Source: Candidatus Micrarchaeota archaeon (GTDB taxonomy: Archaea > Micrarchaeota > Micrarchaeia > Micrarchaeales > Micrarchaeaceae). From it: a stretch of DNA of 64,000 bases. The stretch is taken from NCBI GenBank assembly GCA_028866905.1, contig JAGWHI010000002.1:7219-71218 (forward strand). Direction: 5' to 3'. The notes below the pieces were generated by a model. That model did no database searches and was not told the DNA's origin. It saw only the letters and a list, made by a program, of their open reading frames with translations. The number at the start of each line of letters is the position of its first letter. Positions within the stretch are counted from its first letter, which is position 1. A program made the position numbers and the translations under genes. Positions 1 to 64,000 of this stretch are shown one piece after another.

Positions 1-302
1 TTGCCGCAGTGGCCGGCATGATAGCGGTCATTGGAACAGGGGTTGACGCGCAGATAATAATAACCGATGAGATCATCGGGGGCCAGGAGAGCCAGTCCTC
101 GGCGAAGATGCTGCTCGGGAAGTCCTTCTACATAGTCTGGATGGACGCGCTGCTGCTGATAGTGGCCATGCTGCCGCTCTTCTTCTCCACAGCGCTGTCG
201 ACAGTCATAGGCTTCTCGGAATCTACGATAATCGGGGCGCTGCTCGGCGTGCTCATAACCAGGCCGGCGTACGGCGCGATAGTGAGCAGGCGCTTCGCCT
301 GA
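1..302 (+). CDS. SecD/SecF-family protein-export membrane subunit, C-terminal fragment (5' end outside window)
   Basis: The frame is open from the window edge. GTGVDAQIIITDE is followed by hydrophobic helices and a terminal ITRPAYGAIV segment, typical of the end of SecD/SecF-type proteins. Confidence 0.55.
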   Translation, partial: AAVAGMIAVIGTGVDAQIIITDEIIGGQESQSSAKMLLGKSFYIVWMDALLLIVAMLPLFFSTALSTVIGFSESTIIGALLGVLITRPAYGAIVSRRFA

Positions 303-341
303 GAAGGCCACCCTTTTAATCCTTGAAGACAGAATGATATC

Positions 342-998
342 ATGGAGCCACAACAGGGCCTGAAGTACTGCCCCACATGCGAGAGGTCGAGCAACGACGC
401 CAGGTTCATAGGCGAGTTCTGCGAATTCTGCGTGCGCGCAAAGATAACGAAGCGCATGAAGGACTCGGTGGAGGTGATAGCCTGCAAGAACTGCGGCAAG
501 ATAAAGACCCCGCTCGGGTTCGAAAACGTCTCCAAGGCGGCTATGGGCGACGCGATTGCCCACGAGCTCGGCGCGAAGGGCTGCAAGGTTACAGTGGAGA
601 GGTTCGACGATAGGGGCGCGGACCTATGGATGGAGTGCGAGACCGAGGACGGGCCGATAGAGTTCGACTACCCGGTAAGGCTGAAGATAAGGAAGCAGAT
701 GTGCATGCAGTGCTACAGGCGCACCTCCGGGTACTACGAGGCGCTGGTGCAGCTCAGGGGCGACATGAACAAGTGCAGCGCGCTCGTCAAGAGGCTTACC
801 AGATATGCCGAGGGAAGGGGGGCTTTCATAGCGAAGGTGGAGGAGCTGGACAACGGGTACGACGTATACGTGAGCGACAAGCTGCTCGCCGGGGAGTTCT
901 TCACGTTCCACAAGCTCAAGCCCAAAAGGTCGTTCACGCTCTACGGGATGAAGAAGGGGAAGAGGCTGTACAGGAACATATACCTGCTCAGGGTGTAG
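342..998 (+). CDS. NMD3-family protein (archaeal short form; ribosomal large-subunit associated)
   Basis: Cys pairs CPTC...CEFC and CKNCG are followed by a CMQCYRR..YYEALVQLRG block, which is the zinc-binding N-domain signature of NMD3. Confidence 0.7.
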   Translation: MEPQQGLKYCPTCERSSNDARFIGEFCEFCVRAKITKRMKDSVEVIACKNCGKIKTPLGFENVSKAAMGDAIAHELGAKGCKVTVERFDDRGADLWMECETEDGPIEFDYPVRLKIRKQMCMQCYRRTSGYYEALVQLRGDMNKCSALVKRLTRYAEGRGAFIAKVEELDNGYDVYVSDKLLAGEFFTFHKLKPKRSFTLYGMKKGKRLYRNIYLLRV

Positions 999-1023
999 CT
1001 GCTCTCCAATCGTATACGGAAAG

Positions 1024-1209
1024 TCAGACAATAGCCTCTATGTGGATTATATCGGCTCTTGAAAACACAGGATAGTCTGGATCAGTCTGTTTGAGTTGCT
1101 CTAGGAAGGCAAAGGCTTCCTCTGGTGTCTCCCGGGGTATTTCCTTCATCTTCCCAAACGTCACACCCTGAACGTCATGCCTTTTGTACACTATCCTGTA
1201 TCTAGTCAT
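1024..1209 (-). CDS. hypothetical small protein (61 aa)
   Basis: The ORF's ATG overlaps the stop of the upstream 93-aa ORF in an ATGA arrangement, suggesting translational coupling. No recognisable domain. Confidence 0.35.
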   Translation of the reverse strand: MTRYRIVYKRHDVQGVTFGKMKEIPRETPEEAFAFLEQLKQTDPDYPVFSRADIIHIEAIV

Positions 1210-1487
1210 AAAACCCCCCTATTCTTCTTGTAGATGTACCGGCTGGTCAGCTCACCAAGATCCCTACCTACCGCCTTGGATAGAAGCTGTCGGATAGTTT
1301 CCCTGCCCTTGTCTGAGGAGAATCTCGCAACTGCAATGAATCCGTAGTCGCCCTCAGTCACGTGTACCTTATCTATGCCGCTCACCCCTACAATCCGTGT
1401 AGCGAGTTTGTCTGCGTCCGAGTTTTCCTTCGGCTTTATCAGGAAGAACCCATTTGTACTTGCGGTTTTCCGTACGATTGGAAACAC
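1206..1487 (-). CDS. stand-alone Lrp/AsnC ligand-binding (RAM-like) domain protein, tentative
   Basis: The 93-aa ORF has the pattern FFLIKPKE..KLATRIVGVSGIDKVHVTEGDYGFIAV, resembling the beta-alpha-beta-beta-alpha-beta effector domain of Lrp/AsnC regulators. No HTH is present. Confidence 0.4.
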   Translation of the reverse strand: MFPIVRKTASTNGFFLIKPKENSDADKLATRIVGVSGIDKVHVTEGDYGFIAVARFSSDKGRETIRQLLSKAVGRDLGELTSRYIYKKNRGVL

Positions 1488-1489
1488 CC

Positions 1490-1630
1490 CTACCGCGCTT
1501 TATCTTGAAAGGCTATATCGTCGGCCCATACGATCCTCCAGACATTCTCCCCATCCCTGACAACCTTTATCGGCCTCGTCTCGTCATGTGAAGGGGCCCT
1601 CTTCCATAGTCTTGCAAACCCTATTCTCAT
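1490..1630 (-). CDS. hypothetical small ORF (46 aa), below the ORF-track cutoff
   Basis: Manual translation gives MRIGFARLWKRAPSHDETRPIKVVRDGENVWRIVWADDIAFQDKAR. Its stop lies 2 nt before the start of the 1206..1487 ORF. It would be the first of three coupled small genes. Confidence 0.25.
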   Translation of the reverse strand: MRIGFARLWKRAPSHDETRPIKVVRDGENVWRIVWADDIAFQDKAR

Positions 1631-1909
1631 ATACCCACCTTATCGCAATGAGGTGAGTGGAAGGAAGATTGGCTGGACAGAGTGGTGGTTCTGCCTGTCG
1701 GGTGGAAACTCAAAGACAGGTAAAGCCGCCCTTCCTCAACCCACAACACCCGATATATGTTTATAGTTGAGGTTGTATAAATAGTTATTGTAATAAATTA
1801 TAAAATTATTAGATTTAAGTCTTAATTTTCTGACATAATTTTTAATAATTTATAGTTAAAAGCTAAATTTTTCAAAAAGTATATATATTTTTAGTTATAA
1901 AGGTATATT

Positions 1910-3301
1910 GTGGAGGGTGTCCCTAAGAAGGTAAACATTACCTTCGAGCGCATGAAGAAAGAATACAAGAATCTTGTCCTGATTTCCAAGAATGGCCATT
2001 ATTACGTTTACAGGAACAGATCCTACTGGGACAAAGCCGCAAAACGTCCCAGAGTAGAAACAAGCTATCTTGGCCTTATAGAGGAGAATGGCATATTCAA
2101 GGAGAAGAGGGCGATATCGTCAAACGCAATTGAAAGGGCCAAGCACATAATCGAGAGCATTGGTGGAAAGGTGACGTTGCCGGCGGCTACGGAGAGCGTT
2201 GTTCCTGTACCTGAAATAAAACCAGAGGACATAAATGAGGTTGATAGGAGAATATTGAAAGCACTGAGCATGAACGCACGGCTGCCTGCAGGCAAGATAG
2301 GAAAACTGGTCGGGCTATCGCCACAGGCTACGTACAGAAGGATAAAGTTTCTCGGGGAAAAGCTTGGGATAAAGTATATACTTGAGCTGAACACAAACAG
2401 GTTGGGTTATATAGATCTGTTAGCCTTTGTAAAATTTGATGGCAAGTTACCTTCGCCAAAAGAGATAAAAGACGCATTCGAAAAAGAGCCATATATCCAG
2501 TTTTGTGCGCTTCTTAAGGGAGATTACGACATAATGCTATACATTCTGGCAGATAAAGATCTTGAAGCAACAGATGTGATATTGGATAAAATTTTGAAGA
2601 ACACGCTTGTGGACTATACGTTATCATGGGACATAAAAATTGTTTTACTTCCCTATAATTTTATACCTATAAGAGAACAATTTTTCGATGTGTTAGAACG
2701 GAGAGTATGGAAAAAATCCAAAGAAAGCCCCAGACCTAAGCCAACCGATATTAGATTAAGGGAGTATCTACTGCTAAAAGGATTGAATTCTAATAGTGTA
2801 GAGAGGTTTAGACGTATAGATGTAAGATATAATCTCGAAAATGGCAATTCCAGATATTCCTATTTTGATTTATTAGATAGGAAGATTATAAGCAGACCTA
2901 CAATCACAATGACTAAATTGCCGATACAATATAATGCAATAATCGAGATGGCAGTATGGCAAAGGGGGGAGTATGAGCGAACTAAGAACTATTACAGATT
3001 AGATTTGATTAACGACACAAAATACCCAATAAACAAATATAGTTTAGCATATGGTATACGTGACCCTAATGGCGTTTTCTTAATAATGCCCATCATGGAG
3101 AATAATGATTTGGAGAATACAGTAGCTAATTTAGGAAATAATGTCAGAGGCGTGAAGTTTAAAACTTTTATGATTACTTCAGTTCTGATAGGTAATTTAT
3201 GTTATAGACTCTTTGACAACTTCTATTCTATGCAATATGTCGATTTAACAAATACAGGATACGAAAAGGTAGCAAAGCAACCTCCGAAATACTTCTTCTA
3301 A
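1910..3301 (+). CDS. 463-aa protein with an Lrp/AsnC-type HTH plus effector domain, followed by a second degenerate Lrp-like module
   Basis: GTG start. EVDRRILKALSMNARLPAGKIGKLVGLSPQATYRRIKFL is a classic HTH_AsnC motif and is followed by GYIDLLAFVKF...GDYDIMLYI. The gene sits in a strongly AT-rich island, and an AT-rich TATA-like stretch lies just upstream. Confidence 0.7.
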   Translation: MEGVPKKVNITFERMKKEYKNLVLISKNGHYYVYRNRSYWDKAAKRPRVETSYLGLIEENGIFKEKRAISSNAIERAKHIIESIGGKVTLPAATESVVPVPEIKPEDINEVDRRILKALSMNARLPAGKIGKLVGLSPQATYRRIKFLGEKLGIKYILELNTNRLGYIDLLAFVKFDGKLPSPKEIKDAFEKEPYIQFCALLKGDYDIMLYILADKDLEATDVILDKILKNTLVDYTLSWDIKIVLLPYNFIPIREQFFDVLERRVWKKSKESPRPKPTDIRLREYLLLKGLNSNSVERFRRIDVRYNLENGNSRYSYFDLLDRKIISRPTITMTKLPIQYNAIIEMAVWQRGEYERTKNYYRLDLINDTKYPINKYSLAYGIRDPNGVFLIMPIMENNDLENTVANLGNNVRGVKFKTFMITSVLIGNLCYRLFDNFYSMQYVDLTNTGYEKVAKQPPKYFF

Positions 3302-3470
3302 AATCCGCAAATAGCATAACTAAAATAGGCATTAATTACTGCTTTTAATGTTCTCCTTTCATTATTATCACCAACTCCATATTACATTCCACACTGGAAC
3401 GGCGCCTTTTAAATACCTTTTGTGCAGGTAGGGATAGTTCCATACATATGGGAAAATCGGGTTGGTACCG

Positions 3471-3938
3471 CTACGTAGACTTCATGTAGACGCAGGATAT
3501 CGCCACGTTGGTCGGGCACTGGTCCTGTGCGCTCACGTTGAGGAGGTATGTGCCTGTGGACGATATCGACTCGAGGTACCCGCTGACGTTGACCGGTGTG
3601 TACGCGCTGACATAGCTGTAGCCCGCGTTGGTGCTCACCACGAAGGTTATCTCGTGCCCAACCCCGTTCTGCAGCGTGCCCACGTAGATGTTCTGCACGT
3701 TTGGCGGCACGTCGACCACCACCAGCTGCTTGGCCGGGTACCCCTGCGCGCCCACCTCGACGGCCACGCTCGCCAGCTTGTTCGCCGCGGCCTGGGCCTC
3801 GGTGGTGGAAAGCGTGGACGAGGACTGGGATATCTGGATGAACGCCAGCACCACTATTGGCAGCAGGATTATGAGGCCGAAGGACAGGGTAATCAGTAGC
3901 TCAAGGCTTGACTGCGACCTCTTGTTCTGCTGAATCAT
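3471..3938 (-). CDS. pilin-like protein with archaeal class III (type IV prepilin-like) signal peptide
   Basis: The N-terminus MIQQNKRSQSSLELLITLSFGLIILLPIVVLAF has a basic stretch, then Q-S-S-L-E, then a hydrophobic helix. The rest is Ser/Thr/Val-rich and looks beta-rich. The start lies 1 nt after the stop of the CBS gene. Confidence 0.65.
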   Translation of the reverse strand: MIQQNKRSQSSLELLITLSFGLIILLPIVVLAFIQISQSSSTLSTTEAQAAANKLASVAVEVGAQGYPAKQLVVVDVPPNVQNIYVGTLQNGVGHEITFVVSTNAGYSYVSAYTPVNVSGYLESISSTGTYLLNVSAQDQCPTNVAISCVYMKST

Positions 3939-3939
3939 C

Positions 3940-5103
3940 TCATTCCTCTTCGTAGCTGCCAGCCACCTTCTTGACCAGTATGCGCTTCTCCTTGCCCTTG
4001 AGTATCTCCTCCCTCAGCACCTGGGTGAGCTTCGCCATCGCGCGCTCGAGGAGGAACTCGTTGACGTGCACCGTTATTATCGGCCTGCCGGCTATGGCGA
4101 GGCGCGCCCTGATCTCGTAGCTCTTCGTCTTTATGTGCTTCACGTTGAGCGTTATGTAGTCGATGTTCATCCTGTTGAGCTTCTCTATCTTGCCCATGAA
4201 CGAGTTGATCTCCTCGCGTATCTCGTCCTCGTACTCGTAGGTGTTCTGGTCGAGCCCGGATATGAATATGCGGTTCTGCCTCACCTGGCCCTTGGCCACA
4301 AGGCTCTCGAACACGTCGTGTATCGTCAGCATGCCTACTGGCTTGCCCTGCTTCACCACAACCAGCGACGATATCTCGTTCTCCACCATCTTCTTGACCG
4401 CCTCGGGCAGCGGCGCGCCCTGGTCTACGGTGTGCGGCGTCCTCTGCATCACGCTGTCGATTGTTATGTTGGACGGGTTGTACTGCTTCGTCTTCATCTC
4501 CGGGAGCCGCTCGCCGGGCTTGGCGAAGTTGATTATGTCGTGGTTTGTCAGGAGCCCGACGAACCTCCCGCCCTCCAGTACCGCAAGCCTGTTCACCTTG
4601 TTGTCCCTCATCGCGGCCCTCGCCTGCGTGAGAGTGGAGTTGATGTCTATGGCCATCACCGGGCTGGACATCGAGTCCGACACCGTGAATGCGCCGAGCT
4701 CGCCCATGGAGAGCATCGCCTTGAGCAGCGTCCACCTGGTGAGTATCCCCTTTATCTTCCTGGAGTTGTCCATGTACGGCAGCGCCTTTACGCGTGACTT
4801 GTAGAAGTAGTATATCACCGAGTCCATTGTGGTGCTGTTCGTTATCTTCGGCACCCTTGTGACTATCTTGCCGATAGTCTGCGCCTTCCCAAGGTTCAGG
4901 CTCAGCTTCGACCTGTATATGGACCTCGAGTCGACTATCCCCTCGTACTGCCTGTCCCTGTTGACTATGACGGCCCCGTACTGCCTTACCGCTGGCATGA
5001 CCTTGGATATCGGCATCTTGTGATCGAACGATACGGTCTTCGAAATCAGGCCTTCGGGTATGTGAATTTTCTCCATGAGCGCACCAAATAGACTTAAACG
5101 CAA
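3940..5103 (-). CDS. CBS-domain protein (multiple tandem CBS pairs)
   Basis: Repeated CBS-type segments are visible, e.g. GIVDSRSIY, LPYMDNSRKIKGILTRWTLL, NRLAVLEGGRFVGLLTNHDII and SSLVVVKQGKPVGMLTIHDVF. The true start may be the internal MEKIHIP. Confidence 0.75.
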   Translation of the reverse strand: MRLSLFGALMEKIHIPEGLISKTVSFDHKMPISKVMPAVRQYGAVIVNRDRQYEGIVDSRSIYRSKLSLNLGKAQTIGKIVTRVPKITNSTTMDSVIYYFYKSRVKALPYMDNSRKIKGILTRWTLLKAMLSMGELGAFTVSDSMSSPVMAIDINSTLTQARAAMRDNKVNRLAVLEGGRFVGLLTNHDIINFAKPGERLPEMKTKQYNPSNITIDSVMQRTPHTVDQGAPLPEAVKKMVENEISSLVVVKQGKPVGMLTIHDVFESLVAKGQVRQNRIFISGLDQNTYEYEDEIREEINSFMGKIEKLNRMNIDYITLNVKHIKTKSYEIRARLAIAGRPIITVHVNEFLLERAMAKLTQVLREEILKGKEKRILVKKVAGSYEEE

Positions 5104-5160
5104 TAAAGACGACGCTCATCTATTTAAGGCTATCGCAGTCTCCGAGCGAGAGAAGCCATA

Positions 5161-5182
5161 ATAATCTTCCAGAGAAGATTAT
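5161..5182. promoter_or_regulatory. perfect 9-bp inverted repeat ATAATCTTC-caga-GAAGATTAT immediately upstream of tRNA-Cys
   Basis: Read directly from the sequence. It lies in the divergent region between the CBS gene and the tRNA, and its AT-rich arms could double as a TATA element. Confidence 0.3.
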
Positions 5183-5187
5183 AGCGC

Positions 5188-5258
5188 GCCAGGATGGCAG
5201 ATCGGCTATGCGTCCGCCTGCAGAGCGGAGTAGGGGGATTCGACTTCCCCTCCTGGCT
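5188..5258 (+). tRNA. tRNA-Cys: tRNA-Cys (anticodon GCA)
   Basis: Hand-folded cloverleaf. Acceptor stem GCCAGGA/TCCTGGC (7 bp). D stem GCA(G)/(A)TGC. Anticodon stem TCCGC/GCGGA with loop CTGCAGA (U33, GCA, purine 37). Four-nt variable loop. T stem GGGGA/TCCCC with loop TTCGACT. Discriminator U. No encoded CCA. Confidence 0.85.
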
Positions 5259-5287
5259 CATCATTTGGTGGTCGCCTGATAATAGAC

Positions 5288-5626
5288 GTGGATGAGCGGG
5301 ATGCCAAGGGCAGGACCAGGCTGATGTGGGCGGCGCTGGGCGGCAGGGGGGAGGAGGTGGAGGCGCTGCTCGACGAGGGGTCCGACCCGAACCTGAAGGA
5401 CTACAGCGGGGAGACCGCGCTCGACCTCGCATTCAGGCAGGCGGAGGTTTCCGTGGTCGAGCAGGTCGACAGCGAAATGCGGTGGCGTGTGGTTGAGGGC
5501 TACCAGAACACGGTGAAGCTACTGCTGGACCACGGCGCGCGTGCCAACCACGGCGAGACCTACGAGGCGATATGCGAAAGGTTGAGGAAGTACAGGGCGG
5601 ACGGGTCGAAGTCGCCCTTCGGCTGA
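5288..5626 (+). CDS. ankyrin-repeat protein (about two repeats)
   Basis: GRTRLMWAALGGRGEEVEALLDEGSDPNLKDYSGETALDLA and VKLLLDHGARANHGE match the ANK consensus (G-x-T-x-L-H-x-A..., LL..GAD.N). Confidence 0.7.
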   Translation: MDERDAKGRTRLMWAALGGRGEEVEALLDEGSDPNLKDYSGETALDLAFRQAEVSVVEQVDSEMRWRVVEGYQNTVKLLLDHGARANHGETYEAICERLRKYRADGSKSPFG

Positions 5627-5644
5627 CTGCCCATTAATTTATAG

Positions 5645-6628
5645 ATGTCGCTCGCAATTACTCTAGCCGCTGGCGATCGCATGTTCTTGGACGACCTGGG
5701 CAAGGGGTGGATGCTCGGAGGCGCAGTCAGCAGGATGGTCTACAAGGACAAGAAGCTTCTCGTTTACCCGAGCATAGCGGTTTTGCTCAGCACCCTTCTT
5801 ACGCTGGTCGTGTTTGCACCGCTAGCCATCAGCCCGCAGGGGCCAGGAGCGCTCGGGGTCGTGCTCCTCCTCATAGTATGGTACGTGCTCATAGGCACGA
5901 TAACTTTCTACCTGGACATGGCGCTGCTCATAGAGTTCAGGGGCGACTACGGCGGCAAGAAGGTGGGGGTCAGGAGCGCTCTCGCGCAGGCGCTTGGGTA
6001 CATGCCTTACGTGGCCGCATGGGCGATAGTCTACGGCCTGATAATGATCGTGCTGGATTACGTTGAGTCGCTCGTCAGGGGATATGGCGGGGCCGGGGCG
6101 GGCGCCATCTTCGGTATATTTGCCGGGTTCTCAGTAAATGCCGCGCTGCTTTTCGTGTTCCCTGCCATATTCGAGGACAGGTTGGGGCCGATAGAAGCCA
6201 TAAAGAAGAGCGTGGACATAGTGAAGCGCAGGTTCGGGCAGACCTTCGCTGGCTTCGCCTTCACAGTCCTGTATGCCCTGGCGTTCAGGGTCATCGGTAT
6301 CCTCATCATAGTGTTCGCTTTCCTGTTCTTGAGCGGCTTCGGCGCCATAGAGCTCGTGGTGCTGATCATTGGGCTGGTCGTGTTCGGCCTTGGCTGGGTG
6401 TTCGCCAACACCTTCCGCATGGTGCTCAGCCTCATAGTGTACGATTACCTGAACGGAAAGCCGCTGCCCGATGGGATCGACAAGCAAATGCTAAACATGG
6501 CGCTGCTCAGGGAGGGCGATGAAGGGGGCGGGGCTGCCGGCGGAGGTTCAATTTTCCCGAAGGACATCTCCGAGGGGTACATGGAGGATGACATAAGCAA
6601 CATAGAGGAAGAGGAGGATTATGGCTAG
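5645..6628 (+). CDS. polytopic membrane protein with Gly-rich and acidic C-terminal tail, unknown function
   Basis: About six or seven hydrophobic helices, with a C-terminus of GGGAAGGGS...NIEEEEDYG. The start could be an internal Met because a TATA-like element abuts the first ATG. Confidence 0.55.
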   Translation: MSLAITLAAGDRMFLDDLGKGWMLGGAVSRMVYKDKKLLVYPSIAVLLSTLLTLVVFAPLAISPQGPGALGVVLLLIVWYVLIGTITFYLDMALLIEFRGDYGGKKVGVRSALAQALGYMPYVAAWAIVYGLIMIVLDYVESLVRGYGGAGAGAIFGIFAGFSVNAALLFVFPAIFEDRLGPIEAIKKSVDIVKRRFGQTFAGFAFTVLYALAFRVIGILIIVFAFLFLSGFGAIELVVLIIGLVVFGLGWVFANTFRMVLSLIVYDYLNGKPLPDGIDKQMLNMALLREGDEGGGAAGGGSIFPKDISEGYMEDDISNIEEEEDYG

Positions 6629-6887
6629 GCGCAAGCCGAGGAACTGGGTAGCTGGTATAACCACAGTCTCGACTTATCCACCGCCCGGCACGTTCACCAA
6701 ATCAGCCGGGGAAATAGCCAGGATCATGGCAAGGAGGGATGTGTCACCGAAGGGGATTGGGTCGGGAATCAGGATGATCCAATACTTTATCAATAGGTCG
6801 GGGAAGGGGCTTCCTGAGCGCAGGCGCACGGAGCTTGAAAAGGCGAAAAGGATACTCCAGAAGAGGCTTCGCGAATCGCGCAGCTAG
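6621..6887 (+). CDS. DUF3175-like small protein
   Basis: The pattern STYPPPGTFTKSAGEIARIMA..VSPKGIGSGIRMIQYFINRSGKGLPERRRTELEKAK matches my recollection of the DUF3175 family. It overlaps the upstream gene by 8 nt. Confidence 0.55.
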   Translation: MARRKPRNWVAGITTVSTYPPPGTFTKSAGEIARIMARRDVSPKGIGSGIRMIQYFINRSGKGLPERRRTELEKAKRILQKRLRESRS

Positions 6888-7711
6888 CGGTACCTGTATA
6901 CCTTGTTCCCCCAGATGTCAGGGTCGCCCCAAAGGCCCAGCCTCCATGCGTTGAACTCCACCACCTGGGTGTGGTCTATGAACAGGTTGGCGTCTCGGCC
7001 CACGTTCTTGTAGTACCACTTGAACACTTCGGGGTCTGCAGCCTCGAACATCCACCTGTTGTACCCGAATTCCTTTACCAGCTTCCTTATCACGTCAAGG
7101 CGCCACTTGTTAGGGGGAAGGTCCTCGGTAAGGCCTTCCGACTCGACCATTATTATCTCGGCACCCGATTTCAGGTACGCCTTGGCCTCATCGAAGAACT
7201 CGCCCATCGTCTTCATCCTTGTCTTGTACCCCACTATGTGGGTGCCGGCGCCAGCCCCGATCATCATGGATATCTCAGGCTTCGGCTTCATCCCCAGATC
7301 CCTCACCTTCTCGACCATGGCGAGCCTGTCCTCCATGCTCACCCTGACGAAACCGCTGGATATCTCGACGACGTCATAGCCCAACTCCCTGCACCCCTCG
7401 AAATACCTATCCACTGCCTTTTTCCCCTGCACAAGGACGCGCTCGACGAATCCGCCGGTAGAAACGTAGACGTCGTGATCGTGGCAGAGGTCTATTATCT
7501 TCTTGACCTTACCCCTGTCCATCAGCCTCATGGTGCCGCATGCGAATTTCATCCCGTCGAAGTAGTCGCCCCACGCGTCGAGCAGGTCGCTGATGTATGT
7601 TATCGTAGGGGTGGCCGCATAGTAGGGCACCCTTATCTCGGTAATCCCCTTCTTCCTCGGCTTCTTCGGCAGGTCGTATATCTCAACGAAATCGAAAGCT
7701 CTCTTTCCCAT
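6884..7711 (-). CDS. comA: (2R)-phospho-3-sulfolactate synthase (ComA) family protein
   Basis: The 275-aa ORF has LPKKPRKKGITEIRVP, DYFDGMKFACGT, VYVSTGGFVE and GYDVVEISSGFV blocks, characteristic of the ComA TIM-barrel family. Confidence 0.7.
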   Translation of the reverse strand: MGKRAFDFVEIYDLPKKPRKKGITEIRVPYYAATPTITYISDLLDAWGDYFDGMKFACGTMRLMDRGKVKKIIDLCHDHDVYVSTGGFVERVLVQGKKAVDRYFEGCRELGYDVVEISSGFVRVSMEDRLAMVEKVRDLGMKPKPEISMMIGAGAGTHIVGYKTRMKTMGEFFDEAKAYLKSGAEIIMVESEGLTEDLPPNKWRLDVIRKLVKEFGYNRWMFEAADPEVFKWYYKNVGRDANLFIDHTQVVEFNAWRLGLWGDPDIWGNKVYRYR

Positions 7712-7719
7712 TCTCTCGC

Positions 7720-9090
7720 CTAGCTAACCATGTACATCAACCTTCTTATGTCATTGAGGTGCTCAAGGTCCCATATCGTATCCAGGACCCTCCTTGCAGA
7801 GCCGCGTTCCAGGTTCCTACCAGCGACGGACTTGAACTTCGCTTCTATCTCAGCTGGGCTCATCGGGGTCCTGGGATGCCCCTTGGAGTAGATTACCTCC
7901 TTTGAAACCCTTTTGCCGTCGGCGGCTGTAATCACCACGTCTGCAGCGTTGACCGTGCCGCCCTTGTTGAACATGTCAGTGAACCTCTTGCGCTCTACGA
8001 CCTTGACCCGCTTCATGAATTGCAGGGTCTTTGCGTCCCTGTAGCGCTTCTCGGTAAATGATGCGAGGTCCACCTTCCCGTCCATCAGCGCGGCAGCGAC
8101 CATGTACGGTAGGCTGTGGTCCGCAGTCTCCTTGGTCTTCGGGTCCCATTTCTCTGCGCCGCTGCCGATTATCTTCAGCCCTCCCTCATTAGTCCCGATT
8201 TCCACGGATCTTATTTTCTCGGCCGGTACAACCTTTCTGAGTTCCAGGGCAGCCTCTATAGCGGTCTGGGCGCGGGTCTCTGCAGGGAAATGCTTTATGA
8301 GGGTCTGGCCTATCTTGAACCTGTTCCTCTTGCCGCCGAACTTGCGCGTGTCGATCTCGAACCTGCCTGTCACCTGCTTCCAGAATCCCATCTCGCCCTC
8401 GAAAACCGGCGCAGGGCCGGTGAACCCGTTCCTTGCGAGCATCGCCGAGAATATCGCGTTCCTTGCGGAGTTGGAGAAGGCGACCGCCTTCCACATCGAA
8501 AGCTCTCCGGCCCGCAGCTGCCTCATTGTAAGGTGGGAGTTGAGCGCGATGTTTATCGCCTGCTCGGTCTGCCCTACCGATAGGCCCATGAGCCTCGACG
8601 CTGCGGCGCTGACGGATACGAGGCCGTATATCACGTGGTCCCATCCGCGCTTCCAGAGCGTTGCTGCATCGCAGAGCCTGCACTGTATCTCGTATGCCAG
8701 GACTGTACCGAGGAGCACATCCCTCCCGCCGAGGCCCTCCGCCTCGGCCACAGCAACCATTGGAAATATGTTGTCGCTCGGATGGGAGAACTCCTTGGCG
8801 TCGTAAGTGTCCATGAAATCGAAGTACCTGGACATTCCCCCGTTGACGAAGGCTGCGATGTCGGGGCTCACCTTCCTGCCCGTGCCGAGTATGGTAGACC
8901 TGTACCTGCCATCGGTATCCTGCACCGATTTCGAGGCTATCTCGACCGGGGTTTCGTGCTGCGCGCCTATCGCGCACCCGAAGGTGTCTATGATCCTGGC
9001 CTTCGCCGCCTCTATCGTGGGCTTGTCGAAATCGGAATAGCGCAGAGAGCTCGCGTATTCCGCTATCCTACCTGATATGGTTATGGTCAT
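7720..9090 (-). CDS. MmgE/PrpD family protein (2-methylcitrate dehydratase-like)
   Basis: The 456-aa length and the N-terminal IAEYASSLRYSDFDKPTIEAAKARIIDTFGCAIGA are typical of PrpD/MmgE. Confidence 0.85.
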   Translation of the reverse strand: MTITISGRIAEYASSLRYSDFDKPTIEAAKARIIDTFGCAIGAQHETPVEIASKSVQDTDGRYRSTILGTGRKVSPDIAAFVNGGMSRYFDFMDTYDAKEFSHPSDNIFPMVAVAEAEGLGGRDVLLGTVLAYEIQCRLCDAATLWKRGWDHVIYGLVSVSAAASRLMGLSVGQTEQAINIALNSHLTMRQLRAGELSMWKAVAFSNSARNAIFSAMLARNGFTGPAPVFEGEMGFWKQVTGRFEIDTRKFGGKRNRFKIGQTLIKHFPAETRAQTAIEAALELRKVVPAEKIRSVEIGTNEGGLKIIGSGAEKWDPKTKETADHSLPYMVAAALMDGKVDLASFTEKRYRDAKTLQFMKRVKVVERKRFTDMFNKGGTVNAADVVITAADGKRVSKEVIYSKGHPRTPMSPAEIEAKFKSVAGRNLERGSARRVLDTIWDLEHLNDIRRLMYMVS

Positions 9091-10208
9091 CTGCCCGACC
9101 TGATCTTACGTATAACCGCATCCGCCATGTCAGTAGTCGTTGATGGATTCCTTGGCTTGAGGTCGTATGTGAGGACCCTGCCCTCCCTTATCACCTTGAG
9201 GATCGACCGCTCCAGCCCCTTTGCAGCCCTGGCCTCCCCTATGTGCCCGAGCATCATCGCTGCGCTAAGCATCGACGCCGTGGGATTAACCTCGTTCTTC
9301 CCCGCGTGCTTCGGCGCGCTCCCGTGGACCGGCTCGAACACTGCGCAACTGTCGCCTATGTTGGCGCTCGGCGCAAGGCCCAATCCGCCAACAAGCCCGG
9401 AGCAAAGATCGGATATTATGTCCCCGTAAAGGTTAGGGCAGACGAGCACGTCGTACATCTCGGGCTTGAGCACGAGCTGCATGCACATGCTGTCGACTAT
9501 CATGTCGTCGAAAATTACCCCGCGGTGCCTGGACGCGACCTGCCGCGCCACTTTGAGGAAAAGCCCGTCGGTGGATTTCATTATGTTCGCCTTGTGCACC
9601 GCAGTAACCCTCTTCCTCCTGTTGTCCTTGGCGTACCTGAAGGCAAACTCCACGATCCGCCTGCTGGCCGATATGGATATCGGCTTTATTGTTATTGCGC
9701 TGTCTGGGGCTATGCGCTCCCCTGATTTGGACGCGATGAGCCTTATTAGCTGCGACGTGGCCCGAGCACCCTCGTCGAACTCTATACCGGCATAAACGTC
9801 TTCGGTGTTCTCCCTCACCACAACGAGGTCGACATCGGAATACCTGGACTTCACGCCGGGGAACAAGCGGGCAGGCCTAAGGTTGGCGTATAGCCCCAGC
9901 GTCTTGCGCATCTGTACATTGACGCTCCTGAAACCCTCGCCTATGGGCGTTGTTATGGGTCCCTTGAGCGCGACCCTGTTCCTGGCAATCGAGTCTATGG
10001 TCCGCCTGGGCAGCACCGAGCCTTGCCTCCTCAGCGCCACCTCTCCGGCTTGCTGCTCGTCCCACGACACCTCGAAACCGTATTTCTCTGCAGCGGCGTC
10101 GACGCACCACCTCGCCGCGTTCGAAACCTCGGGGCCCACGCCGTCCCCCGCTATGAATGTTATTTCGTAGCTCCTCGTTTTCCCACTCCGTTTATCCCTG
10201 TGATGCAA
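9087..10208 (-). CDS. isocitrate/isopropylmalate dehydrogenase family enzyme (probably NAD(P)-isocitrate dehydrogenase)
   Basis: ITFIAGDGVGPEV, LKGPITTP, VVVRENTEDVYAGIE, NLYGDIISD and HGSAPKHAGKNEVNPTA motifs. I trimmed the start to a TTG just downstream of the mqo-like stop. The alternative ATG at 10256 would overlap the upstream gene by about 47 nt. Confidence 0.85.
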   Translation of the reverse strand: MHHRDKRSGKTRSYEITFIAGDGVGPEVSNAARWCVDAAAEKYGFEVSWDEQQAGEVALRRQGSVLPRRTIDSIARNRVALKGPITTPIGEGFRSVNVQMRKTLGLYANLRPARLFPGVKSRYSDVDLVVVRENTEDVYAGIEFDEGARATSQLIRLIASKSGERIAPDSAITIKPISISASRRIVEFAFRYAKDNRRKRVTAVHKANIMKSTDGLFLKVARQVASRHRGVIFDDMIVDSMCMQLVLKPEMYDVLVCPNLYGDIISDLCSGLVGGLGLAPSANIGDSCAVFEPVHGSAPKHAGKNEVNPTASMLSAAMMLGHIGEARAAKGLERSILKVIREGRVLTYDLKPRNPSTTTDMADAVIRKIRSGR

Positions 10209-10209
10209 C

Positions 10210-11580
10210 CTATTTATAGTTGATAGGGCCGAGCTCCTTCTCCGCCTTGGCATCGTCGAACCTGCATCCGAGATACTCGGAAAGGTAACGCGCGTCCTCC
10301 ACCGCGTTGGCGAGGCAGGATGTCGCACCCGGCGATGGCGTTATGTTGAATATCAGGCCCGACTCCTTCAGCTTCGCCTCGCCCAGCACCAGCGACCTCT
10401 TGTTCTCGTCTATTATCTGCGGCCTTATTCCGCCGATGTCCTTGGCGAAAGTGAGGTCTGACGGCTTGAGCGATGGCACGATTAGCGACGCCTCGCGCTT
10501 CAGGAATTCGCCCTTGCCAACAAGCGGAAGGTCATAGAGTATGTTCCTTGAGAGTATCGAGAGTATGTCCCTGTCGAGCATTATGCGCTTGAGGCTTGCG
10601 GCAGTGGGCATGTCGAAGTCGAACGTCCTTACGTAATCGAGCATCGTGCCGGGGTGGTGCCTTTCGAGCTCCATAGGCAGCGAGACCGTTGGCCCAAACC
10701 TTGTGACGTCCGGGTTCGTTATCTCGGGGTCGCCGTGGACCGCAGCGAATGGAATGTGGCCGCGCTGCACCCTGTAGACCTTGCCCCTCAGCACACGCGG
10801 CGTGTAATAGAAATTGCCGCCGACGGAGAGTATCGAAAGGTTCTTCTCGTACCCGAGCGACTTGGCGAAGTACAGGCTGTACGTGCCCGCAGCGAAGACC
10901 ACGGCTTTCCCGGTGAAGCTCCCGTTTGACGTGTGGAGGGTGTAGCCCTCCCCGCCCTCAGACACGTGCTTTGCGACTGTGTCGAACATAGCGTCTATCC
11001 TTACCCTCTTCCTGCGCTTAGCGGCCATCGCGAAATTCCTGGTCAGCAGCCCGAAGTCCATCATGTAGCCGTCGGGGGAATAGAGCGCGGCTATCTTCTG
11101 GCCCCTGTCGCGCCCTTTCACAACGTTCGGCTCGAGCTTTGCTATCTCTTTATGCTGCACCCTCCTCAGTTCCGGGAAGATGCCGCCTATGTTTTGGTAT
11201 ATCTTCTCTATCGACTCTATCTCGAAGTCGTCCACTGCCAGCACCATCTTCTGGCACTTCTGGATTATCCCGTTCCTCTGCGCGGCCGGGATCGTGGAAC
11301 AGTAGCGCAGCACCATCTTCGCCGCGGCCTTGGTGGATATCGCCTTCTCCTTGGAATAGTTGGTCTCGATGTCGCCGAAGTGCAGGGTCTGGGCGTTGTT
11401 CCTGCTGTTTGAATTGAGCTGCGCGTAGTCGGAGTACTTCTCTATCAGGAGGGCGCTCTTCACGTCAGTGTATGCGCTGAGCGCGTAGAGCAGCGATGTG
11501 CCGGTAATCCCCCCGCCGACTATTATAGCATCGTAGGACCTGTTCATCTGCTCGCCGGGGTTGGACGATGATACTGACAT
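10210..11580 (-). CDS. mqo: FAD-dependent oxidoreductase, malate:quinone oxidoreductase-like
   Basis: Dinucleotide fold YDAIIVGGGITGTS, followed by NSRNNAQTLHFGDIETNY, which resembles the Mqo NNAGTGH..ELNYT block. Start trimmed to MSVSSSNPG because the longer ORF crosses the divergent citrate synthase start. Confidence 0.65.
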   Translation of the reverse strand: MSVSSSNPGEQMNRSYDAIIVGGGITGTSLLYALSAYTDVKSALLIEKYSDYAQLNSNSRNNAQTLHFGDIETNYSKEKAISTKAAAKMVLRYCSTIPAAQRNGIIQKCQKMVLAVDDFEIESIEKIYQNIGGIFPELRRVQHKEIAKLEPNVVKGRDRGQKIAALYSPDGYMMDFGLLTRNFAMAAKRRKRVRIDAMFDTVAKHVSEGGEGYTLHTSNGSFTGKAVVFAAGTYSLYFAKSLGYEKNLSILSVGGNFYYTPRVLRGKVYRVQRGHIPFAAVHGDPEITNPDVTRFGPTVSLPMELERHHPGTMLDYVRTFDFDMPTAASLKRIMLDRDILSILSRNILYDLPLVGKGEFLKREASLIVPSLKPSDLTFAKDIGGIRPQIIDENKRSLVLGEAKLKESGLIFNITPSPGATSCLANAVEDARYLSEYLGCRFDDAKAEKELGPINYK

Positions 11581-11623
11581 CGGAATTCTTTTATTTGTTT
11601 TGTGAGAGATTGAATCGGTTGGG

Positions 11624-12775
11624 ATGGCCGAAGCTAAGCCGAACATAAACCTTGGGCTTGAGGGCGTATACTTCACGGAGAGCTCTGTGTGCAAGATAGA
11701 CGGCATTGCGGGCAGGCTTTGGTACAGGGGATACCCGATAGAGGAGCTGGCAGACCAGTCAACGTTCGAGGAGGTTTCCTACCTGCTGCTTTACGGCAGG
11801 CTCCCGAAGAGGAAGGAGCTCGACGATTTCTCATCGCAACTGGCTGAGGAGAGGGCGCTCCCGGAAAAGACCGCCAGGATAATAGCGGACATGTCCGGCA
11901 AGACCGACCCGATGCATGTGATGGCGACAGCCGCGTCTTCCCTTTCCGCCTACGACAGGGAGGCGGACGACACGACGAGGGACGCGAACCTCAGGAAGTC
12001 GGTGCGGCTTATATCGAAGCTCACGAGCATAGTCTCCTCGATCGGGAGGTATTCCGCAGGGATGGAGGCGATGCAGCCGGACGGGAATATGGGCCACATC
12101 GAGAACTTCCTGTACACGCTGACAGGCAGGAGGCCCTCGGCCGATGCTGTATCGAACACGCAGGCGATGTTCATACTCCAGGCGGAGCACAGTTCCAATG
12201 CGTCTACCTTCTCTGCGCTTGTTACCGCGTCGACGCTGTCGGACATATATTCCGCTGTGACTACCGGGATAAACACGCTCAAGGGACCGCTGCACGGGGA
12301 GGCGGATGAGGCGGCCCTCAGGATGCTGCGCGCCATAGGCACGCCAGACAACACCGAGAGGTACATAGAGGAGGCCCTGGCGGGCAAGCAGCGCATCATG
12401 GGGTTCGGGCACAGGATATACAAGACGTACGACCCGAGGGCCAGGATAATCAAGAGGCGCCTCGAGGCGCTCCAGGGCAGCGCGTCCGAGGAGATAGGGA
12501 GGCTGACCCAGATTGCGCTGAGGGCCGAGAAGCTGATGATAGACAGGCTGGGCCAGAGCCACGGGATATGGCCTAACATCGACTTCTTCGCAGGGCCTGT
12601 TTACCTGTCTGCCGGCATACCTGTCGAGCTGTTCACCCCGATATTCGCGGCCAGCAGGGTGTCAGGCTGGTGCGCGCACATACTGGAGTACTGGCAGAAC
12701 AACAGGCTGATAAGGCCGCTCGACTACTACACAGGAACCCTGGACCTGAAGTACGTGCCGATCGACGCTAGGTGA
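11624..12775 (+). CDS. citrate synthase (or 2-methylcitrate synthase)
   Basis: GLEGVYFTESSVCKIDG..G.LWYRGYPIEELA, HSSNASTF, GPLHGEA and GFGHRIYKTYDPRA are canonical citrate synthase motifs. Confidence 0.9.
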   Translation: MAEAKPNINLGLEGVYFTESSVCKIDGIAGRLWYRGYPIEELADQSTFEEVSYLLLYGRLPKRKELDDFSSQLAEERALPEKTARIIADMSGKTDPMHVMATAASSLSAYDREADDTTRDANLRKSVRLISKLTSIVSSIGRYSAGMEAMQPDGNMGHIENFLYTLTGRRPSADAVSNTQAMFILQAEHSSNASTFSALVTASTLSDIYSAVTTGINTLKGPLHGEADEAALRMLRAIGTPDNTERYIEEALAGKQRIMGFGHRIYKTYDPRARIIKRRLEALQGSASEEIGRLTQIALRAEKLMIDRLGQSHGIWPNIDFFAGPVYLSAGIPVELFTPIFAASRVSGWCAHILEYWQNNRLIRPLDYYTGTLDLKYVPIDAR

Positions 12776-12780
12776 GCCCT

Positions 12781-13536
12781 TCAGGAGAGCCTAAGGGCGA
12801 ATCTGCCGGCGAGCTCCGTTGTTCTTTGGTTGGATCCGCTCGGGACTCCGCTGGCGTTGGTATAGCTTATGTAGATGTACCCGCTCACCTTTGCGCCGGC
12901 CAATCCGGAGATGGATGTGCCGTTCGCCCAGTAGCACCGGAGATCGTAGACCGACGCGTTTTGTCCCGACGCTATTGAGAGAGGGTTGGCTATGAGGTTG
13001 CTGCCTTTTGCATAGACTCCGCTCGCTATGCCAGTTGCGTAGACAAGGAAAGTGCTGTTGGTCGTGTTCGTAGACGTTTGGAAGCCGGTGCACCCCAAGC
13101 CTATGTTGTAAATAGAACGCCCGCTCGATTGGCCGATCGACAGAGACATGTTGCCGGATTCCGTAAGGCTGGCAGGACCCTGGAAGTTGTATCCCGAAGC
13201 GCCAAGCACCCCAGCGGGGCAGAACTCCGAAGAGCTGTACACGCCTAGCGAACCCAGCAAAGAATAAGCTGCGAGAAAGAGGATGATGAATGGCAGTATC
13301 AGCTTTACTTCACCGCCCGTCTTTGCCACGGCGGTTGCCCCGGCTATGGCTATTACTGCAAGCGGGACAGCGTAATATTGGTAGAATGGGAACGCGCCGG
13401 GCAATTGTGGGAAGCAGGAAGGCGCAGTTTGGTACATGAATGAGGATATAAAACCGGAAAAGATACCCAAAATTGCGCCGAGCAGCGCAACAAATAGGTA
13501 CCGCCCTTTCTTGGAGCGCGCCTTCTTTTTGGGCAT
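12781..13536 (-). CDS. membrane-anchored protein with Ser/Gly/Asn-rich extracytoplasmic domain, unknown function
   Basis: Basic N-terminus MPKKKARSKKGR followed by three hydrophobic helices, then a sequon-rich, beta-looking domain. Confidence 0.5.
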   Translation of the reverse strand: MPKKKARSKKGRYLFVALLGAILGIFSGFISSFMYQTAPSCFPQLPGAFPFYQYYAVPLAVIAIAGATAVAKTGGEVKLILPFIILFLAAYSLLGSLGVYSSSEFCPAGVLGASGYNFQGPASLTESGNMSLSIGQSSGRSIYNIGLGCTGFQTSTNTTNSTFLVYATGIASGVYAKGSNLIANPLSIASGQNASVYDLRCYWANGTSISGLAGAKVSGYIYISYTNASGVPSGSNQRTTELAGRFALRLS

Positions 13537-13542
13537 GGAGGC

Positions 13543-14040
13543 TTATCGACCCTTCGCTTTATATCTTTTTCTGGCGGGATGTCCCCTCGTGACAGAGAAT
13601 AGGATAAGAAGAACGTTAAGCGCTATGAGGGCCGCCATTATATAACTGCCATAGGAACTTAAGAAATCCACAACTGCTATGGTTGTCGAGATGCTTGCGC
13701 CAAGCCCTCCGAGCGCCACCACCAATAGCGAGAAGCTGCATCCGCAGCCGACCACCACCCCGCCGAGCAGCGTCGAGGCTGTGCCGAGGACCCCTGTGCC
13801 CAGCGAGCGCCTTACGAGCATGTTGTTGGCTATTGAATTGATCGATACGGTAAGCAGTATGGACGAGACCGCGACCAGGGCGTATATCAGATATTGGGGG
13901 ACGTTTATTATCGGGATTCCCTTCTCCTGTATCAGGACGAGGTAGTTTATTACCAGGTAGTAAGCCACTGCGACCCCGATGTTGAGCGCGATGTACCTTG
14001 GCGTGTACACCCTCACGAAATTGTCGATTATCCTGCTCAT
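13543..14040 (-). CDS. small four-helix membrane protein with intramembrane GCGC motif, unknown function
   Basis: Four hydrophobic segments, VVVGCGCSFSLL inside helix 3, and a basic tail RKRYKAKGR. Confidence 0.45.
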   Translation of the reverse strand: MSRIIDNFVRVYTPRYIALNIGVAVAYYLVINYLVLIQEKGIPIINVPQYLIYALVAVSSILLTVSINSIANNMLVRRSLGTGVLGTASTLLGGVVVGCGCSFSLLVVALGGLGASISTTIAVVDFLSSYGSYIMAALIALNVLLILFSVTRGHPARKRYKAKGR

Positions 14041-14078
14041 GCGGCTCTGTAATAATCCCCATCCAAGATATAATAACC

Positions 14079-14522
14079 TTATACGTCTACCACTACGCTT
14101 ATCCTGAACCGGCCTGCGGGCTTTCTGACTGAGAGGTCGAACTTCGACACTCCCTTTATGTCCATCCTGGAGAATCTGGGGTTCCTCTTCTTTCCGTAAA
14201 GCTTGGCGCTGAACCGGTATGGGCCCTTCTTGCCGTCGCTGAACTTCAGGCGTGACGCCTTGTAGACAAAGAGGTCCTTGAAGTCCGCCACCGACAGGAT
14301 CTGCTGCAGCACCTCCCAGACCATGTCCTCGATCGTGACGGCCTTCTCCGAAACGGTGAACGTGTAGGATTTGCCTGCCGACCTTGCCACGGCCTTCACA
14401 TCCGCTGTCGTGTCTGCCATTGCCAGTATTGCGCTGTTGACCGCCGACTCGATCGTCCTCCCGCTCGCTATGAACTCTATGTCTGCGGTGTGGTCGACAT
14501 ACCTGTAGCTTGGCCTCTCCAT
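14079..14522 (-). CDS. archease (RtcB tRNA-ligase cofactor family)
   Basis: YRYVDHTADIEFIASG near the N-terminus and the roughly 147-aa size match archease. Start trimmed to MERPSYRY. Confidence 0.8.
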   Translation of the reverse strand: MERPSYRYVDHTADIEFIASGRTIESAVNSAILAMADTTADVKAVARSAGKSYTFTVSEKAVTIEDMVWEVLQQILSVADFKDLFVYKASRLKFSDGKKGPYRFSAKLYGKKRNPRFSRMDIKGVSKFDLSVRKPAGRFRISVVVDV

Positions 14523-14634
14523 CAGGAGTAATTCCCCCAGTAGCTTATTAACCTTAACCCTGCATAATATTCGTCCGATGAAGAGAAGAGTAACTGCTGA
14601 GATGTGATGAAGCCCATTTCGGCCGAGGACTTTT

Positions 14635-16176
14635 GTGATGTGGATGGCTGCTGGAAGGGACACGCTTTTGGGGCTGATCGTAGTAATCGTCGCGTTCGCC
14701 ATAGCAGCCTACAACTCCATCTCCCTGACGAACTTTGCGATACTGGACACAGACCCGTCGACCTACGTAGTCGTTGTAATGCTGATGATGTTCCTCTTCC
14801 TGGTATTCTACGCGAAGAGGGACATAGCGCTTGAGATAAGGGCAAGGAACCTGGCAATCGCGGCTGCGCTTTATGCGGTCTACATAGTAGCCCTGTCGGT
14901 CCTAAGGGTGGCGACATCGTTCCTGTTCCTCAGCTACAGGATCGACGCTCTCCTGTTTCCGCTGCTGCTCATGCCCATGCTCATAGCCGTGTTCGGGCCG
15001 AAGGCGGTGAAGGAGTTCAGGGCGGTGTTGATTTATTCCCTGTTCGCCTCTCCGATCATACTGATGCCCGTGCTTCTCGGCAACTCCGCATTCACGCAGC
15101 TGAACGCCGATTTCGTCTACTCTGTGATGAAGGCCGTGGGCGCCCCTGTCGTGCAGAACGGCGTGACTATAAGCGCGCCGGCATCGAGCATATCGATAGC
15201 GTCGACGTGCGCCGACATAGGCGCATTCGTGGCGTTCGTGATGTTCCTGATACCGATAGCATGGCTGTATGAGGGTAAGATCAGGGCAAAGGCCGGCTGG
15301 ATTGCCGGAGGGATTTTGCTTCTGCTTTTGCTCAACTTCCTGCGCATGACATCGATAGCCTTGGTCTGGGCGTACTCTGGCATCGGTAGCGCGGTATCGA
15401 CATTCCATCTCTTCGCCGGCCAGGTGATATTCTACGCCGCGATAATAATCATGCTCGTCCTGGCGGGAAGATTCGGCCTTGGCATAGCCAGGATACAGCG
15501 CGGGTTTGCCGAGGGGCTTGCGAAATCGTCGGAGATACTCCTGGAGAACCCTGTGGCTTCCGCAAGCGTTGCCGTAGTGATCGTGATGGGGCTGTTCGCG
15601 TTCTTCATGAGCATCCCCTACGCAAGCTCCGTATACAGGCCGGCTGTGCTTCTCGACCACAACTCCAGCGCCAACTGGCAGCAGTCGCTGTACGGCGATA
15701 TGGTATCCTCACTGAATGCCACCGGCGCAAACGTTCTGCACCTCCAGGACCTCAGCCAGGCGAGCGCTTTCGCGCTTACGGGCAATTCGTCCACTACTGC
15801 AGAGCAGGCGATATTCGTGCTCATAAACGACAGCGCGATGCCTTTCATCGGCGGCTTCCAGGCCAACCAGAGCGACATGGTGTCGAACGTCTACGCGTAC
15901 GTTCTTAACGACGGCGTCAGGCTCGACTCCGGCATATTGGCGTCGAAGAACGAAACGTTCCGGATAAACTACTTCTCGCTGCCGTACAACACCAGCAACG
16001 GGTGGAGGTCGCTCAACTACGAGGTATTCGCCAGGATCAACAGCACATACGCGAAGGACTGCCTATACAGCGCGTCCTTCGGGTTCCAGGACAGGCTGGA
16101 GAGCGCGATCTACAACATAATGAGCCCAGGGGGCTCAGCGGCTATGTGCACCAGCTACAAGATCGCAGGAGCCTAG
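14635..16176 (+). CDS. exosortase/archaeosortase-family membrane protein with about 200-aa C-terminal extracytoplasmic domain (tentative)
   Basis: Multi-TM protein with the ordered triad IASTCADIGAFVAF (Cys), LLNFLRMTSIALVW (N-x-L-R) and TFHLFAGQVIFY (His-x3-G). These resemble the Cys/Arg/His blocks of EpsH/ArtA-type sortases. Confidence 0.5.
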   Translation: MMWMAAGRDTLLGLIVVIVAFAIAAYNSISLTNFAILDTDPSTYVVVVMLMMFLFLVFYAKRDIALEIRARNLAIAAALYAVYIVALSVLRVATSFLFLSYRIDALLFPLLLMPMLIAVFGPKAVKEFRAVLIYSLFASPIILMPVLLGNSAFTQLNADFVYSVMKAVGAPVVQNGVTISAPASSISIASTCADIGAFVAFVMFLIPIAWLYEGKIRAKAGWIAGGILLLLLLNFLRMTSIALVWAYSGIGSAVSTFHLFAGQVIFYAAIIIMLVLAGRFGLGIARIQRGFAEGLAKSSEILLENPVASASVAVVIVMGLFAFFMSIPYASSVYRPAVLLDHNSSANWQQSLYGDMVSSLNATGANVLHLQDLSQASAFALTGNSSTTAEQAIFVLINDSAMPFIGGFQANQSDMVSNVYAYVLNDGVRLDSGILASKNETFRINYFSLPYNTSNGWRSLNYEVFARINSTYAKDCLYSASFGFQDRLESAIYNIMSPGGSAAMCTSYKIAGA

Positions 16177-17612
16177 TGGCCCTGCCTCCTCTCCATCGGG
16201 AAGAGTATTACCTCCTTTATAGACGCCTTGTCGGTCAGGAGCATGACAAGCCTGTCGATCCCCACGCCTACGCCGCCGGTCGGCGGCATCCCGTGCTCCA
16301 TCGCCTCAACGAAGTCCATGTCTAGCGGCTCCGCCTCCCTGTCGCCCTGCTCCGCCTTCTTTGTCTCGGCTTCGAAGTTCTCCTTCTGTATTATCGGGTT
16401 GTTGAGCTCGGAGTAGGCGTTGGCCAGCTCCATGCCGGCGATGAACAGCTCGAACCTCTCGACCAGCTTGGGCTTGCCCCTCTTCGGCCTTGTCAGCGGC
16501 GATGTCTCCCTTGGGAAGTCTATCACGAAGGTCGGCTGCTCTAGGCCGGGCTGCACTAGCACGTCGAACAGCTTGGCGTATGCGTGCGCCCTGTTCCTCT
16601 TGCCCTTGTCGAACCTTATCCCCTTGTTCTCGGCCAGTATGAAGAGCTGCTCGTCGTCAAGCTTCATTATGTCGGCGTTGTTGCCCAGCCTCTCGTTTAT
16701 CGAGTCGACAAAGCTTATCCTCCTGAATGGCGCCTTCAGGCTTATCTTCCTGCCCTGGTAGGTTATCTCATCGGTGCCGAGCAGCTTCCTGGAGATTTGG
16801 CTTATCATCGACTCGGTCAGGCGCATCATCTGCTTGTAGTCTGCATACGCCTGGTACCACTCTATCATTGTGAATTCTGGGCTGTGGGTAGAGTCTATGT
16901 CCTCGTTCCTGAAGTCCCTGCATATCTCATAGACCTTGTCGAACCCGCCTATGATCAGCCTCTTGAGATAGAGCTCGTCGGATATCCTGAGGTAGTGGCT
17001 CTCGTCGAGAGTGTTGACGTGCGTCCTGAACGGCTCCGCATCGGCGCCCCCGTAGAGCGGCTGTATTATGGGTGTCTCGAACTCTATGAACCCCTTCTTG
17101 TCGAGGAACGACTGGATCAGCCTTATCATCCTAGACTTCCTGACGAAGACCTCCCTTGCTTCCGGATTCATTATCAGGTCGAGGTGCCTCTTCCTGTACC
17201 TGGTCTCTACGTCCTGTATGCCGTGCCACTTGTCTGGAAGACCGCGCATCGCCTTGGAGAGCAGCGCGTACGATGAAACCTTTACGCTTATCTCACCGGG
17301 GTTGGTCTTGAAGACCACGCCCTTGACGCCGATTATGTCGCCGGGGTTAAGCCTCTTCGCCTCGTCGAAGGTGCTCTCCCCTAGGATTGCGTAGTCGAAG
17401 TACGCCTGTATCTTGCCCTTCGAGTCCATGACGTCGGCGAAAAGCAGCTTTCCGGCCTTCCTCACCGCAAGCACACGCCCGGCCACGGATACGTTCTTCC
17501 CCTCAAACCTTGCATAGTCCTCCTTTATCGGAATAGAATAGGCGCTCACCTTGTATGAGTAGGGAAGAGACGAAAGCAGCCTGCGCATATCCTCGTCCGG
17601 CATGGAAGTCAT
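16173..17612 (-). CDS. lysS: lysyl-tRNA synthetase, class II (bacterial/eukaryotic type)
   Basis: OB-fold N-domain. RYRKRHLDLIMNPE, FIEFETPIIQP and YLRISDELYLKRLIIGGFDKVYEICRDFRNED (motif 2), then GMPPTGGVGVGIDRLVMLL (motif 3). Start trimmed to MTSMPDED to avoid overlap with the RelE gene. Confidence 0.9.
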   Translation of the reverse strand: MTSMPDEDMRRLLSSLPYSYKVSAYSIPIKEDYARFEGKNVSVAGRVLAVRKAGKLLFADVMDSKGKIQAYFDYAILGESTFDEAKRLNPGDIIGVKGVVFKTNPGEISVKVSSYALLSKAMRGLPDKWHGIQDVETRYRKRHLDLIMNPEAREVFVRKSRMIRLIQSFLDKKGFIEFETPIIQPLYGGADAEPFRTHVNTLDESHYLRISDELYLKRLIIGGFDKVYEICRDFRNEDIDSTHSPEFTMIEWYQAYADYKQMMRLTESMISQISRKLLGTDEITYQGRKISLKAPFRRISFVDSINERLGNNADIMKLDDEQLFILAENKGIRFDKGKRNRAHAYAKLFDVLVQPGLEQPTFVIDFPRETSPLTRPKRGKPKLVERFELFIAGMELANAYSELNNPIIQKENFEAETKKAEQGDREAEPLDMDFVEAMEHGMPPTGGVGVGIDRLVMLLTDKASIKEVILFPMERRQGH

Positions 17613-17643
17613 ATCAATTGAGAATAAAGGTATTAAAACTCGA

Positions 17644-17901
17644 TTAATCGTATACGTCCTGTCTGTGTTCAAACCTCAGGAGTATCAGGTTAATGCCATC
17701 AACCTTGTAAATAAGCCTGTATGGTTTTATCCTAATCGTAAGCTCCCCTTTAAGCCCATACCTGAGAGGCTTACCTAGCTCTGGATTTTCTACTATAATC
17801 TGCACTTCTTTGTCTATCCTGTTTCGCAGATGCCTATCCTTTATCTTCTTAACATCATGTTCGAACTTCTCGGTAACGACTATTTGTGATATCTTTACCA
17901 T
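17644..17901 (-). CDS. RelE/ParE-family type II toxin
   Basis: 85-aa ORF with GKPLRYGLKGELTIRIKPYRLIYKVDGINLILLRFEHRQDVY, the typical RelE/ParE C-terminal pattern. It overlaps the antitoxin gene by 7 nt and sits in a low-GC islet. Confidence 0.7.
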   Translation of the reverse strand: MVKISQIVVTEKFEHDVKKIKDRHLRNRIDKEVQIIVENPELGKPLRYGLKGELTIRIKPYRLIYKVDGINLILLRFEHRQDVYD

Positions 17902-18170
17902 TTCGACAACTCCCTAGAAAAGGCCTTCTTGGAGTATACCTTGTAACGTCCCTCCTTTATGTCACTCCACGCCTCTTCTACCGCCTCTAGAGTTTTAAGG
18001 TCCTCCTTGCTTAGTTTAGCATTAAGCTTCTTCATTACAATCATCCCGTTCTTCGAAGTGACGACGAACATCGAACCGTTCATTATGCCCAACCTCTTTC
18101 TTATATTGGCGGGTATCACTACCTGTCCTTTTGAACTGGTCCGCGTTATCTGGACCGTTTCTGTTTCCAT
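17895..18170 (-). CDS. AbrB/SpoVT/MazE-fold antitoxin
   Basis: VQITRTSSKGQVVIPANIRKRLGIMNGSMFVV is a swapped-hairpin AbrB-type motif. The gene lies upstream of, and overlaps, the toxin gene. Confidence 0.75.
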   Translation of the reverse strand: METETVQITRTSSKGQVVIPANIRKRLGIMNGSMFVVTSKNGMIVMKKLNAKLSKEDLKTLEAVEEAWSDIKEGRYKVYSKKAFSRELSKW

Positions 18171-18174
18171 ATTA

Positions 18175-18202
18175 GTAAGATATTCTTACATATATAAAAA
18201 TC
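18175..18202 (-). promoter_or_regulatory. TATA-like element plus GTAAGA-tat-TCTTAC palindrome (candidate operator) upstream of the AbrB-antitoxin gene
   Basis: On the minus strand the order is TTTTTATATAT, then the perfect 6-bp inverted repeat, then the ATG at 18170. Confidence 0.4.
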
Positions 18203-18263
18203 TATGCTTTGGTTGGATCTATAGAAAGGCCTGGCAAGACACCCATCATAGATAAGCAGTAGA

Positions 18264-18280
18264 GCCCGGCATGGCCGGGC
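18264..18280 (-). terminator. GC hairpin GCCCGGC-atg-GCCGGGC just downstream of the 18288..18818 gene
   Basis: Perfect 7-bp stem read from the sequence, 8 nt after the stop codon. The following tract is only moderately T-rich. Confidence 0.3.
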
Positions 18281-18287
18281 CCCAGGT

Positions 18288-18818
18288 TCACTGTGGTGGT
18301 GATATAATGAGTGTATTGGTCGCCTTGCCAGCATCATACTTGTAATAGACCTTGTGGCCCAGCTGGTACCTCTCGATGAGGCCCTGCCTGTAAAGCTTGT
18401 TGAGCCGGGCAGAGGCAGCATTCCTGCCCCTGTAGCCCATCTTCTCCCTTATGTCGTCAGCGCACGCCATACCCTTGAGCTGGATGAACTGCACTATCTT
18501 CGCGTCCAGCCCGGATATGGCAAGCTCCCTTGCCTGCTGCTGAGTCTGCATTTCGGGCTCATCCTCTACGTAGTCCAGGTCGCCATGGATCTCGTCATTC
18601 AGCCTTGCCACATTCTCAGTCAAAGACTTGAGCACCATCGTAGTCTTGCGGTTCTCGTCTATGAGGTACTTCACAAGCGAGAATAGCCCGTTGCTAGTGT
18701 CGTCCGCCTTCTCCTTCTCAATCAGCAGCTCGCGCTCCTTCGTGGACTTCTGGTTGAGCACGGTAAGCTCCTGCTTTATGGACAGGAGTTCCTTCTCTAT
18801 GCCCTTTTTGGAGCGCAT
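18288..18818 (-). CDS. coiled-coil protein with C-terminal winged-helix DNA-binding domain (putative regulator)
   Basis: N-terminal heptad-like region KELLSIKQELTVLNQKSTKERELLIEKEK. The C-terminus LDAKIVQFIQLKGMACADDIREKMGYRGRNAASARLNKLYRQGLIERYQ looks like a MarR/TrmB-type wHTH. Start placed at MRSKKG. Confidence 0.5.
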   Translation of the reverse strand: MRSKKGIEKELLSIKQELTVLNQKSTKERELLIEKEKADDTSNGLFSLVKYLIDENRKTTMVLKSLTENVARLNDEIHGDLDYVEDEPEMQTQQQARELAISGLDAKIVQFIQLKGMACADDIREKMGYRGRNAASARLNKLYRQGLIERYQLGHKVYYKYDAGKATNTLIISPPQ

Positions 18819-19009
18819 GTTACCAACCACACACGATTCATTTGCGAAGCAGTCATGGAACAATCATGACTTAATCACGAGTTTTATTGTAAAGGGACAG
18901 ATATTTAAAGCTTTGCGTTTTGCGCATTAGCGGAAGCGGGATGTGGGAATGCAGAGCGCTTGTGTAAGGTATAAAGAATGGAGAGTAGAGGATATAGAAA
19001 ACCGAGGAC

Positions 19010-19687
19010 ATGGCGAACGATACCGTCGAGGAGGGCAAGAGGCTGCACGGCTGGGAGGACACAGTGACAGAGGTTCTCGAGGCCGGAGAGGCGAACAGGG
19101 CGTTCATAGTGCACGGCTGGAACGGCCGTACCGACGAGGGATGGTTCCCATGGCTCAAGGCCCAGCTGACTGCCAGGGGCTTCGCCGTATCCATACCGCC
19201 AATGCCGAACCCCGAGAGGCCTGCAATTACTGAATGGGTAAGGGCGCTCTCCGAGGCGGTCGGCGTACCCGACGAGAGCACCTACCTGGTCGGCCACAGC
19301 CTGGGCTGCCAGGCGATATTGAGGTACCTAGCTGAGCTCAGGGGGCCCGTGAAGATCGGAGGTGCCGTGCTCGTCGCGGGCTGGGCGTTCTCCAGGAAGG
19401 CGCCGTTCTCCGAAGACGAGGAGAAGGAGAGGGAGCTCATGAGCTCCTGGCTAAATACGCCGATTGACTGGCTTGCCGCGGTCTCGCACTGCAACGGCTT
19501 CGCTGGCATACTGTCCGACGACGACCCTTTCGTGCCTTTCGAGGAGACCAGGGACGTGCTCAGGAAGAACCTCGGCGCCGAGATAATAGTGGAGCAGGGC
19601 AGGGGCCACCTGAGCGAGGAGAACCGCGTCTTCGAGCTCCAGAGCGTCCTCGACACCGTGCTGAAGATGGCCGGCATGAGGATATAG
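19010..19687 (+). CDS. alpha/beta-fold serine hydrolase (YdeN/RBBP9-like)
   Basis: FIVHGWNGRTDEGWFPWLK and the nucleophile elbow VGHSLGC, with a later D and H (GRGHL). Confidence 0.7.
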   Translation: MANDTVEEGKRLHGWEDTVTEVLEAGEANRAFIVHGWNGRTDEGWFPWLKAQLTARGFAVSIPPMPNPERPAITEWVRALSEAVGVPDESTYLVGHSLGCQAILRYLAELRGPVKIGGAVLVAGWAFSRKAPFSEDEEKERELMSSWLNTPIDWLAAVSHCNGFAGILSDDDPFVPFEETRDVLRKNLGAEIIVEQGRGHLSEENRVFELQSVLDTVLKMAGMRI

Positions 19688-19760
19688 GGTGCCGGCAGCC
19701 AAAAACAGGGCAAGCTATTTAATAGTGAAAGCCAGATAATTATCGGCGACAAGGATTCCT

Positions 19761-20282
19761 ATGCTGCAACTCTACATACCTGCGGAGCGCATCAAGAGGC
19801 TGAAGGACGACTCCGAATCCATGAGGAAGGTCGAGCGCACCACCAAGTGCAAGCTCTCGATAAGCCCCGACATAATCGACATCGATGGCGAGGCTTACGG
19901 CGAGTTCATCGCGAAGAACGTGCTCTACGCCTACGGCCGCGGCTTCGACATGGACAAGGCCATGCTGCTCTGCAGCGACGACTACTACTTCTCCGTCATA
20001 GACCTGGGCCTGCTCTTCGGCAACGACAAGCGGATACAGCAGGTCAAGGCCAGGGTGATAGGCAAGGAGGGCAGGGCGAAGCGCTACATAGAGAGCGTGA
20101 GCTCCGCGCACATAAGCGTCTACGGCGACACCATCGCGATAATAGGCAAGATCGGCGAGGTCACGGAGGCCGAGACAGCGATAAACTCGATACTGGCAGG
20201 CGGCACGCACAGGGTCGCCTACAGGAGGATGGAATCGGCGCACAGGAAGAACAGCGACAGCGTGAAGGACGCGAGCTTCTGA
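19761..20282 (+). CDS. KH-domain RNA-binding protein (archaeal Dim2/Pno1-like)
   Basis: Two KH-like modules with VIGKEGRAKRYIES (a GXXG loop), plus the size and its position next to informational genes. Confidence 0.65.
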   Translation: MLQLYIPAERIKRLKDDSESMRKVERTTKCKLSISPDIIDIDGEAYGEFIAKNVLYAYGRGFDMDKAMLLCSDDYYFSVIDLGLLFGNDKRIQQVKARVIGKEGRAKRYIESVSSAHISVYGDTIAIIGKIGEVTEAETAINSILAGGTHRVAYRRMESAHRKNSDSVKDASF

Positions 20283-20291
20283 AGTGATTTT

Positions 20292-21914
20292 ATGGCGACC
20301 AGCAAGGCAGACACGATGTTCAAGGAGTTCAAGGAGCACTCCGTGGCGGAGTTCTTCAAGAAGAACAGGCAGATGCTCGGCTACTCCAGCCTGGGAAGGT
20401 CCCTGGTGACAGTGGTGCACGAGTACGTTACCAACTCGCTGGACGCATGCGAGGAGGCGGAGATACTGCCGGACATAACAGTGGCGATAACCAAGGTCGA
20501 CGAGAAGCGCTACAAGGTCAGGGTGCAGGACAACGGGCCAGGCATACCCAAGGCCTACATAGGCAAGGCGCTCGCTACGATACTGGCCGGCACTAAGTTC
20601 CACAGGTACATACAGCAGAGGGGTCAGCAGGGCATAGGCGCGGGCGGATGCGCGTTGTTCTCGCGCGTCACAACGGGCAAGCCCATACACGCGATATCGT
20701 CGACAGGCAACTCCGCGTTCTCGTGCGACGTCTCCATAGAGACCGTGCACAACAAGCCGATAGTGACGAACCAGGAGCAGATAGAGAAGCCGGGCTTCAA
20801 GGGCCTCTCGGTGGAGGGCGAGTTCGCAGACACCAAGTACGAGATGGGGGAGCACAGCGTCTACGAGTACCTCAGGCGAACTGCGCTGACCAACCCCCAC
20901 GCCCAGATCAAGCTCATAGACCCTGATGGCAAGGAGTACCTGTTCGCAAGGGCGGCGGAGAACCTTCCGCCCAAGCCGCAGGCGACGAAGCCGCACCCGC
21001 TGGGGCTTACGGTCAACGACCTCCTGGAGTTCGCGCACCACAGCGAGAGCAGGAAGATATCCAGCTTCCTGATAGAGACGTTCGCCAGGACCACGCAGGG
21101 CAAGGTGGCGGAGCTGAAGGAGGTGCTCAGGGACGTGGACCTCGACAAGGACCCGAAGGAGATGAGCTGGTCCGACGCGGAGAAGATGATAGAGGCGTTC
21201 AAGCAGATAAAGTGGATAGCGCCCGAGGCCATCGCGATAATACCCGTAGGGGAGAAGCAGATAGAGGTTGCGCTGAGGAACATACTCAACCCGGAGCACA
21301 TGAGCGTTGTGGAGAGGAAGCCGAAGGTGTTCAGGGGCGGGGTGCCGTTCGTGGTCGAGGCCGCTGTCGCGTTCGGGGGCAACTCCGGAAGGAAGGACGA
21401 GAACGGGGAAACTGGATACGCCGGCAATATACTCAGGTTCGCGAACAAGGTTCCGCTGCTTTTCGACAGCGGCAACTGCGCGATAACCGCTGCTGTGCGC
21501 GACATACAGTGGAGGAGGTACAACATAGACCTCGATTCCCAGCCGATAAGCATAATGGTGAACGTGTCGTCGGTGCACATACCCTATTCCGGCGTAGGCA
21601 AGGAGTCCATAGCCCAGGAGGCCGAGATAATCGAGGAGGTGAAGCTTGCCGTCATGGACGCGGCCAGGGGAATACAGCGCTACATAGCGAACAAGGAGAG
21701 GATACACCACGAGGCGAACAGGTACAACACGATAATGAGGTACACGAAGCAGCTATCATCCGACATAGCCGACCTCACCGGTGAGAGCGAGGAGAAGGTT
21801 GAGAAGAAGCTGACGAAGCTCGTCGCTGAGCACTTCCCTAAGGCGACCGAGGAGGAGGAGGCGGAAGAGGGCCCAGGCGAAACCAAAGAGGATGCGGAGG
21901 AAGAGGAGGAATAG
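20292..21914 (+). CDS. top6B: DNA topoisomerase VI subunit B
   Basis: FKEHSVAEFFKKNRQMLGY, VHEYVTNSLDACEE (Bergerat N-box), DNGPGIP and GQQGIGAGG motifs. Acidic C-terminal tail. Confidence 0.92.
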   Translation: MATSKADTMFKEFKEHSVAEFFKKNRQMLGYSSLGRSLVTVVHEYVTNSLDACEEAEILPDITVAITKVDEKRYKVRVQDNGPGIPKAYIGKALATILAGTKFHRYIQQRGQQGIGAGGCALFSRVTTGKPIHAISSTGNSAFSCDVSIETVHNKPIVTNQEQIEKPGFKGLSVEGEFADTKYEMGEHSVYEYLRRTALTNPHAQIKLIDPDGKEYLFARAAENLPPKPQATKPHPLGLTVNDLLEFAHHSESRKISSFLIETFARTTQGKVAELKEVLRDVDLDKDPKEMSWSDAEKMIEAFKQIKWIAPEAIAIIPVGEKQIEVALRNILNPEHMSVVERKPKVFRGGVPFVVEAAVAFGGNSGRKDENGETGYAGNILRFANKVPLLFDSGNCAITAAVRDIQWRRYNIDLDSQPISIMVNVSSVHIPYSGVGKESIAQEAEIIEEVKLAVMDAARGIQRYIANKERIHHEANRYNTIMRYTKQLSSDIADLTGESEEKVEKKLTKLVAEHFPKATEEEEAEEGPGETKEDAEEEEE

Positions 21915-22568
21915 CTATACGAGCAGACGGCCCCTGTCTTCGCCGTTGAAGTACCTGTCGGCCAGAATGAACATCTTCAGGTAGTAATTGTCAGCGGTCT
22001 TGATGAAGTCGCCCGTCGTGAAGGTTTTTGTTACCCTTTTCCTTTCTCCGTTCTCCACTATTACGCCATCGGCGCGTATATCGCTGGCCTTGCCGGTCAG
22101 CAGCGCTATGCCGTCGTTGAGATACACCTTGAACACCCCCGACACCTCTTCCACCTGGAAGTCGTAATCCTCTATCGGCTTGCTCAGCTCGAGCAGGTAG
22201 ACCATGCAGAACTCCCTGTTGATAAGGTTGCCGCTTATCGTGGGCTCCACCCTTACGCCGAGCGGAACGAGGTCGCTGAGCTTCGCCTTCACACCCATCT
22301 CCTCGTCGAGCTCCCTTGTGCTTTCCTCGTCCGTCTCCCCGGCAAGTATGTGCCCTCCGGCGGTTATGTCGAGCATGTTGGGGAACCACTCCTTTTCTGG
22401 ACCGCGCAGCTGCAGCACTAGATACCGCTTATCGCCTTCCCTGCCGGCTATCCAGCAATGGAAGGTCTTGTGCCACAGGCCCTTCCTGTGGGCCTCGGAC
22501 CTCGGGGCTACGCCTATGCTCTCGAAATTGTCGTTGAATATCTCAAGCGGCTCTTCCGCGTCAGCCAT
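21915..22568 (-). CDS. NUDIX hydrolase
   Basis: Nudix box GGHILAGETDEESTRELDEEMGV. Start trimmed to MADAEEPL, since the longer ORF overlaps the idi gene. Confidence 0.7.
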   Translation of the reverse strand: MADAEEPLEIFNDNFESIGVAPRSEAHRKGLWHKTFHCWIAGREGDKRYLVLQLRGPEKEWFPNMLDITAGGHILAGETDEESTRELDEEMGVKAKLSDLVPLGVRVEPTISGNLINREFCMVYLLELSKPIEDYDFQVEEVSGVFKVYLNDGIALLTGKASDIRADGVIVENGERKRVTKTFTTGDFIKTADNYYLKMFILADRYFNGEDRGRLLV

Positions 22569-22579
22569 GGGATCGCCGA

Positions 22580-23122
22580 TCAGTAATGCGACTTCCTCTG
22601 CTCCGCGATTATCCTGTCTATCGCGATCCTCAGCCAGCCCGTGTACCTGTCCGGGTGCGCCTTTATGTCGTCCCTTAGGTCCTCTGACTTCATCCACTTG
22701 TAGTCCATGACCTCCTCCGGGTTGGGCTTCGGGAGGCCGTCGAACCTGCCGAACACCACGTGGTCGTACTCGTGCTCCGTCAGGCCGTCGCCAACGTCGA
22801 CCCGGTATATGAAGCTGAAGATATCCTCCAGCTTCGGGACGTCTATCCCCAGCTCCTCCCTCAGCCTCCTGTGCGAGGCCTCTATGATCGATTCGCTCGG
22901 CGTCGGGTGCGAGCAGCACGTGTTGCTCCACTTGCCCTTCGAGTGGTACTTGGTCATGGTGCGCTGCTGCAGCAGCATCTCCCCCTTCGAGTTGAAAAGG
23001 CAGACGGAGAAGGCGCGGTGCAGCCTTGCGCCGTTCTGGTGCGCGGCAAGCTTGCCAGCTACGCCGACCTGGCGGTCGTTCTCGTCGACAAGCACGACCT
23101 CCGAATCGTCGAATGATGGCAT
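22580..23122 (-). CDS. idi: isopentenyl-diphosphate delta-isomerase, type 1
   Basis: LHRAFSVCLFN, WSNTCCSHP, RRLREELGI and TEHEYDHVV blocks of type 1 IDI (Nudix superfamily). Confidence 0.85.
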   Translation of the reverse strand: MPSFDDSEVVLVDENDRQVGVAGKLAAHQNGARLHRAFSVCLFNSKGEMLLQQRTMTKYHSKGKWSNTCCSHPTPSESIIEASHRRLREELGIDVPKLEDIFSFIYRVDVGDGLTEHEYDHVVFGRFDGLPKPNPEEVMDYKWMKSEDLRDDIKAHPDRYTGWLRIAIDRIIAEQRKSHY

Positions 23123-23169
23123 GCTCTTACACCTAATTATGCACGCAAAACATTATAAACAGCAGAGCC

Positions 23170-23829
23170 CTACTTCGTCAGGCTTTTGTACATGTCCTCC
23201 ATGCTCCTGAATATGTGCGTTGGCTTCGAGGCCCTGAGCTTAGCGAACGAATCGAACCCGTCGGCGATTGCGCACGAGTCTATCTTCGCTAGGTCTGCCG
23301 TGATTATGTCGGTGACCATATCGCCGACGTACACGGTCTTCCGCTTGTCCGCCTTTATCGCGGCCATCAGCGAGATAAGCCCGCGCGGGTCCGGCTTGAG
23401 GACCTTGACGTCCCTGGAGCTCATTACGAAGTCGAAGTATTCGTATATGCCGAGTATCTTTAGCTCCCGTATCACGCGCCACCGGCTGCCGTTGGTGAAG
23501 AGGCAGACCCTCTTTCCCCTCTTCTTCAGAAGCTTCAGGATTGCCAGGGCGTCGTTGTGCATCTTTGGCTTGCTGATCAGGAAGAACAGCGCGTCTGCGA
23601 CAACGGTAGGGATGGCCTCAGCGCTCTCCGTGGCGAACACCATGCGCCTGAGGCTGGCGCTCTTCGCAGAAGGCAGCCCGTCGTAATGGTTAGGGCGCCC
23701 CACGAGCCTGTATTTTATCTGCTTCGCCACCTCGCCAAGGGACATCAGCCATCGCATGCTGTTGAGCGTGCCGTCCCAGTCGAAGATGAAGGTGTCGTAG
23801 CCGGATATTCCCCTGTCCATCAGCCCCAC
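23170..23829 (-). CDS. HAD-superfamily hydrolase
   Basis: FIFDWDGTLN (DxDxT motif I), LFTNGS (motif II) and VYVGDMVTDI (motif IV). Confidence 0.75.
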   Translation of the reverse strand: MGLMDRGISGYDTFIFDWDGTLNSMRWLMSLGEVAKQIKYRLVGRPNHYDGLPSAKSASLRRMVFATESAEAIPTVVADALFFLISKPKMHNDALAILKLLKKRGKRVCLFTNGSRWRVIRELKILGIYEYFDFVMSSRDVKVLKPDPRGLISLMAAIKADKRKTVYVGDMVTDIITADLAKIDSCAIADGFDSFAKLRASKPTHIFRSMEDMYKSLTK

Positions 23830-26696
23830 TCTATGTCTATGCTCGGCTTGTCCGGCATCGCCCTGCCAGCCCTCGCGGACTTGGAGGCGCTCTCTATCTC
23901 GATCGCTACGGGGAACCCCACGCGCTTCTCAATGTAACCCCTCATTTCGCCCAGCATGTTCACCGCGGACTCGGTGCCGATGTCTGGTATCTGGACTATA
24001 GAGTTGATCCTCTTAGCGAACGGGGCCAGGAACTTTGAGAGCGACTGCTGGTCCACGCCGTCGAACTTCATCTGCATGACGTCGGATATCTTCCTCTTGT
24101 CGGCCAGCGCCCTGTAGGCCTTGTGCTTCCAGTCGTTGGCTACTATCACCTTGACGAGCTTCGGCTTCCTGCCCCTGTTGGCGTCTATCTTGGAGGAGAG
24201 CTCTACGATGTTGGCAGTGTCCGACACGAGACCCGACGCCATGTCCACCATGAACTCTATCGCCGGGTTGACCATATCCCTGTCGAAGGCCGGCCACTGC
24301 TCCTTGGCTATGAAGCGCTGCTTGCCGAGCATCTCCCAGAATTCCTCGGCCATGTGGGGCATGACCGGGGCCACCATGAGCGACACCGCCTCCATGAAAT
24401 CCCTGACCGCGATCTGGTTCGTTCCGCCCATCTCGGAATACTGCTTTAGCTCCGATACCGTGTTGTAGAACGCCTCCTTGTAGGCGGTCTTGAGGCTGAG
24501 CGCCTCCATGGCCTGGGACACCATCTCGATCTTTGAGTTGAGCTTGGAGTACAGCCAGTAATCCACGCTCTTCAGCGCGTTTCCGCCCATCGAGTCGAGC
24601 GACGCCACTGTCTTGTATAGGAAGTCTATCCTCGAGATTATCCCGTTTATCGCGTCGTTGCTGAACTCGGTTTCCGTGTCCAGGTCGACGCCGGATATCT
24701 CTAGCATGCGCATCGGGTCTGCGCCGAACCTGTCCAGCCCGTCCATCAGGGGTATTATGTTGCCCAGGCTCTTGCTCATCTTCTGGCCCTCGTAGTTTAC
24801 GAACCCGTTGGTGACTATCTGCTTGGGCCACACGTCGGGCTCGAGCAGGGCTACGTGGTTGAATATGTACATAATCAGGTGGTTGGTGACAAGGTCGGGC
24901 CCCGAATGGTTCGAGTTCTCGCCGTACCAGTAGAGCAGCGAATCCCTGCATCTCTTCACGACCATGGAGCTTATGCCCGTGGCCTTCTCGACCGTGTCCG
25001 GAGTGCCCTTGCCGATGTATACGTAATCGAAGAACTCGCGCTTCAGCGAATCCGGCTGCACCCCGTTAGACCTGAGTATGTGTATGAAAGAGTACAGGCT
25101 CATGTATATCGTGGAATCCGACAGCGGCTCTATTATGTGGTCCCTGTTGAACGGGAACCTCGTGCCAAGCCCCTGTGCCCTCTCGGCTGCGCGCATCTCT
25201 ATCCAGTCCATCGCGTTCTCGTAGGTCTTGCGCAGCTTCTCAGGGTATATCTTCATGGACTTGAGGTGCGCCTTCGCCTTCTCCTTCCACCCCTTGTCGC
25301 CGTAGTTGATGAACCACTGGTTGTCTACTATGCGCACCACGGCGCGTGTGCCGCACCTGCATATCACAGGGGCCGGGTTCGCCAGGACATACAGGGCGAT
25401 GGCGTCGCCCGATGAGATCAGGTCTGCCTTTATCAGGTCCCTGGCCTCGGGCTCGCCCTTCCCCTTGTACTTGCCTACAAGCATGACGCCCCATCTCGAT
25501 TCCTCCCTGTACGCCGCCTTGGTCGCGAACTCTATCGCGTCGTCGGTCGACTCGGCGTTCGTCCCGAAGAGCTCCAGGTATGCGAGCGCCGGCACTTCCG
25601 GGTGGGCCACGCTGCCCTTCCTGGCGGACTCGTCAACGGAAAGCCCAACGCCCTTGCCGCCCGCCTTCTCTATCTCTATGAGCTTCCTGAACTCCATCTT
25701 TGGGAGCGGATAGCCAGAATTCTCAAGCCTCTTCAGCGCCACGTAGTCGAACGGCGCGTGCGACGGCACGCTCATCACCACGCCGGTGCCAACGTCCGGC
25801 TTCACGAAGTATCCGGGCAGCACAGGTATCTCGCTGCCGTCTATCGGGCTCTTGGCGGACTTGCTCAGGAGCTCCTTCGCGGTTATGCTGCCCTCTATCG
25901 TGAGCTCGAACTGGTATTTCATCAGTTCGGCAGATTGCTTCGCGAGGTACAGCCGCCTGTCCCCGATCTTCGCGACAACGTAATCGGCGCTCTCGTTGAC
26001 GAATATGTTTGTGACCCCGTAGATGGTCTCCGGCCTGTATGTCGAGCAGCCGAAGTATGAGTCCGATGCGGTGTCCTTGAACAGCACCATGGTCAGCTGC
26101 TCTATCTCTGGCTGGACGTCGCCCTTCGTGTCGTGCTGGCCCACTGCGTTGTTCTCGTTGGGGCACCACCCCACGGGGTGCCTTCCCTGAACGAGGTAAC
26201 CCAGCTCCTTGAGCCTCTCGAACTGCCACTCCACCATCTTGCTGTAGAGCGGCTCTGTTGAAACGAACTTCCTGCGCCAGTCCACGCTGAGGCCGGACCT
26301 CTTCATCCCCACCTCTATCTCGTTGGTGAAGTAGTCCGCAATGAACGAAGGCTCGGTCATCTTCGCCATGTCAGACTCCGGTATGTGGAATGTCCTCAGT
26401 TCCTCGATCAGGCTCCTGTCCTTGTTGGCTATCCTCTTGGCGATCCCTATTATCGGGGTGCCCGTAGCGTGGAAGCCCATCGCGAACAGCGCGTTCTTCC
26501 CCCGCATCCTGAGGTATCTAGCGTACGCGTCGGCTATGCCGTACGTGCGCAGGTGGCCTATGTGCTGCGGGGTGTTCACGTACGGGAACGCTGCGGTCAC
26601 AAGTACGCCCGGCTTGTCGCTGGGCTCGAGCTCGAAGATCTTCGCTTCGGCCCAGGCCTTCTGCCATTTAGACTCTATCTTTTTGCTGTCTACCAA
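23820..26696 (-). CDS. leuS: leucyl-tRNA synthetase (archaeal/eukaryotic type)
   Basis: 958-aa ORF with PYVNTPQHIGHLRTY (HIGH), a CP1 editing insertion and KMSKSLGN (KMSKS). Confidence 0.93.
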   Translation of the reverse strand: MVDSKKIESKWQKAWAEAKIFELEPSDKPGVLVTAAFPYVNTPQHIGHLRTYGIADAYARYLRMRGKNALFAMGFHATGTPIIGIAKRIANKDRSLIEELRTFHIPESDMAKMTEPSFIADYFTNEIEVGMKRSGLSVDWRRKFVSTEPLYSKMVEWQFERLKELGYLVQGRHPVGWCPNENNAVGQHDTKGDVQPEIEQLTMVLFKDTASDSYFGCSTYRPETIYGVTNIFVNESADYVVAKIGDRRLYLAKQSAELMKYQFELTIEGSITAKELLSKSAKSPIDGSEIPVLPGYFVKPDVGTGVVMSVPSHAPFDYVALKRLENSGYPLPKMEFRKLIEIEKAGGKGVGLSVDESARKGSVAHPEVPALAYLELFGTNAESTDDAIEFATKAAYREESRWGVMLVGKYKGKGEPEARDLIKADLISSGDAIALYVLANPAPVICRCGTRAVVRIVDNQWFINYGDKGWKEKAKAHLKSMKIYPEKLRKTYENAMDWIEMRAAERAQGLGTRFPFNRDHIIEPLSDSTIYMSLYSFIHILRSNGVQPDSLKREFFDYVYIGKGTPDTVEKATGISSMVVKRCRDSLLYWYGENSNHSGPDLVTNHLIMYIFNHVALLEPDVWPKQIVTNGFVNYEGQKMSKSLGNIIPLMDGLDRFGADPMRMLEISGVDLDTETEFSNDAINGIISRIDFLYKTVASLDSMGGNALKSVDYWLYSKLNSKIEMVSQAMEALSLKTAYKEAFYNTVSELKQYSEMGGTNQIAVRDFMEAVSLMVAPVMPHMAEEFWEMLGKQRFIAKEQWPAFDRDMVNPAIEFMVDMASGLVSDTANIVELSSKIDANRGRKPKLVKVIVANDWKHKAYRALADKRKISDVMQMKFDGVDQQSLSKFLAPFAKRINSIVQIPDIGTESAVNMLGEMRGYIEKRVGFPVAIEIESASKSARAGRAMPDKPSIDIEWG

Positions 26697-26788
26697 GGAA
26701 CCATCCGTCGCTAGGCTGTGGACACTTCTATAACATAGCCATAGAATGGTTTTATAGCTTTTGTATGGGATTTTCCATTGGTGATGTA

Positions 26789-27406
26789 ATGAGCAACTCC
26801 GAGGGAAAGCACGCTGTAAAGGCCATGCCGGTTTCGTACGACAAGGTAAAGGAGGTAATGGACGAGGAGACGTACAAGTGGCACCACGACACGCACTACG
26901 CAGGGTACGTCAACAAGAGGAACGAGGTCGAGGTCGCGCTACAGACCGTGGACAGGACAAAGGCGAACATGAACTACAGCGCGTTCAGGTCGCTGAAGAG
27001 CGAGGAGACGTGGAACGCCAACGGCCAGATACTCCACGAGGCCTACTGGGACACCATGGGCGGGGACGGCAAGTACGAGGATGGCATGGAGATAATCAGG
27101 AAGATAAACGAGGACTTCGGATCGGTGCAGGCATGGATCGACGACTTCGTGGCAACGGGCAAGACGGGCAAGGGATGGGCGGTGCTGTCGCTGGACCTGC
27201 TGTCGGACGGGAAGCTCAGGAATTTCCAGTATGACGCGCACAACCAGGGCGGCGTCGTGGGGTCCGCACCGATAATAGCGGTGGACAGCTTCGAGCACGC
27301 GTACTACCACAAGTACGGGCCGGACAGGGCAGGCTACCTCAAGGCGCTCGTCTCCAACATAGACTGGAAGAAGGCAAACGAAAGGTTCAGGAGGCTCAGC
27401 AGGTAG
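26789..27406 (+). CDS. sod: Fe/Mn superoxide dismutase
   Basis: WHHDTHYAGYVNK and DSFEHAYYHKYG metal-ligand motifs. Start placed at the second ATG (MSNSEG), which is about 35 nt from a TTTTATAG element. The first ATG at 26765 remains possible. Confidence 0.88.
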   Translation: MSNSEGKHAVKAMPVSYDKVKEVMDEETYKWHHDTHYAGYVNKRNEVEVALQTVDRTKANMNYSAFRSLKSEETWNANGQILHEAYWDTMGGDGKYEDGMEIIRKINEDFGSVQAWIDDFVATGKTGKGWAVLSLDLLSDGKLRNFQYDAHNQGGVVGSAPIIAVDSFEHAYYHKYGPDRAGYLKALVSNIDWKKANERFRRLSR

Positions 27407-27416
27407 TCGCCATAGG

Positions 27417-27441
27417 TTATAAATACTTATAAGTACTTATA
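27417..27441 (+). promoter_or_regulatory. TATA-like element overlapping the 12-bp palindrome TACTTATAAGTA and a TACTTATA direct repeat, upstream of the second TA module
   Basis: Read directly as GTTATAAATACTTATAAGTACTTATAGC, ending 8 nt before the ATG at 27449. This suggests a leaderless or short-leader mRNA with an operator. Confidence 0.4.
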
Positions 27442-27448
27442 GCATATT

Positions 27449-27688
27449 ATGGAAACTCGGGAAACAACTATCCAGATACGGAAGGGCGTGAAGAGGGCAT
27501 TGGATGCAAGGAAACTCTACCCTAGGGAGAGCTATAATGCGATAATAGAGCGGTTGTTATCTGAGGATCATAGGAATGGTAGGCTCTCAAGAAGTACGAT
27601 AAAGAACATAAACCAGTCGCTGGGTGAGATTAGGGCGGGAAAGTATGTGACTTTTGAGGAGGTAAAGAGGAAGGCAGGGCTTAGATGA
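27449..27688 (+). CDS. putative antitoxin (ribbon-helix-helix-like)
   Basis: 79-aa ORF. The N-terminal TTIQIRKGVKRALDARK...YNAIIERLL fits a strand-helix-helix layout. It overlaps the toxin gene by 4 nt. Confidence 0.5.
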   Translation: METRETTIQIRKGVKRALDARKLYPRESYNAIIERLLSEDHRNGRLSRSTIKNINQSLGEIRAGKYVTFEEVKRKAGLR

Positions 27689-27942
27689 GCTATCAAATAA
27701 TCTTCTCGGAATTGGCGGAGAGGAGATTTTATGACCTTAGCAGAGATGCCCAAATCCAGATAGCAAAACGTCTCTCTAAAGCCAAAGAGGATCCAAGACC
27801 ATTCACAAAAGGGCTTACAGGGGTCAGGCATCTTGTTCTTAGGGCAGGAGATTACAGAGTTATAATAGACTTGGATGATAAGAACAAAGTGATAATGGTG
27901 CTCGACATGGGACATAGAAGGGAGATATACGCGGGCCTTTGA
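27685..27942 (+). CDS. RelE/ParE-family type II toxin
   Basis: 85-aa ORF with PFTKGLTGVRHLVLRAGDYRVIIDLDDKNKVIMVLDMGHRREIY, a RelE/ParE-like C-terminal pattern. Low-GC islet. Confidence 0.65.
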   Translation: MSYQIIFSELAERRFYDLSRDAQIQIAKRLSKAKEDPRPFTKGLTGVRHLVLRAGDYRVIIDLDDKNKVIMVLDMGHRREIYAGL

Positions 27943-27944
27943 GT

Positions 27945-28832
27945 TCAGAGCGGCAGTATGTAGAGCAGCACGTTGCCGAAGAGCAGCGATGCCACCGCCC
28001 CTATGAATATCGGGAGCGCGAGCGGCATCGCCTGCTTGTAGACCGGCAGCTTGGCGCGCACGTTCTTGCTTCTCATCTCGCTTATCAGCTCGGGAGTGAC
28101 CAGCCTGTCGAATATCCTGACCTTCCGCTTTATCTGGTCTATAGCCTTCTGCTCCATAAGGTTGAAGGCTATTATGTCGCCCTCGTCGAACTTGTCTACG
28201 TTGACGTAGTCGACCATCACCCTTGTTATCGGCTTCTCGAAGAGCACCGTGGTGACCGACCCTATTAGCATCAGCGCCAGCAGCACCACGGCATACGGGT
28301 TGGCGCCGACGAAGGTCATTAGGAACGCCATCAGCGCGAGGTATGCCGTAGTTATTAGCAGCGCCTTGAAGGCGGTGGGAGCGCCTATCGACTTCATCAT
28401 TGCGCGCCTTGACTGCATTGCTGCCTTCGGGAGGTAATATATCGGGAGTATCACGAGCGCGGCTATGCCGGTCCCTATCAGGACCGACACCACGAACGGC
28501 ATGCCGAACTGGCTGAACGTACCGCCAAGGATGGGCTGTATCTGTATCGGGAGCATCAGCGAAAGCGCCCCTAGCTCTATTATGTCGCCCTCGCCTATCT
28601 GGCCTATCTTGTACACGACGTACCCCAACGACAGCACTACCACGGCTATGAGCAGGCTTACGGCTATCTGCATCACGTCGAGGTATGCCACGGTGAGGAG
28701 AAGTCCGTACGCCAACGTGGCGTAAGCGAACAACGATGGCACGTTCCTCTTGTTGAAGATGTCGAAGAGCATGTAGATTAGCGCCACGACGACTACGCTC
28801 GCTATCCTGATCGTGAACAGGTCCATCTGCAT
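27945..28832 (-). CDS. archaeal class III signal peptidase (PibD/FlaK/EppA-type A24 prepilin peptidase)
   Basis: Polytopic protein with the first catalytic Asp in MLFDIFNKRNVP and the second in IGEGDIIELGAL (GxGD-like). Confidence 0.7.
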   Translation of the reverse strand: MQMDLFTIRIASVVVVALIYMLFDIFNKRNVPSLFAYATLAYGLLLTVAYLDVMQIAVSLLIAVVVLSLGYVVYKIGQIGEGDIIELGALSLMLPIQIQPILGGTFSQFGMPFVVSVLIGTGIAALVILPIYYLPKAAMQSRRAMMKSIGAPTAFKALLITTAYLALMAFLMTFVGANPYAVVLLALMLIGSVTTVLFEKPITRVMVDYVNVDKFDEGDIIAFNLMEQKAIDQIKRKVRIFDRLVTPELISEMRSKNVRAKLPVYKQAMPLALPIFIGAVASLLFGNVLLYILPL

Positions 28833-28860
28833 CAGTTACTGATTCTGAACGTTCGGGTTA

Positions 28861-30342
28861 TTATTCCTTGTGAGGGTCCCCGTTCATGCCATAGCGGACG
28901 GAGCAAAATTCTTTGAATTCCGCCGCGGTGGAGTTGAGGCCGAATCTGTTTATGTAGGATATGAATTGGGATTTGTCCGGCTTCATAGCAAGCCTCTTGA
29001 TCGAATAGATGCTCAGTCTCGAATGGGCCATTACGTCCTTGTTGTTGCGGAAATCGGGACTGTAGAACCTGGCTTTGATGCCCGCATCTTTTGCCATTCT
29101 GTCTATGAATTCGAGTGCGGCAAGCAGCATCTTCGGCCTTCCCAGCAGGTATGGGTGGGCGATTATCTCCTGCCTGCCGAATCCGAGCTTGTCCTCCAAA
29201 TGCAGAAGGAGCGCCTTTACCATTCCGGGATCAGAGAGCAACGTGTATAGGGATATGGGCTTTTTGGTTTGGGGCTCTCCAGGATCCGACATCAGCGTTA
29301 TAAGGCCGTACTCGCTGAACAGCCTTACTGCGCTGACGAACCTCTTGAAAGAGAAGTCGTATGCTGCGCATCCGTCGGTGCCCTTCACCACGGACTCCAA
29401 AAGGCGCAATTTCATCTCTGTCTCCTCGGTGGTGGATATGAACTCCCCTCTTGTCGTTTTGACATGGGATAGGAGGCCTTCGAGATCTGCAGCTGACCGC
29501 TCCGCCTCATCCCACTTTTTTTCAAGGATCAGGCCGGTCAGCTCCTTTGCCTTTGCGTTCACGCCGACTATGATCTCGCCGACCCTTTGCTCGTCGGAGA
29601 TATCTTCCTGCTTTACCCTTTTTGGGACTATAGACCTGACGATTGTCTCCAGCTCCGCCCTGCTAGGCTTTATGCCGTGCCCCCTGAGGAAGCTTTCGAT
29701 CTTATTTGCATCCTGCGATTCGAGCGTGGCCCTGAGCTTCTGCAGGGACACCCCACCCCCAGGGTTGGCGAGTCTCTCCCTGTTATCTACGAAGTTTATC
29801 TTAACGCCCTGCCGATCCATGACGGGCTTTATGGCCCTAAGGCCGTCCGCAAGCCTTTTGGTATTGTTGACAAAGAATGAAGGGTTATCCGCAAGCAGCT
29901 GGTTTGGGATGCCTAGCTCCTTGAACGCTGCCGCAAGCTCGAACTTTTCATCCGGGGACTTGGCTAGCATCGACATGGTTATCCTCGCCACATTTCCGCT
30001 GACGGTGCCGCCGGTGAAACTGATCACCCCCATCTTCTGCAGCGCGAAGATGTTTTCTACGGCCAACGACAGGGAGATGGTGCTGTCAGATAGGCTGGTA
30101 ACGTTCTCGGACAGCACTGCCGATATCACACCGTCCTTTATCTCTGACTTTAATTCATGGTCCCTGAACAGCTTTGACATCCCCTTTAGGCCCCACATCA
30201 TTTCGTCCAGCTCCCTAGCCAGGGAGAGCGATGATTTCTCGTCGTTAGAGAGTATCGATTTGACCAGGGAATCGGCCTTCCGCTTGACGCTGTTGATGTA
30301 TGCCTCTTCGTCCTGGGATTTCTGCGGTGCGTTCTTCTGCAT
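28861..30342 (-). CDS. hypothetical soluble helical protein, internally duplicated; paralogue of 30346..31815
   Basis: 493 aa. It shares module order and blocks with its neighbour, e.g. LGFGRQEIIAHPYLLGRPKMLLAALEFIDRMAKDAGIKARFY versus GMGRDDFRANPGALGNPTPLLCALLFIEEKARQQGKPLRFY. Confidence 0.6.
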   Translation of the reverse strand: MQKNAPQKSQDEEAYINSVKRKADSLVKSILSNDEKSSLSLARELDEMMWGLKGMSKLFRDHELKSEIKDGVISAVLSENVTSLSDSTISLSLAVENIFALQKMGVISFTGGTVSGNVARITMSMLAKSPDEKFELAAAFKELGIPNQLLADNPSFFVNNTKRLADGLRAIKPVMDRQGVKINFVDNRERLANPGGGVSLQKLRATLESQDANKIESFLRGHGIKPSRAELETIVRSIVPKRVKQEDISDEQRVGEIIVGVNAKAKELTGLILEKKWDEAERSAADLEGLLSHVKTTRGEFISTTEETEMKLRLLESVVKGTDGCAAYDFSFKRFVSAVRLFSEYGLITLMSDPGEPQTKKPISLYTLLSDPGMVKALLLHLEDKLGFGRQEIIAHPYLLGRPKMLLAALEFIDRMAKDAGIKARFYSPDFRNNKDVMAHSRLSIYSIKRLAMKPDKSQFISYINRFGLNSTAAEFKEFCSVRYGMNGDPHKE

Positions 30343-30345
30343 TGG

Positions 30346-31815
30346 CTATCCCTCCCTCTTCTTCACCAGCTTCGACTTTATCCCCATCCTCGCGAGGAGA
30401 TCCCGCTTGAAAGCCTCGTACTCCTGTTCTGAGCACTTTATCCCGTAGCCCTGCAGGTAGTCCACAAGCCCGATGCTCTTCGTCTGCGCCGAGTTGGAAT
30501 GTATGGTGCTCAGGCTCAGCTTTACGTGCTGGTCAACCCTTAGGTTCATGCCTAACACCTTGCTGTCGTAGAACCTTAGCGGTTTGCCCTGCTGCCTGGC
30601 CTTTTCCTCTATGAACAGCAGGGCGCAGAGGAGCGGTGTCGGGTTGCCAAGGGCGCCGGGATTCGCCCTGAAATCGTCGCGGCCCATGCCTGCGACCCTG
30701 CCCAGGCACTCCACGAGGAGGCGCTTGGAAACCGGGTTGTCGGAAAGGTGCACGCTGGATATCCTCTTCGCAGCGTCGCCGTTCTTCGGCTCCGACCTGA
30801 GGTCGACTATGCCGTAGGACACCAGCAGCTCCATATTGGAGACTATGATCCCCAGGCTTGTACCCTTTGGCGACACTTCTACGTTGCTTGCTGCTGAGCT
30901 TATGATATGCTCCCTTATGCGGTCCCATTCCATAGTGTGCTCGGAACGGCGGTGGTGCAGCATAAGCGTGTCGAGCTCCTCGGCCAGCTTTGCTGCCTTG
31001 GGCCATTCCCTCTTCAGCAGGTGGCCTATGACGGCCTCGGATTTCTCCCTCAGTTGGAGGTTGAGGTTTTCGGCATACGAGCGGCTGTTCCGGTCGATAT
31101 CCGCGGTCCTTGGCTTTCTCTGGATGTAAACGGAATCGATCTCGTCCCTTGTTAGCTTTATCCCGAAAGAGCCGGCATACCTTATGATCGCCGCGTGGTC
31201 CCTTTCGTGGTACATCGTGTGCAGCTTCGATAGGCTCATCCTGCTGCCTGGGTTGTTCCTCAGCTCCTCTTGCGCAGCGGAATAGAACCGCAGCTTTACC
31301 CCTGCGCTGTCCGCCTTCCTCTTCACCAGCCCTAGGAAATCGGGTGCGTTTCCGGGCCAGCATATCGCAGTCGGCCTGTCCCGTATGTAGTCCATGCCTA
31401 AGCCCAGGCCCGTGATCGCCGAGCGCAGCCTCTCCTTCCTATCGGGATCCCCGACCAGCATGTAGACCTTTATCTTATCAGGGACATCCAGCCCATCGCG
31501 GGAGATGCCTATTAGGCCCATGTCATTGAAATAGAAGATGTTCGAGACCACAGTGCCTATTGTGAATATCTTGGTAGAAAGGTCGTCTGCGAGGCGGGAT
31601 CCAAGGAGCCGGTCCGCTATCTGCACCCGCAGCTCGTAGTTCTTTTTTTCGTCGCGTTTTGCGGTATTTCCGGACAGGCCATAGGCACCGTCAAGCTCAG
31701 CCGCAAGGCTCGTCGCCTTGCCGCGCTCGTTGTTGAAAATAAGCCCGCACAGCGCCTGTACCTTTTCGGCCTGCCTGCCTGCGGAGTCTGCAATGGTGGA
31801 CTTCTGCCTGCCCAT
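30346..31815 (-). CDS. hypothetical soluble helical protein, internally duplicated; paralogue of 28861..30342
   Basis: 489 aa. Each half carries a ...NP....G.P..L....F......G.KLRFY....L..N......LS block followed by G-I-K-x-[ST]-x-x-E. There is a 3-nt gap to the downstream paralogue. Confidence 0.6.
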   Translation of the reverse strand: MGRQKSTIADSAGRQAEKVQALCGLIFNNERGKATSLAAELDGAYGLSGNTAKRDEKKNYELRVQIADRLLGSRLADDLSTKIFTIGTVVSNIFYFNDMGLIGISRDGLDVPDKIKVYMLVGDPDRKERLRSAITGLGLGMDYIRDRPTAICWPGNAPDFLGLVKRKADSAGVKLRFYSAAQEELRNNPGSRMSLSKLHTMYHERDHAAIIRYAGSFGIKLTRDEIDSVYIQRKPRTADIDRNSRSYAENLNLQLREKSEAVIGHLLKREWPKAAKLAEELDTLMLHHRRSEHTMEWDRIREHIISSAASNVEVSPKGTSLGIIVSNMELLVSYGIVDLRSEPKNGDAAKRISSVHLSDNPVSKRLLVECLGRVAGMGRDDFRANPGALGNPTPLLCALLFIEEKARQQGKPLRFYDSKVLGMNLRVDQHVKLSLSTIHSNSAQTKSIGLVDYLQGYGIKCSEQEYEAFKRDLLARMGIKSKLVKKREG

Positions 31816-31872
31816 TGGTAATGGGTTATCGCTTCAAGGAATTTAAGGCTATCGCTCTACCGCATAAGATTG

Positions 31873-31922
31873 GAAGGAAAAGAAAGGTAAAGAAAAAGAA
31901 AAAGGAAAGACGCTATGCGTCT
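31873..31922 (-). terminator. hairpin AGACGC-tat-GCGTCT overlapping the stop codon, followed on the minus strand by a long pyrimidine/T-rich tract
   Basis: The minus strand reads GACGCATAGCGTC then TTTCCTTTTTCTTTTTCTTTACCTTTCTTTTCCTTCC. Oligo-T tracts are the usual archaeal termination signal. Confidence 0.45.
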
Positions 31923-32304
31923 ATTCCATGTTCGCGCCGATTATCGACAGGATGAAGCCGATCACGACTATTCCGAAAGCCGTCGATCCTCCGCCTATGC
32001 CGAGAGCGAGCAGCGTTACCGCTCCGCCCATCGTAGCCTTCCTCTTCATCATGTTCATCTTCTCTCCGCCCATGTTTATTCCGGCGAAGCTCATTATGAA
32101 GAGTCCTATCGCTGCGATCGTGGCCAGTCCGAACAGCAACGGCGCTACAGCAGCGCCAGCGGTTCCGCTGACCGGTCCGGTGCTCCACCATAACGACCCC
32201 CAGTGGGAGTACGCCCAGTAGACTGCGTACAGGTAGAAGAGGCTTCCTATGAATGTCAGAAGGAAGGTCCCCCAATTTGCTGATTTCTTTGCCATGTAAA
32301 TCAC
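31921..32304 (-). CDS. small four-helix membrane protein, unknown function
   Basis: 127 aa with four hydrophobic segments separated by short Gly-rich loops. Confidence 0.5.
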   Translation of the reverse strand: MIYMAKKSANWGTFLLTFIGSLFYLYAVYWAYSHWGSLWWSTGPVSGTAGAAVAPLLFGLATIAAIGLFIMSFAGINMGGEKMNMMKRKATMGGAVTLLALGIGGGSTAFGIVVIGFILSIIGANME

Positions 32305-32504
32305 GATATTAAGAAGGGCAGGTAGCTTTTAAAAGGAGATATCCACCTTTGGCTACTGTCGGAGTCGCGGTTGTTTTTGTCGTCGGAGGGCACAGCCGGC
32401 CGGCTTAAATAAGCATATAATTTATTTTATAATGCGCGGGTTTCTCCTCGCCAAAAACGCATTTAGCGGAAGGGAGAGGGCAACGAAAGAGATATTAACC
32501 CTCT

Positions 32505-33218
32505 GTGAACAGATTGTGCAGTGGTTCGGTGAAATACGCCAGGGAGCACGTAAAGAGGTACTGGGCGTTCTCGTACCGGCGCGCCCTGGGCGTAGCTATG
32601 GTCACGTTCGCGCTCGCGCTCGCGATAGGTATAACCTTCAGCTCCATGCTCCAGGCGTTCAACATAGTGAACTACCCGGTCCAGGCGATATTCTGGGTTG
32701 TGCTCACCGCGCTCACCATACTGGTGCTCATAGTCAACTTCGTGCAGGCGCACATCTCGTCTGTCAGGTACATGGACGAGGAGGAGCACAGGCACCACTA
32801 CAGGCACATGGGCGCGTGGGTCGCAGTCCTGGCTTTCAGCGCGCTGGCCTTCATGGTCCCGGCTTTCTACTTCTCGAGCTACCTGGAGCCGCTTACCCTT
32901 ATGTTCAGCTTCGGCGGCATACTGTGGATATCGTACATATCCGTGGCCGCCATATTCAAGCACTACTACCATGAGATAGCCGTCGGCGCTGCAGTGCTCT
33001 GGGCGGTATTCGGGATAAGCCTGTTCAGCACCTACAACAGCAGCCCGTACGCCGACCTCGGCGCATTCAGCCTGTTCATCAGCATACTGACGCTCATAGT
33101 GACGTTCGGCGCAGTTGGGATAACGATGCTGTCCAACTCCACAAAGGCCTTCATGGAGGAGTTCGAGGCGAGCATACCCAGGGGGCGGCCGGGCAGGGCG
33201 GCGCGCAGGAGGCGCTGA
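32505..33218 (+). CDS. polytopic membrane protein, unknown function
   Basis: GTG start, six hydrophobic helices, His-rich loop EEEHRHHYRH and basic tail RGRPGRAARRRR. An AT-rich TATA-like region lies at about 32408-32435. Confidence 0.5.
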   Translation: MNRLCSGSVKYAREHVKRYWAFSYRRALGVAMVTFALALAIGITFSSMLQAFNIVNYPVQAIFWVVLTALTILVLIVNFVQAHISSVRYMDEEEHRHHYRHMGAWVAVLAFSALAFMVPAFYFSSYLEPLTLMFSFGGILWISYISVAAIFKHYYHEIAVGAAVLWAVFGISLFSTYNSSPYADLGAFSLFISILTLIVTFGAVGITMLSNSTKAFMEEFEASIPRGRPGRAARRRR

Positions 33219-35621
33219 TCAGCCTATTCCCTTGCCGGCGTCGTCCGCGTCGATGAGCTTCAGCGAGCCTGACGAGAGGTTGAGCTTCAGCTCCTCGGCT
33301 ACCTTGCTGTGCCTCCTGTAAAGGGACTCGCGGAACTCGTCCATCTCCTCTGCGTTGAGGAACGCGAGGTAGGTGGTTGCGTCCTGATAGACCGGCATGC
33401 GCTTGAACTTGCTGGTCTTCGAGTGTATGACTATGTATGCGCGCTCGCCGTGGAAGGTAGCCACTATGTCTGCAAGGCTGCTCGAGTCCAGCTCTGTGAA
33501 GACGTACGCGTGTGTAACGAAATAGACCCTGAGCTTCTTGAATGTCGCGAGGTACGCGGCGTCGTGACCGCTCTGCTGCTCCCACGACTTCGGCGCGTAC
33601 AGCCCGTCAACCATGAGCAGATGGCCCGCGCCGGCCATCTGGTCCAGCATCATCTCGACGTTGTTCAGTGTCAGGCTGACCGGCATGCTGTTGTACCTTA
33701 TGTTGTTGGCTATAGCAACGCGGACCTCGTCGCTGGTCAGGGGCATGTACTTCCAGTGGAAGTATAGGTTCTGCTTGTCGAAGACGCCGAGGACGGTGTC
33801 GAGCTTCATCTTTATCGGTATGCTCTTCTGCTCCGGCAGGTTCGGCACGTCTATGTAGAACTCGTCGCGGGTCGGGCTCTTGACAAGGGTGACCAGCATT
33901 ATCACCACCGCAAGCACTATCGCTATCTCTATGTACTCCTTGTCTATGTGTATCACTGTGGGCGGGTTCGAGGCTATGTACCTGTAGTCGTTGGACAGCA
34001 TCAGGATCTCGAAGGTCGCGTTGCCGTACACTACCGGCGCGCCCTTCGGCAGCGTGTAGTTTATCGTGCCGTTGTAGAAAGTGCCCGACTGCCCGTAGAG
34101 GCCGTTGAGCTTTATGGTGTAGTTTATCCCGTTGAGCTGCTGGCCCGCAGAGCTGATTCCGAACAGGAAGCTGCCGGACGAGTAGTTGGCGTACTTTAGG
34201 TAGACGCTGACGTTCGGCACCGTGAAGGTCGAGGCGGCGAACTCGGAGTTGTTGAACGCCTGGAGCTTGACTATGTACCTGCCCTGGCCGAGGGCGAACT
34301 GGACGTTCTTGAAGAAAGTGAAGTTGCCGGACGCGTTGAAGTTCGAGACGTATATCGACTGCTTCGGGCTCATGTTCTGGTCGTATACAGTCAGGTGCGG
34401 CGCCACCTCGACGAGCCCCTTAGACCCGGTGAACACCTCCATGGACAGCTGCGCCGGCACGTTTGGCGTTACGTTGGACTGCATGGCCATCGTGCCGTTC
34501 GGCGCTGCGGCTGGCGTGTACCGGATGTCCTTGTAGTCGTAGTACAGCGTCCTGCCCACCTGGCTCTTTGTCGAGACTACTATGCGGCCGTAGTAGCCGT
34601 TAAGCGCAAGCTCGTTGGAATAGTTGTACGCCAGTGGTATGCCGTCCATTATCACGCCGTATGGCGCGCCCCCGCTCGCGTAGCCCTTGGTCTGCACGGT
34701 AGAGGATCCGCTCGCCGCCCTTGGCAGCCAGACAAGCCCGGAAACCGCCCTGGCTATGTCAGCGCCGGCCTCTGCCGGGGACTTCCAGCTCCCAAGGTAG
34801 TTGGAGAACGAGGCGATGTAGCCGTTGCCAGCCTTTATGTACGCTATCGGGCCGTATGTGCTGCCGTTGACGAACTGGAACGTGGCCTGGTTGTTGTAGT
34901 ACACAGGGCTCTGGTTATAGAGCAGGGGCACCGTAGCCAGGTATCCCGGTATGCCGCCCGCCGGTATCACTATCGAGCCAGGAAGCAGCACCCTGGAGAA
35001 GTTCTGGCCTACGTAGAATACGCTTGTGGACTTGGAGAGGAGGTATGCGAGCATCGTCTGGTTGCCGTGGTATCCGCTGAGCTCCGTGGAGTTTACGGGA
35101 TTGAGCATGTACCTCGGCAGCACGCCGTTGAGCACTATGAGCACCGAGTCGTTCGTTATCCTGGTGAGATTGCCCGGGTCCACAGTGACAACGTCGTACG
35201 TTGAGTTCACGAAGCCGTAGGCGTTGAGGTACGTCGTAAGGTTCGACACCACCTCGTTTATCTGGCCGCACGAGTAGCACTGGTTGCCGTAATAGAGCAG
35301 GTATACCTTGCCGGGCGGCCGCACCTTGAAGATGGTGCCGTTGAAGCCTATGCTGCTCGCGTTCTTGTAGGTGTAGTCCACCAGAGCGTACGGCGCCATG
35401 TCCGCGCCGTTGTTGTACGAGAGCAGGTCCTGGCCAGCCATTATCGCGCCTATCGATGGCGGCCCTCCTGCCTGCGGGGTCTGGTTCTGGGCCTGCGCGC
35501 CGATAACGGATATCTCGTGCGCCACGTAGGCGAACAGCCCGACGCAGACTATGACGACCGCAGCGATTATCGCTATGAAGAGCTCCTGCCTGCCGCTCAG
35601 CCTGAACCTGCCGACCTTCAT
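33219..35621 (-). CDS. 800-aa bitopic envelope protein: N-terminal anchor, sequon-rich ectodomain of about 550 aa, second TM, cytoplasmic domain of about 190 aa
   Basis: Helices ELFIAIIAAVVIVCVGLFAYV and IEIAIVLAVVIMLVTLV. Many N-x-S/T sequons in the ectodomain. It is the last gene of the minus-strand operon, and its ATG overlaps the stop of a 54-aa ORF. Confidence 0.7.
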   Translation of the reverse strand: MKVGRFRLSGRQELFIAIIAAVVIVCVGLFAYVAHEISVIGAQAQNQTPQAGGPPSIGAIMAGQDLLSYNNGADMAPYALVDYTYKNASSIGFNGTIFKVRPPGKVYLLYYGNQCYSCGQINEVVSNLTTYLNAYGFVNSTYDVVTVDPGNLTRITNDSVLIVLNGVLPRYMLNPVNSTELSGYHGNQTMLAYLLSKSTSVFYVGQNFSRVLLPGSIVIPAGGIPGYLATVPLLYNQSPVYYNNQATFQFVNGSTYGPIAYIKAGNGYIASFSNYLGSWKSPAEAGADIARAVSGLVWLPRAASGSSTVQTKGYASGGAPYGVIMDGIPLAYNYSNELALNGYYGRIVVSTKSQVGRTLYYDYKDIRYTPAAAPNGTMAMQSNVTPNVPAQLSMEVFTGSKGLVEVAPHLTVYDQNMSPKQSIYVSNFNASGNFTFFKNVQFALGQGRYIVKLQAFNNSEFAASTFTVPNVSVYLKYANYSSGSFLFGISSAGQQLNGINYTIKLNGLYGQSGTFYNGTINYTLPKGAPVVYGNATFEILMLSNDYRYIASNPPTVIHIDKEYIEIAIVLAVVIMLVTLVKSPTRDEFYIDVPNLPEQKSIPIKMKLDTVLGVFDKQNLYFHWKYMPLTSDEVRVAIANNIRYNSMPVSLTLNNVEMMLDQMAGAGHLLMVDGLYAPKSWEQQSGHDAAYLATFKKLRVYFVTHAYVFTELDSSSLADIVATFHGERAYIVIHSKTSKFKRMPVYQDATTYLAFLNAEEMDEFRESLYRRHSKVAEELKLNLSSGSLKLIDADDAGKGIG

Positions 35622-35782
35622 GCCGCTCCACCACCAACCTGCGGCTCCGAGGGCCCTGATGGCTTGGTGAGCAGCTTCACGAACAGCCTTGTTAGCAGGT
35701 TCTCCCTCTGGCCTACCCTCTTCGTTATCGCGTAGACCTTCACGTACTTGATCCTCTTGTTGATCCTCGCGGTGTAGCGCAT
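35618..35782 (-). CDS. unlisted 54-aa basic ORF translationally coupled (ATGA) to the 800-aa gene
   Basis: Manual translation gives MRYTARINKRIKYVKVYAITKRVGQRENLLTRLFVKLLTKPSGPSEPQVGGGAA. It fills the otherwise empty gap between 35621 and 35790. Confidence 0.35.
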   Translation of the reverse strand: MRYTARINKRIKYVKVYAITKRVGQRENLLTRLFVKLLTKPSGPSEPQVGGGAA

Positions 35783-35789
35783 GCGAACA

Positions 35790-36518
35790 CTAGCTCTTGA
35801 GCTCGATGTAGCCGAGCGCGGTCATCTTGTTGAGCATCTGCTCCACCCTTGGGGCGTTGAGCTTGTACGCCTTGGCGAACTCTATCACGTCTATCGAGCT
35901 GTCGTGCGACTCCAGCCATTCCTGTATCATCACCATCAGCGACTCGTCGGAGTAGGTCTCGAGCTCCTTCAGGCGCTCGTTCAGCTCCTTGTTCTCGGTG
36001 TTCAGCTGCTCCGCCTGCACCGAGAGGTTCTTGTTCGATGCGGAGAGCTCCAGGTTCATGCGCTTTATCTCGCGGTACTCGTTGAACAGCGAGTCGTAGT
36101 TGTTGAACAGCGTGCTGTAGCTCTGTGATATCGAGCCGAGCAGGTCGTCGATTACGGAATCCGCGGTCTGGAATATGTTCGTGTCGTCAACCTTGTAGAG
36201 GTCGCTGAGCAGCGATAGGATCCCGAACAGGTTCTTCAGCACGAACAGGCGGCGCATCCTCACGCTCGTGTCCGGGCCTATCGAATACTTCACTGTCACG
36301 CCGTCCTTTGCGAACTCGTATATGAAGAAGAGGAAGGGCCTGTTCTGTATGTCGTGGCTCTCTATCCTTGCCACGACTGTACGGTCCGGCTCAGCCTTCA
36401 CCCTGAACATCTGAAGGTCGGAGAGCCTCGTGGCTATCTCGTCAAAAGGTGCTAGCGCAGAGCCGCCGATCTTTATCTCCTCAACCTTCGGCTCTATCTG
36501 CGGTACCTCCTCTGCCAC
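35790..36518 (-). CDS. cytoplasmic coiled-coil protein with C-terminal winged-helix-like domain
   Basis: Heptad region NEYREIKRMNLELSASNKNLSVQAEQLNTENKELNERLKELE. The C-terminus IDVIEFAKAYKLNAPRVEQMLNKMTALGYIELK is wHTH-like. A TATA-like GGTATATATTAG lies about 40 nt upstream. Confidence 0.55.
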   Translation of the reverse strand: MAEEVPQIEPKVEEIKIGGSALAPFDEIATRLSDLQMFRVKAEPDRTVVARIESHDIQNRPFLFFIYEFAKDGVTVKYSIGPDTSVRMRRLFVLKNLFGILSLLSDLYKVDDTNIFQTADSVIDDLLGSISQSYSTLFNNYDSLFNEYREIKRMNLELSASNKNLSVQAEQLNTENKELNERLKELETYSDESLMVMIQEWLESHDSSIDVIEFAKAYKLNAPRVEQMLNKMTALGYIELKS

Positions 36519-36589
36519 TACACCTCACCGATGAAATCAGATGTATTCCAACTAATATATACCTTTCTGATAGCAATCTCTCGATTTCG

Positions 36590-36970
36590 TCAGCGTTTCT
36601 GGCCCTCGGGCTGCGCAGCCGCGCGCGGCGTCTCCACGGCCGGCATGTACCTGCCGGCGAGCAGGAGGGCGTACAGGAAAAGCGTTAGCGCTATGCCGAA
36701 CGGTATGGTCACGACGTTCAGGCCGGACGCGAAGAATAGCACAGCGGTGAATATGACGCCGAGGGCTATGTAGGCCATCTGCCTCCGCTCGAAGACCGCA
36801 CGGCTCTTGTGGTACTCCTTGTAGCAGTCCTTGCACACCACCAGCCTGTAGCCCCTCTCGTTCCTGGTAACGTTCCTCTTGAACCAGCGTATCGCGCCTA
36901 TCACGAAGTCCTCCTTCACAGGAAGGCCGTTGCGCTTCTCCCCGCATATTATGCATCGATTCTCATTCAT
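36590..36970 (-). CDS. zinc-ribbon protein with two C-terminal TM helices
   Basis: CIICGEKRNG...VCKDCYKEY (CxxC...CxxC), followed by two hydrophobic helices. Confidence 0.55.
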   Translation of the reverse strand: MNENRCIICGEKRNGLPVKEDFVIGAIRWFKRNVTRNERGYRLVVCKDCYKEYHKSRAVFERRQMAYIALGVIFTAVLFFASGLNVVTIPFGIALTLFLYALLLAGRYMPAVETPRAAAQPEGQKR

Positions 36971-36974
36971 AGCA

Positions 36975-37292
36975 TCACTCCATCTCCACAGTGGCCTTGT
37001 AAAGCCTGCCGGTCTCGGCGACTATGCGCTGCTCGTCCAGCATGTTGATCACGCTCGCGATGGTGACGTCGTCCATGCCGAGCCTCCTGAAGACGTTGGA
37101 GAGCTTGTCCCTCCTCAGCCCGCCCTTCTCCAGCATGGCGGCGAAGCTTATCACGTTCATGTGCCTGTGCACCTTCTCCATGTTCCCGAGCACTGCGCTT
37201 ATGCTCTTCTCGCTCACGCCGAACGCGGTGAGCAGGCGGCGCAGCTCTATCCTGCTTATCGTATAGGTACCAAGGTTAGACAGTCTCGACAC
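36975..37292 (-). CDS. small cytoplasmic helical protein (105 aa)
   Basis: Overlaps the 3' end of the ATPase gene by 17 nt. It contains short G-[VLM]-x3-4-[IL]-x2-V-x3-L units (GVSEKSISAVLGNM, GLRRDKLSNVFRRLG, MDDVTIASVINML) that also occur in the ATPase C-terminal tail. Confidence 0.5.
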   Translation of the reverse strand: MSRLSNLGTYTISRIELRRLLTAFGVSEKSISAVLGNMEKVHRHMNVISFAAMLEKGGLRRDKLSNVFRRLGMDDVTIASVINMLDEQRIVAETGRLYKATVEME

Positions 37293-38793
37293 CCGTTGAG
37301 GATATTATCCTGGTTATCAGCTGGTCCTCTATGCTCAGGCCCTTCAGGAAGCCGACTATGTTGTTCACCTGCACGCCGTTCGCCTTTATCAGCTGTATGA
37401 AGTCCAGCATCTTTATGCTCCTGTTCCTGCCGTCGAGCTCCGCGAACACCTGGTTGATGGAATCGGCGCCGACGTTGTACTCTATCAGCCGGTTCTTCAG
37501 CTCGTCCTTCTCGAACTGGTAGTCGCGCTGGATTATGTTCGCGGACAGCTCGCTCTGGGTGAGCACGTCCGACAGCTCTATCGTGTACACGTAGAGCGGC
37601 TCCTCTCCGTGGATCTTCTCAAGGAGGAAGGTCTCCGGGAACCTCAGCGCGGTCTGGAACGCCATCTCCACAGCGGCTTGGCCCACGCCGAACTTGCCTA
37701 TCTCCATCCTTATGAAGTTAGAGAAGTTGAGCGATCCCTGCAGGTAGTTCAGGAACTTCTCGAACTTTATCCTGAGCATGAACGTGGTGCCCACGTTGGA
37801 GAATATCGCCTCGTTTATGTCCGTCGGGTTCTGGGATGCGACTATAAGGCCGAAGTTGTACTTCCTGCCCTCTCGCACGATCATTATAGCGTCGCTCTTC
37901 TCGTCGCTCGCGACCTTCCACGCCTCGTCCAGTACTACCATCACCTTCAGCCCTTTCGTCTCGCTCCACCCCTCGCTCCTCATCCGCTCCTTGAGCGTCT
38001 GGAGTATGACAAGCGCCGCGAGCCCCCTGAACCTCTCGTCAGGCAGGCCTGACAGGTCGACATCCACGAGCCCCGACTCCGTCAGCTTTGCCAGGTCCAG
38101 GGTGCTCCTCCTTGCGAAGTAGTCCTCCCCCTCCCGCGCGAACTGCCTGAGCCTGTATATGGTGTTCTCGAGCTCTGCCGGGTACTCGTATGTCCCCTCC
38201 TGCAGCTTCTCCTCAAGCAGGGATATCACGTCGGCCAGTGTGGGCGCCTGCTTCTCCGTAGGATAGCGCTCTGCGAGCTCGAAGCCGGAGTTGACGTACG
38301 ACTGCTCCATCGCCTCCTCTGTCAGGCGCCTCTGCTCTGGGTATAGCGCTATGTCAGTCAGTATGTCGAACGAGTTCATTATCTGCTTGACGCGGTCGAG
38401 CGGCTTCATGCCAGACAGGTCCATTATGTTGATGTAGTCGCCCTTCGCGAGCGATACTATGGTGCCGCCGCTCTGCTTCACCCAGGCCTTGTACTCCCCG
38501 GCCCAGTCTATTATCACGGCGTTGGTGCCCCAGACGTAGCTCGCCCTTATTATCAGCGACTTCACGAAGAAGCTCTTGCCGGAACCCGTTATACCGACAA
38601 CGGCTATGTGGGGGTTGGTCAGGTTCAGGAAGGACCATGTGAACGGAACGTGGAATATCTTGGTGGTGCCGACGTAGAGCGACTGGAACGGGTCCGACAG
38701 CAGCACCTCGGCCGGGGGCTCAGGAGGCCTTGATATGAACGACCTCCTGGCTATCTCGTCGCTCATTATGTGCTGGAACCTTACTAGCGTCAT
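37276..38793 (-). CDS. VirB4/TrbE/TraC-like (HerA-FtsK superfamily) P-loop ATPase lacking the VirB4 N-domain
   Basis: Walker A AVVGITGSGKSFFVKS at about aa 75, then AVIIDWAGEY, Walker B VMVVLDEAWKVAS and REGRKYNFGLIVASQNPTDI. The DEAW and RK-x-N...(A/T)SQ blocks are VirB4-like rather than FlaI/PilB-like. Confidence 0.75.
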   Translation of the reverse strand: MTLVRFQHIMSDEIARRSFISRPPEPPAEVLLSDPFQSLYVGTTKIFHVPFTWSFLNLTNPHIAVVGITGSGKSFFVKSLIIRASYVWGTNAVIIDWAGEYKAWVKQSGGTIVSLAKGDYINIMDLSGMKPLDRVKQIMNSFDILTDIALYPEQRRLTEEAMEQSYVNSGFELAERYPTEKQAPTLADVISLLEEKLQEGTYEYPAELENTIYRLRQFAREGEDYFARRSTLDLAKLTESGLVDVDLSGLPDERFRGLAALVILQTLKERMRSEGWSETKGLKVMVVLDEAWKVASDEKSDAIMIVREGRKYNFGLIVASQNPTDINEAIFSNVGTTFMLRIKFEKFLNYLQGSLNFSNFIRMEIGKFGVGQAAVEMAFQTALRFPETFLLEKIHGEEPLYVYTIELSDVLTQSELSANIIQRDYQFEKDELKNRLIEYNVGADSINQVFAELDGRNRSIKMLDFIQLIKANGVQVNNIVGFLKGLSIEDQLITRIISSTGVETV

Positions 38794-38823
38794 CCCATCC
38801 CCATATCATATTTCGCGCTCATC

Positions 38824-38835
38824 ATTTAATAAATG
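38824..38835 (-). promoter_or_regulatory. TATA-like ATTTATTAAA about 35 nt upstream of the ATPase start (possible internal promoter)
   Basis: AT-rich element in the 42-nt gap between genes. Recognised by position and composition only. Confidence 0.25.
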
Positions 38836-39651
38836 CTACGACTGTATGTCGAAGTTGGTTGCGGCCTCCTCGTACGTCGTGGGGAGCGAGAAGTTGAACT
38901 GGAAGAGCGTGTAGAGCTCCCTGCCGACTATGCGCGCGAGCTGCACGTCCATGCCCGACATCGCCACCTCGAGCTGCTTTATCTGCGCGCTCAGCAGGTC
39001 TAGCGCCGCCTTCTCGCTCACGCCGACAGCGGTTGTCTCGAAGTACATTATCGTGGCTATCGGCTTCTCGCCCTCGCCTATGCGCGCTATCTTCGTCTGG
39101 AGCACGTTTATCTTCCTCTGTATCTCTGTGACCGTCATCTCGTTCACGTTCTGCGCCTGCATCGCCCTGGACAGCTGGAACTCCTGGAAGGAGCGCTTGC
39201 CCTCCAGCTCGTCGCGCACCTTCTGGACGTCGAGGCCTGCGGACAGCACATGATACTTGAACGGGAAGCCGATGTTCATCACGGCGCGTTCCCACGTCTC
39301 GGGGGCCTGCACAGCCTTGAGCTCCTGGTCCTGCTGCTGTTGCTCCGCCTTGAACGTGTACGCGAACACGTTGGCCGTTACGTATCCGGTCGCGTAGAAC
39401 AGCCCGTTGACGTTCTTCACTACAGCGTCCTGGGTCTTGACTATCCTGTAGTCCTTCGCCGGCTGGAAGCTCACCCCCAGCAGGTTGGTGACGAGCGGGA
39501 ATATCACGAAGTCCGCCCAGTTCATCACGAGAAGGACGCCGAGCGCCACCAGTATGAAGACCGCGCCGATGAGGCTGTATGCGCCGCCGCCCATCGATCC
39601 CAGCGACGACAGCGCCACCACTATCACGAGCCCGCAGAACGCCAGATACAC
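38836..39651 (-). CDS. 2-TM protein with cytoplasmic domain of about 200 aa; paralogue of 39669..40502
   Basis: Start trimmed to the GTG after a GAGGGA purine patch, since the longer ORF overlaps the upstream gene. Two N-terminal helices are followed by KTQDAVVKNVNGLFYATGYVTANVF... and a coiled-coil-like C-terminus. Confidence 0.5.
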   Translation of the reverse strand: MYLAFCGLVIVVALSSLGSMGGGAYSLIGAVFILVALGVLLVMNWADFVIFPLVTNLLGVSFQPAKDYRIVKTQDAVVKNVNGLFYATGYVTANVFAYTFKAEQQQQDQELKAVQAPETWERAVMNIGFPFKYHVLSAGLDVQKVRDELEGKRSFQEFQLSRAMQAQNVNEMTVTEIQRKINVLQTKIARIGEGEKPIATIMYFETTAVGVSEKAALDLLSAQIKQLEVAMSGMDVQLARIVGRELYTLFQFNFSLPTTYEEAATNFDIQS

Positions 39652-39668
39652 TATTCCCTCTTCGTCCG

Positions 39669-40502
39669 TTATATCACCTCCTCCTGGACGTTCTTGCTTA
39701 TCTGCTCGCTTATAGTCGAGAACGGAATCAGGTATTCCGGCTCTATGTAGTTGAGCAGCTCCTTGCCCGTTACTATGCTCGGCGTAACGCCGAAGGTCGA
39801 GCCTATGCCCGAAAGCAGCTCCCTGGCGTCCTGCTGCGCTATGCTCACGGCCTCGTACTCCTTGGCGCCCCGCGCAGACACTGTGGCGTAGTGCGTCAGC
39901 TCGAACGACTGGACTCCGCCTATGTGGTCGAGTATGTTGTGCCACATCGCCAGCTTGCCGCGCACCCTCTCTATGTCGCCCGGCGACCCGTTGTTCTGCA
40001 CGAGCTGGACCTCCTCGTTCTCGACCTTGCTTATCGTGTCGCGCAGCTGCTGGATGTAGTAGTCCTTGTTCATCATGTGGAGCTCAGCGGTGTACCTGGC
40101 CGGCGACTTGCTTATGCCCACAAGCCTGCTCACACGCCTGGAGAAGTCGAGCTTCTCATCGTCGCTCATCTCTGTCGCGGACCTGTATACGGGTATGCGT
40201 ATGTAGACCGTAGCTATGTAGTCCTCGCCGTCCTTCCTGATCACAGAGTCTGATGCGGTGGACAGCCAGTATGCGTCCTCGTTGCTAAGCACTATGTTGC
40301 TGCTCCTCTGCTGCATGAACGGCAGCAGCAGGTAGGTGTAGTATCTTGATGAGAACGCCAGGATGTCAAGCGCCATCGAAACTAGCAGCAGAAGCAGCTT
40401 TGCCGGTGCCGGTAATATGGTCAGAGGCGCTGATCCGGCTATTATCAGGACGACGACAGAGGATATGAAAAATCCCAGGAAGACGAATATCTTCTTGTCC
40501 AT
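39669..40502 (-). CDS. 2-TM protein with cytoplasmic domain of about 200 aa (VirB3 plus VirB4-N-domain-like, tentative)
   Basis: Two N-terminal helices, then SDSVIRKDGEDYIATVYIRIPVYRSATEMSDDEKLDFSRRVSRLV....YTAELHMM. This has the same order of elements as the start of the VirB4/TrbE N-domain. A TATA-like GGTATAAATAGG lies about 38 nt upstream. Confidence 0.55.
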   Translation of the reverse strand: MDKKIFVFLGFFISSVVVLIIAGSAPLTILPAPAKLLLLLVSMALDILAFSSRYYTYLLLPFMQQRSSNIVLSNEDAYWLSTASDSVIRKDGEDYIATVYIRIPVYRSATEMSDDEKLDFSRRVSRLVGISKSPARYTAELHMMNKDYYIQQLRDTISKVENEEVQLVQNNGSPGDIERVRGKLAMWHNILDHIGGVQSFELTHYATVSARGAKEYEAVSIAQQDARELLSGIGSTFGVTPSIVTGKELLNYIEPEYLIPFSTISEQISKNVQEEVI

Positions 40503-40580
40503 TACAACCAGCGCCGATTACGCTTCAGATTTAACCTATTTATACCTAACCTTGGGCATGCCTGTCCATCGATGTCGGCG

Positions 40581-41465
40581 CTACGGGACAGTATATCCGC
40601 TGGTCCACGTGCTGATGAATATCACGTTCTGCGTCAGGCCGCTGTAGATGTTGCCGCTGTAGTCCTGGGGGCCCCCGTTCAACTGCCACCAGCCCACAGT
40701 GGCCTGCGCGTTTATCGGCGCTCCGCCTATGCCCTCGAAGTAGAGCGCGCTGACGTCGTTGGACGAGAGTGCGGTGTTGTAGAGCTGTATGTTGGAGACA
40801 TATCCCTTGAAGTAGCTACCAGATGGGACGTATCCGGCCCCTATCGAAGCCGATCCGGAGAACGTCACGCTCGGCCGGACGTTGAGCGTCTCGGAGTAGG
40901 ACGCCCCGTCGACATATACTGTCGCTGTTGTTCCGCTCCCCGGGTACGTGAAACCTATGAAGTGCCACTTGCCGTCGTTAACGACGTTCGCAGATGACGT
41001 GGTTGTGCCGCATACCTCTGCAGTCGGATGCCCGCTATAGATCCCAAGGGCCCATATCGTTCCGGCGGTGCAGGCGCTGGAACTGCCGGGATTATTGCCG
41101 TAAGAGAACACCCACGGATAGTTCGTGCTTTGCGTGGTCTGCACCCATGCGAATACGCTTATAGCGTTGTCGCCCATGGGGAAGGAGTTCTGTGGTATGC
41201 TGGTTATGTTGCTCGTCTTCACGCCAGTAAAAGACGCTACGAACTGCGGCTCCTCGTTGTTGCAAAGGCCGCTGGTCTGGGCGAACTGGCTGGTGCCCGG
41301 CCCTTCCGGCCTGACTATGCTGCATGCGCCCCCCTGCGTCTTAGGCGCGCTGCCGTTGAACACGCCTATGCTGTACAGCGCAGTAAGGGCGACCGCGATT
41401 ATTATTATGGCCCAGCCATAGGTCATCAGGTATTCCATTGCGGATTGGGCCCTTAACATGCGCAT
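40581..41465 (-). CDS. class III signal peptide (prepilin-like) protein with LamG/concanavalin-A-like domain
   Basis: MRMLRAQSAMEYLMTYGWAIIIIAVALTALY is a textbook archaeal prepilin N-terminus. AISVFAWVQT...DGKWHFIGFTY...VYVDG...GYVSNIQLYNTALS is the LamG jelly-roll pattern. Confidence 0.75.
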   Translation of the reverse strand: MRMLRAQSAMEYLMTYGWAIIIIAVALTALYSIGVFNGSAPKTQGGACSIVRPEGPGTSQFAQTSGLCNNEEPQFVASFTGVKTSNITSIPQNSFPMGDNAISVFAWVQTTQSTNYPWVFSYGNNPGSSSACTAGTIWALGIYSGHPTAEVCGTTTSSANVVNDGKWHFIGFTYPGSGTTATVYVDGASYSETLNVRPSVTFSGSASIGAGYVPSGSYFKGYVSNIQLYNTALSSNDVSALYFEGIGGAPINAQATVGWWQLNGGPQDYSGNIYSGLTQNVIFISTWTSGYTVP

Positions 41466-41499
41466 CCCTTATCTAACATCTGGCAAGCATTAAATAGTT

Positions 41500-42633
41500 T
41501 CATATGAACGACCTGATCCTGCCGCCCATCTGGCTCGCGCCCCCTATGACGTTGGCCAGCTGGGTTATGAAGGCGTACGAGACGGTCGTTATCAGAGCAG
41601 GCCAGAACAGTATGAGAAGCCAGAAAGCGCTGAGGGAGTGCTGGGCGGAAGCGAGCGTGGTCACAAGCGGCGAGGTTGGGCTCAACGCGTTTACCTCTGC
41701 CCCTGTGCCTGCGCCGTACTTGTTGAGGGAAGCCGAGTACGCGGCCAGGTTGCTCTGCATGCTCGGCAGGGTGAAGTAGTATGCAATCGCGAAAAGCGAT
41801 GGCGTCACTAGGTAGAAGGCTATCGCTATAGCTACCATCATTCCGCCGAGCGCCCTGGTCGGGAAGAACGCCCGGAGCACTATGCCGGGCACTAGGAAGA
41901 CGGGTATCGCCGAGATGGCGAAGAACACTATGAGATAGTACTGCGCGTGGAGCGCCAGGATGCCGTCAGTCATGAGCCCGGCCAGTGTCACCGCAGGGTC
42001 TATGAAAAGCACTTGGAGTAGCAGCTTGAGCCTTCCGACGCTTGTGGCCCCTCCCTCCTCGCCCACTATTGGGAGCACCTGCCCATTGACATACAGGCTC
42101 TTCACCTCAAGGTTGTTGTAGAATTGGTCTGTTATGTAGACGTTGGTGAGCGAAGTGTACATCGTCTCAGTCCCGTTGATTGTGGATTGCAGCTGGTGGA
42201 GTATGTAGGGATATGGGCTGACGGGCCCGACAAAGACAGCAGGCAGTATGCCGAACAGCACTGCCGACAGGTAGAGGAAGAGCAGAACTATTATTCCGCT
42301 CGCCGTTGCCTCGTATATCTCGCCTATGCCGAAGTTTCGTATCCTGTCGCTCTTGAGTGCCGTGCCGATCATGAAGATTGCCGCTGCGACCAGGAAAGCG
42401 AGCATCACAGCGGTGAACGCGAGCGGAAGGTCACCGCACCATGTCTGCGCTATTTGCGAATTTATCGGCAGGTACCATGGCTCGTTCTGCGATATCTGCT
42501 GCTGGACCGACTGCGGGAGCTGGCTGCAGGACTGCTGCTGCGCTTGGCTCTGCTGAGCTGCGCCAGCCGATGCGGAAAGCGTCGCGATTATCGCAAGCGA
42601 TAGCAGCAAAAATGTTTTCTTGGACAACATCAT
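41500..42633 (-). CDS. polytopic membrane protein, paralogue family member 1 (VirB6/TrbL/CedA-like role proposed)
   Basis: Start trimmed to MMLSKKTF (ATGA overlap with the upstream stop). Signal/anchor helix, Gln-rich segment, motif GIVLRAFFPTRALGGMMVAIAIAFYLVTP. Confidence 0.65.
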   Translation of the reverse strand: MMLSKKTFLLLSLAIIATLSASAGAAQQSQAQQQSCSQLPQSVQQQISQNEPWYLPINSQIAQTWCGDLPLAFTAVMLAFLVAAAIFMIGTALKSDRIRNFGIGEIYEATASGIIVLLFLYLSAVLFGILPAVFVGPVSPYPYILHQLQSTINGTETMYTSLTNVYITDQFYNNLEVKSLYVNGQVLPIVGEEGGATSVGRLKLLLQVLFIDPAVTLAGLMTDGILALHAQYYLIVFFAISAIPVFLVPGIVLRAFFPTRALGGMMVAIAIAFYLVTPSLFAIAYYFTLPSMQSNLAAYSASLNKYGAGTGAEVNALSPTSPLVTTLASAQHSLSAFWLLILFWPALITTVSYAFITQLANVIGGASQMGGRIRSFI

Positions 42634-43817
42634 ATCACGCTTGTCAGGAGGGACATAAAGTCTATGCGTTCGCCGAAGGCCCTGGAGAAGTCCACTATGA
42701 ACGCATCCAGTATTATGAAGTTTATGAAGGGTATGAAGGTGAAGCCTGCGGCTATGAACAGCAGGGATGTCAGCAGGTTGGGATCCACGAAGTTTATGAG
42801 CGAGCACTGCGCGGCCGACTGCGTGATGGGCGCGACCACTTCAGACTGCAAAAGGCAGCCGGCCGTATTCAACAGTATGGTGAATCCAGCTTGCGTGCCG
42901 AACTGGACTATCGATAGCGCGTTCTGGGGGATCAGCGTAATTGTGGTTATGTTGGAATCTATGAAGCCATACGTTATGCTGACCAGTAGCGGGTAGATTA
43001 TCCCAAGGCCCAGGCCGAGCGCGATAAGAGTTCCGCCGAAAGACCTGGTCAGGCCGAAGGTCCTCGCCAGCAGGCCGAGGATTATGAAAAGCGCGAATAG
43101 GAACACGCTTGACGAGAGTATGAGCAATTGCACCTGGCTCAGCATTGTCAGGGTTATTATCGCCGAGTAGGATATGGAGGTCACCTGCTCCATGGACTGC
43201 GGATACAGGCTCGCGAGCCCGAAGCTGACGTTGAGTATAGAGTCGCCAGGTGGCGGGCCGAAGCCTGCAAGTGGCGACTTGGAGCCAACCTGGCTCGCGG
43301 TTGATGGTGCGGACTTGCCCACCGGCAGGTAGACGTTGAACCATATGCCAGGGGTAAGTCCAGTAACTATGGATGTGATGTACACCAGCGCAAACGACGT
43401 GTATGCGCCGCTGTTGAAGTTGCTTAGGTCGCACACCGCCAGGGTGTTGAGGCTACCTGCGGACGCGCATTGTGGCGGGATGAGCCCGACCTTCGAGAAG
43501 CCAGGCTGCGGGCTTAGCATCGTTATGTATGCTACGGAGCCGAACGCTACGAGCAGCAGCACGGACAGCAGCCCCTCGTATATCTGCGTACGCGACCAGT
43601 TCCTGGCGGCGCCGCTACCCGTTATGCCCGAGAGCATGTACACTATGGACGCTATAGCTATGACCAGGAGGACTATCGCGGTGGCCAGCGGTATCCAAGA
43701 GGTTGTGTCTATCGACGGCGTCTGCACAGGGCCCGCAGCGTAAATGACCGGCATAAGCAGCGACACCATTACGAACGCGGCCGGCAATGCCTTTGCGAGT
43801 TTAGACTGCAGCATCAT
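42630..43817 (-). CDS. polytopic membrane protein, paralogue family member 2
   Basis: Motif GLLARTFGLTRSFGGTLIALGLGLGIIYP. ATGA overlaps at both ends. Confidence 0.65.
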   Translation of the reverse strand: MMLQSKLAKALPAAFVMVSLLMPVIYAAGPVQTPSIDTTSWIPLATAIVLLVIAIASIVYMLSGITGSGAARNWSRTQIYEGLLSVLLLVAFGSVAYITMLSPQPGFSKVGLIPPQCASAGSLNTLAVCDLSNFNSGAYTSFALVYITSIVTGLTPGIWFNVYLPVGKSAPSTASQVGSKSPLAGFGPPPGDSILNVSFGLASLYPQSMEQVTSISYSAIITLTMLSQVQLLILSSSVFLFALFIILGLLARTFGLTRSFGGTLIALGLGLGIIYPLLVSITYGFIDSNITTITLIPQNALSIVQFGTQAGFTILLNTAGCLLQSEVVAPITQSAAQCSLINFVDPNLLTSLLFIAAGFTFIPFINFIILDAFIVDFSRAFGERIDFMSLLTSVI

Positions 43818-45013
43818 ATCACGTTCCTCAGCACATGTTTGGACTGCATGCTTGGCGCGCCGAGCAGCTGGCTCAGGTATTGGACGAAGTCAAGCGCGGT
43901 CAACAGCGAGAGCACCACCGCTATTATGGCGTATACCGACGGGACTATCACGTTCAGTACGAATGAGCACACGGTGTACTGGTAACCCTTGAAAAGATCT
44001 ACCATGGTCGGCAGATAGCTGGACGGGCTTGCGAATGTTATGCTGCTGCCTATGCTCTGCAGGGTGACCTGCTGCGGTGGAACGGGCGCAGCCGAGCCGA
44101 AGCATATGGTTGGCACGGCTGTTGAGAGCCCTGTTATGTCGGGCAGTGTCAGCATATAATACAGAAGCAACGGGAAGACTATATAGAAGCTGGCGAAGAG
44201 CGCTATGAACGCGCCGCCTGCGGCCCTGGTGAACGGCGTAGACCTTAAGACCACCCCGGCGAACAGGAAGAACGGGAAGACGTAGTAGAATACTGCAGGC
44301 AGCATGGATAGCGCGAGCATTGCCGCGAGAATCCCCCAGCTCACGTTGATCATTGTCGACAGCACCTGCGCTATAGCCGAAAGGCCGCTGAGCGGGGCGA
44401 CTATGAACCCGACACCGCCAGGCTTAAACGTTATGTATATTGAGCTTAGTATGTTGAGCGAGTTCTGCTCTGTAATCAGGGATATTATGCTTGAGAAAGG
44501 GTTGAGGGCGACCCCGGACAGTATATTGCAGTCTGATTGGAATACCGTAACGTTGAGCGAGGAGCCGCCGAGCGCGAACAGGCCAGATGGACCAGATATG
44601 ATATTTATTGCTGAAAATGTGCCAAGGAATACGTACACTACCGCTGCCGTTATCACTATCTCCCCCATCTCGACCTTTGCGAATCGCGTCAGCTTGTCTA
44701 TATGGAATGCGCTCCCTATGGCCCAGGCCAGCGCCATTATGCCGAGCATTACCCCGATCAGCGCAGTGGCAAGCGCTATAAGGCTGTTGAGCGCGAAAAG
44801 GTTCGACACGTCGGCGAAGCCCCTGTTGGAGGTGAAGAGCGCGTTGCATAGGGATGCCGAGCCGCCAGTCTGGCTCTGCGATTGCGTTGTGGCAGAGAAG
44901 ACTGTTGGGGAGGTCTGTGAGTACGAGCTTTGCGGCAGGGCGACCACCGCAAGCGCAGCTATCGCGATGACCGCAGCCGCGAAGCCAATGATCCCGTTTG
45001 CCACATCATTCAC
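43814..45013 (-). CDS. polytopic membrane protein, paralogue family member 3
   Basis: Motif GVVLRSTPFTRAAGGAFIALFASFYIVFP. Abuts its neighbours with a 0-4 nt gap or overlap. Confidence 0.65.
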   Translation of the reverse strand: MNDVANGIIGFAAAVIAIAALAVVALPQSSYSQTSPTVFSATTQSQSQTGGSASLCNALFTSNRGFADVSNLFALNSLIALATALIGVMLGIMALAWAIGSAFHIDKLTRFAKVEMGEIVITAAVVYVFLGTFSAINIISGPSGLFALGGSSLNVTVFQSDCNILSGVALNPFSSIISLITEQNSLNILSSIYITFKPGGVGFIVAPLSGLSAIAQVLSTMINVSWGILAAMLALSMLPAVFYYVFPFFLFAGVVLRSTPFTRAAGGAFIALFASFYIVFPLLLYYMLTLPDITGLSTAVPTICFGSAAPVPPQQVTLQSIGSSITFASPSSYLPTMVDLFKGYQYTVCSFVLNVIVPSVYAIIAVVLSLLTALDFVQYLSQLLGAPSMQSKHVLRNVI

Positions 45014-46552
45014 CTATATAAGGCGCGATAGCCCTGCCAGGGAGGTGTCGCCACCCAGCAGCCCGGAGAGGCCCAGTATCGCAGCTATCACTATCAGTAT
45101 ATTTATTATCGGCAGGAAATACGTCGATACGCCTATCATGCCATAGGCGCTCATGAATCCGTAGAACATGCCCAGCATGCCGTCGGCCGGACAGTTGTAA
45201 GGCAGCGGGAAATTTGGCGCACCCTTCTGGAACCCGAGCGCACCCACGTTCAACGATATGAAGGATATCACGTCGGGAGCCGGCACCATGGTCCACAGTA
45301 TGTCCTCCGACTCTGCCTCAACGAGGTTGCCGTCGCTTATTGTCTGCGGAAGCAATTTGTTCCCGAAGGCTGGGCCGCCAGGCCAGCAGGCGTAGTACTT
45401 CCCTATCGCCTTCATGCTCGGCTGCACGAAAAAGTTCGGCACGTATGCCGAGATGGACCTATTGGGGAAGACCGCAGTGTTGTTTGCTGCCGGGATGGCG
45501 AGCGTTGAGTTGGTGCTGGCGTTAAGCAGGCCTCCGAATCCGTACACTGATGCCGTGCTATTAGGCGAACTCGAGAACGCCGCAGCTGAACCATGGCCGA
45601 GCGCGAGATACTCTATCCCGAACACCGTGGGGTAAAATATCACCATGCCTATCGCTACAGCTATCAGGAGCCCTCCTATCTTCCGCGTCAGGAACACCGC
45701 CCTCAGCAGCAGGCCGCCGAAGATGAGGTACGGCCAGATGTATATGGACGACACTATTATGAGGAGCTGCGCCACGCTGGCCTGGAACGACAGGTCCATG
45801 AGGTAGGATATCACCTTCATCGAACTGTATATCATGTCGTAGCCGTAATAGGGCCTGAAGTCGAACTTGAGGTAGAACAAAGACTGCCCTGCATTCACGG
45901 TGGGGAAACAGCTCACCACGTTGGACCCTGGCACGCAGATTTGTATCGCCGGCCTCAGCCTTGACAGGAATCCCACGAACGAGTCCTCGACCATATAGCT
46001 GTTTAGGTTTGCCACTGACTGGTTTGTCAGGTTGGCGACCACGACACCAGTGGCGGCGAGCGGATACTCTATCTCTGCGGTGAGGCTGCTCTGCGGATAC
46101 CCGACTATGCCACACAGGCCAGGGAACGGCTGCTGCGGCGTCTGGGTCGTGCTGGGCGGCGCTGCGGCGTTTAGTACAGAATCCGCTTTGCCGAGCAGCT
46201 GCAGGTAGGTGGTATTGCTTATCTGGCTGCACAGTGACATTATTGACGACTGCGACAGCAGGCTGCCCTTGTTAAGCGACCCTTGCGCCTGGAATATCGA
46301 TGCGTACGACACAAGCGCGCCGATTATAATCATAGTAAGTATCACAGTTCCTATCAGCTGGTAGAACTCGTTCAGCGCGCCCTGCTTCGCCCCCTGGTTC
46401 CGCAGCAGCGTAGCAGCGAAGTACCATACTGCCACTATCATGGCGTCGAGCAGGAGAGCCGCTATAATCAGGGGCATTATGTCGGTCTGCACTGGCGAGA
46501 CCACAGGCAGCGCGGAGGAGGTGGCCGCCAGTAATATCTGCGATGGTGTCAT
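45014..46552 (-). CDS. polytopic membrane protein, paralogue family member 4 (longer external loop)
   Basis: Motif GLLLRAVFLTRKIGGLLIAVAIGMVIFYP. It has an extra C-terminal loop and helices. Confidence 0.65.
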   Translation of the reverse strand: MTPSQILLAATSSALPVVSPVQTDIMPLIIAALLLDAMIVAVWYFAATLLRNQGAKQGALNEFYQLIGTVILTMIIIGALVSYASIFQAQGSLNKGSLLSQSSIMSLCSQISNTTYLQLLGKADSVLNAAAPPSTTQTPQQPFPGLCGIVGYPQSSLTAEIEYPLAATGVVVANLTNQSVANLNSYMVEDSFVGFLSRLRPAIQICVPGSNVVSCFPTVNAGQSLFYLKFDFRPYYGYDMIYSSMKVISYLMDLSFQASVAQLLIIVSSIYIWPYLIFGGLLLRAVFLTRKIGGLLIAVAIGMVIFYPTVFGIEYLALGHGSAAAFSSSPNSTASVYGFGGLLNASTNSTLAIPAANNTAVFPNRSISAYVPNFFVQPSMKAIGKYYACWPGGPAFGNKLLPQTISDGNLVEAESEDILWTMVPAPDVISFISLNVGALGFQKGAPNFPLPYNCPADGMLGMFYGFMSAYGMIGVSTYFLPIINILIVIAAILGLSGLLGGDTSLAGLSRLI

Positions 46553-46561
46553 ACGTATAAC

Positions 46562-47764
46562 CTATATTCCGCTCCACAGCGGGGTTGCTCCTTCTATGCC
46601 GGCATTGAGCGCTTTCGAGAGATTTACTGCGAACGCTATCGTTATTCCGAGGTTCAACGCGAACAGCACGATCGCCTGAAATATGAATGTCGCCATTTTA
46701 GCGGTAAGGTCGTCTAGCCCGACCCACGGAGTAAGGAAGTTGCTGATGAAGTAGTTTCCCGTGAGGATGTTGCCAAGGAATCCAATGGCGTACGGGCTTA
46801 TGCTGAATCCCGGTATCGTAACTGTTGTCGCGCTGGTGGATGACACCGCCTGCTGGAAGAAGGTTGGCGGCAGATTCGATATCGAGAAGTTGAATGTGTG
46901 CAGGTACTGGTACGACGGGTTGGAGCTGCTGAACATCCATGTCATTATGTACGCGTCCATCGAGATGGTCAGCGGATAGACTATGTAGAACGCCACGGCT
47001 ATTGCTATCATTGAGTTGGCCGCGCTCCTCAATCCGCCGCCTGCGCCAGCGAACGCTATGGACCTCAGCGCAATGGCTATCGGAAGTATGATTACGAATG
47101 CGGTATATTGGGCCAGCGGTACTAATATGTATTGCAGCAACATGGCCCCAGTTGTCACTATCAGTATGGGGGAGAAGATGTCCAGATACAGCTTGCTCAG
47201 TATCGCGAAGGTGACGCCTATGTTGGTGCCTATGTACGGGGTAACGTAGACCGCGGTTCCTGCCGGCGCGCCGGACTTCAGCTTGAAAAGCGGCGTCCCT
47301 ACGTTGAACTTATTGAGGTACCCGCCAAGGGCGATGTTGAGCAACGCCTGCGCGCTGGCGTAGTAGAGCTGGCCCGTCAGCGCTGAGCTCATCGCATCCG
47401 TGTAGACCTGCGAGAGCATGCCCATTCCCGTGTTGAACGTGAGGTTGCCTATATAGTAGTCAGCGAACTGGAACGGTGACATCTGCTGGCCAGTGATCCC
47501 CTGGCTCAACGACGACGATACGCCGCACACTGTCGAGGCCGTAAGCGCGAGCACCATGATGATGACGCCGCTTATGACCATCTGGATTATCTCTCCGCGC
47601 ACCATTGAGGTAAACCTGGTCCTGATGTTTGTCGGAAGGTACCTGCTGAACATGTAGACTGCAGCGATGGTGAGCAGCCCGACCAGTATAACTGTGAAGT
47701 TGACCCCGAGCCAGCCGCTTGCGTAGGTTGAGCCACCGTACAGTGCACATGTGTCTACAGCCAT
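46562..47764 (-). CDS. polytopic membrane protein, paralogue family member 5 (divergent motif)
   Basis: Motif variant IAIALRSIAFAGAGGGLRSAANSMIAIAVAFYIVYP. Confidence 0.6.
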   Translation of the reverse strand: MAVDTCALYGGSTYASGWLGVNFTVILVGLLTIAAVYMFSRYLPTNIRTRFTSMVRGEIIQMVISGVIIMVLALTASTVCGVSSSLSQGITGQQMSPFQFADYYIGNLTFNTGMGMLSQVYTDAMSSALTGQLYYASAQALLNIALGGYLNKFNVGTPLFKLKSGAPAGTAVYVTPYIGTNIGVTFAILSKLYLDIFSPILIVTTGAMLLQYILVPLAQYTAFVIILPIAIALRSIAFAGAGGGLRSAANSMIAIAVAFYIVYPLTISMDAYIMTWMFSSSNPSYQYLHTFNFSISNLPPTFFQQAVSSTSATTVTIPGFSISPYAIGFLGNILTGNYFISNFLTPWVGLDDLTAKMATFIFQAIVLFALNLGITIAFAVNLSKALNAGIEGATPLWSGI

Positions 47765-47768
47765 TGTT

Positions 47769-50504
47769 TCACGCGAGCTTGAACTTGCCTAGCGACAGCT
47801 TGTTCCTTATCGTGCCGCCCAGCACATTTGCAATCGATTCTATAATAACGACCATTATCACCAGGTCGAAGATGAAGAGGATGAACTGAAGCAGCATCCC
47901 GAACGAGTATCTGGTCAGTGCGTTGATCGGGGGATACACGCTGGCGGCCTGCGGCAGCAGGTAATAGCCGTTGGTCTGCTCGGAGTACCCGCAGAACGAC
48001 CCGAATATGGTCGATATGCCGTCCTGCCATCCCGGCCCTGACGACGGGGAGCCCGCATAACTGTACACCGCCTGCGCGCCGGATACGAAGGGCCAGAGCA
48101 CGGGTATGTTTCCGCAAGGCAGCGGAGGGTTCGGTGGGTTCTGCAGCATCAGGAACGAAGTTGCGTAGTTTGTCAGCGGGATATTGAAGAGCAGCATCAG
48201 CGTCGGGTATATTATCGATATCCCTATGCCTAGCGCTATCATCGTGCCGCCCACTGGCCTGAGGAACGGGAATGCCCTTAGCACTATGCCGATAGGCAGC
48301 AGTATTCCGAGCCCTATGAACGCCATGAGCGGGAGCAGGCTGAGCTGTATCGAGGCGAGCAGCATCACAGGCACTATGATAAGCGAGAGCATCGATGTCA
48401 GGAATGATATGCCGCCAGTATCGCCGCTGTCAAGCACAGTGTTTTGGTAGATGTATTGCTTGTAGACCCCGAAAGTCACGTCCACGAGATTGGGGTACGG
48501 GGGCGGCAATATCGGATAGTCCGCATACACATCTATCTGCAGCGACTTGATCGCCGAGTAGGCGAGCGATATGCCTAGCGATTCGCTGAATGCCGACTGC
48601 GCGGCCAGGGACTGGGGCAGCAGGTACTGGTTTGCGACAGCCGCATAGAGGTTGCCAAGATTCGTTGCAAGGGAAGCGGACTGGGCGACCGTGCTGTTGG
48701 AATACAGGCCTGACGGCTGCTGCGGAGTTATGCCGACCAGGCTGACAGCGACACTGCCAAGTATCACTATGACGGAAAACACTATCGCTATCACGAAGAG
48801 GCTCTTCGTCGCCTCCCAGAGCTCGGTCTTGTACCAGTTCTTGAGCCCCTCGACCCTCAGCACCTCTCCCACCATGTAGGCTATAGCGACGAACAGTAGC
48901 GACAGCATAAGGCCTATGAATGCGAATGGCAGCGCGCTTGTCACGCATTGGCCGAAGAATTGCGGGAATATCTGGAATGTTCCGCCGACCGCCCTGCCGA
49001 AACTGCTGAAGCTACACGCCTGTGTTATGCCCGCGCCAGTAACGTTGACGGGCATACCCTGTATCACTGTGAGGGTCGCCGATTCCGTATTTACGCCGTC
49101 GCTTGCCGTGATCGTGTGCGTGCCTGGCGTGGTGTTTACGCCCTTCGTGGTGTTCGCGACGGCCAGGGAATAGTTGAAGGAGCTCTGGAATGCTGAGCTT
49201 ACCGGTATCTTGGCGATTAGCTTGCCGTCGTACTTAAGGGTTATGTTTGTCGCAAGCGCGGAAAATCCGCTGCCGGAGATCGTAACGCTGCCGCCCCAAT
49301 ACGATGACGTGGGACTGATGGTTAACGATGGCGTGACATTGAAGTACGCTACCGCAAAAGGCGGAGGCGCTGATGGGGTGGGCCCTTGGGTCGGTGTTGC
49401 TGTAGCGGATTGCGTTGTCGGCGTAGCGTTCGATGTCCCGACTTGGGCCACTATCTCGTGCTTCCCTGAGCCTGACTGGGGAATAGGGAACACAGCCACG
49501 AACGAGCCAGGCAAAGGATCAGAAGTGGAGTTGGTTACCACCTTCTGCGGTATTGTTGCTGCCTCAACGCCATCGTATGTTATGTTAACAATCGCAGACG
49601 CAGGGAACCATACCCCAGATATTACTGCCACAGTTCCTACATGGCCCTTCGACGGCGTTACGGTTATGTACGGCGTCGGTATTGGGCCTACGGGCTGCTT
49701 CTGTGTCGTGTATAGGCCAGACCAGACCGGCTCCCCCTGCTGCGTAAATGTGAGGTTGGATCCGACAACGAACCCGTTCGTCCTGTTGCCTATCTCTCCG
49801 ACACCGAACGGATAGCTCTGCTGCACCGATTGCGCGGTTGTGTAGACGCTTCCGTTGCTTACGGGAACGAAGGCCGTACCGTTGTAATAGCTTACGTTAG
49901 TGAACTCGACGACCTTGAGCAGTTCCCCTGTGGCGTTCGTGCCATTGTACTCCACTGAAGCGACCGGCTGGCCGCCTGAGGATTTGGTAGCGTTGATCGT
50001 TGCGCTGCCTATCTGCGCGCCGTTGAAGTACACGCTCCAGCGGTTTCCGTTCGCCTTTATCGCGTAGCTGTTAATCGTGCCGTCCGGGCCTGCGGATCCG
50101 TCTGGCCCGTAATTCGTATAAACCTGCTGGCCGGACCCAGGCTGGTAGCTCCAGAACCAGGCAGCCTGTCCGTGGGTTAGGTGCACAGTCCCGGTGCATC
50201 CGAGCGCGCTGCAGCCGGTCGGGAACTGGCCGGTCTGGTTTGGGAAAAGGTAACCCGCCTTTATAGAGGCGCCGTTTGATAGCGATTCGCCGATCCATGC
50301 GCTGGTCGTGTTGCCCTGCTGGCCCAGGTTCTGCACCACAGTGACTATGTTGGTGCTCGCGCCGTAGTTCGGTGAGCTCCCGTTCGCGAATATGCCAGTC
50401 TGCACATCCTGGGGGGATGATGAATTCGCGTATGCGCTGTTCGAGAGGAGCGCGAGCAGCACGACTGCCGCTAAAAGTAGCGAGGCTCCCTCCCTGACAG
50501 GCAT
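47769..50504 (-). CDS. 911-aa fusion of a signal peptide plus ectodomain of about 500 aa (lectin-like N-domain and two IPT/Ig-like modules) with a C-terminal membrane domain, paralogue family member 6
   Basis: Signal LLLAAVVLLALLSNSAYA. Ig-like modules TVTPSKGHVGTVAVISGVWFPASAIVNITYDG and LTISPTSSYWGGSVTISGSGFSALATNITLKYDG. Membrane part carries GIVLRAFPFLRPVGGTMIALGIGISIIYP. Confidence 0.7.
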   Translation of the reverse strand: MPVREGASLLLAAVVLLALLSNSAYANSSSPQDVQTGIFANGSSPNYGASTNIVTVVQNLGQQGNTTSAWIGESLSNGASIKAGYLFPNQTGQFPTGCSALGCTGTVHLTHGQAAWFWSYQPGSGQQVYTNYGPDGSAGPDGTINSYAIKANGNRWSVYFNGAQIGSATINATKSSGGQPVASVEYNGTNATGELLKVVEFTNVSYYNGTAFVPVSNGSVYTTAQSVQQSYPFGVGEIGNRTNGFVVGSNLTFTQQGEPVWSGLYTTQKQPVGPIPTPYITVTPSKGHVGTVAVISGVWFPASAIVNITYDGVEAATIPQKVVTNSTSDPLPGSFVAVFPIPQSGSGKHEIVAQVGTSNATPTTQSATATPTQGPTPSAPPPFAVAYFNVTPSLTISPTSSYWGGSVTISGSGFSALATNITLKYDGKLIAKIPVSSAFQSSFNYSLAVANTTKGVNTTPGTHTITASDGVNTESATLTVIQGMPVNVTGAGITQACSFSSFGRAVGGTFQIFPQFFGQCVTSALPFAFIGLMLSLLFVAIAYMVGEVLRVEGLKNWYKTELWEATKSLFVIAIVFSVIVILGSVAVSLVGITPQQPSGLYSNSTVAQSASLATNLGNLYAAVANQYLLPQSLAAQSAFSESLGISLAYSAIKSLQIDVYADYPILPPPYPNLVDVTFGVYKQYIYQNTVLDSGDTGGISFLTSMLSLIIVPVMLLASIQLSLLPLMAFIGLGILLPIGIVLRAFPFLRPVGGTMIALGIGISIIYPTLMLLFNIPLTNYATSFLMLQNPPNPPLPCGNIPVLWPFVSGAQAVYSYAGSPSSGPGWQDGISTIFGSFCGYSEQTNGYYLLPQAASVYPPINALTRYSFGMLLQFILFIFDLVIMVVIIESIANVLGGTIRNKLSLGKFKLA

Positions 50505-50538
50505 GCTAGAGTTTCCAAGACAAGGTATTTATCCCTGA

Positions 50539-51273
50539 TTATCGCTTGAGCAGGGGGAATTTCTTCATGTACATCTGGCTCTGCAGCACCACTATGAACG
50601 GCAGTATGAAGAGCCCGTTGAACACCAGGAGCGCATACCTTGAGGCCGCTGTCCCGCCGAACGCAATGAAGAGCAGGTCGAACACGCTCACGAGCAGTAT
50701 GACCACTACAATCCAGAGCAGAGTGTAGTCGAGGCGCTTCGCGAAGAAGTTGGCGCTCGCCTGCATGGCGTGCACCAGGCGCTTCTCGTCTATCACAATG
50801 GAAGACGGCGCGTAGAGGAAGAACGGGAAGGCGATCAGCGCTATTATTGAGGTGACCACCCCAGTCAGCGACGGGACAACCGCATAGGAGGCCATGGCGG
50901 CGAGAACTATTATTATAGTGTAGAGCAGGAGGGCCAGGAAGACCTTGCCCGTGTACTTCTCGAGGCTCCTTATCACGTCGCTCTTTATCTTGGTGCTCGT
51001 CCTCGTGTGCTTGACCACCACGTTTATCATCACCATGGCGAAGCTGAAGAAGAGCAGCGAGAAGAGAGTTGCGGCCACTATGACGGCAGTGTCTGCCAGG
51101 CTCAGGCTTCCCAGGCTAGCCAGCCTGACGAAGGTTCCGCCGACGTCGTTGTACGTCGGGAAGGCCGCGAAGAGCGGTATGAGGAGCGCTATCACGAACG
51201 ACAGCGAGAAGAGCAGCAGGAGCTTTATGTTGCCGAGGTAGGTGTTGACCGCGTGCATGACTACGTTCGCCAT
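50539..51273 (-). CDS. polytopic membrane protein (244 aa), first gene of the minus-strand operon
   Basis: Six hydrophobic helices with no family motif. A TATA-like TTTTATACC lies about 30 nt upstream on the minus strand. Confidence 0.55.
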   Translation of the reverse strand: MANVVMHAVNTYLGNIKLLLLFSLSFVIALLIPLFAAFPTYNDVGGTFVRLASLGSLSLADTAVIVAATLFSLLFFSFAMVMINVVVKHTRTSTKIKSDVIRSLEKYTGKVFLALLLYTIIIVLAAMASYAVVPSLTGVVTSIIALIAFPFFLYAPSSIVIDEKRLVHAMQASANFFAKRLDYTLLWIVVVILLVSVFDLLFIAFGGTAASRYALLVFNGLFILPFIVVLQSQMYMKKFPLLKR

Positions 51274-51361
51274 GGTATCTGACTACTATTGCATCAAAAG
51301 GTATAAAATACGGCGGTCATAATGGTTGCGCCTGCGCGCACATACGACGAAAAATACAGCA

Positions 51362-51375
51362 ATATATAAATATTA
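51362..51375 (+). promoter_or_regulatory. TATA box ATATATAAATATTA about 27 nt upstream of the ATG at 51395
   Basis: The position and composition fit an archaeal promoter driving a leaderless or near-leaderless mRNA for the repeat protein. Confidence 0.4.
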
Positions 51376-51394
51376 TCTATGCGGCTATTTTATC

Positions 51395-54300
51395 ATGGGA
51401 AACGGGATGGCGCCCGTCAGGAGAGCGTTGCTGTTGGCCATTGCAATGGTGGTCTCTCTAGCGCTCAGCGCGACTGTCGTTTACGCCCAGGGCACGCTCG
51501 GGGGGCAGATGACGATAACCCCGCAGAACCCGGTAATAACAATAGGGCAGCAGGACACCATATCGCTCAGCGGCCAGGTCACAAACGGCACGCAGCCCTT
51601 CTCTTTCGAATGGTTTGTCCAGAATCCCGGGGCAAACAGCTATGTTCCGCTCTCTTCTCAGAACGGGGCCGTATCCATAGCGGCCACCCAGGCATCCCAG
51701 CTCGGCACTTACAGCTTCAAGTTCGTGGTAACAGACGCTAACGGCAACCAGCTGACATCCAATATCGCAACCGTGCAAATCGTCAGTTCGGTGGCCTCCT
51801 CGGCCAATGTGACGGTCAGCCCGCCGTCTGGGACGCTTAAGCTCGGCAGCAGCATCACGCTCGCAGCGAGCGGAGCGCCGATAACCGCAGGGTCTTCCAA
51901 CGGATGGAATTTCCAGTGGTACGTGCAGCCGCCCGGATCTTCGACTTACCAGCTGATCGGCGGCGCGACCTCTTCGTCCTTCATAGTTATAGCGTCAAGC
52001 ACCTTTGTCGGAACTGGAGTCAACTACTATTCGCAGACGGGCACGTACAACTTCGAGATAATAGCCTCGAAGGGCTCGACTAGCGTTACCTCAGCGCCTG
52101 CTACGATCACGATCGTTCCGACAATCCAGACGCCGCTGGTTGGCTCTATAGTGGCGAGTCCGCAGCTGTCATCGATAATACAGGGAAACAGCGACACGAT
52201 AAACATACAGGGCACTGTCACAGGGGGGCAGCCGCCTTACACCACGTCATGGTACGTCGAGAACCCCGGCAGCACGACATGGCAATTCCTTTCAAACTTG
52301 AACAACAACCTGCCATTCACGACCTCGACCAGCACTAAGCCAGGAATCTACAACTTCAAGTTCATAGTGAGCGACAGCACAGGAGCCAACGACAGCTCCA
52401 ACATAGCCTCTGTCGATGTGACGCCCTCTAACGGGGGGCCGGGAGTGAACAGGACAGCGCCGTTCCAGGGTTCGGTAAGCGTCACGCCCATCGGCACTTC
52501 GGTGGGCCAGGGTTCATCCGTGGTCCTCAACGGCTACGAGTTCGTAAGCGGCGGGAACAAGCCCTACACCTTCGCGTGGTACTACCAGCCGCCGGGATCT
52601 GGATCGTTCGAGGTTGCGCCAGGACAGAACGGCGGAAGCTCGTACACTTTCACGACTTCGTCTTTCACACCTACAGGAAGCTACATATTCGAATACAGGG
52701 CGTACGACGCGAACCTTGCAGAGGTCGATTCCAACGAGGCGTTCGTGACTGTTACGACCCCGACGACAGGACCAGGCACATCGCCCTCTGTGCAGATAAC
52801 GCCCCAGAGCTCGATAATAACTTCAGGGCAGCCGGTGTACTTCAGCGCCCAGCTCATAAACGACAATTCCGGTGCTACGCACTACCAGTGGTACGAGAAC
52901 GGCCAGTCGCTGGCGGGGGAGACGGACGGTTCCTATACCTTCTGGTCCACGTCCCAGGCCCCGGGAACATACACGTTCTATGCGGCTGTGACCGACGGTT
53001 CGGGAAGGGTGTTCAACTCCACAAACGTGACAGTGGTAGTGCAGCAGAGCGCAGGAGTCAACGGGCAGGGGCTCACCGGCACGATCAACGTTTACACAGG
53101 CAAGATGACGGACACAAACGGAAACATAGAGTACCTGTCGTACGTCACGCTTGGCCAGGGCGGCACGCAGACTATAACCGCCAACGACACCATATCGGGC
53201 GGCACTCCGCCGATTAGCTTCCAGTGGTACATTGAGGGGCCGAACGACTACGCTTTCAGGCCGATATCCGGCGCGAACAACGCGTACAGCTATCAGTTCG
53301 CGACCTCCAGCGCAACGCAGTCTGGGACCTACAAGTTCCAGCTCATAGCTACAGACCAGAACGACAACCAGGTCACGTCCACGGTCGCGTTCGTCAACGT
53401 CATTGGCGGCTCCACGTCAGGCGGTTCCACTACGACCATACCGTCTACATCAGGCTCGTCCAACCTTGCTGGCCAGATAACCATATCGTCCACCTCCTCG
53501 AGCGTGCAGTACGGCGGCAGCGCCACATTCACTGTGAGCGGCCAGCTGAGCGGAGGCGTATCGCCATACACTTACGAGTGGTACATACAGAACCCCAACT
53601 CAGGGACATGGCAGACGTACGCCTCTGGCAACGGCAACCTCACATTCACGCCGACCAGCACGCAGCAGGGGCTGTACAGCTTCGAGTTCGTGGTAACCGA
53701 TGCGACAGGGAAGACGGTGGCATCCAACATAGAGTCCATAAACGTGCTCGCGGGCCCGGGAAGCAGCCAGAGTACGACCACAATGCCGCAGCAGGGCGGA
53801 GGATCGCAGTCGCTGCAGGGCGCGATAACGATAACGCCTGCGAGCGGAACGCTCGTGATTGGCGGGCCTACCGACACCATATCTGTGAGCGGAAGCCTGA
53901 GCGGCGGCAAGGCGCCATATACCTTCCAATGGTACGAACAGCTCCCGGGTAGCAGCAACTGGCAGCCGCTCTCGTCCCTCAACGGAGCGATCACTGTAGG
54001 TGCTACGTCAGGCAGCACCACGCCAGGCGCCTATGGTTTCCAGTTCGTTGTCACTGACAGCTCGGGCCAGACCATAGTTTCCAACCAGGCGACTGTGCAG
54101 ATAGTGAGCGCTGGCAGCACGACTACTATAACTGGTGGCGGCGGCAACACTGGCGGCACCGTAAGCCCAGCGGAACGCTGCAGCGGAGGATCGATAACGG
54201 CCAGCTCGACAGCTTCATCGCTCAGCGTGGGCCAGAGCGCGACGCTCTCGGAATACACCACAATAAACATCAACAACTGCACCACTGAGGGGTGGTATGT

Positions 54301-54802
54301 CCAAAACCCGTACACCAGCTCGTACCAGCAGATCTCCCCTGGCGTAGGGCCGTACACTTTCTATGCTACCGGCGGGACTGGAATCGGAACCTTCAACTTC
54401 GAGTACATAATCTACAACGCCAGCGGCCAGGTCGCGGCGTCTAACCCAGTAGCCATAACGGTCGTGGGTCCGCAGGGGTCCGGCAGTGGCAGTGGCTCTG
54501 GCAGCGGATCAGGTAGCGGTTCAGGACAGGCCAGCATATCGGCTTCGGCATCGGAGGTCGCCGCAGGGAGTTCGGTGACAGTGTCTGCCAGCGGATACTC
54601 CTCAAGCTCCACCTACCAGTGGCAGGTGATGGCGCCTGGCGGAAGCTGGGAGAACATCCCAGGAGCGACATCGCAATCGTACACCTTCCTTGCAGGCTAT
54701 GGCCCGTTCTCCACATACGGGACCTACCAGTTCCAGCTGGTTGTCACGCCAAGCACAGGAGGCAGCTACACCACTTCCTCGGTTTCCGTTTCTGTTCAGT
54801 GA
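51395..54802 (+). CDS. secreted 1135-aa protein with about ten tandem Ig-like repeats and a (GS)8 linker; putative adhesin or surface fibre
   Basis: Signal peptide MGNGMAPVRRALLLAIAMVVSLALSATVVYAQG. About ten units of 95-105 aa share P-[YF]-[TS]-F-[QE]-W-Y-x-Q-x-PG...W/Y-Q...G-x-Y-x-F-x-[FL]-[VI]-[VA]-[TS]-D. No C-terminal TM or sorting signal. Confidence 0.8.
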   Translation: MGNGMAPVRRALLLAIAMVVSLALSATVVYAQGTLGGQMTITPQNPVITIGQQDTISLSGQVTNGTQPFSFEWFVQNPGANSYVPLSSQNGAVSIAATQASQLGTYSFKFVVTDANGNQLTSNIATVQIVSSVASSANVTVSPPSGTLKLGSSITLAASGAPITAGSSNGWNFQWYVQPPGSSTYQLIGGATSSSFIVIASSTFVGTGVNYYSQTGTYNFEIIASKGSTSVTSAPATITIVPTIQTPLVGSIVASPQLSSIIQGNSDTINIQGTVTGGQPPYTTSWYVENPGSTTWQFLSNLNNNLPFTTSTSTKPGIYNFKFIVSDSTGANDSSNIASVDVTPSNGGPGVNRTAPFQGSVSVTPIGTSVGQGSSVVLNGYEFVSGGNKPYTFAWYYQPPGSGSFEVAPGQNGGSSYTFTTSSFTPTGSYIFEYRAYDANLAEVDSNEAFVTVTTPTTGPGTSPSVQITPQSSIITSGQPVYFSAQLINDNSGATHYQWYENGQSLAGETDGSYTFWSTSQAPGTYTFYAAVTDGSGRVFNSTNVTVVVQQSAGVNGQGLTGTINVYTGKMTDTNGNIEYLSYVTLGQGGTQTITANDTISGGTPPISFQWYIEGPNDYAFRPISGANNAYSYQFATSSATQSGTYKFQLIATDQNDNQVTSTVAFVNVIGGSTSGGSTTTIPSTSGSSNLAGQITISSTSSSVQYGGSATFTVSGQLSGGVSPYTYEWYIQNPNSGTWQTYASGNGNLTFTPTSTQQGLYSFEFVVTDATGKTVASNIESINVLAGPGSSQSTTTMPQQGGGSQSLQGAITITPASGTLVIGGPTDTISVSGSLSGGKAPYTFQWYEQLPGSSNWQPLSSLNGAITVGATSGSTTPGAYGFQFVVTDSSGQTIVSNQATVQIVSAGSTTTITGGGGNTGGTVSPAERCSGGSITASSTASSLSVGQSATLSEYTTININNCTTEGWYVQNPYTSSYQQISPGVGPYTFYATGGTGIGTFNFEYIIYNASGQVAASNPVAITVVGPQGSGSGSGSGSGSGSGSGQASISASASEVAAGSSVTVSASGYSSSSTYQWQVMAPGGSWENIPGATSQSYTFLAGYGPFSTYGTYQFQLVVTPSTGGSYTTSSVSVSVQ
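54476..54526 (+). repeat. imperfect GGY-AGY/TCN hexanucleotide tract encoding (Gly-Ser)8-Gly
   Basis: Read directly as GGGTCCGGCAGTGGCAGTGGCTCTGGCAGCGGATCAGGTAGCGGTTCAGGA. It sits between repeat 9 and repeat 10 of the large protein. Confidence 0.9.
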
Positions 54803-54870
54803 CGGGCACTACCCCTATCCCTTCCCGTGGCCCATCGGCAATACCGACCGCGCTGGCGCTACCTGCCATG

Positions 54871-54894
54871 GAGAATAAATGAAGGAAAAGAAAC
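54871..54894 (-). terminator. T/pyrimidine-rich tract directly after the stop of the 143-aa gene
   Basis: The minus strand reads GTTTCTTTTCCTTCATTTATTCTC, starting 3 nt after the TGA. Confidence 0.3.
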
Positions 54895-54896
54895 GC

Positions 54897-55328
54897 TCAG
54901 CAGCTGCCCTGCGGGAGCGTGCCGTTGTTCGCTATCTGCTGGAGGATGTATGGCGCAGCAACAGCGATTATCACTCCGACTATTCCACCCATGATCATAC
55001 CCATGCCGTATCCGGTCACGGTTCCCTTCGTCTGCGCCGGAAGCACGTGCGCGCTTGCGTAAAGCGCAGCGCCGAGGATCATGAGCACCAGTCCGAGTAT
55101 GAATATGACGCTCTTGACCGTTGTGCATATAGTGGTTATGGTGTTCTGGACGTTTGTTATTCCGCCCTGGCCCACCGTAGAGCCGCCGGTGCCGACGGTC
55201 GAGCTGCCCGAAACCGTGACCTGTCCGTAAACGGCCAGCGTTCCGAACATCGTGGCGAACATCGTAAGCAGAAATGCGTATCTCGTGAATAGGTCGTATC
55301 CTTGTGCCAGAATGTTGGATATCTTCAT
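54897..55328 (-). CDS. small protein with signal/anchor helix plus two-helix hairpin; VirB2/TrbC/CedA1-like pilin candidate
   Basis: 143 aa. N-terminal hydrophobic YAFLLTMFATMFGTLAVYGQ, Gly/Thr/Ser linker, helix KSVIFILGLVLMILGAALYA, short polar loop with K, then helix GMGMIMGGIVGVIIAVAAPYIL. This is the architecture of conjugative pilins. Confidence 0.5.
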   Translation of the reverse strand: MKISNILAQGYDLFTRYAFLLTMFATMFGTLAVYGQVTVSGSSTVGTGGSTVGQGGITNVQNTITTICTTVKSVIFILGLVLMILGAALYASAHVLPAQTKGTVTGYGMGMIMGGIVGVIIAVAAPYILQQIANNGTLPQGSC

Positions 55329-55484
55329 CTCATCACAGGAGGGGTTCCCTCGTTAGGTCTATATGCACCGACTAGATTTAAATATGTTAGTGTTTTTAGG
55401 AACTGCGTTGGCCGGCGATAACCAGCGATTGCCGTCCTCACTATTTATTAAAGCTTAATCCTGCAATCTATACTGCTTAGGTCG

Positions 55485-57215
55485 GTGTTTCCTTTGAGGA
55501 TCCTGCAGCTTGACGTAGACGAGATAAGGTACGAGCTGATCAAGCCGGAGGCTGAGCTCTACGACGAGGCGAAGAAGAGATCCTCATCGGTCAAGGACGC
55601 CGTGGCGCTGCTGGTCAGCGCCGAGGATGGCGACGATGAGTCTGTCGCGAAGAGGGCAATGGCGGACACGGCGGCGTTCATGGAGAGGATGGGGCGCAAG
55701 AACCTTGTGATCTTCCCGTTCGCGCACCTTAGCAGCGAGCTATCCAGGCCGAAGGAGGCCATGGAGGTCATAGACATGCTTTACAAGGATGCCGGCTCGA
55801 GGGGCATAGTGGTGGAGAAGGCGCCCTTCGGGTGGAACAAGAGCCTGGGCCTTTCGGTCAAGGGCCACCCGCTCGCGGAGCAGGGGCGCACCTACAGGAA
55901 GGGAGACGAGGGAAAAAACACGCCCAAGAAGCCGAAGGTAAAGCCCCAGCAGATAGACCTTTCGATAGTCAGGAAGAGCGACTTCGCAGGCCTGCCGGAA
56001 ACGGACCACAGGGTGATAGGCGAGAGGCTGGACCTGTTCAGCCTGCAGGAGGTTTCGCCCGGCATGGTGTACTGGCACAGGAAAGGGCACATGTTGTACA
56101 GGACGCTGCTCGAGTTCCTCAGGGATAAGCTAGGCGATGCAGGCTACGAGGAGACTAGCACTCCAGCCCTGGCGAACATAGCGCTCTGGCACGTAAGCGG
56201 CCACATAGACCACTACAAGGACAACATGTTCATGATGGATTCCGATGGCGAGAGCATGGGCATGAAGCCCATGAACTGCCCGTCGACCATGCTGATATAC
56301 AAGGCAAGGAAGTGGAGCTACAGGGACCTTCCCTGGAGGGCGTCCACTTTCGACCACATCTACAGGAACGAGCTGAGCGGCGCGCTCTCCGGGCTCTTCA
56401 GGGTCCGCGAGGTGACCATGGACGATGCGCACATATTCATAAGGGAGGACCAGCTGCAGGAGGAGATGCACGCGCTGCTCGGGCTTGTGAAGGACATATA
56501 CTCGGTCTTCGGGTTCGAGGGGGAGGCCGGGCTTTCCACCATGCCTGACGACCACATGGGCGATGAGGCACTATGGGAGAAAGCAGAGGCGGCGCTCAAG
56601 GGCGCGCTCGAGAAGAACGGCATCAAGTACAAGATCAACCCGAAGGAGGGCGCGTTCTACGGCCCGAAGATAGACTTCCACGCTACGGACTCCATAGGCA
56701 GGAAATGGCAGCTGACCACGATACAGCTGGACTACCAGTTGCCGAACAGGTTTGGTCTGAGCTATACCGGGGAGGACGGGAAGCAGCACACGCCCGTAGT
56801 CATACACAGGGCGATACTGGGCTCGCTGGAGAGGTTCATGGGCATACTGCTGGAGCACTACAACGGCAAGCTGCCCACGTGGCTGTCTCCGGTACAGGCG
56901 ATAGTAGTGACGATATCGGAGCCCGCCAACAAGTACGCGCTCAATGTAGTCCAGAGGCTGAGGGAGAGAGGCATGCGCGCCGAAGCCGACATATCGGACA
57001 AGACGCTGCAGTACAAGATACGTGACGCGCAGCTCCAGAAGATACCCTACATAGTTGTGGTCGGCAAGAAGGAGGAGGAGGCCAATACAATAACCATAAG
57101 GGCCAGGTCTGGCAAGCAGAAGATGGGAGTCATGGTCGATGACTTCGTAAACGATGTGGAGGTCGAGATACTGGAGAGGAAGCAGGGCCAGTTCATCGAC
57201 GGGCAAGAAGGGTAG
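55485..57215 (+). CDS. thrS: threonyl-tRNA synthetase (archaeal type with N-terminal editing domain)
   Basis: GTG start. HRVIGERLDLF, PGMVYWHRKGHMLYRTL, FRVREVTMDDAHIF (motif 2) and the C-terminal anticodon-binding domain IPYIVVVGKKE. Confidence 0.92.
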   Translation: MFPLRILQLDVDEIRYELIKPEAELYDEAKKRSSSVKDAVALLVSAEDGDDESVAKRAMADTAAFMERMGRKNLVIFPFAHLSSELSRPKEAMEVIDMLYKDAGSRGIVVEKAPFGWNKSLGLSVKGHPLAEQGRTYRKGDEGKNTPKKPKVKPQQIDLSIVRKSDFAGLPETDHRVIGERLDLFSLQEVSPGMVYWHRKGHMLYRTLLEFLRDKLGDAGYEETSTPALANIALWHVSGHIDHYKDNMFMMDSDGESMGMKPMNCPSTMLIYKARKWSYRDLPWRASTFDHIYRNELSGALSGLFRVREVTMDDAHIFIREDQLQEEMHALLGLVKDIYSVFGFEGEAGLSTMPDDHMGDEALWEKAEAALKGALEKNGIKYKINPKEGAFYGPKIDFHATDSIGRKWQLTTIQLDYQLPNRFGLSYTGEDGKQHTPVVIHRAILGSLERFMGILLEHYNGKLPTWLSPVQAIVVTISEPANKYALNVVQRLRERGMRAEADISDKTLQYKIRDAQLQKIPYIVVVGKKEEEANTITIRARSGKQKMGVMVDDFVNDVEVEILERKQGQFIDGQEG

Positions 57216-57218
57216 CGC

Positions 57219-58934
57219 ATGTACATACTCGGGGTTTGGGACGGACACGACTCAGGCGCGGCGCTGATAAACGAGAATGAAATAGTCTACGCCGCGAACG
57301 AGGAGAGGTTCACCAAGCGAAAGCTGGAGATAGACTTCCCGTACCACTCTATAGCCGCGGCGCTCAAGTACGCCGGGATAAAGCCCAGCGACGTCGGGCA
57401 CGTCGCGTTCACCACAACCGAGTTCACGAAGACCCTCGAGAGGGTCTTCCCGTACATGAAGGAGAGCTACTACATGTTCAGGCGCAGGAAGATGCTGAAG
57501 CCGAGGCTGGAGGGCTTCAGGCACCACCTCAAGTACAACATGACGCGCATCGGCGTGCTGCCGCTGTGCAACCAGATAAGCTCCGCTTCGGTATCGGGGC
57601 ACCTCGCGCACATGGGCTTCTCCAATTACAGGCTCCATGTCGTCGACCACCACACCGCGCACGCAGCCACTGCGGCTTTCACAGCGCCGTTCAGGAAGTC
57701 GCTTGTCGTAACCGTCGACGGGCTTGGCGACGGCCTATCCGGGAGCGTCAGCACTTTCGACGGGAAGGAGATGGAGCGGCGCGTTGCCGTTCCCGCGACC
57801 CACTCGCTAGGGATATTCTACGAGCAGGTCACCAACATACTCGGGTTCAGGGAGCTCGAGGACGAGGGGAAGGTTATGGCTATGGCCGACTACTCATACC
57901 CGTTCGACTACGAGAAGGAGAACCTGCTCAGGGACTTCTTCAAGGTGGAGGGCACCACCATACAGGCGAGGTATTCGCCGTCCGCGCAGTACACGATGCT
58001 CCAGAGGATCGCATGGATGATGCCAAGGGAGCAGTTCGCCTACATGGCGCAGCAGGTCGTGGAGAACATGCTCGGCAAGTTCACAAGCAACTCGATAGAC
58101 AGGTTCAACATAAAGGACGTGGCGTTCGCTGGCGGGATCTTCTCCAACATAAAGGCGAACAAGGTGATACGCGAGCTGGAGGCGCTGGGCCACTGGTACG
58201 TCTTCCCGCACATGGGCGACGGCGGCATAGCGCTGGGGGCCGCGCTCTACACAAGCTACCTTCTCAACGGCGCAAGGAGCTACAATTACAGCGCATACCT
58301 TGGCGACGAGTTCTCCCACGAGGAGACCGAGAAGGTGCTGTCATCGGACAGGAGCCTTGCGCACAGGGCTGAGAGCCCGCAGGAGCTCGCATCGCACGCG
58401 GCGGAGCTGATAAGCTCGGGCAACTACATATTCTGGTTCAACGGGCGCATGGAGTACGGCCCGAGGGCCCTGGGCGACAGGAGCATACTCGCGCCGATAG
58501 ATTCGGAGGACGTGAAGGAGCGGCTCAACATCAGGGTGAAGAAGAGGGAGTGGTTCCAGCCCTTCGCGCCGTCGATGCTGGAGGAGGAGGCGCACCACAT
58601 ACTGGAGTACGACAGCAGGGGGCCTGACCGCTACATGACTATGGCGTACATGGTGCGCCCGGAATTCAGGGCCAGGACAAAGGCGGTCACACACATAGAC
58701 GGCTCAGCAAGGGCGCAGATGGTCGGCGAGGACGAGAACAGGCAGTACAGGGAGCTGCTCAAGGGCATGAAGAAGCACTCGGGGCTCGGCATAGTGCTCA
58801 ACACCAGCTTCAACATCCACGGCCAGCCGATAGTCAGGAGCGTCGAGGATGCTATAGACACGATGAAGAGGACGAAGACCAAGTACATGTTCATCAACGG
58901 CTTCTTCGTGACAAACAGGGCCGCGGGGGTATGA
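57219..58934 (+). CDS. carbamoyltransferase (NodU/CmcH family)
   Basis: MYILGVWDGHDSGAALI..ANEERFTKRK, HHTAHAA and NTSFNIHGQPIV motifs. Confidence 0.88.
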   Translation: MYILGVWDGHDSGAALINENEIVYAANEERFTKRKLEIDFPYHSIAAALKYAGIKPSDVGHVAFTTTEFTKTLERVFPYMKESYYMFRRRKMLKPRLEGFRHHLKYNMTRIGVLPLCNQISSASVSGHLAHMGFSNYRLHVVDHHTAHAATAAFTAPFRKSLVVTVDGLGDGLSGSVSTFDGKEMERRVAVPATHSLGIFYEQVTNILGFRELEDEGKVMAMADYSYPFDYEKENLLRDFFKVEGTTIQARYSPSAQYTMLQRIAWMMPREQFAYMAQQVVENMLGKFTSNSIDRFNIKDVAFAGGIFSNIKANKVIRELEALGHWYVFPHMGDGGIALGAALYTSYLLNGARSYNYSAYLGDEFSHEETEKVLSSDRSLAHRAESPQELASHAAELISSGNYIFWFNGRMEYGPRALGDRSILAPIDSEDVKERLNIRVKKREWFQPFAPSMLEEEAHHILEYDSRGPDRYMTMAYMVRPEFRARTKAVTHIDGSARAQMVGEDENRQYRELLKGMKKHSGLGIVLNTSFNIHGQPIVRSVEDAIDTMKRTKTKYMFINGFFVTNRAAGV

Positions 58935-60658
58935 TGGCGTTCGGCACAGACCTTTACCTTCTGACAATCGGGATACTGATAGCGTTCGTGGGCACCATAG
59001 CCTCGTTCGCGCTCGCACGGAAGAGCGTGTCGCACGCCATCAGGGAGTCCAACCTCATGCGCAGGCACATCCTGTGGCTCGCGGTCGCACTGCTTGTTTT
59101 CTTCGTGGTCGAGGGATTCGTTGTGCAGCCGGCGCAGCAGCTGTTCTTCGACGACGCGATATACCAGGGAGGGGCGCAGAGCATGCTCAACAGCGGCCAG
59201 GCTTGGATGTGCGACTTCGGGAGCCCTGCCCAGTGCTTTGTCGGCGAGATATTCCACGAGCCCATCGGCACGTCGTTCAACCTCGCCATCGCTTTCCTGG
59301 TTGCAGGGGTGAAGCTGGCGGCGACGTACAACACGATGTTCGTGCTCGGTGGCGTTTCGGTGCTCTTCACCTTCCTGGCTGTTGCTGTGCTGTTCAGGAA
59401 CCCGAAGGTCGCGTTCCTGTCGGCGCTGATGCTCGCGCTCTCGCCGATGGTGCTGATATGGGCCAGGCCGACGACGTCCGACATACCGACGCTGGCGTAC
59501 TCGATGGTTGCGCTGTTCGCCATGGCGGTGTTCATAAGGAGGAAGAGCGTGTTCACGCTGTCTGCGTTCGCGTTCTCGCTGGCGCTAGTCTCGTACATGA
59601 AGGTGTTCGCGCTCATCTACATACCGATAATACTGGTGATGTACCTCATACTCGACGACAAGAGCGTGAGGGGTTCCATAAGGGAGAACCTCAGGCTGCT
59701 CAGGAAGCACGCGCTTGACACGAACGTGCTGATCGTGCTCCTCCTTTTCGTAGTGGCGATAGCGCCAGAGATATCATACGCTTACACCCAGGCTACGACG
59801 GGCAATTACGGCGGGGCCGGGACCTCGCTGCAGAACACCTGCGCGGGCAACACGCTAGTCCCTGTCGCGCAGAACATAGGCCTGTCGAACCTGGCGGACA
59901 ACATATGCTCCAGCACGCTCTTCTGGTTCGACTACTACGCAGGCGCGCAGGTGGTGCAGCCGCTGCTGTACACCGGGCTTGCCGTGGCCGGCGCGGCGTG
60001 CATGTTCGTGTTCAGGTTCAGGAGGGAGCTCCTGGCGATTGGGCTGTGGTTCCTCGCCTTCTTCATATTCTACGCCTCGTTCTATGCCGGCTCGCCGACG
60101 TACGGGGTGGACTGGAGGTTCCAGCTTAGCATGGCAGCGCAGGCGAGCATCCTTGCCGGGTTCGCGCTGTTCATAATCTTCGACGCGCTGTCGACGGCGC
60201 TGCTGGCAGTGGCAAAGAAGGCGAAGTTCACAGCAGCGGTATCCGGGATAGTCGTCTTCCTCCTGATCGCGTATCCGGTATACGCTTACCTGCCCGTGGT
60301 GGGCGTCAGCCCTGCGGGCATCAACCAGGCGCCTGACGCCAGGTTCTACGAGGGGTTCGTGTACAACTACAGCAGCATGATACCTGCCAACTGCCTGGTC
60401 TACACGTACGACCCTACGCTCTTCAACATAAACAACAGGAGCGCGGAGCAGATGGGCGACCTGTTCAACTCTCAGGTGTACGAGAACAGGTCGACGCAGT
60501 ACAGCTGCGCTGTGCTCGATTGGGGGTACTGGTGCTACACCCCGAACAACTACTGCGCATACGCGAAGCAGAACTACGTGCTGCAGCCGATAAAGAACGC
60601 GACATTCCAGCCAGGCGACAAGCTGTTCGGATTCTACAGGATAGTCGGAAGGAAGTAG
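58931..60658 (+). CDS. polytopic glycosyltransferase-like membrane protein (GT39/ArnT/PMT-like, tentative)
   Basis: 575 aa with at least 11 TM helices. The first external loop has FFDDAIYQGG (a DD/DE acidic motif as in GT-C enzymes). It overlaps the carbamoyltransferase stop by 4 nt. Confidence 0.55.
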   Translation: MMAFGTDLYLLTIGILIAFVGTIASFALARKSVSHAIRESNLMRRHILWLAVALLVFFVVEGFVVQPAQQLFFDDAIYQGGAQSMLNSGQAWMCDFGSPAQCFVGEIFHEPIGTSFNLAIAFLVAGVKLAATYNTMFVLGGVSVLFTFLAVAVLFRNPKVAFLSALMLALSPMVLIWARPTTSDIPTLAYSMVALFAMAVFIRRKSVFTLSAFAFSLALVSYMKVFALIYIPIILVMYLILDDKSVRGSIRENLRLLRKHALDTNVLIVLLLFVVAIAPEISYAYTQATTGNYGGAGTSLQNTCAGNTLVPVAQNIGLSNLADNICSSTLFWFDYYAGAQVVQPLLYTGLAVAGAACMFVFRFRRELLAIGLWFLAFFIFYASFYAGSPTYGVDWRFQLSMAAQASILAGFALFIIFDALSTALLAVAKKAKFTAAVSGIVVFLLIAYPVYAYLPVVGVSPAGINQAPDARFYEGFVYNYSSMIPANCLVYTYDPTLFNINNRSAEQMGDLFNSQVYENRSTQYSCAVLDWGYWCYTPNNYCAYAKQNYVLQPIKNATFQPGDKLFGFYRIVGRK

Positions 60659-60661
60659 CGG

Positions 60662-61330
60662 CTAGAGGTTCTTCAGTATCGTCCTGAGGATGTTCCATCC
60701 GTCCTGGAATGTCCTGAGCTTTCCAACGCCGCCCACGCGCCTCTTCTCGTAGCTCGGGACCTCGAGCACCTTGAGCCCGGCCTTCTGCGACTTGATGCTT
60801 ATCTCCGTCTCTATGCCGAAGCCCTGCTCGACCAGGCTCAGCTTCTGGAACACGCCGCTTGCGAAGCTCCTGTAGCCGTAGCACATGTCGGTGTAGTGGG
60901 ACCTGTAAAGGGCGTTCACCAGCCAGACGAAGAACTTGTTGCCTATCCTTCTGGTGAAAGTCATGTCCTCGGATCCGCCGCCGGCCATGAACCTGGAGCC
61001 CATGCATATGTCGTAGCCCGCCTCGATGCCCGATATAAGCAGCAGGAGCTCCTTGGGCTTGTTCGACAGGTCGGCGTCCATCGAGATTACGATATCGCCG
61101 CGGGCCTTTGTGAATCCGGTTATGAGCGCCGCTCCCTTCCCCAGCTCCTCCCTTATCACTGTTGCGCCCATCGACTTCGCTATCTGCGGGGTCCTGTCGT
61201 GCGACGAATCGACGATTATTATCTCGCTCCTGTAGCCCTTGAGTATCTGCCTTATCCCGGTTATCACCCGCCTGACGTTCTTCTCCTCGTCGCGGGTTGG
61301 TATGACTACGCTGATGTACGGCCTGGGCAT
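60662..61330 (-). CDS. family 2 glycosyltransferase (dolichyl-phosphate hexose synthase-like)
   Basis: ISVVIPTRDEEKNV, IIVDSSHDRT and ISMDADLSN (DxD) motifs. Start trimmed to MPRPYIS. Confidence 0.85.
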   Translation of the reverse strand: MPRPYISVVIPTRDEEKNVRRVITGIRQILKGYRSEIIIVDSSHDRTPQIAKSMGATVIREELGKGAALITGFTKARGDIVISMDADLSNKPKELLLLISGIEAGYDICMGSRFMAGGGSEDMTFTRRIGNKFFVWLVNALYRSHYTDMCYGYRSFASGVFQKLSLVEQGFGIETEISIKSQKAGLKVLEVPSYEKRRVGGVGKLRTFQDGWNILRTILKNL

Positions 61331-61331
61331 G

Positions 61332-62207
61332 CTAATCGTTCCTGTGTTCCTCGGCGTGCGCATGGTGGTGATGCTCAGCCTCGCTGTGCGCATGGTGCTC
61401 GTTGTCCGCGTGGCGCGGTTTCCTTCCCCTGATTATTGACAGGGCTATCAGCACAAGTATCACCGCGGCTATCGCTGCCATGAAATAGAGGAGCGTGCTG
61501 CCGCCGGACTGCGCAGGTGTGGCCTGGGACGCGAGGCTGACGACGTACGTGTGCATAGAGGAGTAGTGGGTCCCGCCGGAGACGTAGGACGTCACCACCG
61601 CAGTGGAGAAGCCAGAGCCGGAAACCAGTGGGTTGGATATATTGAAGTAGACCTTTGTCGGGGTTTCGGGCTGCACTGTCACGTTGACATGCTTTGGCGA
61701 TACCGTGAATTCCGGAGGGGACACGATAGACACGTTCACATCGACCGGGTTGCTTGACAGGCTGACAAGCGTAGCCTGCAGCGTGTCCCCGGTCCTGTTT
61801 ATGCTGGCCACGCTTACAAGCGACGTGGCCCTCGAGGACATGTAGACAAGGCAGGGGAATACCGCGTAGAACGTGCTCGACCCCTGCGAGTACTGGAGGT
61901 TGAAGTAGTCGATGTAGCTGCCCGGCATCGTGAAATTGTAGAGCTTGAGCCTGGTCGTTGTGGAATTGCCAGGGAATATGTGGTCGAGCGAAACTGTTGC
62001 GTTCTGCACCGCAGCGCCATAGACCGTGGGGAGCAGCACCAGGTTAGTGGCTATGCCGTCGCCAGAATTGGAGAGGTTGAAAACCAGCACGTTGTCGGTC
62101 GCGTTTATCAGCGTGCTGGGGCACGTCCCGGTCAGCGTGACTGTGTCTGCGCCGGCTATCCCGGCCAGAAGCACAACCATGGCTAGGAGCCCAATTTTTG
62201 GCAGCAT
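61332..62207 (-). CDS. surface protein with signal peptide, beta-rich ectodomain, C-terminal TM anchor and His-rich cytoplasmic tail
   Basis: Signal MLPKIGLLAMVVLLAGIAGA, anchor LLYFMAAIAAVILVLIALSII, tail RGRKPRHADNEHHAHSEAEHHHHAHAEEHRND. Confidence 0.55.
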   Translation of the reverse strand: MLPKIGLLAMVVLLAGIAGADTVTLTGTCPSTLINATDNVLVFNLSNSGDGIATNLVLLPTVYGAAVQNATVSLDHIFPGNSTTTRLKLYNFTMPGSYIDYFNLQYSQGSSTFYAVFPCLVYMSSRATSLVSVASINRTGDTLQATLVSLSSNPVDVNVSIVSPPEFTVSPKHVNVTVQPETPTKVYFNISNPLVSGSGFSTAVVTSYVSGGTHYSSMHTYVVSLASQATPAQSGGSTLLYFMAAIAAVILVLIALSIIRGRKPRHADNEHHAHSEAEHHHHAHAEEHRND

Positions 62208-62295
62208 TCGAACACTCAGAATAGCGGTATATTAGTTCGAGACAAATCTATAAATATCTGCGAAAACCCATCATATCAGACGGGGATTTTAGCCG

Positions 62296-63375
62296 ATGGC
62301 CGTTGAAAAAATGCTGGGGTTGGGCCTGACAGCAGTCAAATCTAATTTCGTAAGGCTTAGAAGGCCCTACAAGCTCAACTTCTGCGTGACCTACAGGTGC
62401 CAGTCAAGGTGCCTGACCTGCGACATATGGAAGATGAAGCCGACAGGGGAGCTCACCCTGGACGAGATAAGGACTTTCGCCCAGAGGAACCCGTACTTCC
62501 AGTGGATCGAGCTTACCGGGGGGGAGGTCTTCCTGAGGGGCGACATAGTGGAGATAGCAAGGGCCTTCAAGGAGAACTCCAAGGGGCTATACATACTCAC
62601 AATGCCCACCAACTCGCTGTGCAACCAGCAGATGGTGATGGAGAAGCTGACAGAGATACTCAAGCTCGGCATACCGAGGGTCGCGATAACAGTGAGCCTT
62701 GACGGCTACAGGGAGCTCCACGACAGGATAAGGGGCATACCAGGCAACTTCGACAAGGCAATGTCCATGTTCAAGAGCCTGAAGAGGCTCAAGGAGACAT
62801 ACCCGGGGCTGTATTTCGTTTTCGGATACACACTCAGCAAGCTGAACCAGGGGCAGTTCGAGCGCACCTACCAGGCGGTGAAGGCTGAGATACCGGACAT
62901 AAGGCACAGCGACTTCCACATAAACCTGGCGCAGATATCGGAGAACTACTACAACAACCAGGGGTTGGACATAAGGCCTAACGACGCAGCGGTCGTGGAG
63001 GAGCTCAACAGTATAATAGGGAGCAGGGAGGCCCAGATAGGGGTCATACCCGCTATCGAGAACACCTTCCTGAAGAACCTTGTATACTACGCAAAGACGG
63101 GCAGGGCGCCCATGAGGAGCAAGAGCCTAGAGGCGTCGCTCTTCCTTGACAGCTACGGAAACATATTCCCGTCGATAATGTGGAACAGGAAGATAGGCAA
63201 CATACGCGAGCTCGACTACGCGCTTGACAGCATATGGGAGGGCGATGCGGCGAAGGAGATAAGGAGGATGATTGCTGAAGGCAGCGAGCCGCAGCAGTGG
63301 ACCGCCTGCGAGGCGTACCAGTCGATAATAGGCGACATGCTCAGCCTTGTTTCGCCGTCAGGGAAAAGGGCCTAA
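62296..63375 (+). CDS. radical SAM enzyme
   Basis: CxxxCxxC cluster motif in NFCVTYRCQSRCLTCDIW, followed by ELTGGEVFL (a GGE SAM-binding motif). Confidence 0.8.
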   Translation: MAVEKMLGLGLTAVKSNFVRLRRPYKLNFCVTYRCQSRCLTCDIWKMKPTGELTLDEIRTFAQRNPYFQWIELTGGEVFLRGDIVEIARAFKENSKGLYILTMPTNSLCNQQMVMEKLTEILKLGIPRVAITVSLDGYRELHDRIRGIPGNFDKAMSMFKSLKRLKETYPGLYFVFGYTLSKLNQGQFERTYQAVKAEIPDIRHSDFHINLAQISENYYNNQGLDIRPNDAAVVEELNSIIGSREAQIGVIPAIENTFLKNLVYYAKTGRAPMRSKSLEASLFLDSYGNIFPSIMWNRKIGNIRELDYALDSIWEGDAAKEIRRMIAEGSEPQQWTACEAYQSIIGDMLSLVSPSGKRA

Positions 63376-64000
63376 TCCTCAAGCATGTACTTGTCTAGAT
63401 TCCTCTCCACGTCCTGCCGCCTCTTCGCATGGCCCTTCAGGTAGGAATTGATCTTCGCTATAAGGTATTCCTTCAGCTCGCCGGTGAGGAGGCTGCCGCT
63501 CTTGTACGATTCCTCCATCCCCTTAAGCTTCTTGTCGTCATCCTCGAAGAAGTACTTCAGGTACTGGAACGAGACGTCTATGTCGGGGTTTCCGCCCATC
63601 TTCCTGTGCTCCTCTATGGAGGCCCTCCCTCCCGAGAAGGCATACTTCCTTATCTTCTGGGAGACCGCCTTCTCGTCGTCAGCCAGCCAGATTACGGTGG
63701 TGTCGCTGTCCTTGGCGCTGCTGCTCATCTTCGACCCGCTTAGGCTCGGCAGGAATATAGGGTAGACCGTTGACGGCTTGATGAACTTGAATCGGTCTGT
63801 CAGGTCCCGGGTAAGCCTGAGGAACGGGTCCTGGTCTATGCCGATTGGGACCAGCACGTTGTGCGCGCCCTCCATGAACTGCGGGAACATGACGTGCGCA
63901 GACTGCATCGCAGGGTAGAACGACCACCCGACATTCTGCTCGGGCTTCAGGCCGAACGTCGCCTTGGCCATCGAGTAAGTCATGTGCTTCGCCACCTCTG
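63372..64000 (-). CDS. trpS: tryptophanyl-tRNA synthetase, C-terminal two-thirds (5' end outside window)
   Basis: IGIDQDPFLRLTRD, KMSSS and YAFSGGRASIEEHRKMGGNPDIDVSFQYL are blocks of archaeal/eukaryotic TrpRS. The frame is open to the window edge. Confidence 0.85.
   Translation of the reverse strand, partial: EVAKHMTYSMAKATFGLKPEQNVGWSFYPAMQSAHVMFPQFMEGAHNVLVPIGIDQDPFLRLTRDLTDRFKFIKPSTVYPIFLPSLSGSKMSSSAKDSDTTVIWLADDEKAVSQKIRKYAFSGGRASIEEHRKMGGNPDIDVSFQYLKYFFEDDDKKLKGMEESYKSGSLLTGELKEYLIAKINSYLKGHAKRRQDVERNLDKYMLED

Follow-up and report, generated by a model that had tools for sequence, protein, structure and literature searches.

The cultured member of the Micrarchaeota Mia14 ('Ca. Mancarchaeum acidiphilum') has one FlaK-like peptidase, encoded apart from its pilus loci, and its genomic islands carry hypothetical genes (PMC5498576). 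In the 64,000-nucleotide stretch of Candidatus Micrarchaeota archaeon DNA analysed here (the window), two adjoining genes, A and B, lie directly upstream of a prepilin peptidase gene (Table 1). Like the Mia14 island hypotheticals, A and B are lineage-restricted and without annotation, and they lie in a rearranged region of a ~0.9 Mb genome, together with a toxin-antitoxin pair and close to genes for secretion or pili. Set against the published description, they differ from the strain-specific genes of Mia14 in having a native composition and in being common to at least one related organism, and the four-fold module architecture is specific to A and B.

Table 1. Features of the A/B-peptidase locus (positions in the window).
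Feature	Position	Strand	Remarks	Basis
Gene A	30346..31815	-	489 aa, pI 9.5, soluble	ORF, module repeat, AF2 model
Gene A modules	A_N 31081-31815; A_C 30349-31080	-		module repeat
Gene B	28861..30342	-	493 aa, pI 8.9, soluble	ORF, similarity to A
Gene B modules	B_N 29593-30342; B_C 28864-29592	-		module repeat
Diverged A24 (FlaK/PibD-type) prepilin peptidase	27945..28832	-	likely start 28826, MDLF...	as in orthologues
TATA-like box CCTTAAAT	31841..31848	-	-33..-26 from the ATG of A; TTAAAT at -31..-26	
Terminator-like hairpin AGACGCATAGCGTCT and long T/C-rich run	31880..31922	-	after upstream 127-aa membrane-protein gene	
Shine-Dalgarno-like GGGAGG	30351..30356	-	8 nt before the ATG of B, within the 3' end of A	
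DNA block CCTCA-C/T-AAGGAATAATAA-N5-ACGTTCAGAA-N2-AGTA	28837..28875	-		alignment with the only related contig

The ORFs place A and B exactly where the sequence-only reading of this DNA had put them, with a 3-nt spacer (TAG-cca-ATG) between them, and all four peptide strings that it cited occur in the translations. The two genes are tandem paralogues, as it had held (27% identity across 468 aa, E=3e-38), and its claim that each protein consists of two copies of a ~240-aa module is borne out by a significant internal repeat, the module measuring ~245 aa here. In BLAST comparisons of half against half, A_C matches B_C at E=1.3e-21 and A_N matches B_N at E=4e-19, followed by A_N/B_C (3e-15), A_N/A_C (1.5e-13) and A_C/B_N (1.5e-9), with B_N/B_C the sole pair to give no direct match; by these values the four-fold repeat of the module is far beyond chance. 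A tree of the modules splits the N-modules from the C-modules (support 95/95) and pairs B_N with P3_N and B_C with P3_C, and judged by this tree the duplication of the module preceded that of the gene. An ancestral module of ~245 residues was doubled inside one gene, and the two-module gene was later copied in tandem, both copies diverging rapidly since. The residues invariant in six of six modules (K14, L37, G96, L118, L128, P147, G171 and G218) are mostly structural, no enzyme signature runs across the six, and hhalign between module thirds detected no sub-repeat within the module (probability <1%). Read-through of the in-frame TAG to give a four-module A-B fusion was considered and rejected, TAG being a common stop (246 of 673 crude gene calls); at L005 the 3' end of the upstream gene is not assignable to a reading frame, so that no conserved in-frame junction is demonstrable.

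The family comprises three sequences among ~15 billion proteins, namely A, B and P0003, an orthologue of B encoded on a 2.2 kb metagenome contig (sample SRR23702711), each of them a singleton cluster, and is thus not the widespread family with a known function that the sequence-only reading had allowed for. When 1.84 billion representatives were searched exhaustively with the profile, these three were the sole matches; word-indexed searches, whose candidate filter is too coarse for this family, recovered the query alone. The A/B alignment had no match in genome, metagenome and viral contig collections, the module was found in none of 40 relatives and in none of 400 further genomes from its class, and the genome itself holds no further copy of either gene. 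P0003 is 32% identical to B and keeps the full-length frame with only seven gaps, and the peptidase beside it is 70% identical to the one beside B. As sequence comparison has it, B is a real gene under constraint, yet a fast-evolving one. The base composition of A and B is native to the genome, with GC3 values of 0.757 and 0.700 (43rd and 21st percentiles).

Both proteins had been called soluble and helical-looking, and the predictions agree, with a maximum Kyte-Doolittle 19-residue mean of 1.3-1.5, below transmembrane strength, no signal peptide on either protein, and a predicted secondary structure that is largely helix, broken in each module by a single short element of two strands. The structure models, built on only 3-6 sequences, reached a pLDDT of 74.6 for gene A (AF2) and a pLDDT of 82 with a pTM of 0.78 for a module of gene B, and the module would run from a long N-terminal helical hairpin through a helical core to a single short beta-hairpin. 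No family match to A or B was found in Pfam, NCBIfam, PADLOC, PHROGs or PDB sequences: neither the single protein nor the module profile matched PDB sequences above chance level, the PADLOC-DB component models at E<=1 matched none of A, B, P0003, mem127 and the peptidase, and fold searches (module against PDB, module against BFVD, full length against PDB) returned nothing at E<0.4. With no profile match, and with a reasonably confident model that has no structural neighbour, the family lies outside everything described, in keeping with the earlier statement that its function is unknown, and the modelled module is possibly a new fold.

The last ~70 residues of the modules (h-G-[IV]-K-x ... S-L ... 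h-G-[IL]-K-x-[ST]-x-x-E) align to one repeat unit of the EF-hand pair PF13499, with hhalign probabilities of 88.7-93.9% over 67-68 columns, which are inflated because the EF-hand units had been selected by matching the same A/B profile. These units came from giant eukaryotic repeat proteins (P0004-P0012), which reach as much as 100 bits against PF13499. Single repeats score only 10-26 bits. No Pfam EF-hand model matched A, B or the six modules, and Foldseek returned no EF-hand structure. Unlike EF-hands, the aligned segments of A and B (NNPGSRMSLSKL, ANPGGGVSLQKL, VDQHVKLSLSTI and VMAHSRLSIYSI) do not have the calcium ligands D-x-D-x-D-G ... E; of the 12-residue loop D-x-[DNS]-x-[DNS]-G ... 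E they show neither the acidic ligands nor the glycine at position 6, and the segment that is helix in EF-hands is predicted as strand plus loop.

We tentatively favor, with a little less than even confidence, the reading that A and B are a lineage-restricted, native and fast-evolving pair of non-enzymatic cytoplasmic scaffolds, and that their adjacency to the peptidase reflects a lineage-specific rearrangement. The absence of catalytic motifs is what suggests a scaffold: the proteins would act most likely as a binding scaffold or adaptor, probably as an A-B hetero-oligomer that displays four equivalent modules to a partner. The pair would have its own promoter, for which CCTTAAAT is a candidate that could give a leaderless or short-leader transcript, and AT-rich hexamers peak genome-wide with starts at -36..-28 from start codons. 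As read from the sequence, the AGACGCATAGCGTCT hairpin parts the upstream membrane-protein gene from A, and the GGGAGG motif would fit translation of B from a common A-B transcript, with B translationally coupled to A.

The gene downstream of B is a diverged member of the A24 family, scoring 18.7 bits against Peptidase_A24 PF01478 (cut-off 26.5), with no PDB sequence match; nine of its ten orthologues have an A24 match at E<=0.01 (best 2.2e-6). It has the two catalytic aspartates, the second in the G-x-G/A-D motif, and the hydrophobic segments of a polytopic protein are evident in the translation, while F21-D22-x-x-N25-x-R27-N28-x-P30 and G78-x-x-D81 are invariant in the ten orthologues. The 28-nt gap to B that had been given earlier holds between the ORFs, but the peptidase probably starts at its second ATG, for a gap of 34 nt. 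The peptidase gene is conserved, present in single copy and of housekeeping type, and does not belong to the A/B family. Among ten relatives examined it lies beside LeuRS in nine, with SOD between the two in four and A/B in none, and it is followed by mem237 in six relatives. Neighbors of this slot in the relatives are SOD, LeuRS, a GH15-like protein, an unannotated 338-aa ORF and a Ski2-type helicase; diverged A/B genes in the slot were considered and rejected, a permissive HMM scan having found no match. In the present genome this synteny is broken, with the peptidase inverted and A/B upstream of it. A lineage-specific insertion and inversion in the conserved neighborhood of LeuRS and SOD-peptidase-mem237 would have brought A/B to this position. 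Searches for border repeats flanking the rearranged segment gave short chance-level matches only, and no integrase was found.

The same neighborhood bears on an alternative that we consider unlikely, though worth weighing, in which A and B serve a pilus or secretion machinery as accessory cytoplasmic factors, for instance by regulating it, by acting as chaperone or adaptor to substrates with class III signal peptides, or by partnering the peptidase, with which read-through from the A promoter would co-express them. B and the peptidase lie on the same strand, 10-34 nt apart, in both known occurrences, with no terminator-like site between them, which leaves room for read-through transcription into the peptidase gene and for a tie in function; both occurrences are of common descent, however, and so represent a single evolutionary event. 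In this genome the A/B locus lies ~1.4 kb from the end of a type IV secretion-like cluster with an ATPase that has matches to HerA/TraG P-loop domains, but no such cluster adjoins the peptidase in the four relatives read over ~20-30 kb beside that gene. The distribution also weighs against it: of 41 related genomes, this one counted, 40 have the peptidase and this one alone has A/B, and in the relatives the peptidase stands behind SOD or directly beside LeuRS. The block at the B-peptidase junction also speaks against this alternative, as it is kept although the encoded C-termini of B differ between the two contigs. Within it, AATAATAA (28858-28865) occupies -39..-32 relative to the probable start of the peptidase, a position that fits the genome-wide AT-box peak, and relatives in which the peptidase is not tight behind SOD have AT boxes ~30-45 nt upstream as well. 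This conserved AT-rich block suggests that the peptidase has a promoter of its own, for which it is a candidate, and the gene probably retains that promoter independently of A/B. Of the link to pilin biogenesis that the sequence-only reading drew from this arrangement, the adjacency stands, in this genome and one close relative, but the functional tie is weakened, and linkage elsewhere is not conserved, being essentially unique to the lineage (this genome and the P0003 contig). Co-transcription of the pair with the peptidase, which that reading stated outright, is an inference. The position of A/B by the peptidase is a one-lineage rearrangement that offers no evidence for a common function, and what the sequence-only reading made of its observations mostly fails.

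It is distinctly improbable that A and B bind nucleic acids as helical-repeat proteins of the mTERF, TAL effector or helix-hairpin-helix kind do, in which case the recurring L-G-h-G/K ... P turns of A and B would touch the DNA or RNA backbone. The motif L-G-x-G-R-x-x-I-x-x-x-P-x-x-L does resemble helix-turn motifs of these families, and as in mTERF proteins (human MTERF3 3m66; MTERF4 4fzv/7odr) A and B are mostly helical, with L-G-x-G-x-x-x-I-x-x-x-P-x-x-L giving a leucine/glycine turn, after which come a helix and a proline. Unlike mTERF, the motif occurs once per 245-aa module and not as a tandem ~30-aa repeat, so that the tandem ~30-residue three-helix motifs that form the mTERF superhelix are not found in the A/B module, which moreover includes a beta-hairpin and has no periodic sub-repeat. 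The spacing of the mTERF motif is ~four residues longer than that of the A/B motif. MTERF4, MTERF3 and TAL effectors head the Foldseek list on the models, a check that the sequence-only reading had proposed, though the list is not significant: MTERF3 and MTERF4 came at E 1.1-3.3 with probability <=0.28 and TM 0.28-0.31, and all matches have E>=1.1, probability <=0.28, TM ~0.3 and rmsd >10 Å. The Pfam mTERF model PF02536 (curated threshold 23.1 bits) matched neither A nor B at E<=0.1, none of the six modules at E<=10, and nothing at E<=10 when the whole genome was scanned in six frames. With pI values of 8.7-9.5 the proteins are basic, but we rejected this as a sign of nucleic-acid binding because it equals the proteome median of 8.49 and is uninformative. 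The mTERF resemblance, which had been offered with low confidence, is therefore not supported, given the Pfam result, the insignificant Foldseek list and the lack of a ~30-aa sub-repeat.

We give little credence to a further reading, in which a variable genomic island carries A and B as cargo, for instance as a defence or conflict system that has escaped recognition and that may act with the adjacent ParE/antitoxin pair. The region is indeed rearranged compared with relatives, yet it has no flanking repeats or integrase; A/B are lineage-specific and fast-evolving, but viral contigs hold no relatives of them, neither PADLOC nor PHROGs gave a match, and no enzymatic effector domain is visible in either protein. 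The ParE/VapB-type pair that adjoins the peptidase deviates strongly in GC3 (0.45 and 0.54, 2nd-5th percentile), whereas the composition of A/B is native. Least probable of all is that A and B are effectors translocated by the neighboring type IV secretion-like machine of this host-dependent archaeon into or onto its host cell, which would fit their extreme lineage restriction, the 32% against 70% identity, the tandem duplication together with internal duplication of a helical module, the absence of a signal peptide and of an enzymatic motif, the basic C-terminal tail of A (...KSKLVKKREG) and the short distance to the secretion cluster, and which, if true, would give the type IV secretion-like systems of archaea their first candidate substrates.

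The practical weight of the A/B family is limited by its tiny distribution and by the absence of an assignable function. The more useful outcome is a negative one, namely that in this archaeal family the prepilin peptidase gene stands alone as a housekeeping gene, usually by LeuRS and often just after SOD, so that adjacency to it gives no ground for annotating A and B as pilus-biogenesis factors. With three sequences and neither a profile match nor a structural neighbor, A and B make a clean case of a young or very fast-evolving, internally duplicated family in a reduced symbiont genome.

Genes A and B are a real, full-length gene pair of conserved frame that arose through two rounds of duplication. 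The gene positions and all four peptide strings quoted for them in the sequence-only reading are borne out by the translations. The two proteins align over 468 residues with 27% identity (BLASTP, E=3e-38), and a further, off-diagonal alignment of A 255-476 with B 19-241 (E=3e-8) already makes the internal repeat visible. When the N- and C-terminal modules of about 245 aa each were compared by BLAST, significant matches were obtained for five of the six pairs (A_N/A_C, 1.5e-13; A_N/B_N, 4e-19; A_N/B_C, 3e-15; A_C/B_N, 1.5e-9; A_C/B_C, 1.3e-21), B_N/B_C being the sole pair without one, which together with the A-B match confirms the earlier description of tandem paralogues that each carry an internally duplicated module. 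A maximum likelihood tree of the six available modules, including P3_N and P3_C from the related protein P0003, splits the N- from the C-modules (support 95/95) and groups B_N with P3_N and B_C with P3_C; the module was duplicated first, the gene was then duplicated in tandem, and speciation came last. The stop of A and the start of B are 3 nt apart (TAG-cca-ATG, window 30340-30348), so the two genes share one frame, but because TAG is often used as a stop in this genome (246 of 673 crude calls) and the end of the upstream gene at locus L005 is not assignable to any frame, the same-frame layout is probably a coincidence.

Features of the A/B locus and of peptidase neighborhoods in relatives (window coordinates unless a relative's genome and locus are named)
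Feature	Position	Strand	Remark
Gene A	30346..31815	-	489 aa, ORF list
Gene B	28861..30342	-	493 aa, ORF list
Putative peptidase	27945..28832	-	295 aa, ORF list
Antitoxin (VAPB_antitox/DUF7557) and ParE-toxin pair	27449-27942	+	between SOD and peptidase
Four-helix membrane protein	31921-32304	-	127 aa, upstream of A
Secretion-like cluster	begins ~33.2 kb
Coiled-coil protein	35790-36518		242 aa, between 800-aa membrane protein and VirB4/HerA-like ATPase
GH15-like protein	G004, L028 2932-4392		486 aa, beside peptidase
Unannotated ORF	G014, L024 3024-4040		338 aa, co-oriented, upstream of peptidase
Two paralogues of the 127-aa protein	G020, L032 5372-5728, 7505-7864		38% identity, few kb from peptidase

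The pair is confined to one lineage, and nothing links it detectably to any family or solved fold. Neither protein matches Pfam, NCBIfam, PADLOC or PHROGs, and PDB sequences gave chance matches only. An exhaustive HMMER search of 1.84 billion cluster representatives (~15 billion proteins) with a four-module profile yielded A, B and P0003 (504 aa, with the same two-module layout) as its three true members, each a singleton cluster. No further copy of the module was found elsewhere in the window's genome (886 kb, 31 contigs), in 40 relatives from its family and order, in 400 further genomes of the class, of which 78 belong to the same family, or in genome, metagenome or viral contig collections. 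The other profile matches were eukaryotic tandem EF-hand-pair proteins (Pfam PF13499), whose matches are confined to profile positions ~162-235, each repeat scoring 10-26 bits and the summed scores being inflated by repetition. For example, P0004 (6935 aa) and P0005 (4684 aa) are giant eukaryotic proteins of 20-30 tandem ~105-residue EF-hand-pair units (LGIxLTxxE...D.DGK) that surfaced only because they weakly resemble the C-terminal third of the module. Profile-profile comparison of that third with eukaryotic EF-hand units, themselves chosen by the matches of the four-module profile, gave probabilities of 89-94%, though the EF-hand calcium ligands are missing from the A/B modules; no EF-hand structure is among the Foldseek matches of the module model, and the likeness is an unproven, remote resemblance.

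Of 41 related genomes searched, the window's own counted, 40 have the adjacent putative A24 (FlaK/PibD-type) prepilin peptidase; both aspartate motifs are invariant, and nine of ten orthologues have a Pfam A24 match. Its listed ORF begins MQMDLF (28824-28832) and lies 28 nt behind B (TAA-28 nt-ATG); in each of the ten orthologues, as on the related contig, the gene begins at the position matching the second ATG (MDLF/MELL), and the true start is probably 28826. The gene lies beside LeuRS in nine of ten relatives examined; in four of these nine SOD comes between the two, 3-55 nt upstream of the peptidase. Six of the ten have the membrane-protein gene mem237 after the peptidase, and none carries an A/B-like gene. 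The window order is LeuRS(-), SOD(+), antitoxin/ParE(+), peptidase(-), B(-), A(-), 127-aa membrane protein(-), mem237(+), so that relative to the other genomes the peptidase is inverted with A/B upstream, a rearrangement peculiar to this lineage that placed the pair beside the peptidase. The neighborhood is a variable spot in the organism's family, and the 127-aa membrane protein is a family-level gene outside the A/B novelty.

On a 2.2 kb metagenomic contig, P0003 is the orthologue of B (32% identity, E=8e-90) followed after 10 nt by a partial gene 70% identical to the window's peptidase, so one related organism shares the linkage, and B is evolving much more quickly than its neighbor. The proposed linkage to a class III signal peptidase holds here and in that organism, but in none of the ten relatives. 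The Mia14 genome paper (PMC5498576) describes a single FlaK-like peptidase whose gene lies outside both pilus loci. A role of A and B as an accessory factor of a pilus or secretion apparatus is rather unlikely.

Several expression signals are predicted at the locus. A hairpin and a long T-rich run follow the upstream 127-aa gene, a TTAAAT box lies at -31..-26 from the ATG of A, and a GGGAGG box lies 8 nt before that of B. Genome-wide, the starts of AT-rich hexamers ahead of well-separated genes cluster at -36..-28 relative to the start codon. This is where archaeal TATA boxes would fall if leaders are short or missing, and it suggests that most transcripts in the genome carry a very short leader or lack one. 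At the B-peptidase junction the block CCTCA[C/T]AAGGAATAATAA-N5-ACGTTCAGAA is conserved between window and related contig while encoding differing B C-termini (…HKE* and …IRNNNVDVQNE*), AATAATAA lies at -39..-32 from the likely peptidase start, and AT boxes occur about 30-45 nt upstream in relatives where the peptidase does not follow SOD closely but not where that gap is only 3-17 nt; a promoter of its own is therefore probable for the peptidase. Because no terminator separates B from the peptidase, transcripts of A-B may also run on into it.

Both proteins lack a signal peptide and any hydrophobic stretch of membrane-spanning grade, and the predicted module is mostly helical, in keeping with the soluble, helical-looking proteins first described. 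The one-module AlphaFold2 model, built on six sequences (mean pLDDT 82, pTM 0.78), starts with a long helical hairpin at its N terminus, continues through several shorter helices and a pair of short strands (…KLRFY… and …SLS…), and closes with three helices; the full-length A model is weaker (pLDDT 74.6, pTM 0.47), leaving the relative placement of its modules undefined. The suggested likeness to mTERF-type helical repeats failed every test applied: against PDB the best module match has E=1.1, and the top Foldseek entries (MTERF4, MTERF3, TAL effectors) are at noise level (probability ≤0.28, TM ≈0.3, rmsd >10 Å). The best BFVD match has E=0.44, the full-length model gives E≥0.7 against PDB, and hhalign of module thirds shows no sub-repeat. 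The mTERF Pfam model has no match in the whole genome at E≤10. The pI of the family proteins (8.7-9.5) is not distinctive, because the median of this genome's crude proteome is 8.49. Nucleic-acid-binding helical-repeat proteins are an improbable reading of the pair.

In composition A and B are ordinary (GC3 at the 43rd and 21st genome percentiles), and it is hardly probable that they are conflict or defense cargo. The toxin-antitoxin pair is a strong outlier (GC3 0.54 and 0.45, 2nd-5th percentile); none of the ten relatives examined carries it at this place, and it seems to have been inserted recently. The secretion-like cluster does not adjoin the peptidase in four relatives with about 20-30 kb read beside it. 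That A and B are substrates of the neighboring type IV secretion-like machine is very improbable. The 242-aa coiled-coil protein at 35790-36518 has weak, sub-threshold matches to ZapB, GvpT-like and EAP30/Vps36 (C-terminal, winged-helix-like) models.

Across the six modules only K14, L37, G96, L118, L128, P147, G171 and G218 are invariant, and these are almost all structural, which counts against an enzyme. We tentatively favor A and B as a non-catalytic cytoplasmic scaffold or adaptor, probably assembling as an A-B hetero-oligomer, that would be functionally independent of the peptidase.

Follow-up and report, generated by a model that had tools for sequence, protein, structure and literature searches.

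The cluster under study comprises 17 genes and lies within a window of 64,000 nucleotides (the whole stretch of DNA that was analysed; Table 1). Sixteen of the genes, the 54-aa ORF g01b included, are co-directional on the minus strand (33219-51273), as the earlier note had stated and as ORF listing and translation bear out; the remaining one, g17, encodes a small hairpin protein. The tight spacing claimed for most genes holds for 9 of 15 junctions, which overlap or are spaced by ≤10 nt, whereas the remaining gaps measure 17-78 nt and ATGA-type overlaps occur at three junctions (g11/g10, g10/g09 and g01b/g01). Two long ORFs are over-extended as listed, with probable true starts at 39651 (g06) and 42633 (g09). 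The GC content matches that of the flanks (0.55-0.59 within the cluster, 0.53-0.60 outside), as remarked previously. The host belongs to the Micrarchaeota (DPANN), which are tiny symbiotic archaea, and not to the Thermoplasmata, since the products of g09 and g17 are 100 % identical to KGH98_00850 and KGH98_00890, respectively, of one Candidatus Micrarchaeota MAG. No description of the cluster was found in the literature searched.

Table 1. Genes of the cluster and the interposed gene g16 (positions refer to the window)
Gene	Position	Strand	Product and features
g17	54897..55328	-	143 aa; hydrophobic leader, S/T/G-rich linker, conserved two-helix hairpin; first cluster gene
g16	51395..54802	+	Giant secreted PKD/Ig-repeat protein; opposite strand; ORF opens at 51326
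g15	50539..51273	-	244-aa polytopic membrane protein, ~6 TM segments (TM profile)
g14	47769..50504	-	CedA/VirB6-like channel paralogue 6; extra sequon-rich N-terminal ectodomain (~500 aa)
g13	46562..47764	-	CedA/VirB6-like channel paralogue 5 (BLASTP, profile comparison)
g12	45014..46552	-	CedA/VirB6-like channel paralogue 4; bigger extracellular loops (BLASTP, profile comparison)
g11	43814..45013	-	CedA/VirB6-like channel paralogue 3 (BLASTP, profile comparison)
g10	42630..43817	-	CedA/VirB6-like channel paralogue 2 (BLASTP, profile comparison)
g09	41500..42633	-	CedA/VirB6-like channel paralogue 1; modelled with AF2
g08	40581..41465	-	Type-IV-pilin-like protein, class III signal, LamG domain; accessory insertion
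g07	39669..40502	-	2 TM + ~220-aa cytoplasmic domain; stand-alone CedB/VirB4-type N-terminal module
g06	38836..39651	-	Second stand-alone CedB/VirB4-type N-terminal module; 2 TM + domain
g05	37276..38793	-	HerA/VirB4/CedB-superfamily P-loop ATPase; core + C-terminal helical domain (Pfam, NCBIfam)
g04	36975..37292	-	105-aa cytoplasmic protein; free copy of ATPase C-terminal domain
g03	36590..36970	-	126 aa; Cys4 zinc ribbon + two TM helices (sequence, TM profile)
g02	35790..36518	-	242-aa cytoplasmic protein; coiled coil + C-terminal winged-helix-like domain
g01b	35618..35782	-	54-aa small, highly basic protein (ORF listing)
g01	33219..35621	-	800-aa bitopic protein: N-terminal TM, ~520-aa sequon-rich ectodomain, second TM, ~215-aa cytoplasmic domain

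The product of g05 (505 aa) is by Pfam and NCBIfam the single NTPase of the locus, in line with the earlier claim, and contains all four motifs quoted for it (GITGSGKS, IIDWAGEY, LDEAWK and RKYNFGLIVASQNPTD). It possesses neither a TM segment nor an N-terminal domain. Pfam matches are DUF87 (2.8e-17), AAA_10 (1.2e-13) and the TraG P-loop (2e-11); the best NCBIfam matches are VirB4-like CD1110 (70.8 bits), CedD (70.1) and CedB (64.4), followed by HerA (53), every one of these family scores lying far under the curated cut-offs. Taken alone, the core stands at equal distance from HerA and VirB4/CedB and does not suffice for the label "VirB4-type". Robust grouping with HerA-NurA was not observed. 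The nearest relatives outside the protein's own family are fused ATPases that are CedB-like over their whole length, matching the CedB model end to end with 119-141 bits; for one of them, the surrounding locus has the gene order CedA1, CedA, 65-aa gene, CedB, with genes matching the Pfam CedA1 family. A third, divergent ATPase clade (L116) also adjoins a channel homologue (97.2 %), and tblastn against plasmids retrieved TraC/VirB4-type conjugation ATPases only. The g05 protein is 65-80 % identical across Micrarchaeota; the species-level genomes that encode it, at 65-79 % identity, number at least 80, among them those of the cultured strains A_DKE and ARM-1. In one genome pair it is better conserved than ThrRS (76.7 vs 59.5 % identity). 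Judged from its sequence, g05 is apparently under purifying selection like a housekeeping gene. Inteins interrupt Walker A and Walker B in two relatives.

Parts of the motor are encoded separately. The g04 protein matches positions 414-518 of the ATPase profile (hhalign 98 %, E 1.5e-12), and P0122 and P0123 carry a g04-type domain as a C-terminal extension of the ATPase (BLASTP 4e-13). The previously proposed splitting of the ATPase is supported by g06 and g07, homologues of the module (TM segments plus domain) with which CedB-like proteins begin: hhalign aligns g07 (96.7 %, E 5e-10; also BLASTP E 0.001 against P0172) and g06 (88.9 %, E 2.8e-7) with the N-terminal part of fused, CedB-like ATPases, and both are paralogous to each other (99 %, hhalign). 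Whereas this membrane-anchoring module is fused in CedB, it is separate in the cluster, present in two copies and lost from g05. Single-copy g06 homologues are located directly upstream of the ATPase gene in four further loci (L086, L113, L114 and L115).

The six membrane proteins encoded by g09-g14 are paralogues, as recognized before, on the basis of pairwise BLASTP (E 1e-9 to 1e-3) and profile-profile comparison (97.5-100 % probability over full length). In case of g14 the homologous part comprises the C-terminal ~400 aa (hhalign 99.7-100 %); its orthologues (~430 aa) lack the ectodomain, and the protein carries 22 N-x-S/T sequons. Positional orthologues of g13, g12, g11 and g10 are found in 55, 58, 59 and 60 loci, respectively. 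A merged profile of the six families matches a CedA-like profile with 80.2 % (E 1.4e-5), as compared to 12 % for g09 alone, and the two profiles share the motif PF-R-x(2-4)-R-x(2)-G...P; the N-terminal hairpin of the merged profile matches a CedA1 profile (78.4 %). The AF2 model of g09 (pLDDT 85, pTM 0.77) displays very long helices, and its best, though weak, Foldseek match among 350,542 PDB chains is TrwI/VirB6 of R388 (7o3v_G, E 0.081, prob 0.90), with 8rtd_H ranking seventh and TM-scores of 0.25-0.33. No transporter family was matched by g09-g14, whose homology to CedA/VirB6 is remote. While simpler relatives possess a single channel protein of this type, the cluster encodes six distinct paralogues in fixed order across the phylum.

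The family of g17 comprises 55 members, the source-named ones all stemming from Micrarchaeota, with a few labelled Marsarchaeota; conserved are the hairpin loop, Cys65 and Cys143. AF2 predicts a helical hairpin (pLDDT 68). In L083 and L084 a g17 homologue stands at the cluster start beside ThrRS or carbamoyltransferase, and the minimal locus L114 encodes one of 80 aa (hhalign 93.5 %), whose gene directly precedes the single channel gene. In the cluster, g17 occupies the place that the CedA1 pilin gene takes in Ced loci. The earlier description as a VirB2-like protein stands with respect to architecture and gene position but not homology, as comparison by sequence and fold gave no match with CedA1, VirB2 or solved pilins; g17 is a candidate pilin or CedA1-like subunit.

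Two other conspicuous proteins carry the domains claimed for them, but are not conserved. For g16, Pfam detects K319L-like PKD (1.6e-19) and Ig_3 (2.3e-16) domains, and the internal DNA repeats D1 and D3 fall inside this gene; it is present in only 2 of 81 loci (tblastn), and in L083 and L084 no such gene separates the g17-like gene from g15. The LamG pilin g08 has a class-III-type N-terminus (QSAMEYL), a Laminin_G_3 domain (Pfam, 5.5e-16) and a weak NCBIfam match to TafC; no more than 9 of the 81 loci contain it, and the loci inspected have no gene between g09 and g07. By this distribution, g16 and g08 are evidently strain-specific insertions and not core parts.

Five further proteins (g15, g04, g03, g02 and g01) accompany the ATPase/channel set. 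The g15 protein, without Pfam or NCBIfam match, is conserved in place, its gene preceding g14 in 43 loci (median identity 46 %). g03 is retained in 79 of 81 loci and divided in L115 into separate ribbon and TM portions. g02, for which Pfam provides only coiled-coil matches and a faint EAP30 match, is kept in 72 of 81 loci, with homologues downstream of the ATPase in L086, L114 and L115 (98-99.7 %). g01 (26 sequons; no family match in Pfam, NCBIfam or PADLOC) is found in 71 of 81 loci at ~38 % identity, its L115 homologue matching with 99.5 %. The small basic g01b has a 45-49-aa homologue at the matching position in 49 loci.

Gene order (g15-g14-...-g09-g07-g06-ATPase-g04-g03-g02-g01b-g01) is shared by about 55-80 of 81 Micrarchaeota loci, and the site beside ThrRS, carbamoyltransferase and TopoVI-B is stable in relatives, also in distant genomes; in ARM-1 this locus comprises only the half that runs from the ATPase to g01. 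Divergence of orthologues tracks that of housekeeping genes. Consistent with the earlier note, neither a relaxase, VirD4, an integrase nor a replication domain is encoded in the cluster or the scanned flanking genes; att sites or flanking direct repeats and an adjacent tRNA gene are likewise absent. Equivalents of VirB8, VirB1 and coupling proteins were not identified in the cluster.

Ced and Ted consist of VirB4-, VirB6- and VirB2-like parts in the absence of a relaxase (PMC9905601), and Ced includes the paralogues CedD and CedE (PMC11868833). In the minimal locus L114, the order of g17-like gene, one channel gene, one N-module gene and ATPase gene, here followed by a g02-like gene, mirrors that of Ced. 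Since N-module, channel and gene order provide three independent partner links to Ced, the cluster looks like a remodelled archaeal system that falls into one evolutionary class with bacterial type IV secretion/conjugation machineries and with Ced, the DNA importer of archaea. The earlier view of a chromosomal, relaxase-free Ced/Ted/T4SS-class system with an unusual complement is thereby supported, with robust HerA-NurA affiliation, an unrelated transporter family and att-bounded relatives all failing to appear. We regard it as reasonably probable that the cluster specifies a vertically inherited core machine of Micrarchaeota, a Ced-like translocon or pilus apparatus that crosses the envelope, with a six-fold expanded channel and a presumed role in import or exchange.

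Alternatively, the machine may only build a surface filament or adhesion device, with g17 assembled into a pilus or tube of conjugative type that tethers the Micrarchaeon to its host and conveys neither nucleic acid nor protein, which appears rather unlikely. The conserved, leader-bearing hairpin at the CedA1 position would fit this, as would the established role of VirB4-type ATPases in powering pilus formation by T4SS. Filamentous connections between ARMAN and Thermoplasmatales were also reported (cited in PMC5498576, PMC11329633); however, the intercellular tubes of the ARM-1 system were judged to be host-derived (PMC11329633), two type IV pilus systems for adhesion already exist in Micrarchaeota (PMC5498576), and no homology of g17 to a solved pilin emerged. 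Moreover, the conservation of g02 (winged helix), g03 (zinc ribbon) and g01b (basic) suggests substrate handling on the cytoplasmic side.

It is also improbable that the Ced/T4SS likeness is superfamily-level only and a HerA/FtsK-type motor serves another envelope function, for example protein export (effectors or S-layer components), membrane/envelope biogenesis or chromosome handling at division. The equidistant ATPase core, housekeeping-level conservation, the inteins in relatives and the faint matches of g02 to ESCRT-type winged helices would agree with such a function, as would g01, g01b, g02, g03 and g15, which are conserved yet match no T4SS/Ced family. However, N-module, channel and gene order each point to Ced, and known division, Sec and S-layer genes are absent from the cluster; the S-layer gene of A_DKE has PF05123 (10.1101/2021.04.28.441871), a domain found in no cluster protein.

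A HerA-based DNA-repair or anti-phage defence module, suggested by the DUF87/HerA matches of the ATPase (PADLOC HerA models up to 76 bits), is very improbable and largely refuted: NurA, Mre11, Rad50, Sir2, DUF4297 or other defence partners are missing, PADLOC was negative for nine other proteins (seven cluster, two flank), the conserved partners are membrane proteins, and synteny is phylum-wide, unlike that of defence islands. A transfer module belonging to an integrated conjugative element or decayed plasmid, conceivable from a VirB4-like ATPase with many membrane proteins and from the speculation in the Mia14 paper that membrane-protein-rich islands are conjugative elements (PMC5498576), is hardly tenable and largely refuted by the identical order and neighbours in distant genomes, housekeeping-like divergence, flank-like GC content and the lack of integrase, relaxase, T4CP and replication genes, direct repeats and adjacent tRNA.

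In the favoured Ced-like translocon/pilus machine, the g05 ATPase, presumably a hexamer, would dock via g06 and g07 onto a hetero-oligomeric channel of g09-g14. ATP hydrolysis could move a polymer through this channel, drive a g17 filament outwards or back inwards, or do both. The presumably glycosylated ectodomain of g01 (in this strain also that of g14) may span the 20-25 nm gap to the S-layer, while the winged-helix, zinc-ribbon and basic small proteins would take care of the substrate at the cytoplasmic side. Epibiotic Patescibacteria possess an essential chromosomal T4SS with a stand-alone VirB4 N-domain homologue (PMC12102498), comparable to the role envisaged here, as is Ced in Sulfolobales. 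Most likely, the cluster would serve to take up or exchange DNA, or other macromolecules, where the cell touches its host.

The cluster is best classed as a variant of the machines of the Ced (Crenarchaeal exchange of DNA) and T4SS class, below the level of equivalog membership in either Ced or VirB/D4. According to ORF listing and translation it is formed by a co-directional run of genes (g01, g01b and g02 to g15; see the table), which overlap or lie ≤10 nt apart at nine of their 15 junctions, with the giant gene g16 and the hairpin-protein gene g17 next to it. Its GC content (0.55-0.59) is the same as that of the flanks. The upstream flank encodes a threonyl-tRNA synthetase (ThrRS) and a carbamoyltransferase, divergent from the cluster, and the downstream flank LeuRS, SOD, TopoVI-B, an AspRS-like synthetase, IDH and PrpD. 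The only tRNA gene near the cluster is 28 kb off, and an Rfam scan gave zero matches. The cluster has no flanking direct repeats, and neither in it nor in the flanking genes scanned were an integrase, a relaxase or a VirD4/TraG coupling protein found, g05 being the sole ATPase. An integrative conjugative element was rejected: there is no integrase, there are no att repeats, the composition is not atypical, and relatives keep the same chromosomal neighbours instead of showing variable insertion sites. The cluster is a core locus passed on vertically and not a mobile element.

Coordinates and properties of the cluster genes and of further features in the window
Feature	Position	Strand	Description
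g01, g01b, g02 to g15	33219-51273	-	16 co-directional genes
g01		-	bitopic; sequon-rich ectodomain (~520 aa) and cytoplasmic domain (~215 aa)
g01b		-	basic 54-aa peptide
g02		-	coiled coil; winged-helix-like C-terminus
g03		-	zinc ribbon and two TM helices
g05	37276-38793	-	ATPase
g08		-	LamG protein with class-III signal
g15		-	six-TM protein
g16	51395-54802	+	divergent giant gene; PKD/Ig repeats
g17	54897-55328	-	hairpin protein
TopoVI-B	20292-21914	+	
AspRS-like synthetase	16173-17672	-	
Probable divergent prepilin peptidase	27945-28832	-	295-aa polytopic membrane protein; motifs D...R-x-V-P and GEGD
Soluble paralogue 1	28861-30342	-	493 aa
Soluble paralogue 2	30346-31815	-	489 aa
Exosortase/archaeosortase-domain protein	14635-16176	+	513 aa
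Low-GC stretch	2001-4000		GC 0.435 (~0.55-0.59 elsewhere)
AsnC-type HTH protein	1910-3301		
tRNA-Cys	5188		

The genes for TopoVI-B and the AspRS-like synthetase directly flank g01 in three related loci of other genomes (L001, L083 and L084) and lie ~11-17 kb from the cluster in the window; here, an insertion or rearrangement has put ~11 kb with LeuRS, SOD, the peptidase-like gene and the two soluble paralogues between these genes and the cluster. As in the window, the cluster of L083 and L084 starts with a g17 homologue beside a divergent carbamoyltransferase or ThrRS gene; its other end there is a convergent TopoVI-B gene. Compared to L084, the ATPase of the window shares 76.7% identity, ThrRS 59.5%, and g06, g07, g02 and g15 share 52-59%.

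A survey with g05, scanning one genome per GTDB species, yielded 80 loci, nearly all of them labelled Micrarchaeota (the few exceptions are probably mis-binned records), with ATPases 65-79% identical to that of the window. The best 120 database matches of g05 share 71-80% identity, and the named ones are almost all Micrarchaeia MAGs. Two proteins of the cluster, g09 and g17, show 100% identity to KGH98_00850 and KGH98_00890 of a Candidatus Micrarchaeota MAG, which places the organism in the DPANN phylum Micrarchaeota and not in Thermoplasmata. When every window protein was compared to 81 loci by tblastn, g01, g02, g03, g04, g06 and g07 were detected in 71-80 of them, the six membrane paralogues g09-g14 in 55-64 (absences mostly coinciding with contig ends) and g15 in 43, gene order being invariant across loci. 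Since each of g09-g14 has its own positional orthologue phylum-wide, non-redundant roles, e.g., in a hetero-oligomer, are suggested. In the cultured strain ARM-1 (L075, AP024486.1 416860-438353), the genes for the ATPase, g04, g03, g02, g01b and g01 adjoin TopoVI-B; the upstream ORFs of this locus show no match to the channel profile and none to g06 or g07, which indicates a split or reduced cluster in this lineage.

Other parts are less widely shared. The LamG protein g08 was detected in only nine of the 81 loci and is missing from this position in those inspected, no g16 separates the g17-like gene from g15 in L083 and L084, and the orthologues of g14 normally have ~430 aa and do not contain the 500-aa ectodomain of the window's protein. 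Both g08 and g16 are surface proteins of an accessory kind, acquired by insertion in this strain. The product of the gene at 27945-28832 is probably a divergent prepilin peptidase, judged from its motifs and two sub-threshold Pfam matches (Peptidase_A24, E 0.0024; archaeal A24 C-terminal domain, E 0.084), and would suit the nearby g08 with its class-III signal. The two adjacent soluble paralogues beside it (BLASTP 1e-37) are each internally duplicated and have neither a family match nor a homologue in the 81 related loci. Bearing on the anchoring of surface proteins, an exosortase/archaeosortase domain (Exosortase_EpsH, 2.7e-19) is encoded farther downstream. The low-GC stretch at 2001-4000, which contains the gene for the AsnC-type protein and adjoins tRNA-Cys, may be a small island.

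Pfam assigns the ATPase g05 to DUF87/HerA-central (2.8e-17), AAA_10 (1.2e-13) and TraG P-loop (2e-11). Of the NCBIfam models, VirB4-like CD1110 (70.8 bits) and CedD (70.1 bits) score highest, followed by CedB (64.4 bits; model cut-off 700), TraC (63.3 bits), HerA (53 bits) and VirB4_CagE (39 bits), all far under the curated cut-offs (~10% of the equivalog cut-offs). Against the PDB, the family profile reaches 94-96 bits with HerA structures and 92 bits with VirB4 (4ag5), and the HerA models of PADLOC give up to 76 bits. Since the NCBIfam scores are far below cut-offs, the g05 core by itself does not discriminate between VirB4 and HerA. A HerA-NurA repair system or a HerA-based defence system would share with the cluster the P-loop core of the HerA/FtsK superfamily and the comparable sequence scores; however, no NurA, Mre11, Rad50 or defence-effector partner was found with Pfam, NCBIfam or PADLOC, and the membrane partners of g05 are homologous to Ced components. 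The defence-system reading was rejected, PADLOC showing no defence partners.

An exhaustive representative search delimits the g05 family as compact (77 clusters at E ≤1e-30). Nearest to it are proteins of ~690-913 aa in which two N-terminal TM helices and a ~280-aa domain precede the ATPase; these proteins match the CedB model end to end (119-141 bits). The locus of one of them encodes, in this order, an 84-aa protein of the CedA1 family, a 291-aa protein also matching CedA1, which is CedA, a 65-aa protein and the ATPase. About 25 soil/sediment metagenome contigs (L085, L087-L112) carry complete Ced-like modules (in the order CedA1, CedA, a small protein and a CedB-like protein), several of them with conserved downstream genes for ~119 and ~435 aa. 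The end of one CedB-like protein (P0161) appears by eye to consist of a winged helix and then a PD-(D/E)xK-like motif.

The part that CedB-like proteins carry in front of their ATPase is encoded separately in the Micrarchaeal cluster. In profile-profile comparisons (hhalign) of families built from Micrarchaeota loci, g06 and g07 prove to be paralogous (99%) and match the N-terminal TM-plus-domain region of CedB-like proteins with 88.9% and 96.7%, respectively; g04 is a free copy of the C-terminal domain of the ATPase (98%). These matches indicate that g05 is a split protein of the CedB/VirB3-VirB4 type with a duplicated N-module. With 64 bits versus a cut-off of 700 and an N-module that is split off and doubled, g05 is homologous to CedB at superfamily level and not an equivalog. 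Comparable arrangements are known from other systems: Patescibacterial T4SS loci have TrsD, a separate protein homologous to the N-terminal region of VirB4 (PMC12102498), and CedB and CedD of Sulfolobales correspond to different portions of the VirB4 N-domain (PMC11868833). Two database proteins with 52-53% identity to g05 (P0122 and P0123) both have a g04-like domain fused at their C-terminus. These two proteins also contain large inteins, one located immediately after Walker A and the other just ahead of Walker B.

The six membrane proteins g09-g14 are mutually paralogous over their full length (97.5-100%, profile-profile). An AlphaFold2 model of g09 (60 sequences; pLDDT 85, pTM 0.77) shows an all-helical membrane protein with helices of 33-60 residues. 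Its best Foldseek match among 350,542 PDB chains is TrwI/VirB6 from the stalk of the R388 T4SS (7o3v_G; E 0.081, prob 0.90), a weak match with TM-scores of 0.25/0.33; a second R388 stalk entry (8rtd_H) ranks seventh. Scanned against Pfam and NCBIfam, all membrane proteins of the cluster and 60 members of the g09 family gave nothing usable, and none of these 60 matches a VirB6-type Pfam family. As a stand-in for bacterial VirB6 sequences, reference profiles were built from 15 CedA-like and 14 CedA1-like proteins of metagenomic CedB-like loci; the region round a plasmid VirB4 match held no annotated VirB6. Compared to the CedA profile, g09 alone gives a collinear alignment of only 11.7% (hhalign), and the merged profile of the six paralogues 80.2% (E 1.4e-5, 177 columns). 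Both families have a loop motif in common (CedA consensus AiPFRlGRrlGsyLMa...P; paralogue consensus RaxPF-tRxxGGxlIA...yP). With its N-terminal hairpin, the merged profile also matches CedA1 (78.4%, profile-profile), echoing the published kinship of the CedA N-terminus with CedA1 (PMC9905601). The assignment of g09-g14 to the CedA/VirB6 class is thus moderately strong, but not conclusive.

The hairpin protein g17 belongs to a family of 55 members, of which all source-named ones are from Micrarchaeota (a few labelled Marsarchaeota). Its layout comprises a hydrophobic leader, a variable S/T/G-rich linker, a conserved hairpin and the near-invariant Cys65 and Cys143. The AF2 model is a helical hairpin (pLDDT 68), whose Foldseek matches include no pilin; they are pore-forming toxins and DgkA, that is, generic helical hairpins. 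Likewise, hhalign gave 0.1-0.2% with the CedA1 profile and was negative with the N-termini of the paralogues, except for a weak match to g13 (62-66% over ~42 columns) that is not relied on. A pilin-like role is supported by gene position, at the head of the cluster and, in the minimal relative L114, before the channel gene. One of the two near-invariant Cys residues stands just ahead of the first hairpin helix and the other is the last conserved residue of the family. A disulfide between both ends of mature g17 is conceivable, and by our own analogy the pair might be likened to cyclised TrbC/VirB2.

Simpler relatives of the cluster resemble Ced in their organization. In L114, whose ATPase shares 36% identity with that of the window, an 80-aa g17 homologue (93.5%), one channel homologue (98.5%), one g06/g07 homologue (99%) and the ATPase follow each other in the order of CedA1, CedA and CedB; a g02 homologue (99%) and then a TM-plus-ectodomain protein come after the ATPase. 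Two further loci, L086 and L115, have kept the ATPase-proximal half (g06/07-like, ATPase, g02-like), L115 also with g03-like and g01-like genes, and in L116, representing a further ATPase clade, the ATPase adjoins a channel homologue (97.2%). These minimal loci indicate that the Micrarchaeota cluster is an enlarged derivative of a simpler Ced-like system, with a sixfold channel and a doubled N-module.

Among the closest known systems is Ced, of Sulfolobales and of related metagenomic loci. Both it and the cluster are chromosomal and relaxase-free, the g05 family adjoins CedB-like proteins in sequence space, g06 and g07 are homologous to the N-terminal TM-plus-domain module, the channel proteins are probably distant homologues of CedA with a common loop motif, and the minimal relative shows the order of small hairpin protein, channel and ATPase; duplication of ATPase and channel paralogues is also known for Ced itself (PMC11868833). 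The Micrarchaeal cluster differs in that its ATPase is separated from the N-module, which is doubled, in having six channel paralogues versus one or two in Ced, in a g17 with a leader and no detectable likeness to CedA1, and in five extra conserved parts (g15, g04, g03, g02 and g01). For g01, g01b, g02, g03 and g15, Pfam, NCBIfam and PADLOC scans gave no match to a known family. Moreover, the cluster is found in DPANN, whereas Ced occurs in Thermoproteota (Sulfolobales), and the tie of Ced to UV-induced DNA repair is not known for it. The Ted system of Thermoproteales consists of TedA/TedB/TedC and is often located beside HerA, ParA and Rad50; in the window's cluster, Pfam revealed no such neighbours.

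With bacterial T4SS (monoderm MPF-FATA; Patescibacteria) the cluster shares a motor of the VirB4 superfamily and polytopic channel proteins that are probably VirB6-like, and with that of Patescibacteria also a separate homologue of the VirB4-type N-region (g06/g07 being analogous to TrsD; PMC12102498) as well as being kept by an ultra-small epibiont as part of its core genome. In contrast to bacterial T4SS, it is not mobile, contains no VirD4, relaxase, VirB8, VirB1 or VirB11 detectable by sequence-family search (no cluster protein having a Pfam or NCBIfam match to the last three), has an unproven link to pilins, and would operate in an archaeal envelope with S-layer and N-glycosylated ectodomains. 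The rvh T4SS of the obligately host-associated Rickettsiales likewise has tandem multiplied VirB6-like genes, some with large added domains (PMC2653234, PMC7648143); however, it is a bacterial, diderm system for effector secretion with the full VirB/D4 scaffold, and the parallel is organisational only. Two other identities were rejected. The predicted secretion system of arCOG01314 (Makarova et al. 2015, PMC5898192) has a MoxR ATPase and vWA proteins that are missing here, and the published S-layer protein Micr_00292 has PF05123 (10.1101/2021.04.28.441871), which is unmatched by any cluster protein, g01 and g14, the candidates considered, included.

In the proposed mechanism, the presumably hexameric motor g05 would be anchored to the membrane via g06 and g07 and sit on a channel made by g09-g14, while g17 may make up an extruded filament or else contribute to the channel. 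The g01 protein could bridge the pseudo-periplasm, which measures 20-25 nm in the cultured strain A_DKE (10.1101/2021.04.28.441871). The putative role favoured here, on the model of Ced (PMC9905601, PMC11868833) and of the Patescibacterial T4SS, which is essential (PMC12102498), is to import or exchange DNA or other macromolecules where the cell contacts its host. Cryo-ET of ARM-1 showed host nanotubes docked by a 21-nm barrel-shaped complex of the Micrarchaeal envelope (PMC11329633). One may speculate that the cluster encodes this barrel. A rather unlikely extension would have it as a receiving port in which a hetero-hexameric ring of six VirB6/CedA-like subunits beneath the hexameric ATPase, with the g01 ectodomain, constitutes the barrel and pulls in host DNA or macromolecules, making the cluster essential for episymbiosis and an archaeal counterpart of the Patescibacterial T4SS. 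Weighing against this idea, the ARM-1 locus carries only the half from the ATPase to g01.

DPANN archaea such as Micrarchaeota do not make their own nucleotides, amino acids and lipids and need host material, and to our knowledge no machinery for its uptake has been identified. The searchable literature yielded no description of the present cluster, which is not mentioned in papers on Mia14, A_DKE, ARM-1 or Micrarchaeota comparative genomics. Phylum-wide, conserved at housekeeping level and ATP-driven, it is a concrete candidate for the uptake of host material and is related to the only archaeal systems known to transfer DNA between cells. Since it is present in the cultured strains A_DKE and ARM-1 (in the latter as the ATPase-to-g01 half), and ARM-1 has an envelope complex visible by cryo-ET, the hypothesis is directly testable. 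With six fixed channel paralogues and an ATPase apart from a duplicated N-module, the cluster also represents a new example of remodelling in the T4SS class. It parallels the recent finding that epibiotic Patescibacteria rely on a domesticated chromosomal T4SS and would suggest that machines of conjugative origin have been retained convergently in the two radiations of ultra-small cells.

Follow-up and report, generated by a model that had tools for sequence, protein, structure and literature searches.

In the window, by which we mean the entire stretch of 64,000 nucleotides analysed from a contig (JAGWHI010000002.1) of Candidatus Micrarchaeota, a tiny archaeal symbiont, a soluble ATPase of the VirB4/Ced/HerA superfamily is encoded downstream of two genes for membrane proteins of similar size, p277 and p271, within a larger cluster transcribed from the same strand (Table 1).

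Table 1. Features of the ATPase cluster, by position in the window
Feature	Position	Strand	Remarks
105-aa protein	36975..37292	minus	overlaps ATPase stop; free-standing paralogue of ATPase C-terminal tail (residues 425-501)
VirB4/Ced/HerA-superfamily ATPase, soluble	37276..38793	minus	505 aa; C-terminal P-loop domain and ~125-aa C-terminal tail only
p271, two membrane helices and cytoplasmic TrsD/VirB4-N1-like domain (predicted)	38836..39669 (GTG start: to 39651)	minus	alignment, AF2, Foldseek, hhalign
p277, two membrane helices and TrsD/VirB4-N1-like domain (predicted)	39669..40502	minus	homologues, AF2, Foldseek; paralogue of p271
Six paralogous polytopic membrane proteins	41500..50504	minus	directly upstream; order conserved; no Pfam match
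143-aa small membrane protein	54897..55328	minus	cluster head; homologue of the VirB2/TrbC-type pilins in related clusters

The ATPase carries its Walker A motif (GITGSGKS) at residues 67-74, close to the residue 75 given in the preliminary description, and its Walker B motif (VMVVLDE) at residues 284-290, and hydropathy analysis revealed no hydrophobic or membrane segment in the chain. Models of the VirB4 family aligned with it only through their C-terminal ATPase part (CD1110 at positions 393-692 of 752, TraC at 427-736 of 800, TIGR00929 at 422-683 of 792), as did the CedB model (254-535 of 590), which bears out the earlier claim that the long N-terminal domain of VirB4/TrbE is missing. The ATPase thus has the C-terminal FtsK/HerA-superfamily P-loop domain of the VirB4 family, as recognized by the CD1110, TraC and TIGR00929 models and the 4ag5 structure, while the N-terminal CagE_TrbE_VirB domain (PF03135) is absent from the chain, which begins at about position 393 of the 752-position model. 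The scores lie far below the curated cut-offs (39 bits vs 643 for TIGR00929; 71 bits vs 325 for CD1110). All 20 orthologues across the order measure 500-511 residues, so the N-terminus has not been truncated locally. Profile searches of the whole genome with PF03135 and PF05101 returned nothing at E <= 10, and the second VirB4 N-subdomain (N2, the PF03135 region) was not found in the ATPase, p277 or p271.

Each of the two upstream proteins starts with two hydrophobic helices, as judged by hydropathy and by AF2 models (pLDDT 82.1 for p277 and 80.8 for p271), and the two are paralogues: BLASTP aligned them with 20% identity across 206 residues (E 0.003) and profile-profile comparison with hhalign across 204 columns (probability 91.6%, E 8e-7), in agreement with what had been read from the letters alone. 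The predicted layout of the cytoplasmic domain, β-β-α-β-(helical hairpin)-β-α in both models, includes the strand-strand-helix-strand order that had been noticed after the membrane helices. In the window p271 starts with GTG at 39651, the first in-frame start codon after the position conserved among its orthologues, which are 277 residues long and begin M-D-E-E six codons further upstream; that position (39669-39667) reads ACG in the window and overlaps the preceding gene's stop codon. Neither protein had a match in Pfam or NCBIfam, and no fused N1-ATPase ('Rosetta-stone') form turned up when 1.84 billion proteins were searched, all 121 relatives being at most 388 residues long.

When the AF2 models were searched against the PDB with Foldseek, ranks 1-14 for p277 and ranks 1-5 for p271 all went to TrwK/VirB4 of R388. 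For both models these matches had E-values of 3.6e-3 to 0.1 and probabilities of 0.92-1.0, the following matches having E > 0.1; the E-values are marginal and the TM-scores low (0.32-0.41). In BFVD, rank 1 went to a 'Component of type IV transporter system' (E 6.7e-4) and rank 2 to the VirB4-like protein gp155 of phage G (E 2.6e-3). Structures of the ATPase domain only (4ag5, HerA, TrwB) were missing from the Foldseek lists of both proteins, so the structural match is most likely to the VirB4 N-domain, a location deduced from these absences because the Foldseek output came without alignment coordinates.

Profile comparison pointed to the same region. As target we assembled by hand a set of stand-alone TrsD/TraD-like proteins together with the first ~170 residues of monoderm VirB4 (the N1 set), with which a broad family profile (A3) aligned across 166 columns (hhalign probability 93.8%, E 1.7e-7); the stand-alone proteins alone gave E 6.4e-6 and five membrane-anchored or archaeal proteins alone E 3e-6. 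The HH score of A3 against the N1 set was 55, vs at most 22.6 in 18 controls, which were reversed, column-shuffled or block-shuffled and had P >= 0.018; the TrwK ATPase domain gave P 0.14. The stand-alone set and the fused VirB4 N-termini also matched each other (E 5.6e-8), and the N1 set matched TrwK at columns 10-207 (E 8.3e-5), the same VirB4 start that had been aligned by eye in the preliminary description. The strong score hinges on the broad profile and on the self-assembled target set, the narrow profiles A1 and A2 being weaker against the same set (P 2e-3 and 7e-4, respectively). Comparisons with proteobacterial VirB4 were not significant (P 0.02-0.5), nor was that with three bona fide TrsD sequences alone (P 0.21), and the curated TrsD model NF041427 did not match p271 or p277 at E <= 0.1. 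Fold and profile evidence together support remote kinship of the cytoplasmic domain of p277 and p271 with the first subdomain (N1) of the VirB4 N-domain. The earlier idea of split VirB3/VirB4-N modules is hence supported in its VirB4-N half, albeit neither protein matched PF03135 or PF05101, the two profiles proposed beforehand as a check; the VirB3 half, which draws solely on two membrane helices and gene position, gained no sequence support.

Detached VirB4-N modules have a precedent, and the architecture was called unusual with too much emphasis: TrsD, a remote homologue of the VirB4 N-terminus, is detached in pGO1-type and Patescibacterial type IV secretion systems (T4SS), is widespread among ultra-small, host-dependent bacteria, and belongs to a T4SS without which Patescibacteria cannot live as epibionts (PMC12102498). 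Akin to p277 and p271, TrsD/TraD (NF041427) of pGO1/pSK41-type Gram-positive conjugation and of Patescibacteria stands alone, adjoins the ATPase gene and shows remote homology to the initial ~170 residues of VirB4, the part with which fused VirB4s begin. Unnamed TrsD-like proteins occur on Bacillales and haloarchaeal plasmids, some of them membrane-anchored; those of Geobacillus pGS18 and Paenibacillus have N-terminal membrane helices as p277 and p271 do, and the two-helix pGS18 protein (348 aa) matches both NF041427 (1.3e-20) and positions 9-170 of CD1110 (4.7e-6). TrsD differs in that p277 and p271 are archaeal, come as two paralogous copies and always have a two-helix anchor, besides the failure of NF041427 and of the three true TrsD sequences to match them. 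The partner ATPases differ as well, since TrsE-type VirB4 covers CD1110 positions 195-739 and keeps the second N-subdomain, which the Micrarchaeota ATPase lacks.

With VirB4/TrbE/CagE proteins (TrwK of R388, PDB 7O41-7O43 and 8RTB/8RTD; TIGR00929; the CD1110 family NF045971) the ATPase shares the C-terminal P-loop domain, and p271 and p277 resemble, in fold and remotely in profile, the beginning of the N-domain; in R388 this domain provides the dimer contacts and interacts with VirB3 and VirB8 (PMC9259494, PMC12857230). As opposed to VirB4, N-domain and ATPase here lie on separate chains, the PF03135 region is missing, and scores reach ~70 bits against cut-offs of 325-643. CedB and CedD of the crenarchaeal Ced DNA-import system (and TedB) are, as here, archaeal chromosomal VirB4-like motors, and the ATPase scores with CedD (NF053655, 70 bits vs a cut-off of 600) and CedB (NF041017, 64 vs 700) are about equal to those with VirB4 models, the ATPase part alone being aligned. 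The two Ced proteins are paralogous; both possess a membrane segment and a partial VirB4 N-domain and may together constitute one N-domain (PMC11868833); they unite membrane segment, N-domain and ATPase in one chain and duplicate the ATPase, whereas in Micrarchaeota the ATPase is single and the anchor-plus-N1 part is detached and duplicated. VirB3/PrgI/TcpD-TcpE proteins likewise have two membrane helices and a gene directly upstream of virB4, and a tandem pair of small two-helix genes occurs in MPF_FA systems (PMC12857230); these are generic features that do not prove homology. A VirB3 identity of p277 and p271 is not supported: PF05101 did not match, and VirB3-type proteins are 10-15 kDa without a globular domain, compared to 30 kDa (271-277 residues) with a domain of ~200 residues here.

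All 19 loci compared within the order, as well as other families of the class, keep the arrangement p277-p271-ATPase, and at each of the 19 the gap between p277 and p271 is -4 to +10 nt. Genes of the p277/p271 type adjoin the ATPase in every related cluster, down to minimal ones made of a pilin, one polytopic protein, one N1 protein and one N-domain-less ATPase, which display the same split with no duplication. The ATPase (51-80% identity across Micrarchaeota) and the p271 family were found in 134 and 133 of 151 sampled Micrarchaeota genomes, respectively, and are missing from the same families; we regard the machine as part of the chromosomal core of Micrarchaeota, not as a mobile element. 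At the head of the cluster, the 143-residue protein had no Pfam match in its window copy, and its homologues match PF18895 (T4SS_pilin) and, with a score that just equals the gathering threshold (E 2.8e-6), PF04956 (TrbC/VirB2). Further membrane proteins of the cluster are a 126-residue zinc-ribbon protein with two membrane helices and an 800-residue bitopic protein. We found no paper describing this class-wide cluster.

The reading that we consider likely is a VirB4-type motor for secretion or DNA transfer whose parts are spread over the three gene products. Of VirB4, the soluble ATPase retains the hexamer-forming C-terminal P-loop domain alone; p277 and p271 both carry a two-helix membrane hairpin followed by a domain, predicted to be cytoplasmic, with homology to TrsD/TraD and to VirB4 N1. 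With both N1 proteins inserted in the membrane and their domains facing the cytoplasm, they may form a hetero-oligomeric collar that does the job of the N-domain and VirB3 in R388, tethering the ATPase ring to the membrane and coupling it to a putative channel of the upstream polytopic paralogues and the VirB2-type pilin. A VirB4-type ATPase devoid of its N-domain beside p277 and p271 is the arrangement that homology of these proteins to VirB4-N predicts. The machine probably serves pilus formation and/or the exchange of DNA or macromolecules with a host, an assignment that is speculative.

The same genes could be read in other ways. p277 and p271 might be TrsD-type T4SS-like accessory factors for pilin extraction, substrate recruitment or channel building, with the ATPase docking on the polytopic or the downstream small membrane proteins instead of on them. 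No TrsD function has been assigned in the literature (PMC12102498), the cluster offers other membrane proteins (the zinc-ribbon, the bitopic and the six polytopic ones), and TrsE-type ATPases retain part of their own N-domain despite TrsD, all of which fits such a role. The ATPase here, however, is entirely without N-domain and membrane segment, the N-domain-like fold is found in the cluster solely on p277 and p271, and these adjoin the ATPase even in minimal clusters, so that we regard an accessory role as unlikely. It is more improbable still that convergence accounts for the likeness to VirB4-N and TrsD; the matches would then have been drawn by a widespread ferredoxin-like α/β fold that includes a helical hairpin, and p277 and p271 would be lineage-specific membrane scaffolds unrelated to VirB4. 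Identity is very low, HMM-to-sequence matches are nil, the lower Foldseek matches are generic ferredoxin-like or coiled-coil proteins, and a significant HH score requires the broad profile and hand-assembled targets; yet VirB4-type proteins came first in three independent fold searches (350,542 PDB chains; BFVD), the HH score stood far above those of the controls, the alignment is collinear across 166-190 columns, and a position beside an N-domain-less VirB4-type ATPase is what homology leads one to expect.

A housekeeping role of the ATPase, in DNA repair as a HerA-type enzyme or otherwise, with functionally unrelated membrane neighbours seems to us extremely improbable. Its best Pfam match is DUF87, the HerA central domain (64 bits), HerA proteins are its best PDB sequence matches, and VirB4/Ced models surpass HerA models by only ~15-20 bits. 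The HAS-barrel N-domain, on the other hand, was found in neither Pfam nor NCBIfam searches, HerA models matching the central and C-terminal ATPase part only, and NurA, Mre11 and Rad50 did not occur among the names of matches of the scanned neighbours. Full-length alignment of the ATPase goes to the VirB4 structure 4ag5 and to the CD1110, CedD, CedB and TraC models, and its synteny with VirB2-type pilins and N1 proteins is strict.

The proposed split motor is new in being archaeal, in its two-helix anchor, in a duplication of ancient date and in an ATPase that has lost the whole N-domain. The proposal names two genes beside the ATPase of a class-wide Micrarchaeota cluster as candidate ATPase partners, and it links TrsD of Gram-positive and Patescibacterial T4SS with the partial N-domains of CedB and CedD and the N-domain collar of R388, which are usually treated separately. 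The cluster would be an archaeal counterpart to the TrsD-bearing T4SS that is essential in epibiotic Patescibacteria (PMC12102498), and offers a simple three-protein system for asking whether VirB4 N1 serves the motor as a separable membrane adaptor. A bolder possibility, which we regard as unlikely, is that nature has dissected the VirB4 'hexamer of dimers' in the p277:p271 pair, with the N1 paralogues at the inner and outer positions of the R388 collar and a single ATPase ring beneath. If true, VirB4 N1 would be an autonomous membrane adaptor that can be separated, anchored and duplicated, and DPANN archaea and Patescibacteria would independently have kept a core of TrsD, VirB4, VirB6 and VirB2 as an organelle indispensable to life on a host.

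The ATPase is interrupted by an intein in two lineages. The 105-residue protein is recognizable as a relative of the ATPase tail by BLASTP (E 5e-6) and is present in 20 of 20 related loci.

The 505-aa ATPase, which is co-directional with p271 and p277, carries its Walker A motif (GITGSGKS) at residues 67-74 and its Walker B motif (VMVVLDE) at residues 284-290, and hydropathy analysis revealed no hydrophobic segment. Pfam assigned DUF87/HerA-central, AAA_10 and the TraG P-loop, and the top NCBIfam models were the VirB4-like CD1110 family, CedD, CedB and F-type TraC. As the aligned stretches (positions 393-692 of 752 in CD1110, 427-736 of 800 in TraC and 254-535 of 590 in CedB) are confined to the ATPase part of each model, the canonical VirB4 N-domain is absent, and this coverage bears out what the preliminary description had read from the position of the P-loop. 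The short N-terminus is ancestral, since the orthologues, too, measure only 500-511 aa. When the protein was compared with PDB sequences, only the VirB4 C-terminal domain (4ag5) matched across the ATPase domain, HerA proteins scoring higher over shorter stretches. Assignment to HerA was nevertheless rejected as unlikely: neither Pfam nor NCBIfam returned a match to the HAS-barrel N-domain, none of the neighbours scanned bore a NurA, Mre11 or Rad50 name, and both the alignment to 4ag5, CD1110, CedD, CedB and TraC and the strict synteny with VirB2-type pilins and N1 proteins (N1 being the TrsD/TraD-like first ~170 residues of the VirB4 N-domain) oppose it. The larger ATPases in Micrarchaeota genomes (676-1052 aa), examined in case they contained an archaeal VirB4 N-domain, gave no match to PF03135.

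Two features of the ATPase gene deserve mention in their own right: (i) a 105-aa protein that overlaps its stop codon is a free-standing paralogue of its C-terminal tail (residues 425-501; E 5e-6) and is kept in 20/20 related loci; (ii) the orthologue of one genome (G044) is a Pfam-confirmed 1047-aa ORF with a LAGLIDADG homing-endonuclease intein at the P-loop region, and a 1067-aa open frame in another (G124:C37) resembles it by appearance.

Features of the window (bare coordinates) and of the comparison loci (L-numbers)
Feature	Coordinates	Strand	Description
105-aa protein	36975-37292		paralogue of ATPase tail
ATPase	37276-38793	-	505 aa, VirB4-type
p271	38836-39669	-	N1-type protein
p271 start position of orthologues	39667-39672 region	-	ACG codon
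p277	39669-40502	-	N1-type protein
LamG-domain protein	40581-41465		archaeal prepilin-type signal peptide
Minimal cluster	L042:5730-8252
Minimal cluster	L043:11436-14262
Minimal cluster	L049:8740-12639
Minimal cluster	L051:8346-12032
Minimal cluster	L052:5743-9327
ATPase orthologue of G044	L045:6485-9628		intein-bearing
Phage G gp154-gp156	L055:2837-7337		VirB4-like protein and flanking proteins
Halarchaeum plasmid protein	L056:1286-2899		'hypothetical'
Haladaptatus plasmid protein	L057:1823-2881		'hypothetical'

p277 and p271 are paralogous (BLASTP E 0.003; hhalign probability 91.6%, E 8e-7 over 204 columns), and their profiles score many relatives from other Micrarchaeota families equally; the database homologues are named Candidatus Micrarchaeota or Micrarchaeaceae. 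In AlphaFold2 models (mean pLDDT 82.1 with 69 homologues for p277 and 80.8 with 67 for p271) they share one layout, in which two N-terminal membrane helices are followed by a β-β-α-β unit, a long helical hairpin, a β-α unit and a short tail. Judging from the two helices and the basic residues after the second, this domain should face the cytoplasm. Orthologues of p271 start with MDEE, six codons upstream of the GTG in the window, where the corresponding codon is ACG; it lies 5 nt downstream of a GGAGGTGA motif and overlaps the TAA stop of p277 ('TAACG'). Translation may begin at this ACG as a non-canonical start or at the GTG six codons further on; alternatively, the assembly may be wrong at this base.

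The preliminary description had read the two proteins as split VirB3/VirB4-N modules, in which the segment after the helices mirrors the start of the VirB4 N-domain. The profile check it proposed failed: PF03135 and PF05101 matched neither protein nor anything else in the whole 0.886-Mb genome, and no test supports VirB3 identity for the membrane hairpins. Likewise, there was no match when p277 and p271 were searched against Pfam and NCBIfam, when 82 family members were searched against Pfam, or when PDB sequences were searched with the p277/p271 profiles. Neither the narrow profiles of the family (A1, A2) nor the broad one (A3) aligned significantly by hhalign (P 0.02-0.5) with a 60-sequence profile of TrwK-type VirB4, whether at full length or as residues 1-400, 1-180 or 175-400, and the family did not align significantly with phage G gp155 alone. 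An internal repeat within the TrwK N-domain, relating N1 to the second subdomain (N2, the PF03135 region), was unsupported (P 0.12), and a fused form was absent among 121 family matches, all ≤388 aa, from 1.84 billion representative proteins.

VirB4-N likeness, for which these direct tests are negative, is favoured by fold comparison and by profile alignment through intermediates. In Foldseek searches of the PDB, chains of R388 TrwK/VirB4 took ranks 1-14 for p277 (E 6.6e-3 to 0.11, probability 0.92-1.0) and ranks 1-5 for p271 (E 3.6e-3 to 5e-2), scores that are individually marginal; generic matches followed from E 0.14-0.3. As structures comprising the ATPase domain only (4ag5, HerA, TrwB) were absent from these lists, the part of TrwK matched is most likely the N-domain. 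In a viral library, a 437-aa 'Component of type IV transporter system' ranked first (E 6.7e-4, TM 0.40, rmsd 5.6 Å) and Bacillus phage G gp155, annotated as VirB-like with a P-loop domain at residues ~320-549, ranked second (E 2.6e-3). A VirB8-like (NTF2) or ring-building-motif fold was discarded, no such matches occurring in the fold lists. In phage G, the compact 549-aa VirB4-like protein lies between an 825-aa DUF87/TraG-D_C-like ATPase and a 125-aa, possibly membrane-spanning protein, and gp154-gp156 looks like a small T4SS-like module in a giant phage.

The intermediates come from monoderm and haloarchaeal VirB4 loci, in which a stand-alone protein is encoded directly upstream of the ATPase; this is TrsD/TraD (about 200 aa) in some loci and an unnamed protein of 290-537 aa in others. 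The unnamed proteins have two membrane helices in Geobacillus pGS18, one in Paenibacillus and four, at the C-terminal end, in Halarchaeum. The stand-alone proteins share a signature of strand, 'E..F..FL' helix and strand that also opens gp155 and the fused VirB4 proteins of CD1110 type. When A3 (82 sequences) was aligned with the combined set of stand-alone proteins and fused VirB4 N-termini (N1 set), hhalign returned a probability of 93.8% and E 1.7e-7 over 166 columns, a score that hinges on the breadth of the profile and on targets assembled in this analysis. Control targets (reversed, column-shuffled or block-shuffled) scored at most 22.6 (P ≥ 0.018) compared to 55.0 for the real target, and A3 against the TrwK ATPase domain gave P 0.14. 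Against the stand-alone proteins only, A3 reached E 6.4e-6; five membrane-anchored or archaeal proteins gave E 3e-6 (190 columns) and three genuine TrsD sequences, taken by themselves, P 0.21. The stand-alone set in turn aligned with the fused N-termini (E 5.6e-8), and the N1 set with TrwK columns 10-207 (E 8.3e-5). At the level of sequence profiles, the p277/p271 family is linked to the VirB4 N-terminus via these intermediates. Curated models bear this chain out: the pGS18 protein matches both TrsD (NF041427, 1.3e-20) and the CD1110 model over positions 9-170 (4.7e-6), and a TrsE-type ATPase spans CD1110 positions 195-739, so TrsD and TrsE together correspond to one CD1110-type VirB4. The Micrarchaeota ATPase (CD1110 393-692) lacks both N-subdomains and its neighbours p277 and p271 supply a remote relative of the first only, N2 having no counterpart. 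On plasmids of Halarchaeum and Haladaptatus, the 'hypothetical' proteins immediately 5' of a VirB4-like ATPase carry the VirB4-N1/TrsD-like signature. A distant ~240-aa subgroup (P0429-P0480) of this family with two helices and an N1 domain (E 1e-10 to 1e-4) is known from metagenome assemblies only; single-protein scans of genome and metagenome contigs gave no match, and it was not found in the five Micrarchaeota families lacking the p271/ATPase system.

TrsD has been described as a distant homologue of the VirB4 N-terminus; no T4SS component is more abundant in Patescibacteria, and for Ca. S. epibionticum it is listed among the essential ones (PMC12102498). The dimer contacts within the R388 VirB4 hexamer of dimers are formed by the N-domains (residues 15-400), which also bind VirB3 and VirB8 (PMC9259494, PMC12857230), and CedB and CedD carry, joined to their ATPase part, a membrane segment and differing parts of a VirB4-like N-domain (PMC11868833). 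A VirB4-N module detached from the motor, thought unusual at the outset, is therefore not new in kind; our literature search found no paper on a T4SS-like cluster in Micrarchaeota. Beyond the observed domain content, homology, linkage and co-occurrence of p277, p271 and the ATPase, we propose that the two N1 proteins may form a membrane-anchored cytoplasmic collar that would hold the soluble ATPase ring beneath the channel, pass on its movements and stand in for the VirB4 N-domain and VirB3. The pair could conceivably resemble the inner and outer N-domain dimer of R388.

The ATPase is present in 41/41 genomes of the order (62-80% identity) and in 134 of 151 genomes from a phylum-wide sample (51-80%), and the p271 family in 133 of these 151, both being missing from the same families (f10, f15, f17, f18, f20 and most of f11 in our numbering). 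Gene order (pilin, six polytopic paralogues, p277, p271, ATPase, then proteins of 105, 126, 242 and 800 aa) is fixed, both throughout the order and in further families of its class. The p277-p271 interval is -4 to +10 nt in 19/19 loci and the p271-ATPase interval mostly 6-58 nt, spacing that suggests coupled translation. Pilin genes heading related clusters match PF04956 TrbC/VirB2 (E 2.8e-6, at the gathering score) and PF18895, and the pilin gene in the window is homologous to them. In many Micrarchaeota genomes there is also a smaller cluster, in which a VirB2-type pilin is accompanied by a single polytopic protein, a single N1-type protein (178-267 aa) and an ATPase (342-513 aa) that again lacks the N-domain. 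As N1 protein and ATPase are separate here too, their split is the rule in this lineage; the N1 duplication is confined to the large cluster and predates the class. A HerA-like ATPase of 676-691 aa lies near two of the minimal clusters. In the window, the LamG-domain gene between p277 and the polytopic genes has a homologue in only 1/20 other related loci and thus looks like an insertion specific to this lineage.
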